Shown one piece after another: positions 1-57,408 of a stretch of 57,408 bases of DNA (its first letter is position 1; the number at the start of each line of letters is the position of its first letter). The DNA comes from Deltaproteobacteria bacterium (GTDB taxonomy: Bacteria > SAR324 > NAC60-12), in NCBI GenBank assembly GCA_038150265.1, contig JAYOTF010000022.1, positions 1 to 57,408 on the forward strand. Direction: 5' to 3'. Under the pieces are notes generated by a model. That model was not told the DNA's origin. It worked only from the letters and a program-made list of their open reading frames with translations, and did not search any database. The position numbers and the translations under genes were made by a program.

Positions 1-288
1 GCAGACGCACTTGGGAGGCTCTCGGAAGTGGATGTCCCAGATGGGGAAGCCCATCATGACGTACCAGAAGGAGAACCCGATCAGGCTGATCATGATGAGG
101 TGGAGGCCAAACGGGGTGGCATTCAGACCTTCGGCAATGCCATCAAAGGTGTGGCTGTCGGTGGATTCCAGTCCCTTGGAGCGCATTCGCCCCTGAATGA
201 AATAGATCAAAATGGCCACCGACGCGAGGGTCACCAGGGAAATCACCACGGTGATCTGGGTCGCGGCGTCGTTGAACATTGCCCACAT
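1..288 (-). CDS. ccoP: cbb3-type cytochrome c oxidase subunit III (CcoP), N-terminal part, runs off window edge
   Basis: Not in the ORF track. Hand translation from ATG 288 (AGGAG at 296-300): MWAMFNDAATQITVVISLVTLASVAILIYFIQ...SHTFDGIAEGLNATPFG...WYVMMGFP. This has the CcoP N-terminal H-x-[WF]-DGI-x-E-x-x-N motif and follows ccoNOQ. Confidence 0.85.
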   Translation of the reverse strand, partial: MWAMFNDAATQITVVISLVTLASVAILIYFIQGRMRSKGLESTDSHTFDGIAEGLNATPFGLHLIMISLIGFSFWYVMMGFPIWDIHFREPPKCVC

Positions 289-317
289 AAACGTACTCCT
301 CAGTCAGTTGCAAAAAT

Positions 318-497
318 TCAGGTGGCGGAGTGGGGAGGCTCTCGCCCCTCAAACGGCTCATCATGGAAAATCAACTCGCCGCGCCGTTCAATGCGTTGCC
401 CCCGGGCGACGGAGCCGTAGAGGTACCAGAGGAACCCATAGAGGCTCACGCCCATGAAGAGGGTGAAGATCACGTACAACCACTGTCTCCAGTCCAT
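318..497 (-). CDS. ccoQ: cbb3-type cytochrome c oxidase small subunit (CcoQ), 59 aa
   Basis: Below the ORF-track size cutoff. Hand translation MDWRQWLYVIFTLFMGVSLYGFLWYLYGSVARGQRIERRGELIFHDE...; one TM helix, AGGAG RBS, lies between ccoO and ccoP. Confidence 0.8.
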   Translation of the reverse strand: MDWRQWLYVIFTLFMGVSLYGFLWYLYGSVARGQRIERRGELIFHDEPFEGREPPHSAT

Positions 498-506
498 CGG
501 GTCTCC

Positions 507-1199
507 TTACTTGAGCTTGTTGAGGTAGGCGATCAGGGCCACAACGTCCTTGACGTCTCCCTGGGCATAAGCGTCTTTGACGCTCTGGTCCTTCATCATC
601 TCGACAATGGGACCGGCTTCTTCAATCAGCAGCTGCTGGGTCTGCTCCAGGGTCTTGCCCGACTTGGGGTTGTCGCCCTGGTCGTAGGGGACCCCAAAGA
701 TGTCGCGGACGGTGACCATTTCCGCATGGACGGTGCCGACATCCACACTGTCTTCAAAGAACCAGGGGAAGTTGGGCATGTTGGAGCCAGGGCTCACGGC
801 CCGGGCGTTCTTGAAGTGAGCCTCGTGCCAATCGGTGGTCCGGTAGTTGCCGACCCGGTGCAGGTCGGGACCCGTCCGGCGAGAGCCCCAGAGGAAGGGG
901 CGGTCGTAGGCGTACTCTCCCGAAACGGAATAGGCGCCGTAGCGGTCGGTTTCCGCCTTGAAGGGGCGGATGAGCTGCGAGTGACACGCGTTGCAGCTTT
1001 CCCGGATGTAGACCTGCCGACCCGCCAGCTCAAGGGCCGAGTAGGGCTTGAGCCCGGCGACGGGGCGGGCATTTTCCGTAAAGGAGGGGATCACCTCCAC
1101 AATGCCCCCGATGATGATGAGGACAAAGATGCTGACCCCCATCAGCAACGGGTGCTTCTCAATGATCTCAAAAATTGAGCCTGTTTGTTTTTCCAGCAT
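507..1199 (-). CDS. ccoO: cbb3-type cytochrome c oxidase subunit II (monoheme)
   Basis: CNACH heme motif; GRQVYIRE and PFLWGSRRTGPDL signatures. Confidence 0.97.
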   Translation of the reverse strand: MLEKQTGSIFEIIEKHPLLMGVSIFVLIIIGGIVEVIPSFTENARPVAGLKPYSALELAGRQVYIRESCNACHSQLIRPFKAETDRYGAYSVSGEYAYDRPFLWGSRRTGPDLHRVGNYRTTDWHEAHFKNARAVSPGSNMPNFPWFFEDSVDVGTVHAEMVTVRDIFGVPYDQGDNPKSGKTLEQTQQLLIEEAGPIVEMMKDQSVKDAYAQGDVKDVVALIAYLNKLK

Positions 1200-1231
1200 G
1201 GTCGTTCACTCGTTGAAGGAAGATCCGGGGT

Positions 1232-2698
1232 TCAGGCAACCTGTGCCGAGGCGGCAGGGGCCTCGTCGGAGGAAGTGAGCTGTGCTTCCGGGGCTTTCTT
1301 GATGGTCATCCCGATGTTGTACATGAACATGAGGAAGCCACTGAGGTAGAGGGTTCCTCCAACGGCCCGGAGGCTCCAGTACGGCACCATGGCCCGGACG
1401 GTGTCCAGGAAGCTGTAGGCCAGGTTGCCAAACTGGTCCGTGGTCCGCCACATGGAGCCCTGCGTGATGCCGGCAATCCACATGCTGGTGAAGTAGAACA
1501 CGATGCCCAGGGTCTGGACCCAGAACTGGTTTTCCGCCAGCTTGACGGAGTAGAGTCGAGTGTTGTACATGCGCGGCGTCATGTGGTAAATGGCGCCCAT
1601 GATGGTGAAGCCCACCCAGCCGAGCGCCCCGTTGTGGACGTGTCCGATGATCCAGTCCGTGAAGTGCGCAATGGCGTTCACAGACTTGATCGCCTGCACC
1701 GGCCCCTCCAGGGTGGCAAAGCCGTAGAAGGTGCTGCCAATGACCAGCAGTTTGGCGATGGGGTCCGTCTTCAGCTGCTCCCACTTGCCTGACATCGTCA
1801 GGAGCAGGTTCACCATGGATCCCCAGGAGGGGATGATGAGGACCAGCGAGAACACCATGCCCAGCGTCTGAACCCAGTCCGGAATCGTGGAGTAGATCAG
1901 GTGGTGCGGTCCGGCCCAGAGGTACACGAAGATCAGCCCCCAGAAGGACCAGAGGGAGAGGCGGTAGGAGTAAACCGGCTGGTTCGCCTGCTTCGGAATG
2001 AAGTAGTAGGAGATGGCAATGATCGGCACCGTCAGCACAAAGGCCACGGCGTTGTGCCCAAACCACCACTGCACCTGCGCGTCGTTGGTCCCTGCGTACA
2101 TGGAGACGGAGTGCCAGAACTTTCCGGTGCCGGTCACAAACCAGGTGGGCACCGCCAGGCCATTGAAGAGGTACAGCATGCCCACGCCCAGGAAGCTGGC
2201 CATGAAGTACCAGATCGAGACATACAGCGTCTTCTCCTTGCGGGCTCCGAGCATGGCAAAGATGTGCGCGCCCCACATCAGCCACATCACCACGACCACC
2301 ACGTCGAGCCACCAGGGCAGCTCATGGTACTCCTTCGACGAGGAGTGCCCGGCCATCAGGGTGTAGGCGGCCATGACGATGATCAGGTTGAACAGCGCCA
2401 GGTGCGCCTTGGCCAGCCCCGGAAGGACCATCCGGACCTTCAGCACCCGCTGAGACACGTAATACCAGGCGGCAAAGATTCCGGAGAGCGTGAAGCCAAA
2501 GATCACCGCATTGGTGTGCAGCGGTCGCAGGCGATTGAAGCTCAACCAGGGCAGGTCGGCATTCAGTTCCGGGAAGATCAGCTCAAATGCCAGGGTCAGC
2601 CCAACACTCATGCCAACAACGCCCCACAGCAGGGCGGATAAAACAAATCCTTTGGCTACAGAGTAGTCGTATTCGGTAAAGGATTGCGTGGAATTCAT
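1232..2698 (-). CDS. ccoN: cbb3-type cytochrome c oxidase subunit I
   Basis: RLRPLHTNAVIFGF, QWWFGHNAVAF, WAGPHHL and GHVH metal ligands. Start placed at ATG 2698 behind GGAG. Confidence 0.98.
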   Translation of the reverse strand: MNSTQSFTEYDYSVAKGFVLSALLWGVVGMSVGLTLAFELIFPELNADLPWLSFNRLRPLHTNAVIFGFTLSGIFAAWYYVSQRVLKVRMVLPGLAKAHLALFNLIIVMAAYTLMAGHSSSKEYHELPWWLDVVVVVMWLMWGAHIFAMLGARKEKTLYVSIWYFMASFLGVGMLYLFNGLAVPTWFVTGTGKFWHSVSMYAGTNDAQVQWWFGHNAVAFVLTVPIIAISYYFIPKQANQPVYSYRLSLWSFWGLIFVYLWAGPHHLIYSTIPDWVQTLGMVFSLVLIIPSWGSMVNLLLTMSGKWEQLKTDPIAKLLVIGSTFYGFATLEGPVQAIKSVNAIAHFTDWIIGHVHNGALGWVGFTIMGAIYHMTPRMYNTRLYSVKLAENQFWVQTLGIVFYFTSMWIAGITQGSMWRTTDQFGNLAYSFLDTVRAMVPYWSLRAVGGTLYLSGFLMFMYNIGMTIKKAPEAQLTSSDEAPAASAQVA

Positions 2699-2923
2699 GA
2701 CGCGTCTCCAAACGTGAAACGGGTTAATACTTGCCCGCACACTCTAGGGGGTTGTGCCAGGAGCGACCATCGGTAAATCTACGAAACAAACTGATCCGGA
2801 AGTAAGAAATTTCTCCGTCAACTGGCGAAAGCCCGAAGGTCTGGTACCCTAAAAAGGTGGCCCGCATGAAGAGCACACCGGCTCCGGACGGGGCCGGTGG
2901 ACAGCGTTTGCAAAGAGGTGAAG

Positions 2924-3598
2924 ATGAGGTTGCTGCTCCTGGAAGATGAACAAAAGGTAGCCGAGTTTGTTCAAAAGGGACTGGAAGAAGCCGGTTTTGT
3001 GGTGGAACGGGTCGAACGGGGTGAAGACGCCCTCAGCCTCGCGCTGACGGAAAACTTTGATGTCGCCATCCTCGATGTGATGGTCCCGGGCGTTGATGGC
3101 CTGACGGTGATCCGGAAGCTCCGGGAAACCCGAAACCGCCTGCCCGTGTTGGTGCTGAGTGCGAAGCACACGCTGGAAGACCGGGTCGCCGGCCTGGAGC
3201 AGGGAGCGGATGACTACCTCGTCAAGCCCTTCTCCTTCACGGAGCTGCTGGTGCGGGTGCAAGCGCTCATCCGCCGGTCGTCTCAAAGCGCCGAGCCCAC
3301 CAGCCTCTCCTTTGCTGATGTGGAGATGAACCTGCTCAGTCGCGAAGTGACACGTTCCGGACACAATCTCGCTTTGCAGCCTCGGGAGTTCAGCCTCCTG
3401 GAGTACTTCCTCCGGCATCCGGGGCGGGTGCTTTCCAAGACCTTCATCCTGGAGCACGTGTGGGGGTACGATTTCGATCCGCAGACCAATGTGGTGGACG
3501 TCCTCGTTTCACGGCTGCGGAGCAAGGTGGACAAGGACTTTGACACCAAGCTGATTCATACGCTCCGGGGTGTCGGGTATGTCCTTAAACAAAGTTAA
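2924..3598 (+). CDS. OmpR-family response regulator (CusR/CzcR-like)
   Basis: Receiver domain (LLED, ILDVMVPG, GADDYLVKPF) plus winged helix (WGYDFDPQTNVVDV, HTLRGVGY). Confidence 0.95.
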   Translation: MRLLLLEDEQKVAEFVQKGLEEAGFVVERVERGEDALSLALTENFDVAILDVMVPGVDGLTVIRKLRETRNRLPVLVLSAKHTLEDRVAGLEQGADDYLVKPFSFTELLVRVQALIRRSSQSAEPTSLSFADVEMNLLSREVTRSGHNLALQPREFSLLEYFLRHPGRVLSKTFILEHVWGYDFDPQTNVVDVLVSRLRSKVDKDFDTKLIHTLRGVGYVLKQS

Positions 3599-5048
3599 GC
3601 GCCTCTGGCCCCGCAGCCTCCGAGCCCGGTTTACCATCCTGGGAGCCGTTCTGTTCCTCATTGCCACCATCTTCATCGTTTCCTTCTCCGGAGTGCTGCT
3701 GCACCGAGAGTTCGAGTCTCGTGTGCAGGAAGCCGTGTTGGGACAGCTGGATCGCTACGCCAGGTTTGACCGGCAGTCGCCCATACGGCTCTTCCGGACC
3801 CTGCAGCGCGAGCATGAACAGAATCGGCTCCGTGGAACCTGGGTCCGGCTTCAGAATGTCTCCGGCGTGCTCTGGGAAACCGTTCCCGCGGACTGGGAGC
3901 AGGACCGCGAAGCCCTGGAGTCGGTGCTGGTGGTGCACCTGAAGTCGGGAGATGACTGGAGCCGGGCGACCCGAGAGCGTTATGAGCTTCCGGACTGGGC
4001 CAATGTCGATGACGACCACCACCGCATTCAGTTTGAGGAGGAGCTGCTCATGGCGTCCCGAGTGCTTCCGGATGGCTCGGTGCTGGTGGTGGGGGAATCG
4101 CTGGCGCGCTTTCAGATCTTCATCCGGGTGTTTGGGCGGAGCATCTTTCGGGGGGTGCTCATCATTGGGGCCGTCAGCGTGTTGGTCGGCTGGCTCCTGT
4201 CTCGGCGACTGGTGCTGCCGCTGCAGAATCTGGTGCGGACCACCGAGACGGTGGCTTCCGGAACCCTCAGTGCGCGGGTGCCGGTTCCGGACAGCACCGG
4301 GGAGCTCGAGGAGCTGACCCGGCTGTTCAACCAAATGCTGGATCGCATTGAAGGGCTGGTCGGGACCATGAACGAGTCGCTGGACAACGTTGCCCACGAC
4401 CTCCGGACCCCCTTGACCAAGATCCGTGCTTCCGTGGAGTCGGTGCTGCAGCGTCCGGATCCCAGCGCTGAGGAGCTGCGGGAGGCGTTGCTGGACACTG
4501 CTGAGGAAGCCGAAAAGATTGGGACGCTGCTCAATGCCCTGATGAACCTGGCTGAAGCCCAGGCCGGGACCCTGAAGCTCCAGAAGCAGCCTGTGGACCT
4601 CCGGCGTGTTGCTGAAGAGGTCTTTGGGCTCTATGAGATGCTTTCGGAGGAGCAGGGGGTTGCGCTTACGCTGGAACTGCCAGAAGAGGCCGTCACGGTG
4701 GAAGCCGATCCCATTCGCCTGCGGCAAGCGGTGGCGAACCTGGTGGACAACGCCCTCAAGTTTACTCCGGAAGGGGGGCGAACGACCCTTTCCGTGACCG
4801 TTGAAGCGGCGGCGGCACAGCTGGTGGTCACAGACACCGGTATTGGCATTCCTCCGGAGGAGCAGCCCCGGATCTTTGAGCGGCTGTACCGTGCAGACAA
4901 GAGCCGGGCCACTCAGGGGCTGGGGTTGGGGCTGAGCCTGGTGCAGGCGATTGTCCGCGCCCATGAGGCTCACATTGAGGTCGCCAGTGTTCCGGAAGAG
5001 GGCAGCCGGTTTGCCCTTGTGTTTCCCAAGGGGGCTCCTTCCGGGTGA
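3579..5048 (+). CDS. membrane sensor histidine kinase with HAMP domain
   Basis: Two TM helices, HAMP, H-box AHDLRTPL, N-box NLVDNALKF, DTGIGI, GLGLGL. Overlaps the regulator's stop. Confidence 0.95.
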   Translation: MSLNKVKRLWPRSLRARFTILGAVLFLIATIFIVSFSGVLLHREFESRVQEAVLGQLDRYARFDRQSPIRLFRTLQREHEQNRLRGTWVRLQNVSGVLWETVPADWEQDREALESVLVVHLKSGDDWSRATRERYELPDWANVDDDHHRIQFEEELLMASRVLPDGSVLVVGESLARFQIFIRVFGRSIFRGVLIIGAVSVLVGWLLSRRLVLPLQNLVRTTETVASGTLSARVPVPDSTGELEELTRLFNQMLDRIEGLVGTMNESLDNVAHDLRTPLTKIRASVESVLQRPDPSAEELREALLDTAEEAEKIGTLLNALMNLAEAQAGTLKLQKQPVDLRRVAEEVFGLYEMLSEEQGVALTLELPEEAVTVEADPIRLRQAVANLVDNALKFTPEGGRTTLSVTVEAAAAQLVVTDTGIGIPPEEQPRIFERLYRADKSRATQGLGLGLSLVQAIVRAHEAHIEVASVPEEGSRFALVFPKGAPSG

Positions 5049-5144
5049 GGCGCTTTCGCTTGCAGGCGTCCGGAGCTTCTTGAATAATTGACCCCTTTTG
5101 GGGCGGCTGGTGTCGCCTTCCAACCCCTTTCCCCGACGGCCCTG

Positions 5145-5564
5145 ATGAAAAAGATGTTTGTATTCGGCTTGCTGCTGTTCCTGCTCCAGGGATCACCGCT
5201 TTGGGCAAGCGAAGAGGTCGCTGACGCCTTTCAGGAGTACCTGGACTTTGCCACCTATGAGGCTGGCATTATGGTGCCGCAGCAACTGACACAGGATGTT
5301 TTTGAGGCCGCGACCTTTGTCGATACCCGTGACGCGGGGCAGTTTGAGGCCGAGCACCTTCCCGGCGCGGTGAACATCGAGTGGCGCGAGTTGATTGCCC
5401 GGCGAGACGAGCTGCCTGCTGAGGGGCTGGTGGTGCTGTACTGCAACACCGGAAGCCTCTCGGCACAGGGGGCCTTTGCCCTGAGGGTGCTGGGACACGA
5501 AAACGTGGTGGTGCTGCAGACCGGGCTCCTGGGCTGGAAGGCGGATGCCCCCTACCGTCCATGA
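5145..5564 (+). CDS. exported single-domain rhodanese-like protein
   Basis: Signal peptide; VDTR...HLPGAVNI; active-site loop LYCNTGSLS. Confidence 0.88.
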   Translation: MKKMFVFGLLLFLLQGSPLWASEEVADAFQEYLDFATYEAGIMVPQQLTQDVFEAATFVDTRDAGQFEAEHLPGAVNIEWRELIARRDELPAEGLVVLYCNTGSLSAQGAFALRVLGHENVVVLQTGLLGWKADAPYRP

Positions 5565-5592
5565 TTTTGGAAAAAGTAATGTGAATCCGTTC

Positions 5593-5620
5593 TTCACAAA
5601 GGGTTAACACGATCTTAACA
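5593..5620 (+). promoter_or_regulatory. Pho-box-like direct repeats upstream of pstS
   Basis: TTCACA (5593), TTAACA (5604), TTAACA (5615) at exact 11-bp spacing, about 90 bp before the pstS start. Confidence 0.7.
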
Positions 5621-5710
5621 GAAGGCCCTTATCGTGGTTACCTCATGCAGATGCATGACGATCGCAACAGGCTGTTGCTTCAACTCCCAAACCTCGATGA
5701 GAGCATTTCT

Positions 5711-6682
5711 ATGATCCGCAAGTTTGCTGCAGTGGCTGCTGGTGCCCTGCTCCTTTCTACCGCCGCTCAGGCTCGTGACCAGATCCAGATCGTGGGATCG
5801 TCCACTGTTTATCCGTTCACCACCATTGTGGCTGAGAAGCTTGGACAAAAAGGCTTCAAGACGCCGATCGTGGAAAGCACCGGAACCGGCGGCGGCATGA
5901 AGCTGTTCTGCGCCGGAGTCGGCCCGAACTTCCCGGACATGACCAACGCTTCCCGCGCCATCAAGGGCTCCGAGAAGGAACTCTGCGCCAAGAATGGCGT
6001 CACCGACATCATTGAGCTGCAAGTGGGCAACGATGGCATCGCCTTCGCCAACAGCGTCAAGGCTCCGAAGCTGAACTTCACCCCGGCCCAACTGTGGATG
6101 GCGATGGCGGAAAAAGGCCCGAAGCCGACCCGCTGGAACGAGATCGACCCGTCTCTGCCGAATGTCGAGATCAAGATCCTCGCACCGCCCCCCACCTCCG
6201 GAACCCGTGATGCCTGGGGAGAACTGGTCATGGGAGTCGGCTGTGACGCGGCTGTGAAGAAGGCCAACAAGGACGACTGCCACCTGTTCCGCGAAGATGG
6301 AGCCGTGGAAGAAGCCGGTGAAAACGACACGCTGATCGTGAACCGCCTTGCCGCTGATCCGGAAGCCTTCGGCATCTTCGGCTTCAGCTTCCTGGATCAG
6401 AACCAGGACCGCATCCAGGGCTCCGCCATCAGTGGCGTGGAAATCAGCCTGGACACCATCCAGACCTATGAGTACCCGATCGCCCGCCCGCTGTTCTTCT
6501 ACATCAAGAAGGCTCACATCGGCGTCATTCCGGGCATGAAGGAGATGATGGACGAGTACGTCAGCGACGCGGCAACCGGCGAGTACGGTTACCTGGGTGA
6601 CGCTGGACTCGTGCCGCACTCGGCTGCAAAAGCTGCTGAAATGCGCACTCGGGTTCAGAGCCTGACCACCCTGAGCATGTAA
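5711..6682 (+). CDS. pstS: phosphate ABC transporter substrate-binding protein
   Basis: Signal peptide; IVGSSTVYPF, ESTGTGGGMKLFC, NASR, PPPTSGTRD, YPIARPLFFY. Confidence 0.93.
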   Translation: MIRKFAAVAAGALLLSTAAQARDQIQIVGSSTVYPFTTIVAEKLGQKGFKTPIVESTGTGGGMKLFCAGVGPNFPDMTNASRAIKGSEKELCAKNGVTDIIELQVGNDGIAFANSVKAPKLNFTPAQLWMAMAEKGPKPTRWNEIDPSLPNVEIKILAPPPTSGTRDAWGELVMGVGCDAAVKKANKDDCHLFREDGAVEEAGENDTLIVNRLAADPEAFGIFGFSFLDQNQDRIQGSAISGVEISLDTIQTYEYPIARPLFFYIKKAHIGVIPGMKEMMDEYVSDAATGEYGYLGDAGLVPHSAAKAAEMRTRVQSLTTLSM

Positions 6683-6689
6683 TCCCCCC

Positions 6690-6735
6690 GGGTGGCAGAG
6701 CTCTTCTGCCACCCTCCTCCCCTTGTTTCCCTCCC
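6690..6735 (+). terminator. stem-loop terminator-like element after pstS
   Basis: GGGTGGCAGA (6690-6699) / TCTGCCACCC (6705-6714) 10-bp stem, followed by a pyrimidine-rich tract rather than a clean U-run. Confidence 0.55.
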
Positions 6736-6780
6736 TCCTCTTCTCTTTCCCTTCGGTTCGTTCTCCGGGCAACCGCATGA

Positions 6781-6985
6781 GGGGAAGCCACCGGCTGACC
6801 TTGAACGAACAATCGAGACTCGCTGGAGCGGTTCCCTCGCTGGAGTCATGACTGGAGCGAAAGGTCCGTCCTGCTCGCGAAGGTGAGAATCCTGTCAGTG
6901 AAGCGCAGTCCATCGGTTGGTATCTTCAAGGGCTGGATCCCAGCCGCGCTGGGATGACCACCAAGCGGCAGTCCAGTCCCCACCA
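6781..6985 (+). ncRNA. structured rod-like RNA, 6S RNA-like candidate
   Basis: Nested pairings GGGGA/TCCCC, CCTTGAA/TTCAAGG, CAATCGA/TCGGTTG, GACT/AGTC, CGCT/AGCG; apical C-GAAA-G loop; side hairpin ATCCCAGC/GCTGGGAT. About 200 nt, intergenic. Confidence 0.5.
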
Positions 6986-7106
6986 ACCGCTCAGCCCATT
7001 CTGCCAGCCATTGGTCTCAGGCGATTGCCCTGGGTGCGTTCTCCTTGCAGGTGTTCCGGAACCTCCGCATGCTACTGCGGACGCCGAACCCTTATTGAGC
7101 CGAACA

Positions 7107-7550
7107 ATGACCCTCTGGAAGCCTTTATTACTTGGAACGGTGGCCCTGAGTCTGGCCGGGTGCCTGGTGGTGCCTCAAGCCGAGCCCGAAGCACAGGACT
7201 GCGCATTGACGACCCGAAGCTGGTCGCTGACGGTGGTGAATGCCGACGTTGATGCGCAGGTGACCCTGAATGAAATGCAGCGCCTGGCCGCAACCGACTG
7301 TGACAAGCCGGAGTGCCTGATTCTGGTGGCTCCCGCATTGGCCATTTCAGCGGGATCGGCGATTGTGTCCGGGTCGGTGATGGTGGTGGGGAATTCCCTG
7401 CACTGGCTGGAGCGTCAGGGACGTTGTGACGACAGCACCACCCGCCAGGGCCTCGCTGTGATGCGTGGATCCCTGGAATCGGTGGGGGGCTGGGTGCTGG
7501 AAACCGGAGGCGATGTGATGAGCTGGTTCCAGGATCAGGCCGGAATTTAG
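7107..7550 (+). CDS. hypothetical Cys-containing lipoprotein
   Basis: MTLWKPLLLGTVALSLAGC lipobox; start reassigned to ATG 7107. Confidence 0.7.
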   Translation: MTLWKPLLLGTVALSLAGCLVVPQAEPEAQDCALTTRSWSLTVVNADVDAQVTLNEMQRLAATDCDKPECLILVAPALAISAGSAIVSGSVMVVGNSLHWLERQGRCDDSTTRQGLAVMRGSLESVGGWVLETGGDVMSWFQDQAGI

Positions 7551-7555
7551 GCGCC

Positions 7556-8890
7556 TTACTGAGGCTCCTTGCCGTGCTGAATCTTGGGCCAGTAGGTCTC
7601 GAAGTTGAACAGCGGAGAGTGGCTGCCCATGTGGCACGTGGTGCAGGCGTTGGCCGCGACCTGAGGCATCTTGACCACCTCGGGCTGGGCGATGTGTGCG
7701 CGAGCAGGGCCATGGCAGCTTTCGCACTGCACGTTCATCAGGTGCGGTGTGAGCTGCGGGCTGAGGAATCCGTTCTTGCCCACAAACGCCTGGACATCGG
7801 GGGAAAGCGTGCTTCCGGGAGTGGGTTGCCACGGCTTCAGTCCAACGACATGACACTCCAGGCATTCCGGATCAAAGTGCTTGTCCTTGGCTTCTAGCGT
7901 CGCAAAGGCATGGGCGTGCCGACTGCTCTTCCAGACCTTGGCGGCCTCGGCGTGACAGGCTTCACAGACGGCGGCTCCCACAAAGGGAGACTGCTGCTGC
8001 TGCTGCTCCATGCGGTCGAGATTGGTAAAGAACAACTCCTTGACCCGGTCGTCATACTCCTGAAACGCCTGGGAAAGAGGCGGGTCATCCGGAACACTCC
8101 GACGCAACCAGTCCACACCAAATTGTGGCGTTGCCGTGACCTCTCCTGTTGCGACAAAGCGCCGCTGCTCAGGCTGCCACACGCCTTGCAACAAGCCCTG
8201 CCCCTTGGTCGGAATCATGGCGACGGTTCCGGCATCTGTGGTCCGGGTCATCACCTGCTTCAGTTCATCCGCATTGGTACTCCCGGAGAGGATCAGGTCG
8301 AACTGCCCCGACTCCTGAAACTGGGCCAATTCGGCATCGGTGCCCCGAAAGAGCAGCACCTCAAAGGCTCCGGAGCGCTCCCACGTGGCCAGGGCCTGAG
8401 ACGCGCCGTAAACACGAGGCGCCTCGTTTTCATTCTGATAGATGAGCGTGGGAGAAAGGAAGCCCCGGAGGTGGGCGACGGTTCCCTCAAACGAGACGGT
8501 GGCCTCTTGCTGGAAGGGCAGGGTGCCATCCTGGTTGCTCAGGAAGTAGGGAAGGTCTTCGGCCAGTGAGTCCAGGCCATACAGCCATTCGTTGGGACCG
8601 ACGAGGATCACGGCTGGTCCCATCTGCCGGAGGGCCGTGTGGATGACCTCAACCTTCAGGTTGCCCTGCTCGGAAGGCTCGGGGAAGTTGTTCCCGAGGT
8701 CCAGGTACACGGCGCCTTCCTGCTGCTTGAGAAAAGTGGCCCGCCGCAGCAGTCCCCCCATGTCGCCCTCCTCAGCACACCCGCAGGGCTTGATCTCCCC
8801 ACGCAGGTCTCCGGAAACGATCAGGTCGGCTCCGAAGAGGGAGGAAGTAAAGAAAAAGGTACTGAGAGCAAGAAGGCAGATCCGGGTCAT
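7556..8890 (-). CDS. periplasmic tetraheme c-type cytochrome (c554-like) fused to a UshA/5'-nucleotidase-like N-terminal domain
   Basis: Signal peptide; GDLRGEIKPCGC..GGL.RRAT N-terminus; four heme motifs CEACH, CLECH, CESCH, CTTCH. Confidence 0.88.
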   Translation of the reverse strand: MTRICLLALSTFFFTSSLFGADLIVSGDLRGEIKPCGCAEEGDMGGLLRRATFLKQQEGAVYLDLGNNFPEPSEQGNLKVEVIHTALRQMGPAVILVGPNEWLYGLDSLAEDLPYFLSNQDGTLPFQQEATVSFEGTVAHLRGFLSPTLIYQNENEAPRVYGASQALATWERSGAFEVLLFRGTDAELAQFQESGQFDLILSGSTNADELKQVMTRTTDAGTVAMIPTKGQGLLQGVWQPEQRRFVATGEVTATPQFGVDWLRRSVPDDPPLSQAFQEYDDRVKELFFTNLDRMEQQQQQSPFVGAAVCEACHAEAAKVWKSSRHAHAFATLEAKDKHFDPECLECHVVGLKPWQPTPGSTLSPDVQAFVGKNGFLSPQLTPHLMNVQCESCHGPARAHIAQPEVVKMPQVAANACTTCHMGSHSPLFNFETYWPKIQHGKEPQ

Positions 8891-10176
8891 TCGTATTCAG
8901 ATACGCAAAGGAGTTCTCGGAAGGAAACCAATCCATCGCCTGCAACGCTATCTTCCTGGTCGAGGTCGTTCATGTTACTGACACCCGTTGCAATGTCACT
9001 GAGGGCCGCTTCATAGCTATAGGTGTAGCCTGCTGCAGACTTGAATACTTTCCGCAGGCTGACGATTGTTGGACCTCCAGAAGTAGACGGAGCCGAGATG
9101 CTGGAGTCAACGTTGGTCTGGATCTCCAGCAGCGGTACCAGGTTGCGTTGCTTGCCTCCGGTAATATCTGCAAGAGTAGTTGCGTTATCCGCTGAGTTTT
9201 TGGTCACGAAAAAAACCTTGTCGAACTCAGCTGTTGCGCCGCAGTCAGTACCGTTTTTCTTCTTGAGCCCGTTGTCAAGAGGCTCGGTCGATTCGAGCAG
9301 GTCCGTCCGGAACGAGCTGTCTGCCGCGACCCCCATCTCTGCAAAATCGCTGTTGAGGGATTCGGTTGCGGTGACAATACTGGTGGCTAGTCCCGTTGAC
9401 GCTGAAGCATTTAGGTACTGGGTGAGGTCCGTGACGTTGTCAACCTTCAGGAAGGCGATCACGCTGCTAGGCTGGGCGACCGGGCAGGCTCCGGTAATTG
9501 AGGATGGATTGGCAATATAATCTCCGTAGTCGAGACCAAATGCTTCGCAGGTACCGTTGCCCGTATTCTGGACATAACGCGTTCCATTGATCACCACCTC
9601 AAGAGTCGAATTATCGATGGAGAGAACCGGGATCGTAACGTTGTTCAGGCTTCCGGAGCCGGTAAAAGTATCGACTTCACTATTGTCGATGGTGCCATCT
9701 CGCGGTGACTGATCCAAGGTTCCGTAAACGGTGTAGAGGAGGTCAACCAAGTTGGCAAACATGGCGACCTCGCAGTCACCGTTGGCACAACTGCGACTCC
9801 CGGTTCGCTTCACGGAGTTGGTGGTGCAGCGGCTACTGGAGGTGATGTTGTCGGAGCCAACGAGACAAAGCGCATTAGTGATGTACTGGCGGTTGCCTGC
9901 CGTGTAGTCCGTTGCATTGTCCAGAGACTGGATATTCAGAGCCGTATTGAGGTTATCCGTGGCCCCGTCCTCAAGGAGGTTGCTCATGGAAATCTCGGCC
10001 TTCCCGAGATACGCGCTGGCTTTTTCGTAGTTGGTGCAGTCACCGGCAATGACGGCGTCAAAGTTGGAGTTGTCCAGGTCGACGCCGCAACCGGCAGCGG
10101 TCTCCTGAGACTCTCCACAGGCCGAGAGGAGCAGCGTCACTCCGGCCAAGAGAATGAAAAATAAGGAACGTTTCAT
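8887..10176 (-). CDS. hypothetical acidic Ser/Thr/Asn-rich lipoprotein
   Basis: LLSAC lipobox; 4-bp ATGA overlap with the downstream cytochrome gene; lower GC than its neighbours. Confidence 0.8.
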   Translation of the reverse strand: MKRSLFFILLAGVTLLLSACGESQETAAGCGVDLDNSNFDAVIAGDCTNYEKASAYLGKAEISMSNLLEDGATDNLNTALNIQSLDNATDYTAGNRQYITNALCLVGSDNITSSSRCTTNSVKRTGSRSCANGDCEVAMFANLVDLLYTVYGTLDQSPRDGTIDNSEVDTFTGSGSLNNVTIPVLSIDNSTLEVVINGTRYVQNTGNGTCEAFGLDYGDYIANPSSITGACPVAQPSSVIAFLKVDNVTDLTQYLNASASTGLATSIVTATESLNSDFAEMGVAADSSFRTDLLESTEPLDNGLKKKNGTDCGATAEFDKVFFVTKNSADNATTLADITGGKQRNLVPLLEIQTNVDSSISAPSTSGGPTIVSLRKVFKSAAGYTYSYEAALSDIATGVSNMNDLDQEDSVAGDGLVSFRELLCVSEYE

Positions 10177-10196
10177 AGAAGTACCAAACAGAGAGA

Positions 10197-11876
10197 TCAG
10201 GTTTCCGGTGCAGGAGTGGGTTCAGCGTCTTCTGAGGCGTCAGCAGGAAGAGGGGGCAACGCTTCAGCAACAGGCGCAATGACAGCATCGACCTGGTGCT
10301 GTGTCACGACATCCAGGGTCGCGAGGCTGCCCACCAGGGGTTCAACGTCTTCCGGGTACAGGGCATGGGCCGCGAGGAGCGCACTCAGGTAGCGGCGCTG
10401 CAGGTCCAGCCCCTCTGCGGCGTCCACCTGCTGCCGAAGCAACTCGAGCAACGGCATCGGAGAGGTCCCCTGCGCCTTCAGAGAAGGATAAACGTGGGCA
10501 ACGAGGCTCAGCTGCTGCAGGAGCGCCAGGCGCACCGTCTCCGGAGTCTCGGAAATTTCCAGATCCTGATGAAGCCGGTCGAGGGCCTGAAGCACCTGGT
10601 TGAGGACATTCGAGTCATCAAAGCGGTACCCTCGCTCCAGTGCCGGAAGCAGGATTTGCTGCACAACGGCACGCTTGATCATGGCATCATCATCGTAGCC
10701 GTCCAGTGGAAACGCGAGCAGGGTGGCAGCAGGAGCGTTTCCTCGCTGGCCAGTCTGTTGCTTGGTCAGTTGCTGCTGCAACACCGCGTCCCAGTGAGTC
10801 AGGAGGAAGATCGTCGGCTGAGTTTCCAGATCCGTCAGCATGCCTGAAGACGGAACCGGAGGCTGGTTGGCGGGGAAGCCGTAAAGCTGCAGGCGCTCCT
10901 GAGAGGCGCTGATCATCTGCCGGAGTTCAGACGGAATCTCTTCATCGAGCACCCACTGGTCCTGCACGATCTGATCAAAGGTCTCCTGGCGTGACGGGCT
11001 CAGGCCAAACCGGTGCGTCTCTCCAGCCAGCAACACCACCTGGGCACGGACCCAGAGTGGAAGGTCGTTGTTGCGCAGAAGGTCCTTCAACTGCTCCCAG
11101 ACCTGCTGCTTGAGGTCTTCGGAGTCCCCCTGCCATTCCTTTTTCTCTGCCGGCTCTTCGCTGGCCAGCATGTCTCCGGCACTTTCGCGGATGCTGTCGG
11201 AGCAGAGGCTGTCCGGACACTTGTCCATGGCCATGTTGCCCCACTGCTCAATGTCCTTGCGGATGCCTTCATCACAGATGTCCACAGGGCACCGCTCCAG
11301 AGTGGGAAGGGCGGTGAAGAAACGCTTCAGGCCCGAAGCGGCTTCGGTTTGTAGCGCCACGTCCCACTCGGGAAGCGACTCCACAAGGTACTCAATCGCC
11401 TCCACCCGCTGGTCCACCTCCACCCCAAAGCGCATGGGCTGGTCGTCCACCAACTCCTGAAACCCCAGCTCGCCGGTGGTGACGTCAAAGACGCCGTTGA
11501 GGGCCGCTCGTTTCAGGTGGGCGGGCCATTCCGGAGATTCCAGAATATCGGTGATGCGGGAGAGGCTTCGCTCCCGGACGTCACCATCGTCACTGCCAAA
11601 TGCCATGAAGGCGAGGGCACGGACGGCGATCTCGCGTTTGCCGACATCGTCCATGTACTTGGAGATCCAGCGGGCCTCCTTGAGGGCGCTGACTTTTTGC
11701 TGAACGGAGCCATCGTAGGCCTCATACTTCAGCAGTTCCATTTGGGCCTGAAGCTCCTCGTAGCTGGAGCTTTGTTCAAAGGACAGGTACGTCAGGCGTC
11801 CCTGAGTGGTGCAACCGGCCAGCACGAGCAGGACGGTAGCGATGAAGGTCAGTTGGTTCATCAGGCGTCTCGTCAT
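10197..11876 (-). CDS. hypothetical alpha-helical lipoprotein
   Basis: VLAGC lipobox after ATG 11876 (alternative ATG 11861); long ORF inside the operon. Confidence 0.75.
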   Translation of the reverse strand: MTRRLMNQLTFIATVLLVLAGCTTQGRLTYLSFEQSSSYEELQAQMELLKYEAYDGSVQQKVSALKEARWISKYMDDVGKREIAVRALAFMAFGSDDGDVRERSLSRITDILESPEWPAHLKRAALNGVFDVTTGELGFQELVDDQPMRFGVEVDQRVEAIEYLVESLPEWDVALQTEAASGLKRFFTALPTLERCPVDICDEGIRKDIEQWGNMAMDKCPDSLCSDSIRESAGDMLASEEPAEKKEWQGDSEDLKQQVWEQLKDLLRNNDLPLWVRAQVVLLAGETHRFGLSPSRQETFDQIVQDQWVLDEEIPSELRQMISASQERLQLYGFPANQPPVPSSGMLTDLETQPTIFLLTHWDAVLQQQLTKQQTGQRGNAPAATLLAFPLDGYDDDAMIKRAVVQQILLPALERGYRFDDSNVLNQVLQALDRLHQDLEISETPETVRLALLQQLSLVAHVYPSLKAQGTSPMPLLELLRQQVDAAEGLDLQRRYLSALLAAHALYPEDVEPLVGSLATLDVVTQHQVDAVIAPVAEALPPLPADASEDAEPTPAPET

Positions 11877-11880
11877 GTGG

Positions 11881-12999
11881 TCAGAACAGGAATCCGGCTT
11901 GGAAGGCCCAGCGTTTGTCTTCTTTTTCACCAGCATAGCTGCCGATCTCTTCCGAATATTGTGCAAAATCGAGCTTCAGTTTCCAGAGGTTCAGAGACAG
12001 GCCCCAGCTGCTGTAGGGACCGTTTCGTCCCAGCCGGAAGGAAACCAGGTGGTGTCCGTTGTTGAGCTTCTCCCATCCGATCTCGGCGCCCAGCTTCAGG
12101 TTCCGCTGAGTGAGGAAGGAGTCACTCAACTCCTGAGCGCCCAGGAGGTCGAGGTAATCGGCAGCCAGCAGGAAGTCAAAGCCCTGAAACTCCGACTCGG
12201 TAGCAATGCCGGTGTTGATCGTCATGGGCACCTCACCGGCATTTCCAAAGTTCAGGCCTCCGATGTTCTGCAGGCTGATGGCGACTTTGGGGGAGAGGTT
12301 GTGAAACTCCTCCAGGTGATAGGTTGCACCCAGATCCGGAGCAAAGCTGAGCTTGTTGTCGCCAATGGCTTCAATCTCTTTTTGGGCCTGGTCCGTGTCA
12401 TCGTTGAGGGTGGCAATCACCGCAGGATCCGAGAGGCGGAAGTCCTGATTGTACACCCCAACCCGCTGGACGAGCTTTCCGCCCACCCCGACATCAAGCT
12501 GGTGGTCCATGAAGCTAAAGCCCACGGCGCCCGCCAGTCCCCCCTGAACATAGGCGGTGCCATGCAGGTACGGGAACACAGGGTTCCGGATCTGGAAGTC
12601 AAACAGGGTGTTGCTGAAAAGCGCCCACCCGAACCGCGAATTCACAAACGAAGGCAGGTTGAGCCCGGCTTCAACGTGGATGTTCTTCCCGGTGATTTCC
12701 GCCAGGTTTTCCACCTTGGTGTTATCCGCGTCCACACTTCCTTCCAACCCCCCGGATGAAACGTTGCTAGCGACCTGGACGGAGGTCAACTCAAAGATAT
12801 TGTACATCACCGAGCGCAAGCCGGCCGGGTTGTAAAACAGCACCGACTCGTCATTGGCCGCGGCCGTAAACGCGTTTCCCATGCCACGGGCACGGATGCT
12901 TTCTTTAACGAAAGCTGCTTCTTTTGCCGAAGCCGCCGTTGCTCCAACGAGCACGAGAAGTCCGCTACAGAGGAGCTTCCGGATCGGATTCCAAGTCAT
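11881..12999 (-). CDS. outer-membrane beta-barrel protein (TraF-like/PorV/FadL-like)
   Basis: Signal peptide; RARGMGNAFTAAAND...FYNPAGL plug motif; amphipathic strands; terminal Phe (AGFLF). Confidence 0.8.
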   Translation of the reverse strand: MTWNPIRKLLCSGLLVLVGATAASAKEAAFVKESIRARGMGNAFTAAANDESVLFYNPAGLRSVMYNIFELTSVQVASNVSSGGLEGSVDADNTKVENLAEITGKNIHVEAGLNLPSFVNSRFGWALFSNTLFDFQIRNPVFPYLHGTAYVQGGLAGAVGFSFMDHQLDVGVGGKLVQRVGVYNQDFRLSDPAVIATLNDDTDQAQKEIEAIGDNKLSFAPDLGATYHLEEFHNLSPKVAISLQNIGGLNFGNAGEVPMTINTGIATESEFQGFDFLLAADYLDLLGAQELSDSFLTQRNLKLGAEIGWEKLNNGHHLVSFRLGRNGPYSSWGLSLNLWKLKLDFAQYSEEIGSYAGEKEDKRWAFQAGFLF

Positions 13000-13020
13000 T
13001 CGAAAGGGGTCGGGAAAGGG

Positions 13021-13260
13021 TTAGGAGGGCTTTTGTGAGAAGAAGAGGTCCTGAGAAAACTGGATCAGGCGCTGCTGGATCTGTTCATGCGACTCTTCCG
13101 GATACTGATCCTGAAAAATCGTGAACCCCAACATGTTCCAGGCCACGAGGCCTTCTTCCAGATCCAGTCCGTTTTCATCCATCAGATGCAGAAAATCCCG
13201 AACCGTTTGCTCGACCCGGATGCGTCGTTTGAACTCGTCAAGAGGGGCTGAATCGCTCAT
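13021..13260 (-). CDS. hypothetical 79-aa protein
   Basis: ATG with AGGA upstream, protein-like composition, co-oriented with the barrel operon. Confidence 0.65.
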   Translation of the reverse strand: MSDSAPLDEFKRRIRVEQTVRDFLHLMDENGLDLEEGLVAWNMLGFTIFQDQYPEESHEQIQQRLIQFSQDLFFSQKPS

Positions 13261-13270
13261 AAAAATCCTG

Positions 13271-13303
13271 AAAAAACGGAGGTGACCCCGAAAGTCACCT
13301 CCG
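13271..13303 (-). terminator. Rho-independent terminator after trpB2
   Basis: Minus strand: CGGAGGTGAC-TTTCGGG-GTCACCTCCG followed by TTTTTT. Confidence 0.85.
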
Positions 13304-13310
13304 GAGGGGG

Positions 13311-14675
13311 TTAGGCAGCGACGGAGGGCAGACCCGCCAAAGCCATGGCCAGTTCCTGCTCATCGTAGTTGCGGTCTTCAAGCTTACCGGCAAAGTAGTC
13401 CGTGTACGCCTGCATGTCGAAGTGGCCGTGGCCACAGAGGTTGAAGAGGATCGCCCGGGAGGTTCCTTCTTCCTTGCAGCGCAACGCCTCATCAATGGCG
13501 CCCTTAACCGCATGGTTGGCTTCCGGAGCCGGAAGGATGCCCTCGGTGCGTCCGAACAGCACCCCGGCCTCAAAGCAGGCATTCTGATGATACGCAACCG
13601 CGTCCAGCAGCCCCAGCTCCTTGATGTGACTGATCATGGGCGCCATGCCGTGGTAACGGAGCCCGCCGGCGTGGAAGCCTGGAGGGACAAAGGTGGAGCC
13701 CAGGGTGTGCATCTTGACCATGGGCGCAAGGTGCACGGTGTCTCCAAAGTCGTAGGCGTACTTGCCCCGGGTGAGGCTGGGGCAGGCGGCAGGCTCAACG
13801 GCCAGGACCTTGACGGCCTTGCCGCCCCGGAGCTGCTCACCCAGGAACGGGAAAACAAGCCCCGCAAAGTTGGAACCGCCTCCGGTGCAACCGACCACAA
13901 TGTCGGGGTAATCGTCGGCCATTTCCATTTGCTGGATGGCCTCAATGCCGGTCACGGTTTGGTGCAGGAGCACGTGGTTGAGCACACTCCCCAGCGCATA
14001 CTTGGTGTCTTCATTGAGGGCCGCAACCTCGACCGCTTCTGAAATCGCAATGCCGAGGCTGCCGGTCGAGTCGGGGTTCTTCTCCAAGATCGCCCGACCC
14101 GCCTGCGTCTTTTCCGAAGGAGACGGGGTGCAACGGGCGCCAAAGGCTTCCATCATGGCCTTGCGGTAGGGCTTCTGCTGGAAGCTCACCTTGACCATGA
14201 AGACCTCGATGTCAATGCCAAACACGCCTCCGGCAAATGCGAGGGACGACCCCCACTGCCCGGCACCTGTTTCGGTAGAGATCTTCTTCACCCCCGCCTG
14301 CTGATTGTAGAAGGCCTGAGGCACAGCGGTGTTGGGCTTGTGGCTGCCGGTTGGGCTGACGCCTTCGTACTTGTAATAAATGCGGGCGGGGGTGTCGAGC
14401 GCCTGCTCCAGCCGCCGAGCCCGGTACAGCGGAGACGGGCGCCACTGACGGTACACGTCCCGAACCGGTTCCGGAATCTCAATCTCTCGCTCGGTGCTGA
14501 CTTCCTGAAGGATCAGGTCCATCGGAAACAGCGGAGCCAGGTCGTCCGGACCAATCGGCTGCTGCGTTCCGGGGTGCAGCGGCGGTGGCGGCAGCGACGG
14601 CAGGTCGGCAGCGAGGTTGTACCAGGACTTCGGCATCTGCTCCTCAGAGAGCAGATATTTGACGGGCTCGTTCAT
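13311..14675 (-). CDS. trpB2: TrpB-like PLP enzyme (stand-alone tryptophan synthase beta chain 2)
   Basis: [12 protein letters not shown] lysine, [31 protein letters not shown]. Confidence 0.95.
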
Positions 14676-14713
14676 GTGAATCTCCAGTTAGTCAAAAAGA
14701 GGGAGTGCGCTTC

Positions 14714-15712
14714 TCAGAGCAGGCTGACAACGACTCGTCCCCGCTGCTGCCCCTTGAGGATCTTGTCGATCTCGGGAAACAGCGTGTCCAGGGTGCACTC
14801 CACGGTCAGGGCCTCCAGCTGCGTCAGCTTCCAGTCAGACGCAAGGCGCCCCCAGATCTCTTGCCGTAGCGGCATGGGCGTCTCCTGCGAGTCCACTCCC
14901 AGCAAGGAAACGCCCCGAAGGATAAACGGGAACACCGAGGTTGGCAAGTCCGGGGAGCCCACGAGTCCGGTGGCAGCCACGGCGCCTCCGCGTTGGGTGC
15001 CCTTGAGGAGGGTGGCCAGCGTGTTGCCACCAACGGTGTCCACGGCGCCTGCCCAGCGTTCCTTGAGGAGCGGGCGTCCGGAGTCATCATCGGCCTCCTC
15101 GCGGGAAATCAGCCCACTGGCGCCCAGCTGCTTGAGGAAGGCTTCTTCCTGCGGTTTGCCGGTGGCGGCGATCACGGAAAAACCGGCCTGGGCCAACAGA
15201 GCCACCGAGACGCTGCCCACGCCGCCGGTGGAGCCCGTCACCACGGCCTCCCCCTGGTCGGCCGTCACCCCATTTTGCTCCAGCAGGTGCACCGACAAGG
15301 CGGCCGTGTAGCCGGCGGTTCCATACACCATGGCCTCCTTGAGGCTCAGGCCACTCGGGAGCGGGACCACCCATGCTGCAGGAACCCGGATGTATTCGCT
15401 GAAGCCTCCGGAGGTGTTCATGCCCAGGTCGTAGCTGGTGACAATGACCTCGTCGCCCTCCTTGAAGGCGTCACTTGTGCTCGCCGCCACGACTCCGGAC
15501 GCATCAATGCCAGGCGTGTGGGGGTACTTGCGCGTGACCCCCCGGTTGCCAATCGACGACAGCCCGTCCTTGTAGTTGAGGGACGAGTAATGCACCCGGA
15601 CGAGGACCTCTCCTTCTGGGAGGTCGCCCAGCGAGCGTTCCACGATCTCCCGTGTAAAGGTTTTGTCTTCATTTTCAGTAACAAGCATGGCTCGGAAGGT
15701 CGTGTCCGTCAT
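14714..15712 (-). CDS. YhdH/AcuI family quinone oxidoreductase (acryloyl-CoA reductase-like)
   Basis: YSSLNYKD, PGIDASG, GTAGYTA, TGSTGGVG, PFILRGVSLLGVDS. Confidence 0.92.
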   Translation of the reverse strand: MTDTTFRAMLVTENEDKTFTREIVERSLGDLPEGEVLVRVHYSSLNYKDGLSSIGNRGVTRKYPHTPGIDASGVVAASTSDAFKEGDEVIVTSYDLGMNTSGGFSEYIRVPAAWVVPLPSGLSLKEAMVYGTAGYTAALSVHLLEQNGVTADQGEAVVTGSTGGVGSVSVALLAQAGFSVIAATGKPQEEAFLKQLGASGLISREEADDDSGRPLLKERWAGAVDTVGGNTLATLLKGTQRGGAVAATGLVGSPDLPTSVFPFILRGVSLLGVDSQETPMPLRQEIWGRLASDWKLTQLEALTVECTLDTLFPEIDKILKGQQRGRVVVSLL

Positions 15713-15772
15713 TTGAGCAACTCCGTTGAGGTTGAGGGGGAATGAAGGAAGTGGGGCAATGAGGTGCTGCGC

Positions 15773-16111
15773 TTAGCGGGCGTGGTGGTGAGGAAATTCA
15801 ACCAGGTCGGCGAGGGCCTCCAGGTCTTCTTCGTCACAGGAGCGCATCTCGGTTTCGTCTTCGCTGAGGTGGAAGAGGAGCATGGGCCCAAAGCAGTCCA
15901 CGCCATTGAAGCGCCAGGGCGTCTGACGTTCCTGCTGCTCGCCTTCACCGTCGATGTAGCCGTGCAGGGATCCGCTGATCTGGACCACGTCCGTGGCTTC
16001 GCACCGGAGCAGCTCACACAGCTCATCCAGGTCCAGGGTGGCCTCAATGAGGTCAATGGCGGGTTCATCCGGATCAATCAGGATCCAGTTGCCGTGCTGC
16101 AGAAAACTCAT
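15773..16111 (-). CDS. hypothetical acidic protein
   Basis: 112-aa ORF with protein-like composition filling the gap. Possibly DUF3846-like (GYIDGEG); not verified. Confidence 0.6.
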   Translation of the reverse strand: MSFLQHGNWILIDPDEPAIDLIEATLDLDELCELLRCEATDVVQISGSLHGYIDGEGEQQERQTPWRFNGVDCFGPMLLFHLSEDETEMRSCDEEDLEALADLVEFPHHHAR

Positions 16112-16167
16112 GTTCTGACTTTCAGATGAAGCACAGGAACTCTACGATGCTGCGTGAAAGGAGATGC

Positions 16168-16626
16168 ATGCCGAAAGAATCAATTACCATCTACACCGAC
16201 GGAGCCTGCTCCCCCAATCCGGGAAAGGGCGGCTGGGGCGCCGTCTTGCTCGCTCCAGAGCGTGGGTTGCGCAAAGAGCTTTCCGGAGCCGAGCCCGACT
16301 CCACCAACAACCGCATGGAACTCATGGCAGCCATTGAGGGCCTCCGGGCGTTGCGCAAGCCCTGCCGCGTGACCGTGTACACCGACTCCCAGTACCTCCG
16401 GAACGCCTTTGAGCAGCGCTGGCTGAAGGGCTGGCAGCAGAAGAACTGGAAGACGGCCTCCGGAAAAGCTGTGGCCAATCAGGACCTGTGGAGGCTCCTC
16501 CTCGACCTGACCCAGCACCATGAGGTGACCTGGAAGTGGGTCAAGGCGCACGACGGCAACCCGGAAAACGAGCGGGCCGATGCCCTGGCGGTGGCCGCCC
16601 GGAAGTCCCTCAACGGCGCGGCCTGA
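16168..16626 (+). CDS. rnhA: ribonuclease HI
   Basis: IYTDGAC.PNPG.GGWG, TNNRMEL, TDSQY, WVKAH, NERAD; AAGGAG RBS. Confidence 0.97.
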   Translation: MPKESITIYTDGACSPNPGKGGWGAVLLAPERGLRKELSGAEPDSTNNRMELMAAIEGLRALRKPCRVTVYTDSQYLRNAFEQRWLKGWQQKNWKTASGKAVANQDLWRLLLDLTQHHEVTWKWVKAHDGNPENERADALAVAARKSLNGAA

Positions 16627-16627
16627 C

Positions 16628-17152
16628 CTAGAGGCGCTCCCGAATGAGCCTGATCATCGTCTGGATTTGCGCCTCGCTCAACTGACCATCCACGCTGAAA
16701 AGCACGGAGCCGTCTCGGTCCAACACCAGCACGTCATTACTGTCGTCTGCCAACCCCCATTCTTCCACCAGCACCTTCTGCAGGTCCCGGACGTAAGTCG
16801 TGTTCGGGTACTCCTCCTGCTTGCTTTCCAGCTTCATCTGGATCACCGCATTCGGTAGCCACGTTGCAGCCATGTTCACAATGGCAACGGAACCGTATTG
16901 GCTGCGGTCGAAGTTTTCGGCGCTCAGGGCTTCCGAAGCCGCGTTGTTGAGGTCGCTCTCGTCCGGGTCCGCGTAAAACAGCACATGCACCTTCCCCCTC
17001 AACTCGTCGCTGCTCCATGGGCCGCCGGTGACGCGTCCTCCTGCTTCTCCATCCAGGACCACCCGCGGGGGAACCGGTCCCACCGGCAGCTCCGCGTGGG
17101 CGACAAGGGGCAAACTCAGTAGCAGCAGACCGAGCCATCCGTGATGCTTCAT
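16628..17152 (-). CDS. YtfJ family exported protein
   Basis: Signal peptide; [24 protein letters not shown]. Confidence 0.75.
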
Positions 17153-17382
17153 GTTCCTCCACAGGTAAAGGTGAGCCCAAATCAGCCTGTCATTACGCCA
17201 AAGATCGGCTCGATCCGCCAGCGGTTTTTTGTGCGCGGTCCGGGATCTCCGGCGCTCAAGGCGGCTTCAGCTTTATTTTTCTGCCGGAGTCTCATAAGGT
17301 TTCTGCACTTTCGCCTCCGGATTTTCGGTTGGACCCCACCCGGGCTTCCAGCCCCAACCCTCTTAATTGGACAGGAGAGATA

Positions 17383-18978
17383 ATGACTGAGGGAATTCAG
17401 ATCACCGGAACCATGCACCCCGGTTTTGAGACCATTCTGACTTCGGAGGCTCAGGCCTTTCTGGTGATGCTGCATCGCAAGTTCAACACGCGGCGCAAGG
17501 AGCTGCTTGCCCGACGCCAGCAGATTCAGCAGGCCATCCGTAACGGCCAGTACCCCACCTTTTTGGAAGAGACCCGCTCCGTCCGCGAAGACGACTGGCA
17601 GGTGGCGCCGATTCCGGAAGACCTTCAGGACCGACGTTGCGAAATCACCGGACCTGTTGATGCCAAGATGATGATCAATGCCCTCAACTCCGGGGCCAAG
17701 GTCTTCATGGCCGACCTCGAAGACTCAAACACGCCGAACTGGTACAACCAGATTCAGGGACAGCTGAACCTCATTGCCGGACACGAACGGACCCTGAGCT
17801 TTGACAGTCCGGAAGGCAAGGCCTACCGCCTCAAGGAAGAGGGGCTGGCGGTGCTGGTGGTGCGCCCCCGGGGCTGGCACCTTGAAGAAAAGCACATCCT
17901 GATTGATGGCGAAGTGGCCTCGGGCTCCCTGGTTGATGCGGGCCTCTACCTCTTCCACAATGCCCAACGGACCCTCGGTAAGGGCACCGGCCCCTACTTC
18001 TACCTCCCGAAGATGGAGAATCACCTGGAGGCTCGCCTCTGGAACGACGTCTTTGTGGCGGCGCAAGAGGCCCTGGGTGTGCCACAGGGCTCGGTGAAGG
18101 CGACTGTGCTGATTGAGACAATTTTGGCACCGTTTGAGATGGAAGAGATCATTTACGAACTCCGCGAGCACATGGCCGGCCTCAATGCCGGGCGCTGGGA
18201 CTACATGTTCAGCACCATCAAGAAGTTCAGCGAGGATCCGGACTTCCTCTGGCCCGACCGGGCGCAGGTCACCATGACGGCCCCGCTCATGCGAGCCTAC
18301 ACGGAGCTGCTGGTCCGCTCCTGTCACAAGCATGGCGCCCACGCGATTGGGGGCATGGCCGCCTTCATTCCAAGCCGCCGCGATGAAGACGTCAACCGGG
18401 TCGCGCTCGCCAAGGTTCGCGAAGACAAGCAACGCGAGGCCGGAGACGGCTTTGATGGCTCCTGGGTGGCTCATCCGGACCTGGTCCCGGTGTGTACCGA
18501 GGTCTTCTCGGCCGCGTTTGAGCCGGGACGCGTCAACCAGAAGCAGCGGATGCGTGAAGACGTGCAGGTGACTCCGGAGATGCTGCTCGACTTCAAGATC
18601 CCGGGGGGCCAGATCACGGAGGCTGGGGTCCGGAACAACATCAGCGTTGGCATCCAGTACATTGAGGCGTGGCTCAAGGGCAACGGCGCCGTGGCGATCT
18701 TCAACCTCATGGAAGATGCGGCGACCGCCGAGATCTCCCGAGCCCAACTGTGGCAATGGATCCGGCACCCGGAAGGGAAGCTGGACGACGGCCGCAAGGT
18801 GACCGTTGAAATGGTCCGCTCCATGATTCCGGAAGAGCTGGCCAAGATTCAGGCGGCGTATGGCGAAAGCTACGATGAGGCGTCCTTCCAAAATGCGGCG
18901 CAGTTGCTGGACGATTTGGCAACCGCTGAAGCCTTTGAGGACTTCCTGACCCTCAAGGCCTACGCGCAGCTGGACTGA
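17383..18978 (+). CDS. aceB: malate synthase A
   Basis: [55 protein letters not shown]. Confidence 0.97.
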
Positions 18979-19018
18979 CGGCGATGGGGGGAGGCGCTCC
19001 CCCCTGGGAAGCTCTCTT

Positions 19019-20284
19019 ATGTTTCGCGATATTCGACGCAGCGATTGGGCGCTGGTGGCGCTGGTGCTCCTGTTTGGCCTGGTTTTTTCCGGGGTGGCCT
19101 TTGACGTGGTCCTCCGGGTTGGGGAAATACGGGGAGGCCGGTCGGTGGACACGATGAGCAATGCCGGGTTTGTCTTCGGATCCGGGCTGCTGCTGACGTT
19201 CATCCTGAGCGCCTACCTCCTGCTCAACGCCCGGCAGAACCAACTGCTGCGTGTCCGGGAGCGGTCGCTGCATCAGGCCAACGGGCTGCTCGAAGACATC
19301 ATGCTCCACACCCCTCATGGGTTGGCTGTCGCTTCAGAGCGCGGACAGATTCAGCGAGCCAACCCCGCGTTTTCCCAAATCTTTCCCCAGGCGGCTCCCA
19401 CCACGGTTTCGCTGTTTCAGCTCCTTCAGCTTTCCGAGGCGCAGGTTCAGGAGCTGACCCAGGCGGCCACGCCTCATCCCCTGAACGCGACCCTCCGGCT
19501 GCCCTCTCAAGGCGATCGTGGGGATCAGACCCTGGAGTACTCCCTGCAGCGCTTGCCGCTGGGAGACGACGAAGATGGGCTGATCGTGGCCCACGTGTTT
19601 GACGTGACCGCCCGCAAGCTTCTGGAAGCACGTGTGCATCAGGCAGACCGGCTGGACGAAATGGGGCGGCTGGTGACAGAAATTGCTCACAAGCTCAACA
19701 CCCCCCTTGGGGCCATCACCAACAACGTGGAGCTGCTGGAGATGCGCATTGCTCGAGGAGACACCTCCGGACTCCAGAAACAGGCCCAGCGCATTCTGGC
19801 GGCTGCTGAAGAAGGCGCGGCGTACGTCCGGAAGCTCAAGGAGTTGCCTCACCTGGAAGAGGAACAGGCTCCGGCAGAACAAACGGTTCTGGTGGTATCG
19901 GTTCTTGAAGACGTGCTGGAGCAGATCCATGGGTTCTTGCTCGGCAAGCAGGTGCTGGTTCAACGCAACTACAACCTCAACGATGAGCGCCTGGTCCGCT
20001 GCCACGATGGGATCCTCCGGAAGACCCTGATGGCCCTGCTGGTGCGTGCGGTGCTGAAGGTCGAAGCACTTCCGGAGCGCGTGATGACCCTTGAGCTTCC
20101 GGCGGTGCCGAACCAGGTGAAGATCGAGCTGCACGCCCCCAGCGGAGGAGCGGAACCGTCGGCGACCCCGGACCTGGAGCTGCTGGCCAATCAGGAAGCG
20201 ATCCGGCAACTTGGCGGAGAGCTGACGGAGCATCATGAGGCCTCCGGCACCACACTTTCCCTTTACCTGCCCCTCTCCCCCTAA
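19019..20284 (+). CDS. membrane PAS-domain histidine-kinase-like protein with degenerate ATPase domain
   Basis: Two TM helices, PAS (ANPAF...DVTARK), H-box IAHKLNTPL; N, G1 and G2 boxes not recognisable. Confidence 0.75.
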   Translation: MFRDIRRSDWALVALVLLFGLVFSGVAFDVVLRVGEIRGGRSVDTMSNAGFVFGSGLLLTFILSAYLLLNARQNQLLRVRERSLHQANGLLEDIMLHTPHGLAVASERGQIQRANPAFSQIFPQAAPTTVSLFQLLQLSEAQVQELTQAATPHPLNATLRLPSQGDRGDQTLEYSLQRLPLGDDEDGLIVAHVFDVTARKLLEARVHQADRLDEMGRLVTEIAHKLNTPLGAITNNVELLEMRIARGDTSGLQKQAQRILAAAEEGAAYVRKLKELPHLEEEQAPAEQTVLVVSVLEDVLEQIHGFLLGKQVLVQRNYNLNDERLVRCHDGILRKTLMALLVRAVLKVEALPERVMTLELPAVPNQVKIELHAPSGGAEPSATPDLELLANQEAIRQLGGELTEHHEASGTTLSLYLPLSP

Positions 20285-20396
20285 AGGCAACGCTCCCGGT
20301 TTTTTGTAACACGTCGTGCGTTTTTCCGGAGGCGTCCATGCTTTTTGCAGCGCTCTTTTTCATTCCGGTTTCGGGTTTTGCCGTGTCCGGTTTCGG

Positions 20397-20425
20397 TTTA
20401 CACGCCTAGACCCGTTCGCTATAAT
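20397..20425 (+). promoter_or_regulatory. sigma-70 promoter of the yccA operon
   Basis: TTTACA (20397-20402), 17 bp, TATAAT (20420-20425), then TAAGGAG RBS before ATG 20472. Confidence 0.8.
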
Positions 20426-20471
20426 TCTCTCATCGTTTTCGCAAAGCAACCTTTAGCTTTTAAGGAGCAAC

Positions 20472-21161
20472 ATGCGTTTTGGAAATCCTCAATCCCTGGC
20501 TTACGGAGCGGTTCCGGCCTCATCGGTCTCCGTTCAGGAGCGTCTGGTCTTCCTCAAGAAGGTCTATGGCCTGCTCGGCGCCTCATTGCTGACAGCCACT
20601 GTTGGTGCCTACCTGGCCAGCGGTCCGCTGTTTGAGGTGATGGTGGGGCTGCACATGCCGCTCTTCTTGCTGGAAATCGGCCTGATCTTCTTTGCGTCCT
20701 ATGCCGCCCGGAAGCCTGGCCTGAACATGATTGCCCTCTTCAGCTTCACCTTTGTGTCCGGACTGACGCTGGGGCCCATCCTGGGGCTCTACATCATGGG
20801 CGGGAAGTCCACGGTCATTGCAGAGGCCTTTGCGCTCACCACCGTGGTGTTCTTTGGTCTGAGCGCCTACGTCGTCTTCTCGCGCAAGGACTTCAGCTTC
20901 ATGGGGGGCTTCCTGATGACGGGCCTGATCATCCTGGTCGTGGGCAGCCTCATCAACATGTTTGTCGGCAGCTCCATGGGCGCCTTCCTCATTTCCGGAG
21001 TGTCGGTGTTCCTCTTCAGCGGGTTCATCCTCTATGACACCTCGAACATCCTCCGGAACTACAGCACGGAAGATTACGTCAGTGCGACGTTGGCGCTGTA
21101 CCTCGACATCCTCAACCTCTTCATCGCGTTGCTCAACATCCTTGGCATGAGCCGCGACTAA
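20472..21161 (+). CDS. Bax inhibitor-1/YccA family membrane protein
   Basis: About 7 TM helices; FLKKVY, KDFSF.GGFL, FILYDTS, LYLDILNLF. Confidence 0.93.
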   Translation: MRFGNPQSLAYGAVPASSVSVQERLVFLKKVYGLLGASLLTATVGAYLASGPLFEVMVGLHMPLFLLEIGLIFFASYAARKPGLNMIALFSFTFVSGLTLGPILGLYIMGGKSTVIAEAFALTTVVFFGLSAYVVFSRKDFSFMGGFLMTGLIILVVGSLINMFVGSSMGAFLISGVSVFLFSGFILYDTSNILRNYSTEDYVSATLALYLDILNLFIALLNILGMSRD

Positions 21162-21170
21162 CCCCAGCCA

Positions 21171-23741
21171 ATGCGGCGTTTCGCCTGGGGCCTCCTCTTC
21201 AGCCTCCTGGGGCTTCCGCTGGTCGGTGTACTGGCGCTGGCCCTGGGGCTTTCCCTGACCTACGAAGACGCGCTGCTCGACTTCGAGCAGGCCGTGGAAG
21301 CCATCTCGACCAACACCATCTTGCTGGATACGGAAGGGAAGCCCTTCCATACCCTGCACAGTGGGGAGCGGCGGCAGGTGGTGGAACGGGGAGAAGCAGG
21401 CCGCTGGATGCAGATCAGCGTCCTGGCAGCGGAAGACACACGCTTCTTTCATCACCGCGGGGTGGACCCGGTCCGGATCCTTTCGGCCCTCTGGGTGAAC
21501 CTGCGGCACGGCGAGGTGAAGCAGGGCGCCAGCACCATCACGCAGCAGCTCGTCAAGGTCCTCCTGCTCAGTCCGGAACGGACGATCACCCGGAAGATCC
21601 GGGAGGCGCTCATTTCCATTTCGCTGGAGTGGAAATACGAGAAGACCCGCATCCTGGAAGCCTACCTCAACACCATCTACCTGGGTCATGGCAACTATGG
21701 CGTGGAGCAGGCGGCGCAGAGCTACTTTCACAAGCATGCCGCTGAACTGACGCTTGGGGAAGCCAGCCTGCTGGCCGGGATCATCCGGCGCCCCGAATTT
21801 TACCTCAAGGTCCCCAACAGCCTCCCTGACAAAAGCGAATTCTTTCCTCAGGCCGCTCTGCTGGAAGCCCTCAACCGCCGTGAGTTGGTGCTCCGGGAAA
21901 TGGCGCGGCAGCGTTGGATCACTGCTGAGCAGTGGCGTGACGTACGGGAGGAAAAGCTTCAGGTGTACCTGCCCAAGCGCTTCAGTGGCAGCGGTGCCTA
22001 CTTCATCCAGGAAGTCGTCAAGCGCCTCAAGAACGACCACAACCTGGCCCAGGTCTACGGCGGCGGCTACCGCGTTTATACCACGTACAACCCGGTTCTG
22101 CAGGAGCTGGCAGAGGCGGCCACGCACTCCATTTATGAAGGCGACAGCCCCCATTCGGCGCAGGTCGCTCTGGTCTCCATGGAGCCAAAGACCGGATTCG
22201 TCCGGGCCCTGATCGGGGGGCGGGACTTTGGCGAGTCCGAATTCAACCGGGCCGTGCAGGCCCTCCGGCAGCCCGGGTCTTCGTTTAAGCCGACGCTCTA
22301 TGCCACGGCACTCGAGAAGAGCTTTGCCCCCAACAATGTCTTCAAGGATGAGCCCCTGGTCTATGAGTGGGTGGACAACCTGGGCCTGACGAGCTTCTAC
22401 TCTCCGGGGAATGCCGACGGAAAGTTTGGCAAGGAGCGCACCTGGCTCGGACTCAATGGGGTGGAGTACAGCACCGATCACATGACCCTCGCCAAGGCTC
22501 TGGAGCGCTCGGTGAACACGGTGGCGGTGCAGGTGCTTGACCAACTCGGCATTGGCCCCCTTGCCCGTCAGGCGGAAAAGGTGGGCCTGAAGATCGATGA
22601 AAAGATGGGGCTTTGCATTGCGCTTGGGTGTTCCGGAACCACGTTGCTGGACCTGGTGTCATCGTACACGCCGTTTGCCAACGGAGGCATCGCGCACCAG
22701 CCGGTGTTCATCACCCGCATTGAAGACTTCACCGGGAAGGTTGTCTATGAGTATGAGCCCGATCCCGGGGTTCAGGCCTACTCCCCGTGGACCGCTCACC
22801 AGATGAACGAGATGCTCCGGCGAGTGGTCCTGAAGGGGACCGGCCGGAATGCCCAGTGGGGCAACAAGGACATCCCGATTGCCGGAAAAACCGGCACCAA
22901 TACCGATGGTCGAGACGCGTGGTTCATTGGCTACACTCCGGAGCTGGTCACCGGCGTCTGGATTGGCAAGGACGACAACACCGCCATGCCTTGGGAACAG
23001 GGCGGGCGCACTCCGGCACGCATCTGGCGCCGCTACAGCAAACCGGCCTTGCAGTTTGTGCCGGCTCAGGAGTTTCCGGAGCCTCCCCCGCATGCGCAGC
23101 TGCCGACCTGCTCCGTCAGTGGCAAGCTGGCCACCAGCAACTGTCCTGATGTGGAATACTACTCCTATCCGCTGGATGACCTTCCCACCGAATACTGCAC
23201 CGAGCATCCGGGCTTTCCGCTCAAGCACCTTGTTTCCATGGAGGAAACTCCAGTGGCCAACCTCCCGGACGCTCTGGTTCCGGAAGAGACCACCGTGGCT
23301 CAGCCGGAGGCGTTGCAGGAAGCCGGACGCTTTCCTGCTCCTTCTGCCCTGCCGCAGCAGGGACAGCCGGTTCCGGAAGTGGCGCTTGAGCCGAGTCCTC
23401 CGGACCCTCTGAGTCGTGAGGAGCCGGGAATGCGCCTGCCGGCGGAGCCTGCTCCGGTTCCCGAATTCCTCGACGAGGCGCCAGAGGCGACCCAGGCCTT
23501 CACGGAGCCGACGCCCCGGTTCCGAGACGTCCCGACCACCGAGCCCCGGTCATCAGGCGGGGCCGATCGGGCTGACGCGACGGACTGGCGGGTGCCAACG
23601 GATCCGGATGTTCCCATTTTTGAGCTGGAATCTGCCTCTGGAAGTCGGCGAAACTTGTCAGAAGGAGGACGTTTCCTGGATCTGCCCGAAGTCTTTACCA
23701 CCCCATACTCTTCTAACCGAGGAGCCCTTCCTTCTCGCTGA
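21171..23741 (+). CDS. class A penicillin-binding protein (PBP1A family)
   Basis: Glycosyltransferase motifs EDTRFFHHRG, GASTITQQL, RKIRE, YLNTIY; transpeptidase SSFK, SVN, KTG; Pro/Glu-rich tail. Confidence 0.95.
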   Translation: MRRFAWGLLFSLLGLPLVGVLALALGLSLTYEDALLDFEQAVEAISTNTILLDTEGKPFHTLHSGERRQVVERGEAGRWMQISVLAAEDTRFFHHRGVDPVRILSALWVNLRHGEVKQGASTITQQLVKVLLLSPERTITRKIREALISISLEWKYEKTRILEAYLNTIYLGHGNYGVEQAAQSYFHKHAAELTLGEASLLAGIIRRPEFYLKVPNSLPDKSEFFPQAALLEALNRRELVLREMARQRWITAEQWRDVREEKLQVYLPKRFSGSGAYFIQEVVKRLKNDHNLAQVYGGGYRVYTTYNPVLQELAEAATHSIYEGDSPHSAQVALVSMEPKTGFVRALIGGRDFGESEFNRAVQALRQPGSSFKPTLYATALEKSFAPNNVFKDEPLVYEWVDNLGLTSFYSPGNADGKFGKERTWLGLNGVEYSTDHMTLAKALERSVNTVAVQVLDQLGIGPLARQAEKVGLKIDEKMGLCIALGCSGTTLLDLVSSYTPFANGGIAHQPVFITRIEDFTGKVVYEYEPDPGVQAYSPWTAHQMNEMLRRVVLKGTGRNAQWGNKDIPIAGKTGTNTDGRDAWFIGYTPELVTGVWIGKDDNTAMPWEQGGRTPARIWRRYSKPALQFVPAQEFPEPPPHAQLPTCSVSGKLATSNCPDVEYYSYPLDDLPTEYCTEHPGFPLKHLVSMEETPVANLPDALVPEETTVAQPEALQEAGRFPAPSALPQQGQPVPEVALEPSPPDPLSREEPGMRLPAEPAPVPEFLDEAPEATQAFTEPTPRFRDVPTTEPRSSGGADRADATDWRVPTDPDVPIFELESASGSRRNLSEGGRFLDLPEVFTTPYSSNRGALPSR

Positions 23742-23750
23742 GATCCCCGC

Positions 23751-25589
23751 ATGCGTGTTTTGTTGTTGGTACTGCTGAGCCTCAGTCTGTTCAGCTGTTC
23801 CGTTCCCCGTCCCGAGGCTCCGGCGCCTCAGGCCGATCGTGGCATCCGTCGCACGGCTTCCGAGTCGGGAGAGCGCGTGGCACTGGTCCTGGGCAATGCC
23901 CGTTACACGACGAGTCCGCTGAAGAATCCGGTCCGCGACGCCCAGGCGATGGCCTCCTTGCTGGAGGACGCCCAGTTTGAGGTGATGCTGCTTGAAGACG
24001 CGTCCTACGCCCAGATGGAGGAAGCCCTGAACGCCTTCGGGGAGAAGCTCAGCCGTGCCCGGGTGGCGCTGTTTTACTATGCGGGCCACGGCGTGCAGTC
24101 GCAGGGTCGCAATTACCTGATGCCCGTCGATGCGGCCATCCGGAAGCCTCACGAGCTGCGGTACCAGACGATGGAGCTGGGACGCATTCTGGACACGATG
24201 GAAAGTGCCGGAAGCGCGACCAATCTGGTGATTCTGGATGCCTGCCGCAACAACCCGTTTGAATCGGCATGGCGTTCGGAGCAACGAGGGCTGGCGCCGG
24301 TGCGAGCCCCCGGAGGGACCTTTGTTGCGTTTGCCACCGCCCCCGGAGAAGTCGCAGCAGACGGGACCGGGCAGCATGGACTCTACACTGAGGCCCTGCT
24401 CCGGAACCTCCGGACCCCAGGTGTGCCCGTGGAGCTGGCCTTCAAGCGCGTCCGCCAGGACGTACTGCTGGCGAGCAACCAGCAGCAGGTCCCATGGGAT
24501 CAGTCGTCTCTGACGGCAGACTTCCGCTTCTTTCCTGCCGCTGAGGGCAGCGAAGCCGAGGCCACGCCCGTGCCCGTGGTGGTGTGCGAAGAGGCGTGCC
24601 AGCAGCAGCGGTTGGCCTCCATGCGTCAGGAATTTGCGGCACTCCGCGAGCAGGAACTGACCCGTCCGGATCCTGCCAAGCTGGTGCAACGCTGGCAGGC
24701 GTTTCTGCAGAACCATCAGGGCCGGTCTGCTTCGGTGACAGAAGAGAACACGATGCGCGCCAAAGCCCGGAAGCAACTCGCTTTCTGGAAGCAGGAACAG
24801 CAGGCGTTGCAGTCCAATGCAGACCAGAAGCAGCGTCAGTGGGCCCAAGGCACCTGGACGGAGCCTGCCACGCAGATGGAGTTCGTGGCCGTTGAAGGAG
24901 ACCCGTTTTTTCGCAAAGGAAATCTGTTGGTCGAGGACCCGCAGTGGGAAGAAGTCGCCGTCCCGCGCTTTTGGATGTCGCGCTACGAAGTGACCCTTGC
25001 CCAGTGGGAGGCGCTGATGACGCAGCCAACGGAAGCTCCACCTGCTGACTCCGTCAAGGGGTGGGTCACACAGACCCTCCGCAAGGGGTGGGAGAGCGCC
25101 AAGCAGGTGGCTCAGCAGTACCTTCCCGAAAAGCAGATCCCGGTTGTGGGCAAGACGTCTTCTGAGGTGGCAGACTTCCTCTCGCGCCTCAATGCCCTCC
25201 ATCCGGAGGGACCGGAGATCCGGTTACCCACCGCCGCAGAATGGGAGTACGCCTGCCGAGAAGGCGGTCGGCGGACTCGTTTTGGAACAGGAAAGATGAC
25301 CCTCAGTTTGTATGACGCCAATTTTCAACCGGAAGCCGACCGCCCCGACTTTGTGCTGGGGCCAGGTCGTGACACCACCAAACTGGCACCAGTGGGTTCG
25401 TATGAGCCCAACGCGCTGGGACTGTACGACCTCAGTGGCAATGCCGCGGAGTGGGTGGATGGCCTGGAACAGCTCCGGGGGGGCAGCTTTCAGGATGACA
25501 GCACCGCTCTGCAGTGTGCCACGTCTCAGCGAGCCCGTTTGTGGGGACCTGACCCGACCGCGGGTTTGCGGCTGGTGAGGGGGTACTGA
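23751..25589 (+). CDS. lipoprotein with caspase-family (peptidase C14) domain and C-terminal FGE-sulfatase/SUMF1-like domain
   Basis: LFSC lipobox; ALVLGN, LKNPVRDA, FYYAGHG (catalytic His), ILDACR (catalytic Cys); RLPTAAEWEYACR, PNALGLYDLSGNAAEW, RGGSF, GLRLVR. Confidence 0.92.
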   Translation: MRVLLLVLLSLSLFSCSVPRPEAPAPQADRGIRRTASESGERVALVLGNARYTTSPLKNPVRDAQAMASLLEDAQFEVMLLEDASYAQMEEALNAFGEKLSRARVALFYYAGHGVQSQGRNYLMPVDAAIRKPHELRYQTMELGRILDTMESAGSATNLVILDACRNNPFESAWRSEQRGLAPVRAPGGTFVAFATAPGEVAADGTGQHGLYTEALLRNLRTPGVPVELAFKRVRQDVLLASNQQQVPWDQSSLTADFRFFPAAEGSEAEATPVPVVVCEEACQQQRLASMRQEFAALREQELTRPDPAKLVQRWQAFLQNHQGRSASVTEENTMRAKARKQLAFWKQEQQALQSNADQKQRQWAQGTWTEPATQMEFVAVEGDPFFRKGNLLVEDPQWEEVAVPRFWMSRYEVTLAQWEALMTQPTEAPPADSVKGWVTQTLRKGWESAKQVAQQYLPEKQIPVVGKTSSEVADFLSRLNALHPEGPEIRLPTAAEWEYACREGGRRTRFGTGKMTLSLYDANFQPEADRPDFVLGPGRDTTKLAPVGSYEPNALGLYDLSGNAAEWVDGLEQLRGGSFQDDSTALQCATSQRARLWGPDPTAGLRLVRGY

Positions 25590-25590
25590 C

Positions 25591-26376
25591 ATGAGTGAAC
25601 TGCTTGATCCAGCCTTGCAGCCAGAAGCCTGGCTGGAGGCGCACTACCCAGAACTGGAAAAGGTGGTGCAGCATCTGTGTGACCGCAAGCGGGTCTGGGG
25701 AGACGAGGCCGACGAATTTCACAGCCTCGCGCGCCTGCACTTTGTGGAACGCGATTATGCCGTCATCCGGGAACTGGGGCAGGTGCAGTCGGTGCAGTCG
25801 TACCTGTACGCTGTGCTCTCCCGCCTGCTCGTCGATTACATTCGGCAGCGAAAGGGGCGGTTTCGTCCGTCTCGTAAAGCCGAAGGCCTCGGAGAGACGG
25901 CGATGCTGCTGGAACGCCTGGTGGTGGAGCAACGCCTGACGCTGGAGGAAACCTTTCAGTCCCTGACCATTACGCACCAGCGCCCCCTCACGCGTCAGGA
26001 ATTTCAGGAGCTTTGCCGAAGCCTGGACCTCCAGCGCGGGCGTCCGGAGGTGCAGGGCCTGGAAGAGCCCGAGCTGCTTCCTGCCTCTGAAGCTTCCACC
26101 GAGGAACTCGCGTTTGTCTCACCGCGGGTGCTGCTGGAGCCGGCGTTGGCGGAGCTGGAGCACCTCAAGGAAGGGCTCAGCCCCGAAGACCAGTTGCTGC
26201 TGGAGTGGCGGTTCCGGGACCAGCTTTCCATCAGCGAAATTGCGCGGGTGCTGAAGCTGTCGCGCTACCATGCGGAAAATACCCTCCAGCGCCTCCTCCT
26301 GCGTTTGCGAGAACGCTTGCTGGAACAGGGACTTGATGAAGACCGCCTGCGACTGCTCTTGCGTTTGCTGGGATAA
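25591..26376 (+). CDS. ECF-like sigma-70 family sigma factor
   Basis: Region 2 (ADE...SYLYAVLSRLLVDYIRQ) and region 4 HTH (LSPEDQLLLEWRF...LSISEIARVL). Confidence 0.8.
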   Translation: MSELLDPALQPEAWLEAHYPELEKVVQHLCDRKRVWGDEADEFHSLARLHFVERDYAVIRELGQVQSVQSYLYAVLSRLLVDYIRQRKGRFRPSRKAEGLGETAMLLERLVVEQRLTLEETFQSLTITHQRPLTRQEFQELCRSLDLQRGRPEVQGLEEPELLPASEASTEELAFVSPRVLLEPALAELEHLKEGLSPEDQLLLEWRFRDQLSISEIARVLKLSRYHAENTLQRLLLRLRERLLEQGLDEDRLRLLLRLLG

Positions 26377-26473
26377 TCGGATCGTTTATTTTTGAAAACC
26401 TGTGGATCGTCCGTCCAGACAGGATGAATGCAACAACCCCAATGTTTTGGGCGGCTGACGGAGATTTTGAGTT

Positions 26474-27403
26474 ATGTTGAATGATTGCCCCTCAACCCAG
26501 ACCATGGCCAACTTTTCGGATGGCACCCTTCCGGACACCGAGCACCAGAAGGTGGTGGAGCACCTGGCCGCTTGCCGGGACTGCTCCGAGTGGATGGCGG
26601 TGCTGATGGAAACCAAGGAGGCGCTGCCGCACCTCTTCCAGGAAGAAGCCACCTCTCAGGCGGCTCCCGTTGTGAAGCTCCCTCCGGCCAACAAACGCCG
26701 CCCGGTCCAGAAACGTCCCTTCCAGTGGAAGCCTCTGCTGGTGGCCGCGTCCATTTCGGTGGTCGCCGCCATGAGCCTGATCACGACCCTGTCCAGTGGT
26801 CCCAAGCTCGAAGGCATGGGCGCGGCCGCTGTGGCGGAGCGACTCAAGACCCTGCCGGCTTCAGCAGATTCGGTTCCGCAGGAGACGGTGATGGGCTTTT
26901 CCTCAGCGACCACACCGGCCCAGTCGGCATTTGCCACCGGGCTGCTGATGACGCGCTCCACGCATTACCTCGTGACCAACGACCTGCCGTCGGCGGCGGC
27001 GACCTTTGAGGAACTGGAACAGCTCAACCTGAACCCGACGCTGAACCGCCAGCTGTACGTCTGGAAGACCTGGGCGAGGCAGACTCGAGATGCGTCTTAT
27101 GCGCTCCCTCCAGAAGTGGAACACTGGGAAGGACGCTTTGCCTCAGACGCGGAGCGTCCCTACCTGCACCTCGGTGAGTTGGCAGAAGGGAGCCGCATTG
27201 CCATTCTTCACCAGGACCAGAGCTTCTTCCGAGACCTCCCGCTCCGGACCCTGCGGTCCGAGTTGGAGTCGGCCCAGGCGCTGCCCGGCGTGTTCCGGAG
27301 CCTGGAAACGCTGGAGCTGCTGGCCCTTTCTCCAGACCCCACGGACCACCAGTGGCAAGAAGCTGATGAGGCGGTCCGCGACCTGATCCTGCTCTTCCAA
27401 TGA
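26474..27403 (+). CDS. zf-HC2 (ZAS) transmembrane anti-sigma factor
   Basis: CP...HLAACRDC zinc motif, one TM helix (WKPLLVAASISVVAAMSLI), extracytoplasmic C-terminal domain; follows the sigma gene. Confidence 0.8.
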   Translation: MLNDCPSTQTMANFSDGTLPDTEHQKVVEHLAACRDCSEWMAVLMETKEALPHLFQEEATSQAAPVVKLPPANKRRPVQKRPFQWKPLLVAASISVVAAMSLITTLSSGPKLEGMGAAAVAERLKTLPASADSVPQETVMGFSSATTPAQSAFATGLLMTRSTHYLVTNDLPSAAATFEELEQLNLNPTLNRQLYVWKTWARQTRDASYALPPEVEHWEGRFASDAERPYLHLGELAEGSRIAILHQDQSFFRDLPLRTLRSELESAQALPGVFRSLETLELLALSPDPTDHQWQEADEAVRDLILLFQ

Positions 27404-29148
27404 AATCCCTGGTCTTCTGGAGCCTCGTGACGCTCAAGCTGGTCCTGGTTGCCGCCTGGCTGCTGGTCTCGCTGGGCGTGGCGCTGGCCCAGTCTGACCC
27501 ACGGGCGCATGCCGCCTGGTGGGTGGAGCAGCATGGCGCTTTGGAAGAAGCATCGGCTCCAGAAGCTGCCCGGGTCCGGAAGGTCTTTGAGCAGGTCGTG
27601 CATGCTGCCGACAAACGCTCGGGACGCTGGCCCCAGCTGGTGCTGCTCCGCTCCCAACGAACCCCCCTGGCCCTCTCGCTTCCGGATGGCTCCGTCCTCC
27701 TCAATCACGCGGCCCTGACGTTTCTGTACCAGGTGGAAGACCCGGCGCTCGGCGACACCCGGGCCGCATTTGTGCTGGGACACGAGCTGGCGCACCTGGC
27801 ACAGGATGACTTCTGGCAGGCAGAAGCCTTTGCGGCGTCGCAGGCCAACCCGCAGTGGGAGCAGTCGGTCGAAGCTTGGCTGGCGGGCAAGCAGCAGGCC
27901 AACACGCCGATCCTCCGGGAGCTGCAGGCCGATGCTTACGGCTTGATCTATGCGGTGCAAGCCGGGTTTTCAGCCGATCCAATCCTGGACCAAGGGGAGC
28001 GCTTCTTTGCGGACTGGGCGGCTCAGTCACGTCTGCATCCGCACTCGGGCACCCACCCTCCGGATGCCACCCGAGCAGCGATCCTGCAGGCCTCGCTGCA
28101 TCAGGTCCGAGCGGTTCAGGACTGGTTCGATTTCGGAACCCTCCTGCTCCAGATTGGGCGATTGGACGATGCGCGCCTGCTGCTCGAAGAGTACCAGCGG
28201 CACTTTCCGGGCCGGGCTGTGCTCAACAACCTGGGGGTGGTGGCCTACGAGCAGGCAATGGCGCATCTGGCCGACTGCAATCCCGTGTTGCCCACCACGC
28301 TGATGACCACGCTGCTGGTGGATGTCGAAACCCGTGGAGCCGGGACCCGTCAGGGCGGACACCACTGCCTGCGTGAAGAGCCGGTGCAGCGAGGCTTCCA
28401 GGAGGCCGACCGTTACTTTCAGGAAGCCACCCAGCACGATCCGAACTACCTTCCGGCGTGGAGCAACCTTGCTTCGGTCCGCCTCTGGAGTGGCGATGCC
28501 TCGGGCGCCATGAGCGCTGCGGATCAGGCCCTCAAGCGGGAGGCCACTCTTCCGGAAGCCCTCAACCTGAAGGCGCTGGCCCTCTACCGCTTTGGGGCGC
28601 AGACGGGCATTGATACCGCGGATCGGGCGCTGAAGGTGCTGGAGATTCTGCAGCAGCGCTACCCCCACTACGCCCCGGCGGCCTACAACCGAGCGATGCT
28701 GCTCACGGAACGTCAGCGCACGGCTGCTGCTCAGGAAGCATGGCGGCAGGCCCTGGAACAGCCGCTTCCTGCAGCCTACGCGAGCCATGCCCGGGAACAG
28801 CTCGGGGAGCCCGCACCGGTCAGAGGACGGGTGCTTGCCCAAGTTCCGGCTCCAGTGGCACTGGGCTCTGCGACAGACGGATCGGGAACGGTGGCGCTGC
28901 GACTGCGTCAAGGCAGCTTCCGGGCCTCGGTATCGGTGCAGGCAGACCTCCGGATCCTGCGACTGGGACGCTCAGTGGAGCTGGTTCAGCAGCAGGCGCC
29001 TGCTGTACGTCCTGATGCCCTTCCCCCGCCCAAGCTCCGGCAGCGCCTGCCCACTGGCGAATTGTGGCTCTACGATGACTTCGCTCTGGAAGTCCGGGAG
29101 GGAGTCAGTCGACGGGCCTGGTGGTTTGCCCCGCACGATCCTTCCTGA
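27400..29148 (+). CDS. exported M48-family zinc metalloprotease with TPR repeats
   Basis: Signal peptide; AFVLGHELAH, ELQADAYG, THP; TPR motifs (VLNNLG, AWSNLA, AAYNRA); ATGA overlap with the anti-sigma gene. Confidence 0.85.
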   Translation: MKSLVFWSLVTLKLVLVAAWLLVSLGVALAQSDPRAHAAWWVEQHGALEEASAPEAARVRKVFEQVVHAADKRSGRWPQLVLLRSQRTPLALSLPDGSVLLNHAALTFLYQVEDPALGDTRAAFVLGHELAHLAQDDFWQAEAFAASQANPQWEQSVEAWLAGKQQANTPILRELQADAYGLIYAVQAGFSADPILDQGERFFADWAAQSRLHPHSGTHPPDATRAAILQASLHQVRAVQDWFDFGTLLLQIGRLDDARLLLEEYQRHFPGRAVLNNLGVVAYEQAMAHLADCNPVLPTTLMTTLLVDVETRGAGTRQGGHHCLREEPVQRGFQEADRYFQEATQHDPNYLPAWSNLASVRLWSGDASGAMSAADQALKREATLPEALNLKALALYRFGAQTGIDTADRALKVLEILQQRYPHYAPAAYNRAMLLTERQRTAAAQEAWRQALEQPLPAAYASHAREQLGEPAPVRGRVLAQVPAPVALGSATDGSGTVALRLRQGSFRASVSVQADLRILRLGRSVELVQQQAPAVRPDALPPPKLRQRLPTGELWLYDDFALEVREGVSRRAWWFAPHDPS

Positions 29149-29286
29149 ACGCCTCCCGATTCCGCTTCGGCTGCCGCAATCTTTTGATTTTTTCCCCGGC
29201 TTCTTGCATCGTTGTCACTCGGATTCCGCAGGAGCGTCCTGCGGCCCTCGCTGAGGGAAGCCTCTGACTGCTTTCAACGACTCACC

Positions 29287-29913
29287 ATGCCTGACATGCC
29301 CCGTTTGCTCATCACCTGTCTGGACCTCGAAGGGGTCCTGATTCCGGAAATCTGGCTGGGCCTGGCCGACCGTACCGGCCTCGACGACCTCCGCCTGACC
29401 ACCCGCGACATTGCCGATTATGATGAACTCATGCAGCATCGGCTGCGGGTGTGCGAGCAGCACGGGCTGGGCCTTCCGGATATCCAGAAGGTGGTGGAAA
29501 CAATGGCTCCCATGCCAGGGGCCGTGGAGTTTCTACGCTGGCTCCAGACCAAGGGGGAGGTTGTGATTCTCTCAGACACCTTCCGGGAGTTTGTGGTGCC
29601 GCTGCTTCCGCAACTCGAGCACCCCACGCTTTTTTGCCACTCCCTCGAAATTGAACCCTCGGGCAAGATTGCCAACTACTGCCTGCGCTTGCAGGACCAG
29701 AAGCGCAAGGCTGTGGAAGCCTTCCGGAGCCTGAACTTTCAGGTTGTGTCGGCTGGCGACTCCTACAACGACATCTCCATGCTCAAGGCCTCGCACTGGG
29801 GCATCCTCTACCGTCCGGCTGAGAGAGTGGTGGCCGAATACCCCGAGTTCCCGGTCACAACCGATTACGAGGCCCTGAAGGCCGAACTCTCCAAGCTGCC
29901 CGGCTATGCGTAA
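29287..29913 (+). CDS. thrH: phosphoserine phosphatase/homoserine phosphotransferase
   Basis: CLDLEGVLIPEIW, TTRDI.DYDELM, ILSDTF, AGDSYND. Start could be 29296. Confidence 0.93.
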   Translation: MPDMPRLLITCLDLEGVLIPEIWLGLADRTGLDDLRLTTRDIADYDELMQHRLRVCEQHGLGLPDIQKVVETMAPMPGAVEFLRWLQTKGEVVILSDTFREFVVPLLPQLEHPTLFCHSLEIEPSGKIANYCLRLQDQKRKAVEAFRSLNFQVVSAGDSYNDISMLKASHWGILYRPAERVVAEYPEFPVTTDYEALKAELSKLPGYA

Positions 29914-30712
29914 GCCAACCCGAACGCCCCCGCGTTCCTCAGGGAAGCCCCCTGCCCGCGGACGCCGTCCTGCTGCCCCTCGTGGTCGAGAAGAAGGCCT
30001 GTACGGCATCCAGCCCATCACCGAAGCCTTGCGTCACCGGAGACGTCCGTTGGAGGCGCTGTTGCTGAAGGACGGCTCCGGGAACCCGAGGCTGGAGGAG
30101 TTGCGAGCCCTGGCGGAGGAGTTGAAGCTTCCGGTGAAGCGTGTGGAGGGGCGTGAGTTGGACCAGCGGTGTCCGGGCGCGGTGCATCAGGGGGCGGTGT
30201 TGCTGTGTGGCGAGTTGGACACACAAGAGGCGCTCGACCTTCCGGATCCACGGCAGCAGCCGTATCCGGTCCTCATGGCACTGGATCAGGTGGAGGATCC
30301 GCACAACCTTGGCGCCATCCTGCGAACCTGTGGCTTCTTTGGCGTGGAGGCGTTGGTGATGCCGCGGGACCATGCGCCTCCGCTGGGAGGCGTTGTGGCA
30401 AAAAGCTCCACCGGCGTTTCGGAGTGGCTGCCCATCCTCAAGGTGCCGAACCTGCACCGCTTCCTCAAGCAGCAGCAGCAAGCCGGCTACTGGGTGGTGG
30501 GACTGGACATGGAAGGCGCGGAGCCCCTGACCGGCCTCAAGCGAGACCGGGCGCTGATTCTGGTGCTGGGCAACGAAGGGCAGGGCCTGCGTCCGCTCAC
30601 ACGGCAGACGTGTGACTGGGCGGTGCAGATTTCCGGAAGTGGCGCCGTGGAGTCCCTGAATGTCAGCAACGCCGCTGCCATCACGCTTCATCAGGTGTTT
30701 CGGGAAGGCTAA
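29906..30712 (+). CDS. rlmB: 23S rRNA (Gm2251) 2'-O-methyltransferase
   Basis: HQG, LDQVEDPHNLGAILRT, GNEGQG, ESLNVS SpoU motifs. Confidence 0.9.
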   Translation: MRKPTRTPPRSSGKPPARGRRPAAPRGREEGLYGIQPITEALRHRRRPLEALLLKDGSGNPRLEELRALAEELKLPVKRVEGRELDQRCPGAVHQGAVLLCGELDTQEALDLPDPRQQPYPVLMALDQVEDPHNLGAILRTCGFFGVEALVMPRDHAPPLGGVVAKSSTGVSEWLPILKVPNLHRFLKQQQQAGYWVVGLDMEGAEPLTGLKRDRALILVLGNEGQGLRPLTRQTCDWAVQISGSGAVESLNVSNAAAITLHQVFREG

Positions 30713-32180
30713 CGGCCTGCACCTGCGTTTCCACCGTTCCGTCCGGAAGGTGGATCTCCAACCGTTCCCCCACCGTGACCTCCTGAGCGCTTCGCAGCGC
30801 CTGCCGGTTGGGCTTCCGGACCATGGCGTATCCCCGCTGCACCTGCGCAAGCGGACTGAGGTGCTGGAGCGCTTCGGCATGAGCGGCCAGCTGCTGCTTG
30901 TGCTGCATCAGGTTCTGGTGCAGGGCCCGTTGCAAACGCTCCTGCAGCTGCTGCAGGGAGGGGGCAAGGTCCCGGAGGCGTTGTTGAGGAGCCAGCACCT
31001 TCAGCGTGTGGTCGGCCTGCTGCACCCGAAACTGCCGTCGTTCCTGCTGCCGGCTCCATGTGGCTTCCAGCTTCTCATCCAAATCATCCACCCGTTGCTG
31101 ATAAAACGCGATGGCTCGCTCTGGAGACGCCAGCCGGAAGGCCAGTTGCTCCACCCGTTCCCGGGCCCGTTCGGCATGACGCTCAACTGTGCGGATGAGC
31201 TGGTTCTGAAGCTCATTGACGGTGTACAGCAGGTCGGCGCGTCGAGGCACCGCCTGCTCCATTGCGGCAGAAGGCGTGGGGGCCCGGAGGTCGGCAACAA
31301 AGTCCGCGATCGTGTAGTCCGTTTCATGTCCCACTGCGGAAATGATCGGAAGCGGCATGTGGAAGATCGCCCGGGCCAGCTCCTCATTGTTGAAGGCCCA
31401 GAGGTCTTCCAGAGAGCCGCCGCCTCGCCCAATGATGACCAGGTCCACGCCGAGTCGCTGATGCCGCTCCGCAAAGTACCGAAGCCCGGCCAGCAGTTCC
31501 GGAACCGCCCGCTCTCCCTGGACCGAAGCCGGATAGAGCAGGACCGGGATGCCGGGAAAGCGCCGGTTCAGGACGGTCCACATGTCGTGAATGACGGCTC
31601 CGGACTGCGAGGTGACAATGCCGATGCGCTTGGGCAGAAACGGCAGGGCCCGCTTGTGTTGGTCGTCAAAGAGCCCCTCGTGCTGAAGGCGGTTCCGGAG
31701 CTGCTCAAACGCGAGCTGCAAGGCGCCCACGCCTTTGGGTTCAAACGCTGAGGCCTGAAGCTGATACTCGCCTCGGGGACCATAGACGCTGACGCTGCCC
31801 CGGACGACGACTTCCAGTCCCTGCTCCGGGCGAAAGGGCAGGCGGGCGGCGGCATTCCGGAACATCACCCCCTTGATCTGGGCCTGGGTATCCTTGAGCG
31901 TGAAGTAGAGGTGCCCGGACGCAGCCCGCGTCAGGCTGGAAATCTCGCCCTCCACCAGCACGCCCCGAAACTTTCCTTCCAGCACAAAACGAATCTGCTG
32001 GGTCAGCTCGGCAACGGTCAGCGGCTGCGGAGCCGTTGGGGGTTCTGGAACGCGTTCCGGAGCGGCCGAGCCTGAAGGCAAGGAGGGTTCCGACTCGCCG
32101 GGGGCTGGTTCGCGGGGGGCCGGTTCTTCAGGTTCCACAATGAACGGAATGCTGGTCTGGATGGTTTTCTTAGCGGGCAT
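30681..32180 (-). CDS. xseA: exodeoxyribonuclease VII large subunit
   Basis: VEGEIS, SGHLYFTLKD, IGIVTS, RGGGSLEDLWAFN, VGHETD, PTPSAA. Start placed at ATG 32180. Confidence 0.95.
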   Translation of the reverse strand: MPAKKTIQTSIPFIVEPEEPAPREPAPGESEPSLPSGSAAPERVPEPPTAPQPLTVAELTQQIRFVLEGKFRGVLVEGEISSLTRAASGHLYFTLKDTQAQIKGVMFRNAAARLPFRPEQGLEVVVRGSVSVYGPRGEYQLQASAFEPKGVGALQLAFEQLRNRLQHEGLFDDQHKRALPFLPKRIGIVTSQSGAVIHDMWTVLNRRFPGIPVLLYPASVQGERAVPELLAGLRYFAERHQRLGVDLVIIGRGGGSLEDLWAFNNEELARAIFHMPLPIISAVGHETDYTIADFVADLRAPTPSAAMEQAVPRRADLLYTVNELQNQLIRTVERHAERARERVEQLAFRLASPERAIAFYQQRVDDLDEKLEATWSRQQERRQFRVQQADHTLKVLAPQQRLRDLAPSLQQLQERLQRALHQNLMQHKQQLAAHAEALQHLSPLAQVQRGYAMVRKPNRQALRSAQEVTVGERLEIHLPDGTVETQVQAVSLPETPDEA

Positions 32181-33900
32181 TCCGGATTTCGGCAAGGCGT
32201 TGTTCGTAGTAGTTGCTTCCGGAGGGGGCATCTGGAGCAGGCCCCTGATCCGCCAGCCGCAGGGCCTCCCGGGCGGCATGCAGGGCCTCTTCATACTGAC
32301 CTTGCTGCCGGTAGCCTTCAGCCAGGGTGTCCCAGATGAAGGCTGCAGGCTGGTGCGCCAGTGCCGCCTGTGCAAGCTGAATCGACTCCGCAAGGGCTTC
32401 CGGATCATGAGCGCGGTTTTCTGCCAGCACCCACGCGAGGTTGTTGAGGGTCCGGGGATCGTCAGGAGCGAGCTCCAGGGCCTGTCGGTAGTAGCGTTCT
32501 GCCTCCTCCAGGTGGCCCTGTGAGTAGGCCAGGTCTCCCAGCTGGGTGAGGAATCCGGAATCGCGGGGCGTCAGGGTTTCGTTGTGCTGCACGTACCAGG
32601 TGAGCCACTGGCGGATGCCGGCGTTGGAGGTGGCGTAGCTGTTGATGCCGATGGTGCAGAGCAGGGTCAGGACGCATCCGAACTGAATCCAGCGGACGCG
32701 TCGGTGGTGTGCGGAAACCCGCTCCGGCTCCTGCGCGCCCACCTTGAGGAAGTTGAGGCGGTCCAGGATGCCGTAGTGGTGCCAGTTGGGCTTTTCGGGG
32801 TCAATGCCATTGAGCCACGCCACCTTCAGCAGGGCCCGTCCCATCGGTTCCAGGCCAACGCGTTCCAGGGCATTGCAGTCGGCCTGCCGCTCAAAGTTGC
32901 GGCTGAGGAAGCCAAGTCCGAAACGCAGAAACAGCAGCAGGGCGAGGATGGTGAAGCTTCCGTAAAAGACGGCGGGCAGCTCCCATTCCCCGAACCACTC
33001 CGTGACCGTCAGGGCGGCTGAGAGCAGCATCATGCCTTCGAGGAAGGCGAAGAAGGCGAAGGCGTAGAAGAGCAGGTGCTGCTTGCGGAGGTGTCCGGCT
33101 TCATGAGCAATGACGGCCCGGAGCTCCTCCGGCGTGAGGGCATTCAGCAACTGGCGGCTGATGAGCAGGTACCGGAGTCCTGGAAGCAGCCCAACCACGC
33201 CGGCCGTCGCACTGGAGAGCAGCTCCTCGGGCCAGAGCAACACCTTCCGGACCGAGACGCCGTTGTGCTGCAGCTCGTCTTCAATGAGGAACCGGCCTTC
33301 ACTTTCCGGAAGCCCCTCCAGGTTCCAGGCCTTCATCATCACCGGCGGAGCCAGAGCGATCATGAGAACCAGGCTGCTCAGGGTGCTCAGCAGCAGCTCG
33401 GCATTGAGCGGCAGGTCTTCCGTCCACAGCGGGAGGACGCTTAGCCACACCGAATGAACGGCCCCGAGGATCAGCAGGGGCAACTGCAGGCGCAGGTTCC
33501 GGACCAGCCGAGTTCGGTAGCCCTCCCGGTGGGGAGAGAGCGGGGTGATGGCAAGGGAGTCGAGCAGCCAAAAATGCACAATGAGCAATCCGAAGGCCCA
33601 CCCGTCGGGACTCCAGCCTTCCTGAAACACCGCCTGCAGGCGCAGGTCGAGCGCTTCGGTGTAGATGGCCCCGAGCCACGCGGTGAGGATGAGCAGGCGC
33701 TTGAAGTGCTGCTGCCGCTGCAGGGAGAGGTGCCGGCTTTGAAACGAGGCTTGCCCGATCCAAAACGCGAGCCCCAGCAGCCCCAACAGGGTCAGCGGCC
33801 AGGGGAGGTTCAGCCACGCCTCCGGACGAGCCGCTGTGTCTTCCGTGAGCAACGATAGACTGAGGGACGCCAGAATGAGGGGAAGAAAGGGCAAGAACAT
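32170..33900 (-). CDS. membrane M48 (HtpX/Ste24-like) metalloprotease with C-terminal TPR
   Basis: Multiple TM helices; AVIAHEAGH, FERQAD; TPR (LNNLAW, DTLAE). Confidence 0.88.
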   Translation of the reverse strand: MFLPFLPLILASLSLSLLTEDTAARPEAWLNLPWPLTLLGLLGLAFWIGQASFQSRHLSLQRQQHFKRLLILTAWLGAIYTEALDLRLQAVFQEGWSPDGWAFGLLIVHFWLLDSLAITPLSPHREGYRTRLVRNLRLQLPLLILGAVHSVWLSVLPLWTEDLPLNAELLLSTLSSLVLMIALAPPVMMKAWNLEGLPESEGRFLIEDELQHNGVSVRKVLLWPEELLSSATAGVVGLLPGLRYLLISRQLLNALTPEELRAVIAHEAGHLRKQHLLFYAFAFFAFLEGMMLLSAALTVTEWFGEWELPAVFYGSFTILALLLFLRFGLGFLSRNFERQADCNALERVGLEPMGRALLKVAWLNGIDPEKPNWHHYGILDRLNFLKVGAQEPERVSAHHRRVRWIQFGCVLTLLCTIGINSYATSNAGIRQWLTWYVQHNETLTPRDSGFLTQLGDLAYSQGHLEEAERYYRQALELAPDDPRTLNNLAWVLAENRAHDPEALAESIQLAQAALAHQPAAFIWDTLAEGYRQQGQYEEALHAAREALRLADQGPAPDAPSGSNYYEQRLAEIRNAR

Positions 33901-33967
33901 GGAAGAACTCGTAACCGAAAAAAGATTAGGGTATGATCGATTCTTTTAACTTTTGATTCAGGAATAC

Positions 33968-35134
33968 ATGGACTCCTCACCTTCCAGCAATGTACACCAT
34001 CTGACGTACAACGATAAGCAGATTGTCCTGGTGGGAACGGCCCACATCTCTCAGGCGAGCGTGGATGAGGTCCGTGAGGTGATTCATCAAGAGGCCCCGG
34101 ATTCGGTCTGTGTGGAGCTGTGTGCGTCACGGCTGGAAGCCATCCGGAACCCGGATGCGTGGAAGAAGACCGACCTCTTTCAGATCATCAAGGAGGGGAA
34201 GACCTTTTTGCTGCTGGGCAACCTGATGATGTCGTCCTTTCAGCGTCGCATCGGCAAGCAACTGGGGGTGCAGCCGGGAGCCGAGATGATGGAAGGGGTC
34301 CGGGCGGCTGAAGCGACTGGCGCCACGCTCGTGCTGGCGGACCGGGATGTCCGGACCACCCTCCAGCGGACCTGGCGCTCCCTGAAGTTCTGGGACCGGA
34401 CCAAGCTCCTGGGGCAACTGGTGGCGAGCATTTTCTCGAATGAGGAAATTTCAGAGGCTGAAATCGAGGCCATGAAGCAAGGAGACGCGCTGGCAGAAGC
34501 CATGGACGCGCTGGCCAGTCAGTCGCCTCACATCAAGCGGGTGATCATTGATGAGCGGGATGCTTACCTGGCGGAGAAGATCCGCAATGCTCCAGGCGAG
34601 AAGGTGGTGGCCGTGGTGGGCGCCGGACACGTTTCCGGGATCCTCAAGCAGATTGAAGAGCCCCACGACCTTGCCGAGCTGGAATACGTCCCTCCGCCTT
34701 CCAGCTGGGGGAAGCTGCTGAGCTGGGGACTGCCGCTGCTGATTGTCGCCCTCATCGGGTATGGCTTCATGGTCTCCGGACAGGACGCCAGCCTGGAGAT
34801 GATTCAGCGCTGGTTCTTCATCAACGGCGCCCTCTCGGCGCTGGGGGTGCTGGCGGCCTTCGGGCACCCGATCACCATTGCGACGGCTTTTGTGGCGGCA
34901 CCGTTTACCTCGCTGAACCCGATGATTGCCGCCGGGTGGGTCGCCGGGTTGGTGGAGGCATTTCTGCACAAGCCCAAGGTTGAGGACTTTGAGAACCTCA
35001 ATGAGGACATCACTGAGCTGAAGGGCTTCTGGCGCAACAAGATCACCCGGATCCTGCTGGTGGTGGTCTTTGCAAACCTCGGCAGCAGCATCGGAACCTT
35101 CGTGGGTGGCTTTGCGGTTGCCAGCTTGCTCTAG
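33968..35134 (+). CDS. TraB/GumN family (PrgY-like) protein
   Basis: LVGTAHIS, VCVELC, PGAEM, ADRD, DERD, VVGAGH. Confidence 0.9.
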   Translation: MDSSPSSNVHHLTYNDKQIVLVGTAHISQASVDEVREVIHQEAPDSVCVELCASRLEAIRNPDAWKKTDLFQIIKEGKTFLLLGNLMMSSFQRRIGKQLGVQPGAEMMEGVRAAEATGATLVLADRDVRTTLQRTWRSLKFWDRTKLLGQLVASIFSNEEISEAEIEAMKQGDALAEAMDALASQSPHIKRVIIDERDAYLAEKIRNAPGEKVVAVVGAGHVSGILKQIEEPHDLAELEYVPPPSSWGKLLSWGLPLLIVALIGYGFMVSGQDASLEMIQRWFFINGALSALGVLAAFGHPITIATAFVAAPFTSLNPMIAAGWVAGLVEAFLHKPKVEDFENLNEDITELKGFWRNKITRILLVVVFANLGSSIGTFVGGFAVASLL

Positions 35135-38100
35135 GAGCTTTCCGGAAACGCGAGGTGCTGGAAGTACAGGTTCAGCCGCTGCCGGGTCAGCGCATGGGCG
35201 TCTTCCGGAGGCGCCAGGTCTTCCAGAAACCGGAAGGGCTCGCGAGGCAGTCGGAAGCCCTGTTCTGCAGACAGCGCCTGCTGCATCTTCTGCTGAAACT
35301 TCCGGTTGAAGGTGGCAGGGTTCCCCAACGCGTCCTGGAGCGTCTGGGCTTCCGACGCCGCATAGAGGAAGTCAAACCGCTCCGTCTGCAACGCCGTGAG
35401 AATCGTGTTGAGGTACGCCCATCCCGCGTCCGGATCGGGAAGGTGCAGGGTGGCCTCACTGAGATCTTCTTTGGAAAGCAGAACCGCGGAGCGAGGAAAG
35501 GCGTGGGTCAGGCGTCCTGCGGCTTGCAGAGCCACCAGCTCCAGAAAGGGCTGGAGCCACTCCTTTTGATCCGGGGCCTTGCTTGCCTGGACCTTCCGGC
35601 GCACCACCTGTAGCGAAAAGCGGGGCTGATCGCCCTCACACAGCCACCACCCGGTCGCTCCGGAGAGGGTCACCCCCTGAAGGTGCAGGGGCGGCCCCAG
35701 AATCCATGCCTCCGGCGCCCGCTTCCACTCCGTGACCTCCCACTTGCTCAAGGGCCCCATGACCAACCGACGCGGTACCAGCGACCGGCCCACCGGCATC
35801 AGCTGTTTCACCTGATCCTCCCAGTTCGTCAGCACCTCAAGGTGCTGCTTCTTGAGGCCTTCCTGCAAGATGCCGGGGGGAAGCTTTCCCAACCGCTCCC
35901 AGCGCTGAAAGACCATCTCGTACGCCTGCACCCAGTCGACGCCCACGGAAAAAGCCTGCCCCATGGTTTCCCGGAACAGCAGGGTCTCCTCCAGGGCATT
36001 CAGGTGAAAGGGCTCCTCCTCAACGTCGGTGAGGTCCTCTTCATCAGACGCCAGGCGCAGCGCACGTTTCGTCTGAGCGACCAGTGGGTTTTCCAGAAAT
36101 TGCCTCAACTGGGTCAGGGTGAGCCGCTCCGTTGTCAGAGGCGCGTCTGCCGGTTCCGACTGCTGGACGTGAGGCAAGTGAGGACGCAGGGCCGCCCAAA
36201 GCTCCGGACGATCCGGAAGCGGAAGGTGGCGCTCCAGTTGCTTCCGGAGCTGCTGCGCTCGGGCTTGCCGGAAGGCCTCCAGGCTGTACTGCGGGAAGGC
36301 CGCAGGAGAAGCGCTGCCCTGGAGTTCCGGAAAGTAACTCGCGTCGTAAGGCGTAACCGGTAACAAGCGGGGCGCCATGGGCTGGGCCAGGTAGCCGGTG
36401 TTGAGCGTCTCCAGCAGCAGCTCAATCAGTGAAGACGGACGCTGAGGCTCTCCTTTTTCATCCTGGCTGAGGAAGCTCAGAATCAGGCTTTCGCTGGTGG
36501 AAATCAGAGTCTCGAGGAACTGGTAGTGGTCCCGCTCCATGGGGGAGACGTCCCCAATCAGCCGCCTCCGGAAGGTTCGGTCTCCGGTTCCCGGCACCGG
36601 TACGTCTCGCAGGTCGAGCTGATCTTCCTGGACCTTGGACGGGAAGGCTCCCTCCTGCAGGCCAAGGATGAAGACCACCCGAAAGGGGATGGGACGCATC
36701 GGCTGAAACGGCGAAATCGTCACGCCCTCGGCGAGGTAGTGGCCTCGCTGGAAGCGGGTCCGCTCGTACTGCTGCATGAAGAATTCCAGCACCAGCGGGT
36801 AGCTCAGGGGAGCATCTTCGGTGGGGAGGACCTCCAGGTTGGCAAAGGTCTGGGTGGTCTCGAGGAGGCGCTGAAATTCTTCCTGCCCGTAGTCGTCTGC
36901 AGGCTGCAGGTAGGTGCTGAGGAAGCGGTGGAGCAGCTGCGACCACCCCTGGGCCGAATCCTGATGCGCGGCCAGGAAGCGGGCATCCGCCAGGAGCGAC
37001 TGGACGATGAGCTGAAACTGCGCGGCACCTGCGGCCTCATCGTCTCCAACGGTTCCGGGCACCCATTCCTGCTCCTCCCAACTGACGGAATCAGACTCGG
37101 TCTCCAGGTAGCTCCCGAGGGCCAGACGCTGAAAGCCCTGTTGCCAGTGGTAGCGTTGTTCCGGAAGGTGCGCGTAGCCGCGTTCCTGAAAGTCGGCAGC
37201 ATCCTTGCCAAAGTAGATCCCCAGCTCCTCACTCCAGCGAATCCAGGCTTCTGGATCGACCGCTTCTTCTCCAGAAGGCGTCTTCAGGGTTTTCAGGAAG
37301 CAGGGGCTCTGGAGGAGGTTCAGGACTTCACGACGTGAGACGTCCCCAAGGCCCAGGTGCAGCAGCTGCCGAGCCGCCTCCATGAGGGCGCCTGAAGCGC
37401 CGTGGTGGCCATCAACGAGGTGGTAGGGCAGCCGGTAAAGCGACCGGAAGACCTGCTCGAGCTCCCACTGATAAACCCGGAGGTCCGGCGCAATGACGGC
37501 AATTTCATTGAACCGCAGGGGCGTGGAGCCAGAGTGGGTTTGGACGAGTTCCCAGATGCGGTTGGCAACCTGCTCCACCTCCCGCCGAATGGTGGGGCAG
37601 CCGACGACTTCCACGCTCGCGTCTGGCGCAAGCTTCAGCTGGGTCTCGCCAAAGCGCCGAGGCTCCCGAACCAGCAGGTCGTGCTGGAGGTGCTGCAGCA
37701 CCGAGCGTTCCGGAACCCCTTCAGGCACAGGAACGGAGGCCGGGGTGTCGTCGTCACTCAGCGGATCCCGGAAGTGGGCGAAGAAGTCCCAGTCGCCCCA
37801 GCGGTTGAGCATCCGGATGTTCTCCCGACCCGGGTACCCCCATGCCTGCAGGAGCGGGTGATCGGACTCGTTCTGGAGCAGCTCTCCCGGAACAAGGTCG
37901 TTCCAGGCCACCTGTGCCCGCTTGGCCTCATTGAAGTACTGGAAGGCGTCCGGACGCTTCTTGAACTGCTGGCGCTGCTTCCAGTAGGGCTCCAGGTCTT
38001 CCCAGAACTCCATGCACGGGTTGAGGGTGTAGATGCAGACCTCCCGGACCTGCTCCACCTGCTGCGTGAGGACCTTCTGGTGAAAGGCGGAAAGGTAGGA

Positions 38101-38805
38101 AAACCCAAAGAGGTGGAGCCGGGGACGCACCAGCGCTGCTTGCGGAGTGCGGGTTTGCTGGCGCCACTCTTCAAAAAACCGGGGCAGCGTTCCCAGCTGG
38201 CGTCCGGTGGCGTCGGGAGAGGCGGCATTGAAGCGGGCAACGAGTCCGGTCTCGCCAAACAGGCGGTTCCAGATTTCCTGCTGCCACGCCTCAAGCGGGC
38301 GGGCGGTTTCCGGAAGCTGGTACTGCTTCTTTTGCCAGAGCCGGAGCATGTCTTCGCGGTTGTATTCATACTGCTGCATCAGGTGCCCGAGCTTTTCGGC
38401 AAGCTGGAAGAGTCGCCGCTCCTGCACCCTCAGGGAGCTGGAGGCTTCTTGCTGCAGAAACTGCCGGACGGGTTCCCAGAGGGGAGCCGGATCGTGGGCG
38501 ATCTCCCGGAGCAGCGCAATGAGGAGGCGTTGCAGCTGAAGCGAGGTCAGGGGCTGCCGGAGCTTCGGCCCCTGGCTTTTCTGCAGGGCCTCCTGCAGGG
38601 TCTCCTGCAGCGCTTTTTCGAGCAGGACAAACCGGAGGTTTGCCGCAATGCCCAGGCGCTGGGCGAGTTGGAGCGAGAGCCACTTCTGGAGGCTGAAGTT
38701 CGGGACCGCAATCACCGGAGGCTCAAAGGGGTCGGATCGGTCCAGAAGCTGGGCGAGGGGGGAAACCAGTCGGTCGAGGCGGTTGGCGTAATGAAGCCGA
38801 GGCAT
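35131..38805 (-). CDS. recC: exodeoxyribonuclease V gamma subunit
   Basis: NRLDRL...DPF...WLSLQLA...GIAAN, FGFS, NPCMEFW, HPLLQAWG, REVE, MRPIPFRVV.ILG. Confidence 0.9.
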   Translation of the reverse strand: MPRLHYANRLDRLVSPLAQLLDRSDPFEPPVIAVPNFSLQKWLSLQLAQRLGIAANLRFVLLEKALQETLQEALQKSQGPKLRQPLTSLQLQRLLIALLREIAHDPAPLWEPVRQFLQQEASSSLRVQERRLFQLAEKLGHLMQQYEYNREDMLRLWQKKQYQLPETARPLEAWQQEIWNRLFGETGLVARFNAASPDATGRQLGTLPRFFEEWRQQTRTPQAALVRPRLHLFGFSYLSAFHQKVLTQQVEQVREVCIYTLNPCMEFWEDLEPYWKQRQQFKKRPDAFQYFNEAKRAQVAWNDLVPGELLQNESDHPLLQAWGYPGRENIRMLNRWGDWDFFAHFRDPLSDDDTPASVPVPEGVPERSVLQHLQHDLLVREPRRFGETQLKLAPDASVEVVGCPTIRREVEQVANRIWELVQTHSGSTPLRFNEIAVIAPDLRVYQWELEQVFRSLYRLPYHLVDGHHGASGALMEAARQLLHLGLGDVSRREVLNLLQSPCFLKTLKTPSGEEAVDPEAWIRWSEELGIYFGKDAADFQERGYAHLPEQRYHWQQGFQRLALGSYLETESDSVSWEEQEWVPGTVGDDEAAGAAQFQLIVQSLLADARFLAAHQDSAQGWSQLLHRFLSTYLQPADDYGQEEFQRLLETTQTFANLEVLPTEDAPLSYPLVLEFFMQQYERTRFQRGHYLAEGVTISPFQPMRPIPFRVVFILGLQEGAFPSKVQEDQLDLRDVPVPGTGDRTFRRRLIGDVSPMERDHYQFLETLISTSESLILSFLSQDEKGEPQRPSSLIELLLETLNTGYLAQPMAPRLLPVTPYDASYFPELQGSASPAAFPQYSLEAFRQARAQQLRKQLERHLPLPDRPELWAALRPHLPHVQQSEPADAPLTTERLTLTQLRQFLENPLVAQTKRALRLASDEEDLTDVEEEPFHLNALEETLLFRETMGQAFSVGVDWVQAYEMVFQRWERLGKLPPGILQEGLKKQHLEVLTNWEDQVKQLMPVGRSLVPRRLVMGPLSKWEVTEWKRAPEAWILGPPLHLQGVTLSGATGWWLCEGDQPRFSLQVVRRKVQASKAPDQKEWLQPFLELVALQAAGRLTHAFPRSAVLLSKEDLSEATLHLPDPDAGWAYLNTILTALQTERFDFLYAASEAQTLQDALGNPATFNRKFQQKMQQALSAEQGFRLPREPFRFLEDLAPPEDAHALTRQRLNLYFQHLAFPESS

Positions 38806-38811
38806 GGTCGA

Positions 38812-39162
38812 TCAGGAGGCGTCGAGTTGACGGAAGAAGCAAGTGGGGGCGCCGGTGTGGCAGGCTGGCCCCGTTTGCCGGACGCGGTAAATGAGGGTGT
38901 CGGCATCACAATCCACCCAGATGGCTTCCACCTTCTGGACGTGTCCGGAGGTTTCTCCCTTTTTCCAGAACGCCTGCCGGGAGCGCGACCAGTAGTGGCC
39001 CCAGCCGGTTTCGAGGGTGGTGCGCAGCGCGGCTTCGTTGACGTAGGCCAGCATGAGGACCTCGTTGGTCTCCACATCCTGGGCAATGACGGGCAACAGC
39101 CCGTCCTGTTTGGCAAAGTCGAGGTCGGCAAGCGAGACGGAGGTCAGGGGAGTATGCATCAC
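38812..39162 (-). CDS. hisI: phosphoribosyl-AMP cyclohydrolase
   Basis: GLLPVIAQD, WSRSR, KGETSG, DCDAD, ACHTG. Confidence 0.96.
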   Translation of the reverse strand: MMHTPLTSVSLADLDFAKQDGLLPVIAQDVETNEVLMLAYVNEAALRTTLETGWGHYWSRSRQAFWKKGETSGHVQKVEAIWVDCDADTLIYRVRQTGPACHTGAPTCFFRQLDAS

Positions 39163-41534
39163 TCTTGGGGAAGCAGGGTTTGTGTTTTTCCAGAGACCGC
39201 GTTGCGGCCGAACGTCATAGGAAGATACTGCACATCTCGGTGACGTTCAATCAGGTCATCATAGTGTGGGCTGAGGACGTTTCCGGATTGCCCGGTGGTG
39301 TGCATGAAGCGGCTGGCGTTCCAGTTGGAGAGGTCGAGGATCTGTCGGTAGCTGGGCCCCCAGTGCTGGGCGTACCGCTCTTGTGGCTTGTAGGAGGCCA
39401 CATTGACGGTGTTGCGGTCTCCGCCGTTGGCAATGCTGCGATGAAAGAACGGCTTGAGGTAGGGGACCTCGCTGAAGGGGGTGTGCGGGTACTGGGTCTG
39501 GTGCAGCTTCCCCCACTCCCACTGGGTCAGGTCCGGGCCCAGGCGGGTTTCCAGCTCAGCAAGCGCCTGGTGCAGCGCCTGCTGCAGGGCGTGGTCGCAG
39601 GTTTCCCGGGGGGTGGTCTTGCGGTTGTCGCACCAGAAGCGGCCCTGCTTCGGATCCGTGAGGAGGTTGGTGAGGAACACTTCATGGTTGCGACGCGACA
39701 GCTCCTCAAAGAGCTGGGGGCCGACTTCATCTTGCAGCAACACGGCCGGAAGCTGCTGGAGCCAGGCTTCAAACAGGCTGGCGGCCACGCTCTCCCGGGA
39801 GAGGTCACCGGACCAGTTCTTCAGCAGCTCCAGGGCCTGGCGGTCCCGATCGGAGGCGGCTGGTGTCTGGAGCAAGAGGGGGAGCAGTTGGGGAATCAGC
39901 GCGCTGTGCTGGTCTCCCTGAATGCGTGCCATGTCGTCTGCAGTCAGCTTCTGTCCCGCCTGGATGCGTTCCTGCAGCAGCTCCGTGATGCGGGCGGCTC
40001 GGTAGGGGGGCATCCAGTTATTGGAGAGGTGGTACGGGTAGAGGTCGGAGACCACCTTGTTGTTGGCCGTGACCACCCAACCGTCGGGAGGGTTGTAGGC
40101 CTGAGGCAGCTGGTCGAAGGGGATCCAGTCGGTCCACTCGTAGTCGGAGGACCATCCGGGAACCGGGGTCCAGCCGGTTCCCTGAGCGCGGATCGGAATG
40201 CGTCCGGGCGCAATGTAGCCGATGTTGCCCGTGCGGTCGGCATAGACGAAGTTTTGGCTGGGCGCGACATACTGCCGCAGGGCGTCTCGGAATTCGGTCC
40301 AGTTGTGGGCCCAGAGGATGTCGGTGAAGGCGTCAAGGGTCGTGTCTTCCGCGTCCAGCGCCGTCCAGCGCAGAGCAAGCGGCTCAGCGGTATCGGCAAC
40401 ATCGCTGATCAGCGGACCATGCCGTGTGGCGCGAGCAGCCCAGAGCAGGGGCTCGCTCCGGCCCTTCACCAAGATGGGCTCTTCGGTAACGGTCATGGTG
40501 CTCCAGGCGCCATTGACGAGGTACTGATTGGGCTGGTCGGGGTTGATGCGTTCGCGGTAGAGGTCCTGAACATCAGGGCCCATGTTGGTGACCCCCCACG
40601 CAATCTGGTCGTTGTGTCCAATCGGAACACCGGGGAGTCCGGGAAAGGTGGCCCCGGTGACATGCAGCGTCGGGCCCTGGAGTTCGGCCAGGTACCAGAT
40701 GGAGGGAATGCGGGTGCCCAGGTGGGGGTCATTGGCCAGCAGCGGCAGTCCGGAGGCGGTCCACTTGCCAGAGACGACCCAGTTGTTGCTTCCCACATCA
40801 ATGCCCCGGAGCCCGAGCTGATCCTGAAGGAAGCTATCGAGCGCCAGCAGGGCCTCGGCGTCAGAGGCGCTGAGGTGGGAGAGGATGCTGGGACCGTCTT
40901 TGGGGTACTGCGGAAGGAGCTCTCGGGTGCGCTGGGTTCCCAGCAGGGTCTCCAGCCGAGCCCGGAGGAGTTCCTGAGAGTAATCTCCCCCGAGGTCCCA
41001 TGCCATCAGCTTGGCCCAGACGAGGGAGTCGATGGGTGTCCAGGGCTCGGGCTGGAACCGCAGGAGCTGAAACTCAATGGGCAGCACCGGGGCCTGCTTC
41101 ATCCAGGCATTGATGCCTGCCACGTAGTGCTCAAAGAGGGTCCGGGTCCGGGGCTTGAGGTGCGTCCAGGCCTCTTGTGCGGCTCGGCGGACTCCGAGGG
41201 TCCGGAGGAACTGGTCGATCTTGAGGGTCTTCTCGCCCAGGACCTCGCTCAGGCGTCCGGCTCCAACGCGACGGTTCATCTCCATCTGCCACAGGCGGTC
41301 CTGAGCATGCACCCACCCGAGGGCGAAGAAGGCATCGTGGTCGCTTTGAGCAAAGATGTGGGGGATTCCAGCGGCGTCGCGGGTGATGTCCACCGGCCCG
41401 GAGAGGCCCTCAAGGGTGTAGGTTCCAGAGAGGCGGGGGAGGCTGAACCAGAGGTAACCGGCTCCTCCGAGTCCGGCCAGGATGAGGATGAGGATGCTGT
41501 ACAGAAACATCCGCTTCACAAAACGCTTCACCAT
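39159..41534 (-). CDS. penicillin acylase family (S45 Ntn hydrolase)
   Basis: GIPHIFA, HAQDRLWQM, GSNNW nucleophile, ANDPHL, QNFVYAD, GQSGN. Confidence 0.93.
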   Translation of the reverse strand: MVKRFVKRMFLYSILILILAGLGGAGYLWFSLPRLSGTYTLEGLSGPVDITRDAAGIPHIFAQSDHDAFFALGWVHAQDRLWQMEMNRRVGAGRLSEVLGEKTLKIDQFLRTLGVRRAAQEAWTHLKPRTRTLFEHYVAGINAWMKQAPVLPIEFQLLRFQPEPWTPIDSLVWAKLMAWDLGGDYSQELLRARLETLLGTQRTRELLPQYPKDGPSILSHLSASDAEALLALDSFLQDQLGLRGIDVGSNNWVVSGKWTASGLPLLANDPHLGTRIPSIWYLAELQGPTLHVTGATFPGLPGVPIGHNDQIAWGVTNMGPDVQDLYRERINPDQPNQYLVNGAWSTMTVTEEPILVKGRSEPLLWAARATRHGPLISDVADTAEPLALRWTALDAEDTTLDAFTDILWAHNWTEFRDALRQYVAPSQNFVYADRTGNIGYIAPGRIPIRAQGTGWTPVPGWSSDYEWTDWIPFDQLPQAYNPPDGWVVTANNKVVSDLYPYHLSNNWMPPYRAARITELLQERIQAGQKLTADDMARIQGDQHSALIPQLLPLLLQTPAASDRDRQALELLKNWSGDLSRESVAASLFEAWLQQLPAVLLQDEVGPQLFEELSRRNHEVFLTNLLTDPKQGRFWCDNRKTTPRETCDHALQQALHQALAELETRLGPDLTQWEWGKLHQTQYPHTPFSEVPYLKPFFHRSIANGGDRNTVNVASYKPQERYAQHWGPSYRQILDLSNWNASRFMHTTGQSGNVLSPHYDDLIERHRDVQYLPMTFGRNAVSGKTQTLLPQE

Positions 41535-41712
41535 GATTTCCCCCGTGCAAAATAAATCCGTCTCCCGCCCCCAATGGCCTGCGTCCGCCCTGTTTCAGAT
41601 CATGCCCAGCAGGATTTCGTGCATTGAAGGCTCGCACGATCTCCGATAAAGTAAAAGACTCATGCATCAATAATGCGCGAGCCTTCCGGTTTGCCTGATC
41701 CGAGAGAAAGCG

Positions 41713-42009
41713 ATGGATACCGTATATTCAATGAAGCTGGTAAGTGGCGATGAGCTTCTGGCTCGAATTGCCTCTGAGGACGACGAGTGGTTTGAGCTGG
41801 AGCAGCCCATGACCATTGCGATGACGCATCAGGGCATGGCGATTGTTCCCCTGCTGGCCCTGGCCAAGGAGCAGCCCCGCATCAAGATCCGGAAGAACAA
41901 CGTTCTGGCCTATGCTGAGGCCCACAGCGAGTTTGCCGGACGCTACCTGGAAGCGGTCACGGGCATCACGACGGTGCCTCCGACGGGCATTGAGCTGGCG
42001 TCACGCTGA
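41713..42009 (+). CDS. small Sm-like-fold protein resembling T4-like phage hypothetical proteins
   Basis: KLVSGDELLAR...P...Y...TGI pattern recalled from myovirus Sm-like proteins; not verified by search. Confidence 0.6.
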   Translation: MDTVYSMKLVSGDELLARIASEDDEWFELEQPMTIAMTHQGMAIVPLLALAKEQPRIKIRKNNVLAYAEAHSEFAGRYLEAVTGITTVPPTGIELASR

Positions 42010-42993
42010 GGACGTCCAGAACTCTGGAGCCAGCGGAGCGTGGCGCATCAGGCCCAGGGCTTCCACAGCCTGAGGCAACGAGGCCCACGGCACCCAAACC
42101 CGCTCCACTTGCGGGTGCGAGGCCACGGCCCACACCCACAGCATGCGGGCCGACGCGGTCCGCAGCCCCGGAGGCAGCCACGGCTTCAGGGCCCAGCGCA
42201 ACGGCTCCGTTTCCTCCCAAAGCCCTCCCTGCAGTTCCGCCCGCCGCGCCAGAAAAAAGACCCGCAGTTCCTGAAACAGGGCATCCTCGGCGTGCCGCAC
42301 CCGCCGGTCTTCATCCACCTGGGTTTCCCGCAGGTACTGGAGCAACTCCGGAATCAGGATTCCTGCCATGAAGTCTTCCCAGTCCGTCACCCGCTGACAC
42401 GAGTCGTGTCCGGCCTCCAGCAATTCAAAGTAACGTCGGCCCAGGTCGGTGGCCGTCCGGGCGTCACGCTCTCCGAGCAGGTACTGAAGCTGCGTGCGGT
42501 AGACGGCGCTGGGGGCCGCGGCCGTGGCAGGCTCTGCTTCGAGGTGATGAAGGCTCGGGTGCAGAAGCACTTCCGGATGCTCCGGATGCCACTGGGGGGA
42601 AAGGTCTTCCGGGAGGAGCCACTCGGCTTCCGAGAGGACAAACTCAAGGGGGGTGCCCAGCACCTGCTCGGCAAGGTAGCGGAAGGTGGGGGCCACGTGC
42701 GGGGCCTGCGGCAGACCGATCACGCCGAGCCGTGCCAGGCTGAGGTGCTGCTCCTGAAGCAACGGAATGGGCTCGGCAAGGGACAGTTCCGCGGGAGCCT
42801 CGAGGTGAATCAGCACCTGCTCCCCGCCAAGTGGAATCAGGTCTGGAAGCACATGCAGCAGGGAGCGGGCGTTGGGGAGCCCCACGTAGAGCCCAAGCCG
42901 AAAGGACGAGGCCTCCCGTTGCCAGAAGGGGTGGTAGCCGAGCCGCTGGGCCAACTTTTCGGAGGAGGCCGAAGCCGGGGCCAAGCGACTCAT
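42001..42993 (-). CDS. hypothetical protein, possibly a degenerate aldo/keto-reductase-like fold
   Basis: 330-aa ORF starting 12 bp after uxuB. C-terminus (WAVASHPQVERV) weakly recalls AKR C-termini. Confidence 0.55.
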   Translation of the reverse strand: MSRLAPASASSEKLAQRLGYHPFWQREASSFRLGLYVGLPNARSLLHVLPDLIPLGGEQVLIHLEAPAELSLAEPIPLLQEQHLSLARLGVIGLPQAPHVAPTFRYLAEQVLGTPLEFVLSEAEWLLPEDLSPQWHPEHPEVLLHPSLHHLEAEPATAAAPSAVYRTQLQYLLGERDARTATDLGRRYFELLEAGHDSCQRVTDWEDFMAGILIPELLQYLRETQVDEDRRVRHAEDALFQELRVFFLARRAELQGGLWEETEPLRWALKPWLPPGLRTASARMLWVWAVASHPQVERVWVPWASLPQAVEALGLMRHAPLAPEFWTSSA

Positions 42994-43005
42994 GAGGAAA
43001 CCTCG

Positions 43006-44451
43006 TTAGGGAAGAAAGTGCTGGGCAAAGGTGACCGTGAGGGCCTCGGCAAAGGCGGCATCCGCAGCGAGGTCAGGGCCAAAGACTTCTTGAACCTGCA
43101 CCAGCGCCCGGACGTAATCGGCAAGGTGTTCGGGGTGCAGAGAATCAGCTTGCCGGAACCCTGAGCTTTCCGCAAGGGCCTGGAACCGTTCGGCAAGGGG
43201 GTCCTGCACCGTGAAGGGCTGCTGCTGCCCATCGAGCCCCGTCACGTAGCGCATCCACGCGGCCACGGCTCGGGTGAGGCCCGGAGCCGGACGTCCGGCC
43301 GCCTTGAGGTCCCGGAGCGTGCCCAGCAGTCGCTGCGGCAGCTTCTGGGAGCCGTCCATGGCGATCTGGTAGAGCCGGTGCTTGAGCGACGGATTGGCGT
43401 AGCGCTCCAGCAGGGCATCGCGGTAGGCGGGCAGGTCCGTTCCGGGAGGCAGGTGGAGGGTGGGGATGATCTCCTCGTCCATCAGGCTCCGGAGCCTCTC
43501 CTCAAATCCGGGTGCCCGGATCGCGTCGGAGACGTGTTCCAGGCCGGCCAGAAAACCGGTGTAGGCGAGGGTGGAGTGGGTCCCGTTGAGCATCCGGAGC
43601 TTCATGTGCTCAAAGGGCCGGACGTCGTTCACCATCTCTGCTCCCACGGCCTCCCACTGGGGACGTCCGGCAACAAAGTGGTCTTCAATGACCCACTGCC
43701 GGAAGCGTTCTCCCACCACGGCCCCCGCGTCTGGGCCCCCCAGCAGCGCCGCAACCGTGTCTCGATCCGCCTCTGTCGTGGCCGGCACAATGCGGTCCAC
43801 CATGGTGCAGGGGAAGGAGACGGACTGCTCAATCCAGGTGGCCAGGTCCGGATCCCTCAGGCGAGCGAGCTCAAGCGTCAGGTTCCGGACGACCTGCCCA
43901 TTTTCCGGGAGGTTGTCGCAGCACAAAACGGTCACGCCGCCGGTGCCATGTTCGCGGCGGGTGGCCAGTCCTTCCACCAGGAACCCCAGGGCGCTCCGCG
44001 GCGAGCGTGGGTGCGCCAGGTCCTGCACAATGTCCGGATGCTGAGCATTGAGCCGTCCGGTAGCGGGGTCGTGGCAGTAGCCCTTTTCGGTGACGGTGAG
44101 GGAGATGATGCGGGTTCCGGAAGCAGACAGGCGCTCCAGCACCGCCTCCGGAGCCTCGGGGGCAAACAGCACTTCCTTGACCGCGCCAATGACCCGGATG
44201 AAGTCTCCGGAGCCGTCGCGCTCCAGCAGGGTGTAGAGCCCATCTTGCGGAGCCAGCTGATCCCGGATGTCCGGACGCCGCAGGCTGACGCCACAGATGC
44301 CCCAGTTGCCCCCGAAGCGTTCCAGCACTTCATCGGTGTAGAGGGCCTGATGGGCCCGGTGGAAGGCGCCGATGCCGAGGTGAACGATGCCGATGCCCGT
44401 GGCGTCTCGGTGGTAGCGCTGAGCAAAGTGTTGGTGCAGAGCAGTGGTCAT
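43006..44451 (-). CDS. uxuB: mannitol dehydrogenase family / D-mannonate oxidoreductase
   Basis: IVHLGIGAFHRAHQA, TVTEKGY, CDNL, MVDRIVP, KLRMLNG, MDGSQKLPQR; adjacent to uxaC. Confidence 0.88.
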   Translation of the reverse strand: MTTALHQHFAQRYHRDATGIGIVHLGIGAFHRAHQALYTDEVLERFGGNWGICGVSLRRPDIRDQLAPQDGLYTLLERDGSGDFIRVIGAVKEVLFAPEAPEAVLERLSASGTRIISLTVTEKGYCHDPATGRLNAQHPDIVQDLAHPRSPRSALGFLVEGLATRREHGTGGVTVLCCDNLPENGQVVRNLTLELARLRDPDLATWIEQSVSFPCTMVDRIVPATTEADRDTVAALLGGPDAGAVVGERFRQWVIEDHFVAGRPQWEAVGAEMVNDVRPFEHMKLRMLNGTHSTLAYTGFLAGLEHVSDAIRAPGFEERLRSLMDEEIIPTLHLPPGTDLPAYRDALLERYANPSLKHRLYQIAMDGSQKLPQRLLGTLRDLKAAGRPAPGLTRAVAAWMRYVTGLDGQQQPFTVQDPLAERFQALAESSGFRQADSLHPEHLADYVRALVQVQEVFGPDLAADAAFAEALTVTFAQHFLP

Positions 44452-44452
44452 G

Positions 44453-45862
44453 TCAGTCGAAGCGGTAGGCTTGTTTCACAAGGCGGTAGGCAAGGTCGAT
44501 GGCGACTTCTCGGGCTTCCTCTTCCGGCAGCCGGTGCTCGCACACGAGCTCTGCAAGGAAGCGGCAGTCGATGCGCCGTGCCATGTCGTGCCGGGCAGGA
44601 ATGGACAGGAAGGCCCGGGTGTCGTCATTGAAGCCGACGGTGTTGTAGAACCCAGCGGTTTCGGTGGTGTGCTTCCGGAAGCGGAGCATGCCTTCCGGGC
44701 TGTCATGAAACCACCAGGCGGGCCCCAGCTTGAGGATGGGGTAGTGTCCGGCGAGCGGCGCGAGTTCGCGGCTGTAACTGGTTTCATCAAGGGTAAAGAG
44801 GATGAGGCTCAGGCGGGGCTCATTGCCGAAGCGATTCAGGAGTGGCTGGAGCGCCTGCACGTAGTCGGTCGGCATGGGGATGTCAGCGCCCTTGTCGCGT
44901 CCGAACCGCTCATAAAGCGTCTGGTTGTGGTTCCGGAAGCACCCGGGGTGGAGCTGCATGACCAGGCCATCGTCGAGGCTCATCCGGGCCATCTCGGTGA
45001 GGAGCTGCCCGCGGAACATCTCGGCCTGCTTTCCGGAGAGCTGTCCGGCCAGAGCCTTCGAGAAGAGGCGCTCGCATTCGGCTCCGTCCAGGTTGGCGGT
45101 CACTGCGCTGGGGTGCCCATGATCGGTGGAGGTGGCGCCCAGGCGCTTGAAGAATTCCCGGCGCTGGGCAAGGGCGCTGAGGTAGCCCTTCCAGGTCCGG
45201 GTGTTCTCACCGGTCAGGGCTCCGAGGGTTTCAACATTTTCGGAGAAGCCTTCAAATTCCGGATCCACCACCGGGTCCGGACGAAACGCGGTGACCACGG
45301 TTCCGGTCCAGCCGGACTGCTGGAGGGCCTGATGATGCTTCAGCTCATCCAGAGGCGACTCCGTGGTGGCGAGGACCTCGAGGTTGAAGCGTTCAAAGAG
45401 GGCGCGGGGCCGGAAGGCATCGGTGGCCAGCAGCGCATTGACGTCGTCATAAATGGCATCGGCATTTTCAGGCGTGAAGGGCTGTTCGATGCCAAGGACT
45501 TCATGCAGGGCATGGTCGAACCACATCCGCGATGGGGTTCCCCGGAAGAGGTAAAAGTGGTCGGCAAAGGTCTGCCAGATCTTCCGGCGGTCTTGCTCCA
45601 CGAGGCGTCCGTCTCGGGCGGGAATGCCCAGGCTTTCCAGGCTCAGGCCCTGGCTGTAGAGCATGCGGAAGAGGTAGTGGTCTGGAATGAGGAAGAGGTC
45701 GGTTGCATTGCCGAAGGGCTCGTTGTTCGCAAACCACGAGGGGTCGGTGTGTCCGTGAGGGCTGATGATGGGGAGGTCCTTGACTTCTGCGTAAAGGCGC
45801 TGGGCAACCGCTCGCTGCGCAGGGTCGGGAGAGAACAGGCGGTCGGGGTGGTTGTAGGTCAT
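44453..45862 (-). CDS. uxaC: glucuronate isomerase
   Basis: LPIISPHGH, PDHY..RML, FRPD, DHGH, WWFHD, GFNDDTR..RH. Confidence 0.97.
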   Translation of the reverse strand: MTYNHPDRLFSPDPAQRAVAQRLYAEVKDLPIISPHGHTDPSWFANNEPFGNATDLFLIPDHYLFRMLYSQGLSLESLGIPARDGRLVEQDRRKIWQTFADHFYLFRGTPSRMWFDHALHEVLGIEQPFTPENADAIYDDVNALLATDAFRPRALFERFNLEVLATTESPLDELKHHQALQQSGWTGTVVTAFRPDPVVDPEFEGFSENVETLGALTGENTRTWKGYLSALAQRREFFKRLGATSTDHGHPSAVTANLDGAECERLFSKALAGQLSGKQAEMFRGQLLTEMARMSLDDGLVMQLHPGCFRNHNQTLYERFGRDKGADIPMPTDYVQALQPLLNRFGNEPRLSLILFTLDETSYSRELAPLAGHYPILKLGPAWWFHDSPEGMLRFRKHTTETAGFYNTVGFNDDTRAFLSIPARHDMARRIDCRFLAELVCEHRLPEEEAREVAIDLAYRLVKQAYRFD

Positions 45863-45871
45863 GAGCAATCC

Positions 45872-46921
45872 TTAAGTGGGAATACCAGCAAGCTGCAGCT
45901 CCTGAGCCCGGTGACACGAGACCCAGTGGTTGGGAGAAACTTCCTCAAGCGAGGGAACCTGTTGGCGGCACTGCTCCGTGGCAAAGGGGCAGCGCGGGTG
46001 AAAGTGGCACCCGGACGGGGGGTTGGCCGGGCTTGGGACGTCGCCTTCCAGCGGGGTCATCTGCGAGCGAACCCGCGGATCGGCAACTGGAACGGCGGAA
46101 AGCAGGGCGGCGGTGTAGGGGTGCCGTGGGTTCCGAAACAGCTCCTCGCTCGAAGCCGTCTCAACGATCTTCCCCACGTACATGACGGCCACCCGGTCGC
46201 TGATGTGCTTGACGACGCTCAGGTCGTGCGCCACAAAGAGGTAGGTCAGCTTGAGGCGGTCCTGCAGCTCCAGCATCAGGTTGAGGACCTGCGCCTGAAC
46301 CGACACATCCAGCGCAGAAACCGGCTCGTCGGCAACCACCAGCCGAGGGTGCAGCGCCAGCGCCCGGGCAATGACGATCCGCTGGCGCTGACCACCACTG
46401 AAGGCATGCGGGAAGCGCTGCATGTACTCCGGACGGAGCCCCACGAGCCGGAGCAACTCGGCGACCCGGTCGGTGCGCTCCTGACGGCTGGTGACGCCAT
46501 TGACCAGCATGGGCTCGCCAACGAGGTCAAAGAGGTTCATCCGCGGGTTCAGCGACGCAAACGGGTCCTGAAAGATCATCTGCATCTCGCGGCGCAGCGG
46601 ACGCACCGCCTCCGCAGGCAAACCTGCCACTTCGACCAACTCGCCGTCTTTCTTCCGGAACCAGACCTCGCCATCCGTCGGAGTGACCGCCCGGAGCAGG
46701 CACCGAGACGTGGTGGTCTTGCCACAGCCGCTTTCTCCAACGAGTCCCAGCGTTTCTCCCTCATTGAGGAAGAAGTTGACGTCATCCACCGATTTGACGT
46801 GGCCGACCGTCTTTTTGATGAACCCCTTGCGGATGGGGTAGTACTTCTTCAGGTGCCGGACCTCAAGGAGGCGTTCGGGACGCATGGTGAAGGAAGGAGC
46901 GGGCGACGAATCAGGATGCAT
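45872..46921 (-). CDS. oligopeptide/dipeptide-type ABC ATP-binding protein (OppF-like)
   Basis: [25 protein letters not shown]-terminal [17 protein letters not shown]. Confidence 0.95.
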
Positions 46922-47927
46922 CAACCTCCTTGTGGTGCAAAAAACAGCTGACGGTTTGCTCCGCCTGAACCGGTTTCAGGGCCGGGACCTGCTCGTTGCA
47001 GGTGCCGGGAAGGGCTTCGGTGCAGCGCTGAAAGAACGGGCAGCCCCGGGGACGGTTGAAGGGGTGTGGAATGGAGCCTTCAATGGTGGGAAGCGGCGTC
47101 CGGTTCGGAGTGTTCAGCGTTGGGATCGACTGCAGCAAGGCGCGGGTGTAGGGGTGCTGAGGATCATGAAAGATGGCCTCAACCGGTCCGGTTTCCATGA
47201 CGCGTCCGAGGTACATCACAACGACGTCATCAGCCAACTGGGCGATGACCCCCAGGTCATGGGTGATGAAGATGATGGCCGTGTTGTGCTGCTGCTGAAG
47301 CTTCCGGAGCAGCGTCAGCACCTGTGCCTGCGTGGTGACGTCAATGGCGGTGGTGGGCTCATCGGCAATCAGCAACGTGGGGTCACAGGTGAGGGCCATG
47401 CCGATCATGGCCCGTTGCCGGAGGCCCCCGCTGAGTTCCCACGAGTAACGGTCCATGGCACTTTCAGGGTGCGGGACCCCCACCTCTCGGAGGCGCTCAA
47501 TGACCTGCGCCTCGGCTTCTTGCCGAGAGAGCTTGCGGTGCAGCAGCAGGGCTTCGGTCAGCTGGTGTCCAATCGTGTGGACGGGGCTGAACGCGGCCAT
47601 GGGCTCCTGCGGAATGAGGGCAATCTCGTTTCCCCGGATAGACCGCATCTGTGCGCCCCTGGCGTTGAGCTGGGCGAGGTCGAGCGGGGCGTCCGCCTGC
47701 TTCGACTGAAAGAGGATCTCGCCGCTTTCCAGCCGCCCCGGAGGCTCAATGAGGCGGAGGATGGACTTGATGGTGGCACTCTTGCCGCAGCCACTTTCGC
47801 CGACAATGCCCAGCACACGTCCGGGCTGGACGTCGAAGCTGACGCCATCCACGGCCCTGACGGTGCCTTCATCGAGGTGGAACACGGTCCGGAGGTCCCG
47901 GACAGAAAGAAGAGGAGTGGGGCTCAT
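46911..47927 (-). CDS. oligopeptide/dipeptide-type ABC ATP-binding protein (OppD-like)
   Basis: [30 protein letters not shown]. Confidence 0.95.
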
Positions 47928-47935
47928 GTCCGGAT

Positions 47936-49063
47936 TCAGCTGTAAGGGTCGGCGGCATCCCGGAGGCCGTCTCCGAGGATGTTGAGCGCGAGGACCGTGA
48001 TGATGACGGCCAGTCCCGGAAGCAGCAGCCACGGGGCCAGGGCGATCGACTGCAGGTTTTGGGCTTCCTGAAGCAACACCCCCCAGCTGATTGCGGGAGG
48101 GCGCAGGCCGAGTCCGAGGAAGCTGAGGAAGGTTTCATTGATGATCATCACGGGAATGGCCAGGGTGCTGGTGGCAATGATGTGACTGGTGAAGGTCGGG
48201 AGCATGTGCCGGAAGATGATGCGCATCTGGCTGCACCCCGCAAGGTGCGCCGCCATGACGAAGTCCTCTTCGCGCATGGAAAGAAACCGGCCCCGGACTT
48301 CCCGTCCGAGCGTGGTCCAGCCCAGCAGTGAGAGGATGATGGTGATGGCAAAGTAGGTTTGCTCCACCGTCCAGTCCCGTGGGAGGGCCGCGGTCAGGGC
48401 CATCCAGATGGGAATGGGGGGCAGCGACTGCAGGATCTCGATCAGCCGCTGAATGATCAGGTCAATCCAGCCTCCGTAGTATCCGGAAATGCCCCCCAGG
48501 AGGATGCCGAGCACAATGCTGATGAACACCGCAACAAGGCCAATCGACAGCGACACCCGGGTGCCATGCATCAGGCGAGACCACTGGTCGCGTCCCAGCC
48601 GGTCGGTGCCGAGGAGGTGAAAGCTCTTCCGGGAGTTCGGGGACTCCAGTCCAATCAGGTGCCGGTTGGTGGTGAAGAGCCCCAAGACTTCATACTCGTA
48701 CCCTTCCGCAAAGAACCGGAGCGGCAGGATCTTCGCCTCATCGGCCACCCATTCCATCTTCAAGGTGGTGCGGTTGCGCTTGCCCTTCAACTCCTGGGCG
48801 TGGAGCTGAAAGGAGCCCTCGTGGAAGAAGTGAACGCCCTGCACCGGCATGAACGACTTCCGGGCGCTGGTCTTGTTGGGATCCTGCAGGCTGAAGAAGT
48901 CCGGAACCAGGGCGACCAGCGCAATCACGATCAGGATCCAGCCACTGATGAGCGCCAGCTTGTGCTTCTTGAAGCGCCACCAGACGAGCTTCCAGTTCGG
49001 AGCAAGGTCAATGGCTTCTTCTGCCTGAAGGGGCTCTTCCGGAGGGGACGAGGACACGGTCAT
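47936..49063 (-). CDS. ABC transporter permease (OppC-like)
   Basis: LGTDRLGRD, EAA-like loop, FLSFLGLG, LGDGLRDAADP. Confidence 0.95.
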   Translation of the reverse strand: MTVSSSPPEEPLQAEEAIDLAPNWKLVWWRFKKHKLALISGWILIVIALVALVPDFFSLQDPNKTSARKSFMPVQGVHFFHEGSFQLHAQELKGKRNRTTLKMEWVADEAKILPLRFFAEGYEYEVLGLFTTNRHLIGLESPNSRKSFHLLGTDRLGRDQWSRLMHGTRVSLSIGLVAVFISIVLGILLGGISGYYGGWIDLIIQRLIEILQSLPPIPIWMALTAALPRDWTVEQTYFAITIILSLLGWTTLGREVRGRFLSMREEDFVMAAHLAGCSQMRIIFRHMLPTFTSHIIATSTLAIPVMIINETFLSFLGLGLRPPAISWGVLLQEAQNLQSIALAPWLLLPGLAVIITVLALNILGDGLRDAADPYS

Positions 49064-49085
49064 GAAACAAGCGCAGTCAAGAAGT

Positions 49086-50573
49086 TCACAGGGGCATCCC
49101 GGCCTGGTGCCAGCCGTCAACGCCGGGTTGCGTTCGGCTCCAGGTGTCGGTGGGATACGGACGGGACCAGTGGCGCTGGTGGCCTGGGTGGTCCGGAGTG
49201 AGGGTCATGTACGGGTAGGACTTTTCCTGATGCCCTTCGGCAAGGCCCTGCATCAGGTGCCGGAAGAGCGCGGCTTCGAGGTCCTGCTGAGGGTCCCGGA
49301 GCGCAGGGTCGCCATAGCGGTTGTGCTGCTCGTGCGGGTCGGTGTTCAGGTCATGCAGCGTCACCAGGCCATTCTTGTAGCGGGAAAGCTTCCACTGCTC
49401 CTGAAGGAGCATCAGGCCGACCCCCGTGGCGCCCAGCAGGTGCGTCCGGGAAGCGGCATCCGCGTTGTGGGGCAAGGGAACCGAGTCCTGAGCGCTTCCG
49501 GAAGCGCCGGCAAGCTCCAGAAAGGTGGCAAAGAGGTCGGTCAGCGAAACCAGGGCCGGCGAGCGTCCGGGCGTGTAGGCCGAGCCGCAGATCAGGAGCG
49601 GAATGCGCAGGGACGGCTCATAAAAGAGAGCCTTGCCCACCAGGTCGAAGTCGCCCAGAAAGTCGCCGTGGTCAGAGGCAAAGACGATGACGGTCTCCCG
49701 ATCATCCGGAAGAGACGCGACGGCGTCGAGGAGGCGTCCGATCTGCTGGTCGATGATCTCAATCAGCCCAACGTAGTGCCGGCGGATGCGGGCCTTGGCG
49801 GCTTCCGGGAACTCGCGAAAGTCAGCCTGTGCCGAGCCGGTGAGGTGCGATTGAACGAATCCGGGCCGGAACCGCGCGACGTCTTCGGTGAGAGGAAGCG
49901 CGCCGGGAACGTCGCGATCCTGAATGGTGTCCACCACTTCCTGAGGCGGGTTGTAGGGGTCATGCGGTCCGGCAAACGCCACCCAGAGGAAGAAGGGCTG
50001 CTCGGGCGGTTGCTGCAGGAACTCCACGGCTCGGTCGCCAATCCAGACATCGACTTGATGCTCAAGTGGAATCGGGCTGATGGAGGCCATGCGTCCTTCC
50101 TGGTACTCCGGTTCCTCCGGACCTGCGAGCTTGCGCAGGCCATGAGAGGCGAGGTAGGCGGCATAATCATCCTGAATGTGCAGGTGCCGCTTGTCTTCAG
50201 CGATCCAGCGGTGCGTGAAGCCTTCAGAACGGTCCCACGGAATGAAGTGCATCTTGCCGATGGCTTCGGTGTGGTAGCCCTGCTGCTGCAGCCGTGTGGC
50301 AAAGGTGGGCATTCCGCATGAGTCGTGGTCGGGACGGAGCCAGTAGTTGTTGGTGAGGACCCCGGTGGAGAGGGCGTTGTGTCCCGTCAGCAAGGACGCC
50401 CGAGCCGGGATGCAGATCGGTGAAGGCGACACGGCGCGCTCAAAGACCAGGCTTTGCTCCGCCAGGCGGTCGAGGTGAGGCGTCTGGACAAAGGAGGCTC
50501 CGGTGTAGCCCAGGAAGTCGGGGCGCAGCTGATCGGGCATCACAAAGATGATGTTCGGAGGCAGCGCTGTCAT
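49086..50573 (-). CDS. Cys-type formylglycine-dependent sulfatase
   Basis: PNIIF..DQ, CIPARASLLTG, GKMH, PHDP, SDHG. Confidence 0.93.
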   Translation of the reverse strand: MTALPPNIIFVMPDQLRPDFLGYTGASFVQTPHLDRLAEQSLVFERAVSPSPICIPARASLLTGHNALSTGVLTNNYWLRPDHDSCGMPTFATRLQQQGYHTEAIGKMHFIPWDRSEGFTHRWIAEDKRHLHIQDDYAAYLASHGLRKLAGPEEPEYQEGRMASISPIPLEHQVDVWIGDRAVEFLQQPPEQPFFLWVAFAGPHDPYNPPQEVVDTIQDRDVPGALPLTEDVARFRPGFVQSHLTGSAQADFREFPEAAKARIRRHYVGLIEIIDQQIGRLLDAVASLPDDRETVIVFASDHGDFLGDFDLVGKALFYEPSLRIPLLICGSAYTPGRSPALVSLTDLFATFLELAGASGSAQDSVPLPHNADAASRTHLLGATGVGLMLLQEQWKLSRYKNGLVTLHDLNTDPHEQHNRYGDPALRDPQQDLEAALFRHLMQGLAEGHQEKSYPYMTLTPDHPGHQRHWSRPYPTDTWSRTQPGVDGWHQAGMPL

Positions 50574-51559
50574 TCGTCCTCCAGCCGAATCCGGGGGTCA
50601 AGCCAGGCAAGGAGGATGTCGGAGATCAGGGTGCCAATCACGGCGAGCATCATGTAAAAGAGGATGATGGTACCGGCCAGGAACATGTCCTGGCTGATGA
50701 GGGCCCGGAGCAGCATGGGGCCAATGGTGGGCAGGTTCATCACCGTGGCCACAATGACACTCCCGGAAAAGATCAGCGGCAGGTACCAGCCGATGGTGCT
50801 GACCAACGGGTTCAGCGCCAGCCGGACGGGGTACTTGAGGACCAGCCGCCACTCGGACATGCCCTTGGCCCGGGCCATCTCCATGTAGGGCTTCTTCAGC
50901 TCGTCCAGCAGGTTGGCCCGCATGACCCGAGCCAGCCGGGCGGTGCCGTCGAGTCCGAGAATGACCACCGGGAGCCAGAGGTGCTTCAGGAGGTCGATGA
51001 CGCGTTCGGTGCTCCAGGGGGCATCGACGTATTCAGCCGAGAAGAGTCCGGTGACACTGACGCCATAATACTTGAAGGCGACCCACATCAGCACCAGCGC
51101 CGTCATGAAGGTTGGGGTGGCAACACCGATGTAGTTGAAAACCGTAAAGAAGTAGTCGAGTAGGGAGTACTTGCGGGTGGCAGAGAGGATGCCGATGGGG
51201 ATGGCAATGGCCCAGGTAAACAGGAAGGTCCCCAATCCCAACGCAAGGGTCAGGCCCATGCGCTCGCCAATGAGTTCGCTGATCGGACGTTGCCAGTCGA
51301 GTGAGACCCCGAGGTCTCCGGTGAGCATGCGTCCCATCCAGTTGAAGTACTGCATGTACATGGGCTGGTCCAGCCCGTATAGCGTCCGGAGCGCGTCAAT
51401 CTGGGCACGTTCCATGGACGATCCGGAAGCCGCCAGCTCGGCAATGTAGCTGGTGAGGAAGTCTCCGGGAGGCGCCTGAATGAGGGCAAACGCGATGATG
51501 GAAAAGATGAGCAGCAGAAACGGCAGCAGCAGCAGCCGCTTGATGATGTAGTACAGCAT
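50570..51559 (-). CDS. ABC transporter permease (OppB-like)
   Basis: YGLDQP, RVMRANLLDEL..Y..ARAKG. Confidence 0.95.
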   Translation of the reverse strand: MLYYIIKRLLLLPFLLLIFSIIAFALIQAPPGDFLTSYIAELAASGSSMERAQIDALRTLYGLDQPMYMQYFNWMGRMLTGDLGVSLDWQRPISELIGERMGLTLALGLGTFLFTWAIAIPIGILSATRKYSLLDYFFTVFNYIGVATPTFMTALVLMWVAFKYYGVSVTGLFSAEYVDAPWSTERVIDLLKHLWLPVVILGLDGTARLARVMRANLLDELKKPYMEMARAKGMSEWRLVLKYPVRLALNPLVSTIGWYLPLIFSGSVIVATVMNLPTIGPMLLRALISQDMFLAGTIILFYMMLAVIGTLISDILLAWLDPRIRLEDE

Positions 51560-51577
51560 TCCGGGAGGTGCCCGCTG

Positions 51578-51606
51578 AAGAAAACCGGAGCCCCGGGAGG
51601 CTCCGG
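51578..51606 (-). terminator. intra-operon stem-loop after the substrate-binding gene
   Basis: CCGGAGCC/GGCTCCGG stem followed by TTTTCTT on the minus strand. Confidence 0.55.
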
Positions 51607-51635
51607 AAGAGAAGGCCCCTTCTGCTCGGGAAGAG

Positions 51636-51663
51636 GCCTGATGAACCTTGCCTGATGAACCTT
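51636..51663. repeat. perfect 14-bp tandem duplication GCCTGATGAACCTT x2
   Basis: Read directly at 51636-51649 and 51650-51663. Confidence 0.9.
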
Positions 51664-53575
51664 ACCGGGCGAAGTAGTACTGCTCCAGCCGCGTGTCCCC
51701 CGGGGTCCGGAGCGGCCAGTCGTTGCCGGCAACTTCCGGGACGTTCCGGAGGTTGTCGTTGGCCACCAGCACCCCCTGGATCATCGGCGTCATGCCGACG
51801 GTTCCAATCTCCCAGACGTTGTCCGCCCAGATGCGGAACAGCTCCTGAGCCAGGGCCACCTGTCGGTTCCGCCCCGAGGTCTTGGCCTCGTCGATGATGT
51901 CCACAAGACGCTTGATCTCGGCTGGCGGAGCCTGGCCTTCCTTGCCTCCGGAGGCATACCACTTGGCCACCAGCGGAGCAAAGGTGAGGGCGGGATCGCT
52001 ACGCGGGTCAAATTTGGGCTGTCCGCTGAAGGGGAAGCCCGTGGTGTCCTCGTTCCAGATCTCGGCCATCAGCTCGTTGGCGGGACGCATGGCGAAGTGC
52101 TGAGCCCGCTCCCGGACTTCAACGTGGGCCTTGATGCCCACTTCCGCCCAGTTTTCCACAATCAGCTGAGCAATGTCGGTCCAGGCCCCAAACTGCGGGA
52201 CCACGCTGATCTCAATGTCCAGCGTCTTCCCGTTGGGCATCACCCGGAAGCCGTCGGCGTCCTTCTTCGGAAGCACCCCATCGAGCAACTCGTTGGCCCG
52301 GTCGAAGTCCAGCTCGGTGTAGCGGAAGGCGTACTCATCCCCCGGATAGTAGGGGTGGAACGGCGCCGGAACGCCCTGACGGGACTCGCCCAACCCGAAG
52401 AACGCCAACTCCTTGATCGCCTCACGGTCGATGGAATGAGAGAGGGCGATGCGGAATTGCTTGTTGCGGAAGAGCTCCCCCTCCGGACCCTGCCAGGTCT
52501 GGTTGAACATCACCACGGCGTCGGAGCCACCAAAGGTCGGCCAGGTCACCACGCGGTAGTTGGCGTTTCCTTCATTCTCCTTGAGCACCGGGTAGCTGCT
52601 CATGTTGATGTGCCGGCCCTGGAAGTCGATTTCCCCAGCAACGGCTGCCAGGTTGAGGGCTTCCTTGTCCGCATAGAAGGTGAAGCGGATCTCATTGATG
52701 TACGGCAGCTGGTTGCCTTCCGGGTCCACGCCGACGAAGTAGGGGTTGCGCTTGATGGTGAAGACCTTGTCCGAGACGGTGGTGCCATCGGGAACCCAAG
52801 CGGCCATCCCCGGACGCTTGCCACTGAGGTGCGGGAGGGCTTCCACGGCAAACAGCTGGGTCCAGGTGTCAAAGCCGGCGGCCTTGACCTTCTGGTCGAG
52901 GTCTGCCTTTGAGGCATAGCTCGGGTGGAACTGCTTGAGGTAGTGGGCCGGGACAAAGACCAGGTTGCTGATCGACTTGTCTGCGCCGTCCAGGTTGGCC
53001 ATGTTCAGCAGGAACGCGGTGTTCGGCTGCTTGAAGGTCCACTTGACGAGGTAGTCGGTGAGCCTTTCAACCGTGGCGAGGGAGCCGTCGTCGTTCTTCA
53101 TCCACCCCACGCCTCCGGGCATCAGCTCGTCATTGAGCAGAATGTCGTTGTACCAGAAGAGGATGTCGTTGGCGGTGAAGGGTTGGCCGTCGGACCACTT
53201 GGCTCCCGGACGGAGGCGGATGATCCACTCGGTGAAGTCGTCATTCGACTCCCATCCGGCAGCAATGTGGGGGACGATCTGGCTGCCATCCGGAGCATAG
53301 CGGACGAGCGCGTCATAGACGGCCCGGGTGTAGTTGTTGTGGTCTCCAGGCCCCAGGAAGGCGCGGCGGAGGGTGCCTCCGTATTCCCCCACTTCATCGA
53401 CAACAGGAAGCATCAGGGGAATTTCCGGAAGGCGCTCATTCAGCGGAGGCAGCGTGCCGGCCTTGACCTGTGCGGCCAGTTCCGGGGCCTCCCCAGCGGA
53501 GGCACTGCCGGCCCCCAGAATGGCTGCAAGGCCGAGGGCCCCCAGCGATTTCAGGATCGGAGAAGTCAGTTTCAT
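51662..53575 (-). CDS. family 5 ABC substrate-binding protein (probably carbohydrate-binding subgroup)
   Basis: Signal peptide; EAPEL...LPPL.ERLP, GEYGG, KWSDGQPFTA, RNPY..VDPEGNQLPYI. Confidence 0.93.
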   Translation of the reverse strand: MKLTSPILKSLGALGLAAILGAGSASAGEAPELAAQVKAGTLPPLNERLPEIPLMLPVVDEVGEYGGTLRRAFLGPGDHNNYTRAVYDALVRYAPDGSQIVPHIAAGWESNDDFTEWIIRLRPGAKWSDGQPFTANDILFWYNDILLNDELMPGGVGWMKNDDGSLATVERLTDYLVKWTFKQPNTAFLLNMANLDGADKSISNLVFVPAHYLKQFHPSYASKADLDQKVKAAGFDTWTQLFAVEALPHLSGKRPGMAAWVPDGTTVSDKVFTIKRNPYFVGVDPEGNQLPYINEIRFTFYADKEALNLAAVAGEIDFQGRHINMSSYPVLKENEGNANYRVVTWPTFGGSDAVVMFNQTWQGPEGELFRNKQFRIALSHSIDREAIKELAFFGLGESRQGVPAPFHPYYPGDEYAFRYTELDFDRANELLDGVLPKKDADGFRVMPNGKTLDIEISVVPQFGAWTDIAQLIVENWAEVGIKAHVEVRERAQHFAMRPANELMAEIWNEDTTGFPFSGQPKFDPRSDPALTFAPLVAKWYASGGKEGQAPPAEIKRLVDIIDEAKTSGRNRQVALAQELFRIWADNVWEIGTVGMTPMIQGVLVANDNLRNVPEVAGNDWPLRTPGDTRLEQYYFAR

Positions 53576-53694
53576 GTATTTTCCTTGTTAGGGCTAGAAC
53601 CAGTTCCAGCGTTGTTGAAACCACGGTTGGGACACAACCGTCACCAAGGTTGGAGGCATGCTCCCAGTCAGATCATAGGCAACTCCTTGAGGAA

Positions 53695-54471
53695 TCAGAG
53701 AGACAAGAGCGACGCCGACTCCGGGTCCAGGTAGAGTCGAGCATGTGAGGTGGTCCGGAGGATGGAGCCCGGGCGGGCCTCGTCAACAGGCTCCGTGAGG
53801 CAGGCCCTGACAGCCGCGGCCTTGCGGGCCTCGGGGACGATGCAGAGGATGTGCTGAGGCGCCAGCAGCGCTGGAATGGTGAGCGTGATGGCGTGGGTGG
53901 GCACCTCGTCCAGTGAGCCAAAGTGGCCTTCTCCCACCTGCTGCCGCCGGCTGGCTTCGGCCAGGGCAACGACCTTGACCCACGTGGGGTCGTCAAACCG
54001 AGCCTCCGGAGGGTCGTTGAAGGCCAGGTGCCCATTCTCCCCAAAACCCATGGCCACCAGGTCCACCGGGTGCTGACGCAGCAGGGCTTCGTACTCCCGG
54101 CAGGACTGCTCCGCCTGCTCCGGATCGCCGGGGACCGGGTGGAAGTTTCCGGGCTGGACCTGCCGGATGATGTGCTCCTCAAGGAAGAGGGGGAAGCTGG
54201 CAGCGTGCCCTTCCGGAAGCCCGAGGTACTCGTCCATGTGGAAGACCCGGATCCGGGACCAGTCAAGCCCGTCTTGCTCGCGGAGGGCGTGCAGGAAGGT
54301 CAGCTGAGAGTTGCCGGTCGCCAAAATGACGTTGGCCTCGCCCCGTGCATTGAGGGCGGCTGCCAGAATGCGATGGGCCTCCTGAGCCGCAGCCGCACCC
54401 ATGGCCGCATTGTCCGGGTGGACCTCGACGGGCAGTTGGTCAACTTGAAAGGTTTGGGCGGGAACAGACAT
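53695..54471 (-). CDS. glucosamine-6-phosphate deaminase/isomerase-like protein
   Basis: ATGNSQ, FHMDEY, GENGHLAFNDP. Confidence 0.85.
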   Translation of the reverse strand: MSVPAQTFQVDQLPVEVHPDNAAMGAAAAQEAHRILAAALNARGEANVILATGNSQLTFLHALREQDGLDWSRIRVFHMDEYLGLPEGHAASFPLFLEEHIIRQVQPGNFHPVPGDPEQAEQSCREYEALLRQHPVDLVAMGFGENGHLAFNDPPEARFDDPTWVKVVALAEASRRQQVGEGHFGSLDEVPTHAITLTIPALLAPQHILCIVPEARKAAAVRACLTEPVDEARPGSILRTTSHARLYLDPESASLLSL

Positions 54472-54477
54472 TTCGAG

Positions 54478-55656
54478 TTACTCCGAGAGTTGATTGAGCA
54501 GGTTGATCGAGTAGATCAGGGCCCGGGGCAGGTGAAAGGGGTCCTTCACCGGGAGCGTCTTGAGGTACGGCTCCATCGGCAGCCCTTCCCGGTTCAGGTT
54601 GTGGAACCAGTCCCCCTGCGGGTTCGGGAAGTGCGAAAAGGCATACTCATGAACCGTCCAGTACCACTCCAGGGCCCAGGCTTCTCGGGTGACGCTGTAG
54701 GCGAGGAGCAGGGCCTGCAGGCTTTCGGTGTGGGGCCACCAGATCTTGGCGTCTGGCTGGTGCCAGGCGGGTGGACCTCCGGTGCGGTGGCACGCGAGGA
54801 AGAGGCCGCCGAATTCCGAATCCCAGCCCTTTTCAAGGTGCCAACGGATGGCTTCCAGGGCCTGCCGCTGGCGTTCGTGGTGGCCGTGGTACCGGTAGAT
54901 CCGCTCCATGAACCACATGCTCTCAACGACGTGTCCGGGAATGAAGGTCTGACCCACGTCACTGGCGTCTTTGGCGCCTCCGGGACGGACAAACTCGAAG
55001 AGCAGCTGCTCTGACGCATCAAGGTGCTGGGTCATGACCCGCTCTGCCAGCTCCAGCGCCCGCGCCAGGACTTCCTCGTTTCCGGACGTGACGCCGAGGT
55101 CGTGGAAGACGAGGGCAAACATCATGAGCGGCCCATGAGACTGAAATCCCTCCGGAATGGGGTGGGGCTGCGTCTGGAAGGAGCGGTGGTCATCCAGCTT
55201 CGGGCTGGCCTTCCGGAACGCGTCCAGCGCCAGTTGCAGGGCCTCCGGATCTCCGGTGGCCCTGGCGTATTCGGCGAGGCCGTAAATGCAGAACCCGTCC
55301 ACGTAAAGGCTCTGGGGGGCCATGGCCGGGGTGCCATCGGCCTGGATGCTGAAGTACCACTCGCCCTGCTCAGTGCGTCCGAACTGCTGGAGCATCCGGG
55401 CGATCGGGGTGGCCAGTTCCAGCCACTTGGGGTCGCCATCGTGTTCGTTGTAGAGCGTGCTGAAGACCCACAGCGCCCGGCCTTGAGACCAGAGGAACTT
55501 GTCGGTGGAGACAACGGTGCCATCGTCGCGGACGCAGTTGTTCACGCCTCCGTGCTCGGGGTCGATGCACCGGAGCCAAAAGGGCAGAACCTGCTGGTGC
55601 AGGTGGTGCTGATAGAAGTCCCGCAGCTCCGGGAACGTCATCGGCCAGGAGCTCAT
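54478..55656 (-). CDS. AGE-family epimerase (N-acylglucosamine 2-epimerase-like)
   Basis: KFLWSQGR, PGHVVE, GWD..FGG, KIWWPHTE, KDPFHLPR; ATGA overlap with the upstream gene. Confidence 0.9.
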   Translation of the reverse strand: MSSWPMTFPELRDFYQHHLHQQVLPFWLRCIDPEHGGVNNCVRDDGTVVSTDKFLWSQGRALWVFSTLYNEHDGDPKWLELATPIARMLQQFGRTEQGEWYFSIQADGTPAMAPQSLYVDGFCIYGLAEYARATGDPEALQLALDAFRKASPKLDDHRSFQTQPHPIPEGFQSHGPLMMFALVFHDLGVTSGNEEVLARALELAERVMTQHLDASEQLLFEFVRPGGAKDASDVGQTFIPGHVVESMWFMERIYRYHGHHERQRQALEAIRWHLEKGWDSEFGGLFLACHRTGGPPAWHQPDAKIWWPHTESLQALLLAYSVTREAWALEWYWTVHEYAFSHFPNPQGDWFHNLNREGLPMEPYLKTLPVKDPFHLPRALIYSINLLNQLSE

Positions 55657-56540
55657 GGCGCTTCCGAGGCGAGAGACGGCAACGTGGGAGGAATGCTCCG
55701 GTCTTCGTGTTGGCCCATCCAACCGACGTCTCCGCTTTCCTGGAACCTCCGGCTGCCCACGGTGAGGATGGCGTCGTCGGAAACCGGATGCAGCGGCGTG
55801 TAGCGTGGGTGTCGCGATTCCTTGTAGGGATTGTTGCGAGCCGCGTTGTAGCAGCAGATCATTGCCCAACGCGGGTGCTCCGAACGGTTCTGATCGGAGC
55901 GGTGCAGGAGGTTGCAGTGGAAGAAGAGCGTGTCGCCCGGATTCAGTTCAACGTGGACGCGTTCAAACTGCTCCAGGGCCACTTCCACCCGCTCCAGGTC
56001 GGCCCCCGCCTGTTCGCCGGTCAGGCCGTGGTCGAGGCGTCCGAGGTGATGGGTGCCCCGCAGCACCTGCAGGCAGCCGTTGGCCTGAGTGGAAGGATCC
56101 ACGGCAATCATGGCGCTGGCCATCAGGGGCTGCAGGCAGCCGTAGTGGTACCAGTAGCCGTAGTCCTGATGCCACTCCCACGCCCCGCCCACCCGGGGGT
56201 CCTTGAGGATCATCTTCGAGTGGTAGTGGTAGACCTCGCCCTCCAGCAGCTCCGTCATGCGGGCGACCAGGCGCGTACTCCGGGCAAACATGCCATAAAT
56301 GCCGTCCCCCGGGTGGTTCCAGAGCGAGAGCCGCACCGTTCCTCCTTCAGCATCCTGACGTCCCTGGCTGTGTTCGTCCAACTCCCGATCCGTCCGGGCG
56401 GTTTGTCCCAGCAGGGTGATCTCCTCCGGAGTGAAGAGCCCCCGCGCAATGAGGAAACCATCGCGCTGAAAGGCCTCTCGTTCCGCAGGCGTCCAAAGAG
56501 ACGGCTGAGGGGAAGGGGACAGGCTCGGGGCAGGCGTCAT
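55653..56540 (-). CDS. phytanoyl-CoA dioxygenase (PhyH) family Fe(II)/2-oxoglutarate dioxygenase
   Basis: FQRDGF, WHQD, NGCL, GDTLFFH..LLHRS..N.S..R. Start could be 56570. Confidence 0.9.
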   Translation of the reverse strand: MTPAPSLSPSPQPSLWTPAEREAFQRDGFLIARGLFTPEEITLLGQTARTDRELDEHSQGRQDAEGGTVRLSLWNHPGDGIYGMFARSTRLVARMTELLEGEVYHYHSKMILKDPRVGGAWEWHQDYGYWYHYGCLQPLMASAMIAVDPSTQANGCLQVLRGTHHLGRLDHGLTGEQAGADLERVEVALEQFERVHVELNPGDTLFFHCNLLHRSDQNRSEHPRWAMICCYNAARNNPYKESRHPRYTPLHPVSDDAILTVGSRRFQESGDVGWMGQHEDRSIPPTLPSLASEAP

Positions 56541-56559
56541 GGCGAACTCCGTGAGGGGG

Positions 56560-57255
56560 TTAACTGACAAAGTACTCCTGGTACTCCTTGCGGACGCGCT
56601 CCAGGTCCGTAAAGACCGTGTTCAGGTGAGAACGCATGGCGGCAACCGCCTTGGACTCATTGCGCTCCCCGATTGCCTGCAGGACATCGCTGTGCTCCCG
56701 GACAATCTCCACGCGACGTTCCCGGTAGGGAACCGACAACCGCCGGACCCGGTCCATGTGTGACTTGGCGCTGTTGGTGATCTTCCACAGACGGGTCTTG
56801 TAGCGAAGCTCCGCAATGGAGCGGTGAAACTGCTCATCCAGCTCAAACAGCTCCTCAAAGTCTCCCAGTTCAATGGCCTGCTCGTAGTCCTCGACCAACC
56901 GCTCCGTTCGCTGCAGCCAGTCCGGAGGAGCCGTCTGAGCGGCATAGCGGACCGTGGCCACTTCCATGGCCTCCCGGATGAACTGACTCTCGTGCACGGC
57001 TTCAACGCTGATGCGCGAAACATAAGTGCCCGCCTGCGGGAAGATCTCCACCAGGCCCTCGTCTGCCAAGCGAAGCAGCGCCTCCCGGATCGGCGTCCGG
57101 GAGACCTCCATCTGCTCGCTCAACTCGCGCTCCTTCAGGATCTGCCCTGGCTTCAGCCTGACTGAAACAATGGCCTGGTGCAGCAAGGCGTTGATCTGCG
57201 GGGCAATCGAGGCTCGGCGATCAATCTTAAATTCAAAGGCTTGGAATTCCGTCAC
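56560..57255 (-). CDS. GntR family transcriptional regulator with FCD domain
   Basis: LKPG..L.E..L...VSRTPIREAL; D..FH; EH..V. Confidence 0.93.
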   Translation of the reverse strand: MTEFQAFEFKIDRRASIAPQINALLHQAIVSVRLKPGQILKERELSEQMEVSRTPIREALLRLADEGLVEIFPQAGTYVSRISVEAVHESQFIREAMEVATVRYAAQTAPPDWLQRTERLVEDYEQAIELGDFEELFELDEQFHRSIAELRYKTRLWKITNSAKSHMDRVRRLSVPYRERRVEIVREHSDVLQAIGERNESKAVAAMRSHLNTVFTDLERVRKEYQEYFVS

Positions 57256-57339
57256 TCAACCAACTTCTTTGACCTGCTCCAAGAGTCCCGCGCCAACGCC
57301 CGGGGGCTGACCTCCGGCTTCGGAGGCTGAAAATGAATT

Positions 57340-57369
57340 TTAATATATTAACATAATTCCAAGTGTCAA
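57340..57369 (-). promoter_or_regulatory. sigma-70 promoter with overlapping palindromic operator
   Basis: Minus strand TTGACA (57369-57364), 16 bp, TATATT (57347-57342). Perfect palindrome TTAATATATTAA at 57340-57351. Confidence 0.65.
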
Positions 57370-57408
57370 CGGAAAACCGAACCTGCTTCCGCAGGGCCAT
57401 CGCATGAA

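Follow-up and report, generated by a model that had tools for sequence, protein, structure and literature searches.

A genome-wide iterated palindrome, TCCGGA, in an uncultured marine SAR324 bacterium

Introduction

A stretch of 57,408 nucleotides from an uncultured marine SAR324 bacterium (the window, by which the whole stretch is meant) raises the question of why one six-letter palindrome, TCCGGA, recurs so often in it. The original prediction was that TCCGGA is a genome-wide iterated motif comparable to HIP1. To our knowledge, nearly all work on iterated palindromes concerns cyanobacteria, and 30 years of work have not settled what HIP1 is for; a 2024 bioRxiv preprint on HIP1 reportedly takes up the topic of uptake signals and methylation-dependent transformation. 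According to the parts of two studies drawn on here, HIP1 (GCGATCGC) occurs in all frames and in non-coding DNA, is conserved above background between close genomes, reaches observed/expected ratios (O/E) of 15-300 and is quasi-periodic at 10-90 kb, and explanations of it are divided between selection and biased repair (Xu, Lawrence and Durand 2018, PMC5861425; Elhai 2015, PMC4390886). The same portions of the latter describe alternate cyanobacterial HIPs (GGCGCC, rCCGGy and GCsGC), with rCCGGy accumulating in one lineage, Oscillatoria PCC 10802, whereas most carriers of its methyltransferase avoid the word (Elhai 2015, PMC4390886).

Results

Abundance in the window and the genome

The window (1..57408) carries 175 copies of TCCGGA (3.05 per kb). 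As 100 dinucleotide-preserving shuffles gave a mean of 21.76 (sd 4.29, maximum 31) and none reached 175, the predicted recurrence throughout the window was confirmed, and it is stronger than first described. All 14 positions counted by hand between 3111 and 5069 proved to be exact matches. As assigned by Pfam, this stretch (3111..5074) comprises a response-regulator gene (2897-3595, plus strand), a histidine-kinase gene (3570-5045, plus strand) and the start of a rhodanese-domain gene. The histidine-kinase gene has 11 of its 18 protein-permitted sites occupied, which is not significantly high (upper-tail binomial p = 0.07).

The genome studied (G000) comprises 3,393,712 bp in 87 contigs, with 61.2% GC and 97.8% completeness. 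A whole-genome hexamer count placed TCCGGA first with 9,711 copies (2.86 per kb), followed by CCGGAG/CTCCGG with 5,456. Base composition predicts 0.33 per kb, so the earlier estimate of under one per 2 kb was correct. The O/E was 8.7 under a Markov model of order 0 (1,118 expected), 7.6 at order 1 (1,283), 3.95 at order 2 (2,457), 2.39 at order 3 (4,068) and 1.22 at order 4 (7,959), with a surplus of 1,752 copies still left at the last. The order-4 null is nearly circular because its inputs, TCCGG and CCGGA, are themselves inflated by the motif.

For the coding nulls we called genes ourselves, obtaining 2,716 that cover 88% of the genome. Coding DNA has 8,702 copies, compared with 1,281±44 under codon permutation and 2,083±48 under a synonymous shuffle that held the protein and per-gene codon usage constant (O/E 4.18). 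Over the synonymous shuffle, the O/E by frame was 3.9, 3.3 and 5.1, and frame 2 (xxT CCG GAx) contributed 4,269 of the coding copies. Non-coding DNA (412 kb) held 966 copies where order 0 predicts 128 and order 1 predicts 160, a 7.6-fold excess over order 0. The copies thus lie in all three frames and in intergenic DNA, as originally described, and the enrichment was neither lost under the order-4 or codon models nor confined to one frame. As predicted, TCCGGA belongs to the HIP kind of iterated palindromes: the signal is real, lies at the DNA level and spans the genome, and its enrichment is not a codon or dipeptide artefact.

Occupancy of permitted sites

TCCGGA fills 8,700 of the 21,152 sites that the proteins of G000 permit (41%), compared with 4.3% at equivalent kinds of site in a neutral relative of the same family. 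Occupancy per gene is binomially uniform (dispersion ratio 1.02, 1,850 genes) and falls below average on some small contigs (C63, 14/62; C61, 11/48). The window is ordinary, with 161 of 383 permitted sites filled (42%) in 45 called genes.

It had been suggested that the word could date accessory genes, a caspase module being TCCGGA-rich and so long-resident. With uniform occupancy and no deviating gene in the window, such dating fails here. The gene with caspase (Peptidase_C14) and FGE-sulfatase domains (23751-25586, plus strand) has five copies at 15 permitted sites, an average value that is neither rich nor poor, and the 14-copy stretch belongs to the two-component system and the rhodanese gene and contains no caspase. 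The reported sparsity in the cco operon was right as a count: ccoO (FixO by Pfam; 510-1199, minus strand) and ccoN (COX1 by Pfam; 1235-2740, minus strand) together contain three copies, at 1878, 2431 and 2480. As an occupancy signal it does not hold, since three filled sites out of ten permitted is ordinary; the amino-acid sequence offers few permitted sites, and occupancy is not lower.

Word preference and effect on the proteome

The preference for TCCGGA is symmetric and graded. Relative to the neutral relative G014, G000 shows an increase of about 2.5-fold in xCCGGA half-site words and of about 2-fold in the CCGG core. At third-codon positions around occupied frame-0 sites, T at -1 (0.29 vs 0.16) and C at +8 (0.57 vs 0.44) are favored, and occupied frame-2 sites show the mirror-image G at -3 (0.54 vs 0.39). 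Transition neighbors are not depleted, with O/E values of 2.58 for TCTGGA/TCCAGA and 1.34 for TTCGGA/TCCGAA against 2.13 and 0.96 in the neutral relative.

The proteome has been reshaped, with an excess of Ser-Gly and Pro-Asp/Glu dipeptides; as this excess is limited to four TCCGGA-rich genomes, it is more likely a consequence of the word than its cause. A DNA-level signal can thus have a measurable effect on a proteome.

Conservation and turnover of sites

Between G000 and its congener G002, 539 of 1,205 TCCGGA sites were conserved at 82% identity, which ranks the word 226th among hexamers (mean 0.32, sd 0.11; 1,676 hexamers). Synonymous positions within the motif were more conserved than the same codons elsewhere, significantly so in five of six motif-defining codon classes (odds ratios: CCG 1.75, CGG 1.89, GGA 1.54, xTC 2.91, xxT 2.42; p 0.003 to 1e-18), while this did not hold for codons with the wobble base immediately beyond the motif (0.80, 0.71). 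A context-specific equilibrium can raise synonymous conservation in this way, with no selection on individual sites. Conservation of non-coding sites was not significant (46/119 vs 33% for all hexamers, p = 0.21). Single-step motif differences between the two genomes fell most often at the outer T/A (259 of 576). Comparison of G000 with G013 in matched amino-acid contexts found 204 sites filled in both where 184 were expected (Mantel-Haenszel odds ratio 1.47), a surplus roughly in line with residual unsaturated identity. Individual sites turn over and density is kept.

Spacing of sites

Spacing was analyzed to 320 bp, on contigs of up to 213 kb, against a null under which all permitted sites stayed in place and each exact amino-acid context kept its occupancy. 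TCCGGA in G000 has a 10.5-bp periodicity with a power of 33.5 against a null maximum of 8.1 (0/300). It holds in random gene halves (12.8, 14.3) and quarters (5.8-7.6) and, among 28 hexamers tested, was found in TCCGGA only. The peak offset is steady over four distance ranges to 320 nt (9.4, 9.9, 9.5 and 9.6 nt), whereas with a period of 10.8 nt, that of the alpha helix, it wanders from 8.6 to 2.7. Site pairs from different genes share the phase (offset 9.9), which is thus coherent across gene borders; for these pairs, 10 of 300 nulls reached the observed power at the pre-set period of 10.5, and 0 of 300 at 10.3. The modulation is modest and changes pair counts by about ±10-14%.

The congener G002 (797 kb) showed the period and phase of G000 (power 3.67, offset 9.9, 1/400), with a power of only 0.87 (58/300) under a more conservative within-gene permutation. 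In G013 (genus g12, 780 kb), near-helical periodicity was significant, with a best period of 9.8 and peaks displaced by 4-5 nt; reading from the same face therefore does not generalize as it stands.

Pairs of TCCGGA also avoid each other below about 50 bp. At 5-20 bp, 193 pairs were observed in G000 against 370±17 expected, 25 against 63.7±7.6 in G002, and 34 against 55.1±7.0 in G013. This could reflect hairpin avoidance, since a pair of palindrome copies makes an inverted repeat.

Distribution across SAR324

Among the SAR324 genomes sampled, TCCGGA is enriched 7.5-10-fold in genera g1, g11 and g12. The enrichment is confined to some genera, spans 43-61% GC and includes at least two genera related to the source genus. 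In a g11 genome of 43% GC, 28-35% of permitted sites are filled and TCCGGA is the second commonest hexamer; the force therefore acts against base composition. Elsewhere, GCCGGC is favored instead (10.2-fold in G055), every CCGG word is up about 2-fold (G065) or CCGG is avoided (O/E 0.08 in G069). CCGG-core words are thus under strong lineage-specific forces across SAR324.

Methyltransferases, repair and competence genes

A methylase had been proposed as a possible driver. In the 97.8%-complete G000, there were no matches to C5 methyltransferase (PF00145), Vsr (PF03852), MutH (PF02976) or SeqA (PF03925), the E. coli control being detected for the last two; MutS was found. None of 18 genomes of g1, g11 and g12 has an intact C5 methyltransferase, with two fragments and one pseudogene remnant remaining. 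The Cfr10I/Bse634I family was not found in G000 in a search that had no positive control. TCCGGA is enriched rather than avoided, unlike the site of a restriction-modification system, for which an avoided or neutral word and a cognate endonuclease are expected.

G000 has two SPPY-type methyltransferases. MT-A is an accessory gene adjoining a retron-type reverse transcriptase and is absent from the equally TCCGGA-rich G002. MT-B (G000:C51:248-1384), a candidate orphan methyltransferase, has an SPPY motif; among proteins of solved structure it is closest to N4-cytosine DNA methyltransferases, by a match limited to the motif region. Of the 18 g1/g11/g12 genomes, 16 carry it, and all seven g11 copies inspected are intact. 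MT-B is conserved order-wide, non-enriched genera included (g2, 5/6, four of them at 48-49% identity; family f2, 12/15), and its presence does not track TCCGGA enrichment. A methylase driver was therefore not established, and the cause is unproven.

Competence genes ComEC and DprA were found in G000. They do not discriminate, being present also in 10 and 11 of 14 control genomes, respectively.

Discussion

Relation to known systems

TCCGGA in SAR324 is a second, independent case of an iterated palindrome, in an abundant uncultured marine phylum. With HIP1, as the parts of its literature drawn on here describe it, TCCGGA shares the character of a GC-rich, hyper-abundant, lineage-wide palindrome whose one-letter variants cluster at the outer positions. 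It differs in being 6 bp rather than 8, in its CCGG rather than GATC/CGATCG core, in its O/E (8.7) and in its periodicity, which is at the helical repeat. HIP1 proper, with GATC/CGATCG methylation, was considered and rejected, GATC having an O/E of 1.32 and CGATCG of 0.40 in G000. The alternate HIPs, in the text drawn on here, are likewise short (5-6 bp) GC-rich palindromes that swap between related lineages; rCCGGy shares the CCGG core, and its split into avoiders and accumulators mirrors that of CCGG in SAR324. They differ in having a cognate m5C methyltransferase, and the model for them needs G-m5C, whereas no intact C5 enzyme was found in the 18 TCCGGA-rich genomes. With a shorter word and no m5C methyltransferase in the present case, repair based on m5C cannot explain iterated palindromes in general.

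Proposed mechanism

We tentatively favor, with somewhat less than even confidence, a symmetric and probably dimeric DNA reader; biased repair linked to methylation and an uptake signal rank behind it. A lineage-specific process would read double-stranded DNA symmetrically, most likely through a sequence-specific protein that binds as a dimer and covers about 12 bp (G-N-T-TCCGGA-A-N-C), and would promote gain and retention of TCCGGA wherever coding permits. Density and spacing, not single sites, would be maintained, by either weak per-site selection or molecular drive. The 10.5-bp register over at least 300 bp in this genus suggests that the reader uses arrays of sites on one DNA face, perhaps for chromosome organization or self-DNA marking. 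We infer the existence of the protein, its dimeric state and its purpose. No candidate reader protein was identified, which counts against a reader. Binomial occupancy across genes and an altered proteome are also expected from neutral molecular drive.

Among known systems, Dam GATC/SeqA/MutH comes nearest to the reading of a short palindrome in helical phase. SeqA requires GATC sites on the same helical face and is a case of dimeric reading after orphan methylation. The difference is that TCCGGA is hyper-abundant, whereas GATC with Dam is not, and that the MutH and SeqA families were not found in G000. A bolder version of the reader, possible but rather doubtful, is that TCCGGA is the word of an undescribed SAR324 chromosome-reading system, in which a dimeric protein, possibly coupled to MT-B, would act on helically phased chromosome-wide arrays; its pressure would override base composition from 43 to 61% GC and shift proteome dipeptides, and relatives would have been retuned to GCCGGC or to CCGG avoidance.

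Alternative explanations

Methylation-linked biased repair, adapted from Elhai's ratchet, is an unlikely but substantial alternative. An orphan methyltransferase, for which MT-B is the candidate, would mark TCCGGA or CCGG, and repair using the mark would fix mutations towards the word, whose abundance would be a functionless by-product; without a C5 methyltransferase, the mark would necessarily be N4-methylcytosine. The N4-cytosine relatives of MT-B, its near-constant presence in the TCCGGA-rich genera, the presence of MutS and the lineage-specific forces on CCGG-core words all fit, and uniform occupancy with site turnover would suit a neutral genome-wide bias. In the parts of Elhai's study drawn on here, every alternate HIP is found together with its cognate methyltransferase, and changes to HIP1 likewise fall mostly at the outer letters (Elhai 2015, PMC4390886). 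Against this, MT-B is equally present in the non-enriched g2 and f2, no intact C5 enzyme, Vsr, MutH or SeqA was found in the genomes searched for each, transition neighbors are undepleted, and a simple ratchet predicts neither the 10.5-bp register nor the repulsion. A Dcm/Vsr-type bias, which resembles the present case as a repair process that shifts the frequency of a short palindrome and its neighbors, was rejected, since both enzymes are missing from G000 and the T-for-C neighbors are undepleted.

Less probable still is an uptake or recombination signal spread by molecular drive, in which the machinery would prefer TCCGGA-bearing DNA and copies would spread by biased uptake and homologous recombination. 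Haemophilus USS and Neisseria DUS are asymmetric, 9-12 bp long and present about once per kb, and show drive with turnover, lineage 'dialects' and peptide effects. TCCGGA resembles them in density (of the order of one per kb), turnover, lineage-specific wording and effect on peptides, and differs as a 6-bp palindrome with weak symmetric flanks, which discriminates only about 10-fold against foreign DNA. ComEC and DprA, density kept despite turnover, and uniform core genes beside some lower small contigs agree with uptake; so common a pair of genes says little, however, and the 10.5-bp register is not predicted. We know of no uptake receptor or uptake bias in SAR324. HIP1 itself was recently proposed as an uptake signal tied to methylation-dependent transformation, in the part of that work drawn on here (PMC13756078).

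Codon usage, codon pairs or favored dipeptides alone, with no DNA-level cause, would account for the frame-2 share and the frequent Ser-Gly and Pro-Asp/Glu pairs, and are refuted by the synonymous shuffle, enrichment in three frames and in non-coding DNA, the low occupancy of like sites in the same-family relative and the restriction of the dipeptide excess to four TCCGGA-rich genomes. A dispersed repeat or miniature mobile element, which has high copy number and nothing else in its favor, is refuted by flanks carrying at most 0.076 bit per position and by frame-compatible copies in at least 1,634 different genes at binomial occupancy.

Uses of the word

Close relatives without the word, with another CCGG-core word or avoiding CCGG form a comparative system for tracing the responsible genes. 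The 10.5-bp register and short-range repulsion provide a structural handle, of which we know no report in HIP1 studies. For these SAR324 genera, TCCGGA is also a strong marker for binning and for spotting contamination. Unless protected, such DNA would be cut by BspEI/Kpn2I-type enzymes at intervals of about 350 bp.

Abundance of TCCGGA

The palindrome TCCGGA occurs 175 times in the window, compared with 21.8 ± 4.3 expected from 100 dinucleotide-preserving shuffles (maximum 31; 0/100 reached 175), and 14/14 of the positions claimed for it in the original prediction proved to be exact matches. The window is contig C22 of G000, a genome of 3.39 Mb in 87 contigs (61.2% GC, 97.8% complete), which the names of homologs of one of its proteins assign to the SAR324 cluster. 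TCCGGA occurs 9,711 times in G000 (2.86 per kb) and tops the ranking of the 4,096 hexamers. Observed/expected (O/E) ratios under Markov models of orders 0-4 were 8.7, 7.6, 3.95, 2.39 and 1.22. The 4th-order model, proposed beforehand as a check, left 1,752 excess copies; its ratio of 1.22 does not refute the enrichment because the model is derived from the pentamers TCCGG and CCGGA, whose own counts TCCGGA raises. None of the flanking positions carries more than 0.076 bit, so the word is a true 6-mer.

Our own crude gene calls (2,716 genes, 88% of the genome) placed 8,702 copies in coding DNA, divided among the frames TCC GGA (2,052), xTC CGG Axx (2,381) and xxT CCG GAx (4,269). Permutation of codons within genes gave 1,281 ± 44 copies. 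Shuffling of synonymous codons, which preserves each protein and the codon usage of each gene, gave 2,083 ± 48 (O/E 4.18). Enrichment over this shuffle was present in all three frames (3.9, 3.3 and 5.1, respectively) rather than in one alone, and the 412 kb of non-coding DNA contained 966 copies where 128 were expected. A codon artefact is thereby excluded. A repeat element as the source of the copies is also excluded.

Features of this kind are already known from HIP1 and the alternate HIPs. The novelty of the present case lies in its phylum (SAR324), the word itself, the lack of m5C enzymes, the helical register and the differences between sister lineages, which have retuned their CCGG-core words or avoid them. 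No earlier report of a TCCGGA palindrome or of a SAR324 palindrome was found in the non-subscription literature covered, and TCCGGA does not occur in Elhai 2015 (PMC4390886). Among other short words in G000, CTAG is extremely scarce (574 copies, O/E 0.05), and TATA and ATAT are very low (O/E 0.07 and 0.12).

Occupancy of permitted sites

The protein contexts in which synonymous codons can spell TCCGGA are Ser-Gly, [FLIV]-Arg-[IMTNKSR] and x-Pro-[DE]. TCCGGA is present at 8,700 of the 21,152 such permitted sites of G000 (41%), with occupancy rising to about 80% in Val/Phe/Ile-Arg-Thr contexts; a relative from the same family occupies only 4.3%. Occupancy per gene is binomial (dispersion ratio 1.02 over 1,850 genes) and nearly flat across GC3 quintiles (0.39-0.43).

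The density of TCCGGA had been suggested as a possible means of dating accessory genes. This was not borne out in the window: TCCGGA fills 161/383 permitted sites there, and all 45 called genes are unexceptional. Nor does per-gene occupancy serve as a clock in G000, where 1,150 genes have at least 8 permitted sites and not one is an outlier at p<0.001. Differences in density within the window therefore come from amino-acid content and not from residence time. The ccoO/ccoN genes (510-2740) do hold just 3 copies, as noted beforehand, but 3/10 of their permitted sites are occupied, and the apparent sparsity is set by amino-acid content. The region at 3111-5074, covering a response regulator, a histidine kinase and the start of a rhodanese-domain gene, holds 14 copies, with 11/18 sites occupied in the kinase. 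The caspase module, thought to be rich in the word, has 5 copies in its caspase-domain gene (23751-25586, + strand), at 5/15 permitted sites. A caspase domain (Peptidase_C14) and an FGE-sulfatase-like domain are fused in this one ORF, and two M48-peptidase/TPR proteins are encoded nearby (27400-29145 and 32173-33900). Three large adjoining ORFs lie at 7559-11966 on the minus strand. The first (7559-8890, minus strand) encodes a multiheme cytochrome with c554/c7 matches; the others, of 429 and 589 residues, had no Pfam match at E<=1e-5.

Two small contigs of G000, C63 (14/62) and C61 (11/48), have low occupancy and may be recently acquired DNA, so that the clock may still work for true islands. 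C61 also encodes a 1,027-residue NPPY-motif protein with no Pfam or NCBIfam match. Along the genes of G000, occupancy is 0.29 in the first tenth, 0.38 in the last and 0.41-0.45 in the middle. Pairs of sites across gene borders number 556 versus 721 expected. Mis-called starts in the crude gene calls may contribute to these shortfalls.

Distribution across SAR324

TCCGGA was counted against AGGCCT, a reversed, composition-matched control, in 72 SAR324 genomes of 80% or higher completeness. The TCCGGA/AGGCCT ratio is high in family f1, at 3.9-5.9 in genus g1 (that of G000), 4.8-32 in g11 (12/12 genomes) and 14-30 in g12. It is intermediate in g4, g6, g3 and g10, where ratios are leads only, 1.8-2.5 in g7 and about 1 in g2, g5, g8 and g9. 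Several lineages fall far below 1, as in G069 (31 versus 1,584 copies) and G073 (15 versus 1,435).

Sampled DNA confirmed the enrichment in G002, a g1 congener of G000 (397 kb; O/E 7.5, hexamer rank 1), in G013 of g12 (400 kb; O/E 7.6, rank 1) and in G047 of g11, at 43% GC (133 kb; O/E 10.0, rank 2). G014 of g2 is neutral (88 kb; O/E 1.07). In G069 (family f7, g37; 58 kb) the CCGG core is avoided (O/E 0.08) and TCCGGA is absent against 8.8 expected. Outside f1 the ratio is misleading as a measure of enrichment. In G065 (f7, g34; 150 kb) every CCGG word is up about 2-fold, and the rise is at the level of the CCGG core; in G055 (f4, 35% GC; 200 kb) the high ratio reflects a preference for GCCGGC (10.2x) and depletion of AGGCCT. 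Hence only g1, g11 and g12 are counted as verified for TCCGGA-specific enrichment. Strong, divergent forces act on CCGG-core words across the phylum. The behavior of CCGG words elsewhere can be seen in stretches L113-L122 of G055 and L096-L102 of G069.

Helical spacing and a symmetric footprint

TCCGGA sites in G000 are spaced with a 10.5-bp periodicity, in line with the suggestion that their spacing be examined. Permuting occupancy among permitted sites gave at most 5.7 (0/400 reaching the observed power of 29.0); under an exact amino-acid-context null the power was 33.5 and the null maximum 8.1 (0/300). The signal comes from all over the genome, and of 28 hexamers tested TCCGGA alone shows it; its phase is the same in frame-0-only and frame-2-only subsets. 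Phase is coherent to 320 nt at 10.5 nt, not at 10.8 nt, and a weak signal persists between sites that lie in different genes (10/300 nulls reach the power at 10.5). Both observations argue for the DNA helix over protein alpha-helices, and an alpha-helical origin is disfavored.

Phasing was not significant in samples of about 400 kb from G002 and from G013, a test that is underpowered because G000 subsets of such size give a power of 1.1-4.3. With about 800 kb, G002 repeated the period and phase of G000 under the context null (1/400) but not under a more conservative within-gene null (58/300). About 800 kb of G013 (L046-L065 and L143-L162) also gave a significant signal, which is strongest at a period of about 9.8; its peaks lie 4-5 nt off those of G000, and splitting its genes randomly in two gives one and the same phase in each half. 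In all three genomes, pairs of TCCGGA 5-20 bp apart are rarer than expected.

Occupied and unoccupied permitted sites of G000 differ symmetrically at third-codon positions of their flanks. Favored around occupied sites are T at -1, C at +8 and the mirror-image G at -3, which yields a weak 12-bp palindrome around TCCGGA. Half-site words xCCGGA are up about 2.5-fold compared with a neutral relative.

We tentatively suggest that a putative symmetric reader may lie behind these features, in which case the density and spacing of TCCGGA would be under selection or drive. Of the three mechanisms considered here, it alone predicts helical register, repulsion and a symmetric footprint. This reading is weakened by the phase in G013.

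Methyltransferases and repair

A bias in methylation-linked repair that generates TCCGGA is a doubtful source of the pattern, although it would fit both the phylum-wide behavior of CCGG words and the uniform occupancy. Its published m5C version is impossible here. Searches of G000 (97.8% complete) found MutS but no C5 methyltransferase, Vsr, MutH or SeqA, and an intact C5 methyltransferase was found in 0/18 genomes of g1, g11 and g12; these results rule out an m5C/Vsr route. An intact C5 enzyme is present in 5/6 strongly CCGG-depleted f7 genomes.

The proposed search for a TCCGGA or CCGG methyltransferase turned up two SPPY-motif enzymes in G000, MT-A and MT-B. MT-A (contig C45, 2844-3617) has its sole full-length homolog, at 71% identity, in G001 and adjoins a retron-type reverse transcriptase; for these reasons we take it to be an accessory gene. 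It is ruled out as the driver by G002, which is rich in TCCGGA and carries merely a 45-residue fragment. In stretch L001 (35-3159, on C45) the reverse transcriptase is followed by MT-A and a 311-residue ORF without a family match. The reverse transcriptase matches the NCBIfam retron St85 family at 200 bits, just below the 235-bit cut-off, and the segment is possibly a retron-like defense module with a methyltransferase partner.

MT-B lies on contig C51 (248-1384). Its orthologs are found in 28/35 f1 genomes, 12/15 f2 genomes and 0/21 genomes of other families. They occur in the neutral genus g2 as well, and the presence of MT-B fails to track TCCGGA enrichment, which counts against the repair bias. 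Apparent in-frame stops in five g11 genomes are the genes' own terminal stop codons, and all seven g11 copies examined are intact. The nearest solved relatives of MT-B are N4-cytosine DNA methyltransferases, the match spanning the motif region only; no specificity could be assigned from solved-structure and NCBIfam searches. Its N-terminus includes a stretch of highly charged Arg/Asp/Glu-rich repeats (L002, 2-247, on contig C51). Ortholog open frames, an upper bound on protein length, are 664-732 residues in g1, 558-614 in g12 and 433 in g2.

Conservation, turnover and effect on proteins

G002 is collinear with the window. In a G000-G002 alignment of 394,860 bp (82.1% identity), 539/1,205 TCCGGA sites are kept (0.447), ranking the word 226th among 1,676 hexamers (mean 0.32, sd 0.11). 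Where the amino acid is conserved, the synonymous positions that define the motif are better conserved inside TCCGGA than where these codons occur elsewhere (odds ratios 1.5-2.9 in five of six codon classes); no such excess is seen for codons with a wobble base that falls outside the word. Among non-coding sites 46/119 are conserved, an excess that is not significant. Single-step differences affect every position of the word, the outer T/A most often (259/576), without a dominant C-to-T signature, and transition neighbors of TCCGGA are not depleted in G000 relative to a neutral relative. In G013 four-fold sites are 37.5% identical to those of G000, and co-occupancy in identical amino-acid contexts is 204 sites versus 184 expected; sites thus turn over while density stays.

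Spread of TCCGGA by an uptake or recombination drive fits this turnover and a reshaped proteome but seems improbable, the word being atypical as an uptake signal. The three mechanisms are not mutually exclusive, and a methyltransferase could itself be the symmetric reader.

In four TCCGGA-rich genomes the Ser-Gly dipeptide has an O/E of 1.35-1.51 and Pro-[Asp/Glu] one of 1.52-1.56, compared with 0.98-1.22 and 1.01-1.32 in four others, for which the samples are small (17-58 thousand residues). The direction of the excess is consistent over 43-61% GC.

Follow-up and report, generated by a model that had tools for sequence, protein, structure and literature searches.

Four co-oriented genes encoding a caspase-like lipoprotein, a divergent sigma factor, a zinc-type anti-sigma factor and an exported M48 metalloprotease with TPRs (M48-TPR) lie together in the window, by which we mean the whole 57,408-nucleotide stretch of DNA analysed here. 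The sigma, anti-sigma and M48-TPR genes, often together with the caspase gene, very probably form a real functional cassette. Their association goes far beyond chance, the arrangement being found again in different genera and families and at different GC contents. The cassette probably lets extracytoplasmic events switch on secreted protease genes. That it is a conserved envelope signalling system, with a protease-released sigma and a regulon of exported proteases, is plausible if just short of probable, and protease-gated release of the sigma is a step that we hold a little more tentatively. The features of the locus are as follows.

23751..25589, + strand: exported caspase (C14) lipoprotein whose C-terminal domain is FGE-sulfatase-like, 612 aa (Pfam)
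25591..26376, + strand: divergent sigma-70-family factor, 261 aa (TIGR02937 and region 4 matches, family profile)
26393..26415, + strand: two-part, promoter-like TGAAAAC-N-GTCCGTC motif within the 97 bp between sigma and anti-sigma (comparison and recurrence)
26474..27403, + strand: single-pass zinc-type (HxxxCxxC) anti-sigma factor, 309 aa (zf-HC2, AlphaFold model)
27400..29148, + strand: exported M48 zinc metalloprotease with TPRs and a C-terminal beta domain, 582 aa (Pfam, Foldseek)

ORF coordinates place 1 bp between the caspase stop and the sigma start and 97 bp between sigma and anti-sigma, and the anti-sigma stop and M48-TPR start overlap by 4 bp. All four ORFs are on the + strand, and their co-orientation and spacing are exactly as an earlier note on this DNA had described them. 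The protein features which that note had named were recovered too: a His-Cys dyad, lipobox and FGE-like domain in the caspase; HxxxCxxC, one membrane helix and an outer domain in the anti-sigma; and a signal peptide, HELAH and TPRs in the M48 protease. Envelope housekeeping genes, with a YccA-like gene and PBP1A, adjoin the cassette in the window, and synteny of the flanks is confined to the genus.

Conservation was followed through 20 loci from 18 genomes of the SAR324 phylum, assigned by the source names of the homologues. The M48-TPR gene adjoins the anti-sigma gene in 18/20 of these loci and the sigma gene does so in 16/20. A C14 gene lies in the examined flanking DNA of 13; none was found there in the other seven, in which M48-TPR keeps its HExxH. 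Linkage to both proteases, which the earlier note had expected of homologous sigma/anti-sigma pairs, holds for M48-TPR and only partly for C14. The caspase is a frequent rather than a constant partner, and the core consists of sigma, anti-sigma and M48-TPR. Outside the phylum, both genome-contig loci carry this triad, one (L056) with a caspase-Lcl_C gene 5' of sigma and the other (L055) with a DUF4384 gene. On metagenome contigs with enough 3' DNA, several of them near-identical, M48-TPR directly follows the anti-sigma in 15 of 17. At one locus, L088, M48-TPR is followed by an exported TPR-CHAT protein, 1066 aa long (CHAT 1e-73), as well as by an HtrA-like protease. Fusions of M48-TPR to C14, about 852 aa long, occur in five species (recognised by Pfam in L046, L047, L049 and L051, and from tblastn and the ORF in L050), and M48-TPR-DUF4384 fusions in L043 and L045. 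Every partner protein examined carries a signal peptide or lipobox. Neighbourhood conservation, the fusion proteins and these export signals bear out the proposal that the four genes make up one envelope-located system.

It is extremely improbable that the four genes are chance neighbours, or a product of operon drift, without a common function. Genome G000, from which the window comes, is 3.39 Mb in size and holds 10 C14 and 3 M48 genes. With so many caspases, one close to a particular gene is no great rarity, and flank synteny does not extend past the genus. Against this stand the recurrence across families and outside the phylum, the fusion proteins, the common motif at the sigma/anti-sigma junction and genome G004, whose sole C14 gene in 5.8 Mb is that of the cassette.

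The anti-sigma has a zf-HC2 match in Pfam (22.9 bits, cut-off 22.2), and its H30-x3-C34-x2-C37 is a class I ZAS motif; HxxxCxxC is present in 149 of 154 family members. The cytoplasmic anti-sigma domain (residues 1-55) is followed by a hydrophobic helix at about 87-107 and an all-helical outer domain of some 160 aa (about 148-308). The AlphaFold model (pLDDT 84.5) has a helix at 93-106, and its N-terminal part aligns with RsiW (Z 6.2, rmsd 5.6, 67 aa) and RslA (Z 5.4). Homologues fall into 683 representative clusters at E<=1e-10, the best 150 of the 683 being mostly full length, and the family profile's best match among the sequences of solved structures is the N-terminal region of DdvA (8rlz_A, E 0.0024). 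The outer domain reaches a best Z of 7.7, to generic helical bundles, with no Foldseek match at 1e-3 or below and no clear likeness among solved structures. Neither Pfam nor model structure searches gave it a CHAT or C14 match.

M48-TPR exceeds the Peptidase_M48 cut-off in Pfam (26.9 bits against 20.3) as well as those of several TPR families. Its N-terminal hydrophobic leader, read by eye, ends in ALA, and HELAH at 128-132 is followed by E174-x2-A177-D178; H128, E129, H132, E174, A177 and D178 (HExxH...ExxAD) are invariant in 20/20 homologues. The AlphaFold model (pLDDT 82) includes a C-terminal beta domain at about 497-576 and matches E. coli BepA (6ait) with a Foldseek E of 1.7e-6 over about 470 columns, at a low TM-score of 0.20-0.29. 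BepA (6ait, 6sar) likewise is exported and has an M48 domain followed by TPR, with HExxH and a distal Glu, and among the Foldseek matches listed it is the only solved protein spanning both protease and TPR parts. The window protein differs in its extra C-terminal beta domain, and no anti-sigma is known to be encoded with BepA. M48-TPR had no significant match to BepA-type NCBIfam models and was rejected as a BepA equivalog.

Complex prediction with M48-TPR(31-582) and anti-sigma(108-309) gave an ipSAE of 0.46 (runs 0.39, 0.46 and 0.46; best control 0.00), with at least 72% of contacts in common between runs and a partner pLDDT of at least 80. When the tool was calibrated, 116 of 157 solved complexes attained the mark, as did 2 of 215 mismatched pairs, and scores of 0.60 or less came from only 18 of the 157 solved complexes and from both mismatches. 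The earlier note had one of the proteases acting on the anti-sigma; for the M48-TPR pair the score falls in the weak band, and the models lend weak support to M48-TPR directly contacting the outer domain.

The caspase protein matches Pfam Peptidase_C14 at 4.7e-39 (residues 42-258, nt 23874-24524) and FGE-sulfatase at 1.3e-25 (residues 395-571, approximately nt 24933-25463). Its translation has a lipobox-like LFSC (Cys16) at the N-terminus, His113 in YAGHG and Cys165 in ILDACR; this His-Cys dyad, by which Peptidase C14 p20 is recognised, is intact in 12/12 cassette caspases. The FGE-sulfatase match spans only profile positions 25-191 of 255, and one Cys follows the GGSF stretch in the translation. 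Catalytic formylglycine-generating enzyme has paired catalytic cysteines near its C-terminus. Matches to PorK/GldK and PvdO suggest that the FGE-like domain is a non-enzymatic binding fold. The caspase-then-sigma gene order also occurs in L010, L044 (caspase-FGE) and L056 (caspase-Lcl_C). Heads on related cassette caspases are Sel1, LRR, PEGA, WD40 and Lcl_C, and TPR-CHAT is also found among the relatives.

It is quite unlikely that the caspase is the site-1 protease, a part proposed for the CHAT domain in DdvA, and that M48-TPR is a partner which protects or holds the outer domain, or a caspase-processing enzyme. RseB-like logic is the model for a protective partner of this kind. Action of caspase-like proteases on sigma regulators has precedents in the accessible parts of the reports on DdvA (PMC11506125), Csx29/Csx30 (10.1101/2022.08.17.504292) and PCaspase/PCc-sigma (10.1101/2023.06.23.546230); the M48-TPR-caspase fusions reproduce the TPR-caspase layout, and the exported TPR-CHAT protein after M48-TPR in L088 points the same way. 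However, 7/20 SAR324 loci have no caspase in the examined DNA and an intact M48-TPR, and alignments of the anti-sigma juxtamembrane linker contain no conspicuous conserved basic residue.

The sigma itself scores just below the curated cut-offs for Sigma70_r4 in Pfam (21.4 bits against 24.1) and TIGR02937 (42.0 bits against 42.9), but its homologues do exceed r2 or r4 cut-offs. Family profile A4 matches SigW over region 2 (3.2e-6) and WhiG/FliA over region 4, and in an alignment of 15 homologues the ECF-like regions 2 and 4 are set apart by an insert some 95 residues long. ECF (group IV) sigma-70 factors have a short region 2-4 linker and a total length of about 170-220 aa. A typical group IV size and linker are ruled out here by the 261 aa and the insert, and relatives are up to 455 aa long. 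The gene is single-copy in G000.

The promoter-like motif consists of GAAAA, 12-13 bases and CCGTC, and stops 58 nt short of the anti-sigma ATG. When the window is compared with G002 and G001, its halves are conserved and its spacer is variable. Of 32 loci, 18 have it close to where the anti-sigma ORF starts, with 0.009 expected per search window, figures that go with a regex written after viewing examples and with related genomes that are not independent. Adjacency of sigma and anti-sigma (16/20) and this junction motif (18/32) give the sigma the ECF hallmark of a co-encoded anti-sigma and a private promoter if, as we infer, the sigma uses the motif. The motif also heads an unlinked caspase-PEGA-like-caspase operon (G000:C4) and a u232-u500-trypsin-DUF4384-caspase operon (G000:C67 and G002:C3). 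It is absent 5' of the window's caspase-sigma pair, which, from the upstream sequence, may be transcribed by read-through from a sigma-70-like promoter at 20397-20425. Genome G001 (96% complete) has four motif copies and an anti-sigma/M48-TPR pair without sigma; no member of the cassette's sigma family was found in it, the best match being FliA, and either the gene is unassembled or the motif is read by another sigma. In G019 the anti-sigma stands alone. Classic ECF promoters have a spacing longer than the 12-13 nt of the motif. On balance we think it somewhat probable that the motif serves the sigma as promoter and identifies the genes of its regulon.

The motif fronts unlinked operons for exported proteases, and therefore proteases may belong to the output of the switch in addition to their possible place at its input. 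In the model that we infer, which extends from motif reading by the cassette sigma to the cleavage partners, the order of the steps and the nature of the signal, the divergent sigma would be kept at the inner membrane by its zinc-type anti-sigma. The helical outer domain of the anti-sigma would lie in the periplasm with its constant partner M48-TPR, co-transcribed and translationally coupled, and the caspase-FGE-like lipoprotein, co-transcribed with the sigma, would provide a swappable ligand-binding head. Upon a periplasmic signal, the caspase and/or M48-TPR would cut off the outer domain (site-1), and an RseP-type protease would then cleave within the membrane and free the sigma. A gene for an RseP-type (site-2, M50) protease is present in G000 (G000:C13:46391-47632). 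The free sigma would use GAAAA-N12/13-CCGTC promoters, with feedback on anti-sigma and M48-TPR, and would also drive unlinked operons that encode exported caspases and a trypsin-like protease or carry DUF4384/lipoprotein genes.

The motif ahead of protease operons fits equally well a model in which the proteases are output only. The outer domain would then sense by itself or be cut by a housekeeping protease, and the proteases and DUF4384 lipoproteins would be a regulon for envelope quality control or remodelling, much as E. coli sigma-E controls DegP and BepA. We regard this as possible but doubtful. The motif before anti-sigma/M48-TPR as well as before unlinked protease operons, the BepA-like architecture of M48-TPR and the envelope housekeeping neighbours (YccA-like gene and PBP1A) are in its favour. 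However, the 4-bp overlap and 18/20 adjacency couple M48-TPR to the anti-sigma more tightly than is usual for a regulon member, and complex prediction weakly supports their contact. The window caspase, moreover, is co-transcribed with the sigma without a motif of its own, and swappable caspase binding domains resemble sensors. Within the signalling model, a rather unlikely elaboration is an extracytoplasmic pattern-recognition receptor in which two proteases form a relay. The swappable-head caspase would detect a foreign or damage-derived periplasmic molecule and activate, or be activated by, anti-sigma-bound M48-TPR, and the released sigma, unusual in structure, would turn on exported caspases together with serine proteases through private promoters. 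Fusions of M48-TPR and caspase would stand midway between this split system and the TPR-CHAT of DdvA and type III-E CRISPR.

The earlier note knew of no characterised system with this architecture, a statement overtaken by DdvA/DdvS. In the accessible part of the 2024 report, DdvA of Myxococcus is a membrane anti-sigma that has in the periplasm a TPR-CHAT domain, a caspase-like domain carried on an ECF anti-sigma (PMC11506125). DdvS/DdvA of Myxococcus xanthus and the cassette have in common an ECF-type sigma held by a zinc-type, single-pass anti-sigma, a periplasm-facing module of caspase-like protease and a proposed caspase-type site-1 cut followed by RseP (PMC11506125). In DdvA, the TPR-CHAT is within the anti-sigma polypeptide, whereas the cassette has an unrelated helical outer domain and a separate C14 lipoprotein, and adds a constant M48 metalloprotease partner. 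Identity with the DdvA/DdvS type was ruled out, as the cassette anti-sigma is without TPR-CHAT and the caspase is a separate gene. Judged from its sequences, the cassette is a putative DdvA/DdvS-like switch with split components and a constant M48-TPR. We found no description in the literature of a split cassette with an M48-TPR partner.

Control and substrates of bacterial caspase homologues are largely unknown. DdvA is the only characterised periplasmic case, and in the accessible part of its report the signal is unknown and cleavage unproven (PMC11506125). The cassette splits sensor head, caspase, metalloprotease, anti-sigma and sigma into individual genes, and offers natural fusion variants and a candidate promoter marking output genes; each step is therefore open to test with a reporter and point-mutated components. 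The known routes of ECF-type sigma release would gain a branch in which a metalloprotease is the partner.

DdvS is described as controlling a CBASS/CRISPR island (PMC11506125), whereas the cassette has no defence genes nearby (21 flanking ORFs, PADLOC). The defence role considered in the earlier note finds no support: at 1e-5, PADLOC matched 0/21 flanking ORFs and, among the four cassette proteins, gave only its generic caspase model. The type III-E Craspase pathway, which goes with Cas7-11 and a CRISPR array, was set aside on the scanned ORFs (21 flanking plus the four of the cassette, PADLOC 1e-5), among which there were no cas genes. As far as its report is accessible, the type III-E Csx29 (TPR-CHAT)/Csx30/Csx31/CASP-sigma pathway also links a caspase-like protease to a sigma and its binding partner, and some Csx30 C-terminal domains are DUF4384, a family recurring in cassettes. 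That pathway, in contrast, is cytoplasmic, RNA-guided and CRISPR-linked, without a membrane anti-sigma or M48 (10.1101/2022.08.17.504292).

Catalogued neighbourhoods of ECF54 in Actinobacteria contain CHAT-TPR and subtilase genes (PMC7826278), and those of EACC2-caspase contain an ECF sigma and DUF1822 (PMC8195603). The accessible passages of the PMC7826278 supplement and of PMC8195603 make no mention of M48 or the cassette anti-sigma. Both catalogues, as far as accessible, resemble our analysis in linking ECF-type sigmas computationally to caspase or CHAT genes, and differ from the cassette in sigma groups, partners and taxa.

The cassette consists of four genes on the forward strand of the window, and their coordinates, shared orientation and spacing (1 bp, 97 bp and then a 4-bp overlap of the last pair) are exactly those given in the earlier note.

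23751-25589, forward strand: caspase with an FGE-sulfatase-like domain (Pfam C14, 4.7e-39; FGE-sulfatase, 1.3e-25)
25591-26376, forward strand: divergent sigma factor (TIGR02937, 42.0 against a cut-off of 42.9)
26474-27403, forward strand: zf-HC2 anti-sigma factor (Pfam, above the curated cut-off)
27400-29148, forward strand: M48 peptidase with TPR repeats, M48-TPR (Pfam, above the curated cut-off)

Three of the four proteins pass the curated cut-offs of Pfam and NCBIfam; the exception is the sigma, which falls narrowly below. Homologues of this sigma do pass models of region 2 or region 4, and a profile built from 15 members of its family matches SigW at 3.2e-6. By alignment, an insert of about 95 residues separates regions 2 and 4 of the cassette protein. 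The sequence motifs named beforehand were all recovered in the translations: LFSC with Cys16, YAGHG and ILDACR in the caspase, H30, C34 and C37 in the anti-sigma, and HELAH in the M48 protein.

The cassette is real and conserved. An exhaustive search with a profile of the anti-sigma family returned 10488 representative clusters at E<=1e-3 and 683 at E<=1e-10, far more than the 6 proteins recovered by a word-indexed search. The best 150 matches are mostly full length, at about 300 aa, and HxxxCxxC is present in 149 of 154 family sequences. The homologues, from SAR324 and Pseudomonadota MAGs, are named only as "hypothetical protein" or "zf-HC2 domain-containing protein". Among 88 sampled genomes of the phylum, 27 matched the anti-sigma at 1e-3, giving 20 loci in 18 genomes, and the flanks of these were interpreted with tblastn and Pfam. 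The anti-sigma is full length or nearly so in 18 of the 20, being cut by a contig end in genome G069 and broken in G023. This neighbourhood check bears out the linkage of the four genes. M48-TPR adjoins the anti-sigma in 18 of the 20 loci, the exceptions being G019, which has none, and G023, where a fragment lies beside the broken anti-sigma. The sigma adjoins it in 16, with none in G001 (a sister genome of the window's) or G019, a contig end in G069 and a fragment in G023. A C14 gene lies within the DNA examined in 13.

Outside the phylum, a 56-sequence alignment offered no conserved stretch usable for a locus search, and the loci came from a search with a 12-sequence alignment (2 from genomes and 23 from metagenomes). 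Both genome loci carry sigma, anti-sigma and M48-TPR in the same order, with a caspase-Lcl_C gene 5' of the sigma in one and a DUF4384 gene in the other. M48-TPR lies immediately 3' of the anti-sigma in 15 of the 17 metagenome contigs with sufficient downstream DNA, several of which are near-identical and so represent fewer than 17 independent cases. Two loci, L103 and L106, have sigma and anti-sigma without M48-TPR. Among 301 sampled genomes of the phylum to which genome G088 belongs, G088 alone has a full-length anti-sigma homologue, the other matches being to the N-terminal zf-HC2 only, and the family is therefore patchy. Taken together, the core is sigma, anti-sigma and M48-TPR, and the caspase is a frequent modular partner.

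Decay of the cassette can be seen within one genus. In G023 (L054, contig C78, about 7200-8700) the sigma is a fragment, a TGA and a deletion disrupt the anti-sigma, and M48-TPR is reduced to its C-terminal end; G019 (L012, contig C4) keeps the anti-sigma without sigma or M48-TPR. Both retain the lipoprotein, trypsin-like and DUF4384 genes.

In one genus, five species have M48-TPR and caspase joined in one protein of about 852 aa (four confirmed by Pfam, one by tblastn and ORF), after which comes an LRR lipoprotein. M48-TPR-DUF4384 fusions occur in two genera, where a caspase-Sel1 and a LamG protein are encoded close by. The window's own order of caspase-FGE, sigma, anti-sigma and M48 is repeated at L044, in another family of the phylum. 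An exported TPR-CHAT protein and an HtrA-like protease lie immediately 3' of M48-TPR at the metagenome locus L088, and on contig C80 of G079 a WD40-caspase gene is divergent from the sigma. A further accessory set recurs at L013, L016, L044, L048 and L054, made up of two lipoproteins (one of 210-250 aa, the other of 500 aa), a trypsin-like protease and DUF4384 proteins. Every partner examined begins with a signal peptide or lipobox. All 20 M48 sequences compared share H128, E129, H132, E174, A177 and D178, and the caspase dyad is retained in 12 of 12.

Four M48-TPR-caspase fusion proteins (L046:9920-12481, L047:9976-12534, L049:7480-10059 and L051:6050-8605) have an extra C-terminal tail with hydrophobic stretches and an aromatic-rich Q-W-x-W end, which we take to be reminiscent of an outer-membrane targeting signal. 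At L088:15286-16074, 3' of the TPR-CHAT and HtrA-like genes, is encoded a second, shorter protein related to the outer domain of the anti-sigma (262 aa), with no zf-HC2 match. The sole C14 gene in the 5.8 Mb of G004 is the cassette's own. The window's genome has 10 in 3.39 Mb, some in tandem (contigs include C12, at 33341-35410, C26, C81, C17 and C18), of which those on C22, C4 and C67 were examined.

The 97-bp gap between sigma and anti-sigma contains a promoter-like motif, GAAAA and CCGTC separated by a short spacing (26393-26415, forward strand). When the gap is aligned with its counterparts in the sister genomes G002 and G001, the blocks TTGAAAA and GTCCGTCC are conserved and the spacer has diverged; G001 lacks the sigma gene and has unrelated flanks. 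When the 300 nt 5' of 24 sigma genes were scanned by k-mers for a bipartite motif in common, the maximum was 6 loci, no higher than the 4-6 of shuffles. The motif is instead situated 3' of the sigma, ahead of the anti-sigma. There, in 18 of 32 loci, the coding strand carries [AG]AAA[AC]-N10-15-CCGTC no more than 110 nt from the start of the anti-sigma ORF, against 0.009 expected per search window (35 matches in 869 kb of the same DNA), with the expression written after examples had been seen and kin loci not independent. Three loci uninspected beforehand (L089, L090 and L101) all have the motif, and motif-bearing loci span 62% GC to AT-rich contigs. Where the ORF caller ran the anti-sigma upstream across the motif, there is a ribosome-binding site with an ATG some 20 nt past CCGTCTAA, and so the true start is probably downstream of the motif.

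The motif also lies 5' of other genes: the sigma in L015 and L045, and lipoprotein/DUF4384 genes in L044 and L015. In the window's genome, TGAAAAN{11,15}TCCGTC occurs 6 times, one being the window's copy, against 2 for the reversed control. One copy, at 7118-7140 of contig 4, is 67 nt 5' of a caspase, PEGA-like protein and caspase operon, and another precedes the gene of an exported protein of 160 aa. On contig 67, near 8950, a variant, TGAAAT...TGTCCGTC, heads an operon encoding a lipoprotein, a 500-aa lipoprotein, a trypsin-like protease, DUF4384 and a caspase, genes that G013 and G023 carry in physical linkage with the cassette. Orthologous sites in G002 bear the motif, and G001 has four copies (contigs C30, at L011 7157-7241, C3, C59 and C74) with none in the control. 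The G001 assembly, which is 96% complete, yielded no sigma of the cassette family, while the motif and the anti-sigma/M48-TPR pair are kept. A candidate sigma on its contig C66 was rejected; its best match is FliA and it adjoins an FlhG-like gene. Judged from sequence, the motif is most likely the sigma's own promoter, through which the sigma would act back on anti-sigma and M48-TPR and govern exported proteases as its regulon.

As to mechanism, protease-gated release of the sigma is the one we think likeliest, though we hold it tentatively and at somewhat less than even chances. This is because anti-sigma and M48-TPR are translationally coupled, fusion proteins exist, the compartment is common, the active sites are intact, an RseP homologue is present and the complex described below scores weakly. 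A pure-output model, which we consider somewhat less likely still, accounts for the motif data as well as protease-gated release does. Putative cleavage of the anti-sigma by the cassette proteases is plausible.

In the anti-sigma model (pLDDT 84.5), a helical anti-sigma domain at the N-terminus aligns to RsiW (Z 6.2) and is accompanied by a membrane helix and an outer domain that is all-helical and confidently modelled. Foldseek found no match to the anti-sigma model in the PDB at or below 1e-3. For the outer domain, a wide VIA-align search returned only generic helical bundles (best Z 7.7) and no clear solved relative, and the best ESM Atlas score, 0.76, was under the level of a usable lead. 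In the M48-TPR model (pLDDT 82) the protease domain is accompanied by TPR helices and, at the C-terminus, a beta domain. Its Foldseek list is headed by TPR proteins together with BepA of E. coli, which aligns along about 470 columns (E 1.7e-6) at a TM-score of just 0.20-0.29. The earlier note had one of the proteases clipping the outer domain of the anti-sigma, and the multimer prediction, run for M48-TPR, lends weak support to a direct contact. The predicted complex scored 0.46 (runs 0.39, 0.46 and 0.46) against 0.00 for the best control, in a range, 0.60 or under, that holds only 18 of 157 solved complexes and both mismatches that passed; the score mark is reached by 116 of the 157 and by 2 of 215 mismatches. 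The runs share at least 72% of contacts, with partner pLDDT of at least 80.

The claim that no characterised system has such an architecture must be tempered. The closest is DdvA/DdvS of Myxococcus xanthus (PMC11506125), in which the TPR-CHAT of DdvA is part of the anti-sigma polypeptide. Cytoplasmic relatives of the theme are type III-E Csx29/Csx30/CASP-sigma (10.1101/2022.08.17.504292), where DUF4384 forms the C-terminus of some Csx30, and type III-B PCaspase/PCc-sigma (10.1101/2023.06.23.546230). Catalogues list a C14-FGE-sulfatase architecture in 2012 (PMC3501461) and, as neighbourhoods of other families, ECF54 with CHAT-TPR (PMC7826278) and EACC2-caspase with an ECF sigma (PMC8195603). 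What stands of the claim is that the literature searched yielded no description of the cassette or of any sigma/anti-sigma pair with an M48-TPR partner, with the supplement of PMC7826278 possibly listing more. We place the cassette in the protease-linked sigma/anti-sigma kind, as a variant for which no earlier description was found.

Within the window, the 3' neighbours of the cassette encode a HAD hydrolase and a SpoU methyltransferase. A second protein combining M48 with TPR (576 aa, 32170-33900, reverse strand; M48 domain at residues 235-371) lies 3 kb downstream and was rejected as a paralogue, with no significant BLASTP similarity to the cassette protein (best E 0.11). Two long ORFs on the forward strand, 30660-31751 (363 aa) and 39165-41555 (796 aa), match no Pfam family at 1e-3; the latter has a third-position GC of 0.66, below its neighbours', and may be doubtful as a gene. 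PADLOC matched none of the 21 flanking ORFs to defence models and, among the cassette proteins, returned only a generic caspase model. On the 5' side are a YccA/BI-1-like gene and a class A penicillin-binding protein (PBP1A), and the sole sizeable intergenic gap 5' of the cassette contains one further feature.

20397-20425, forward strand: near-consensus sigma-70-type promoter match, TTTACA-17-TATAAT (11/12), preceding the YccA/BI-1-like gene

This was the only match in the scan of 20200-29400, 1 found against 1.1 expected, and only its position makes it suggestive. Because it is followed by YccA/BI-1-like, PBP1A, caspase and sigma genes at gaps of 10, 9 and 1 bp, transcription of caspase and sigma may run on from an envelope operon of housekeeping type.
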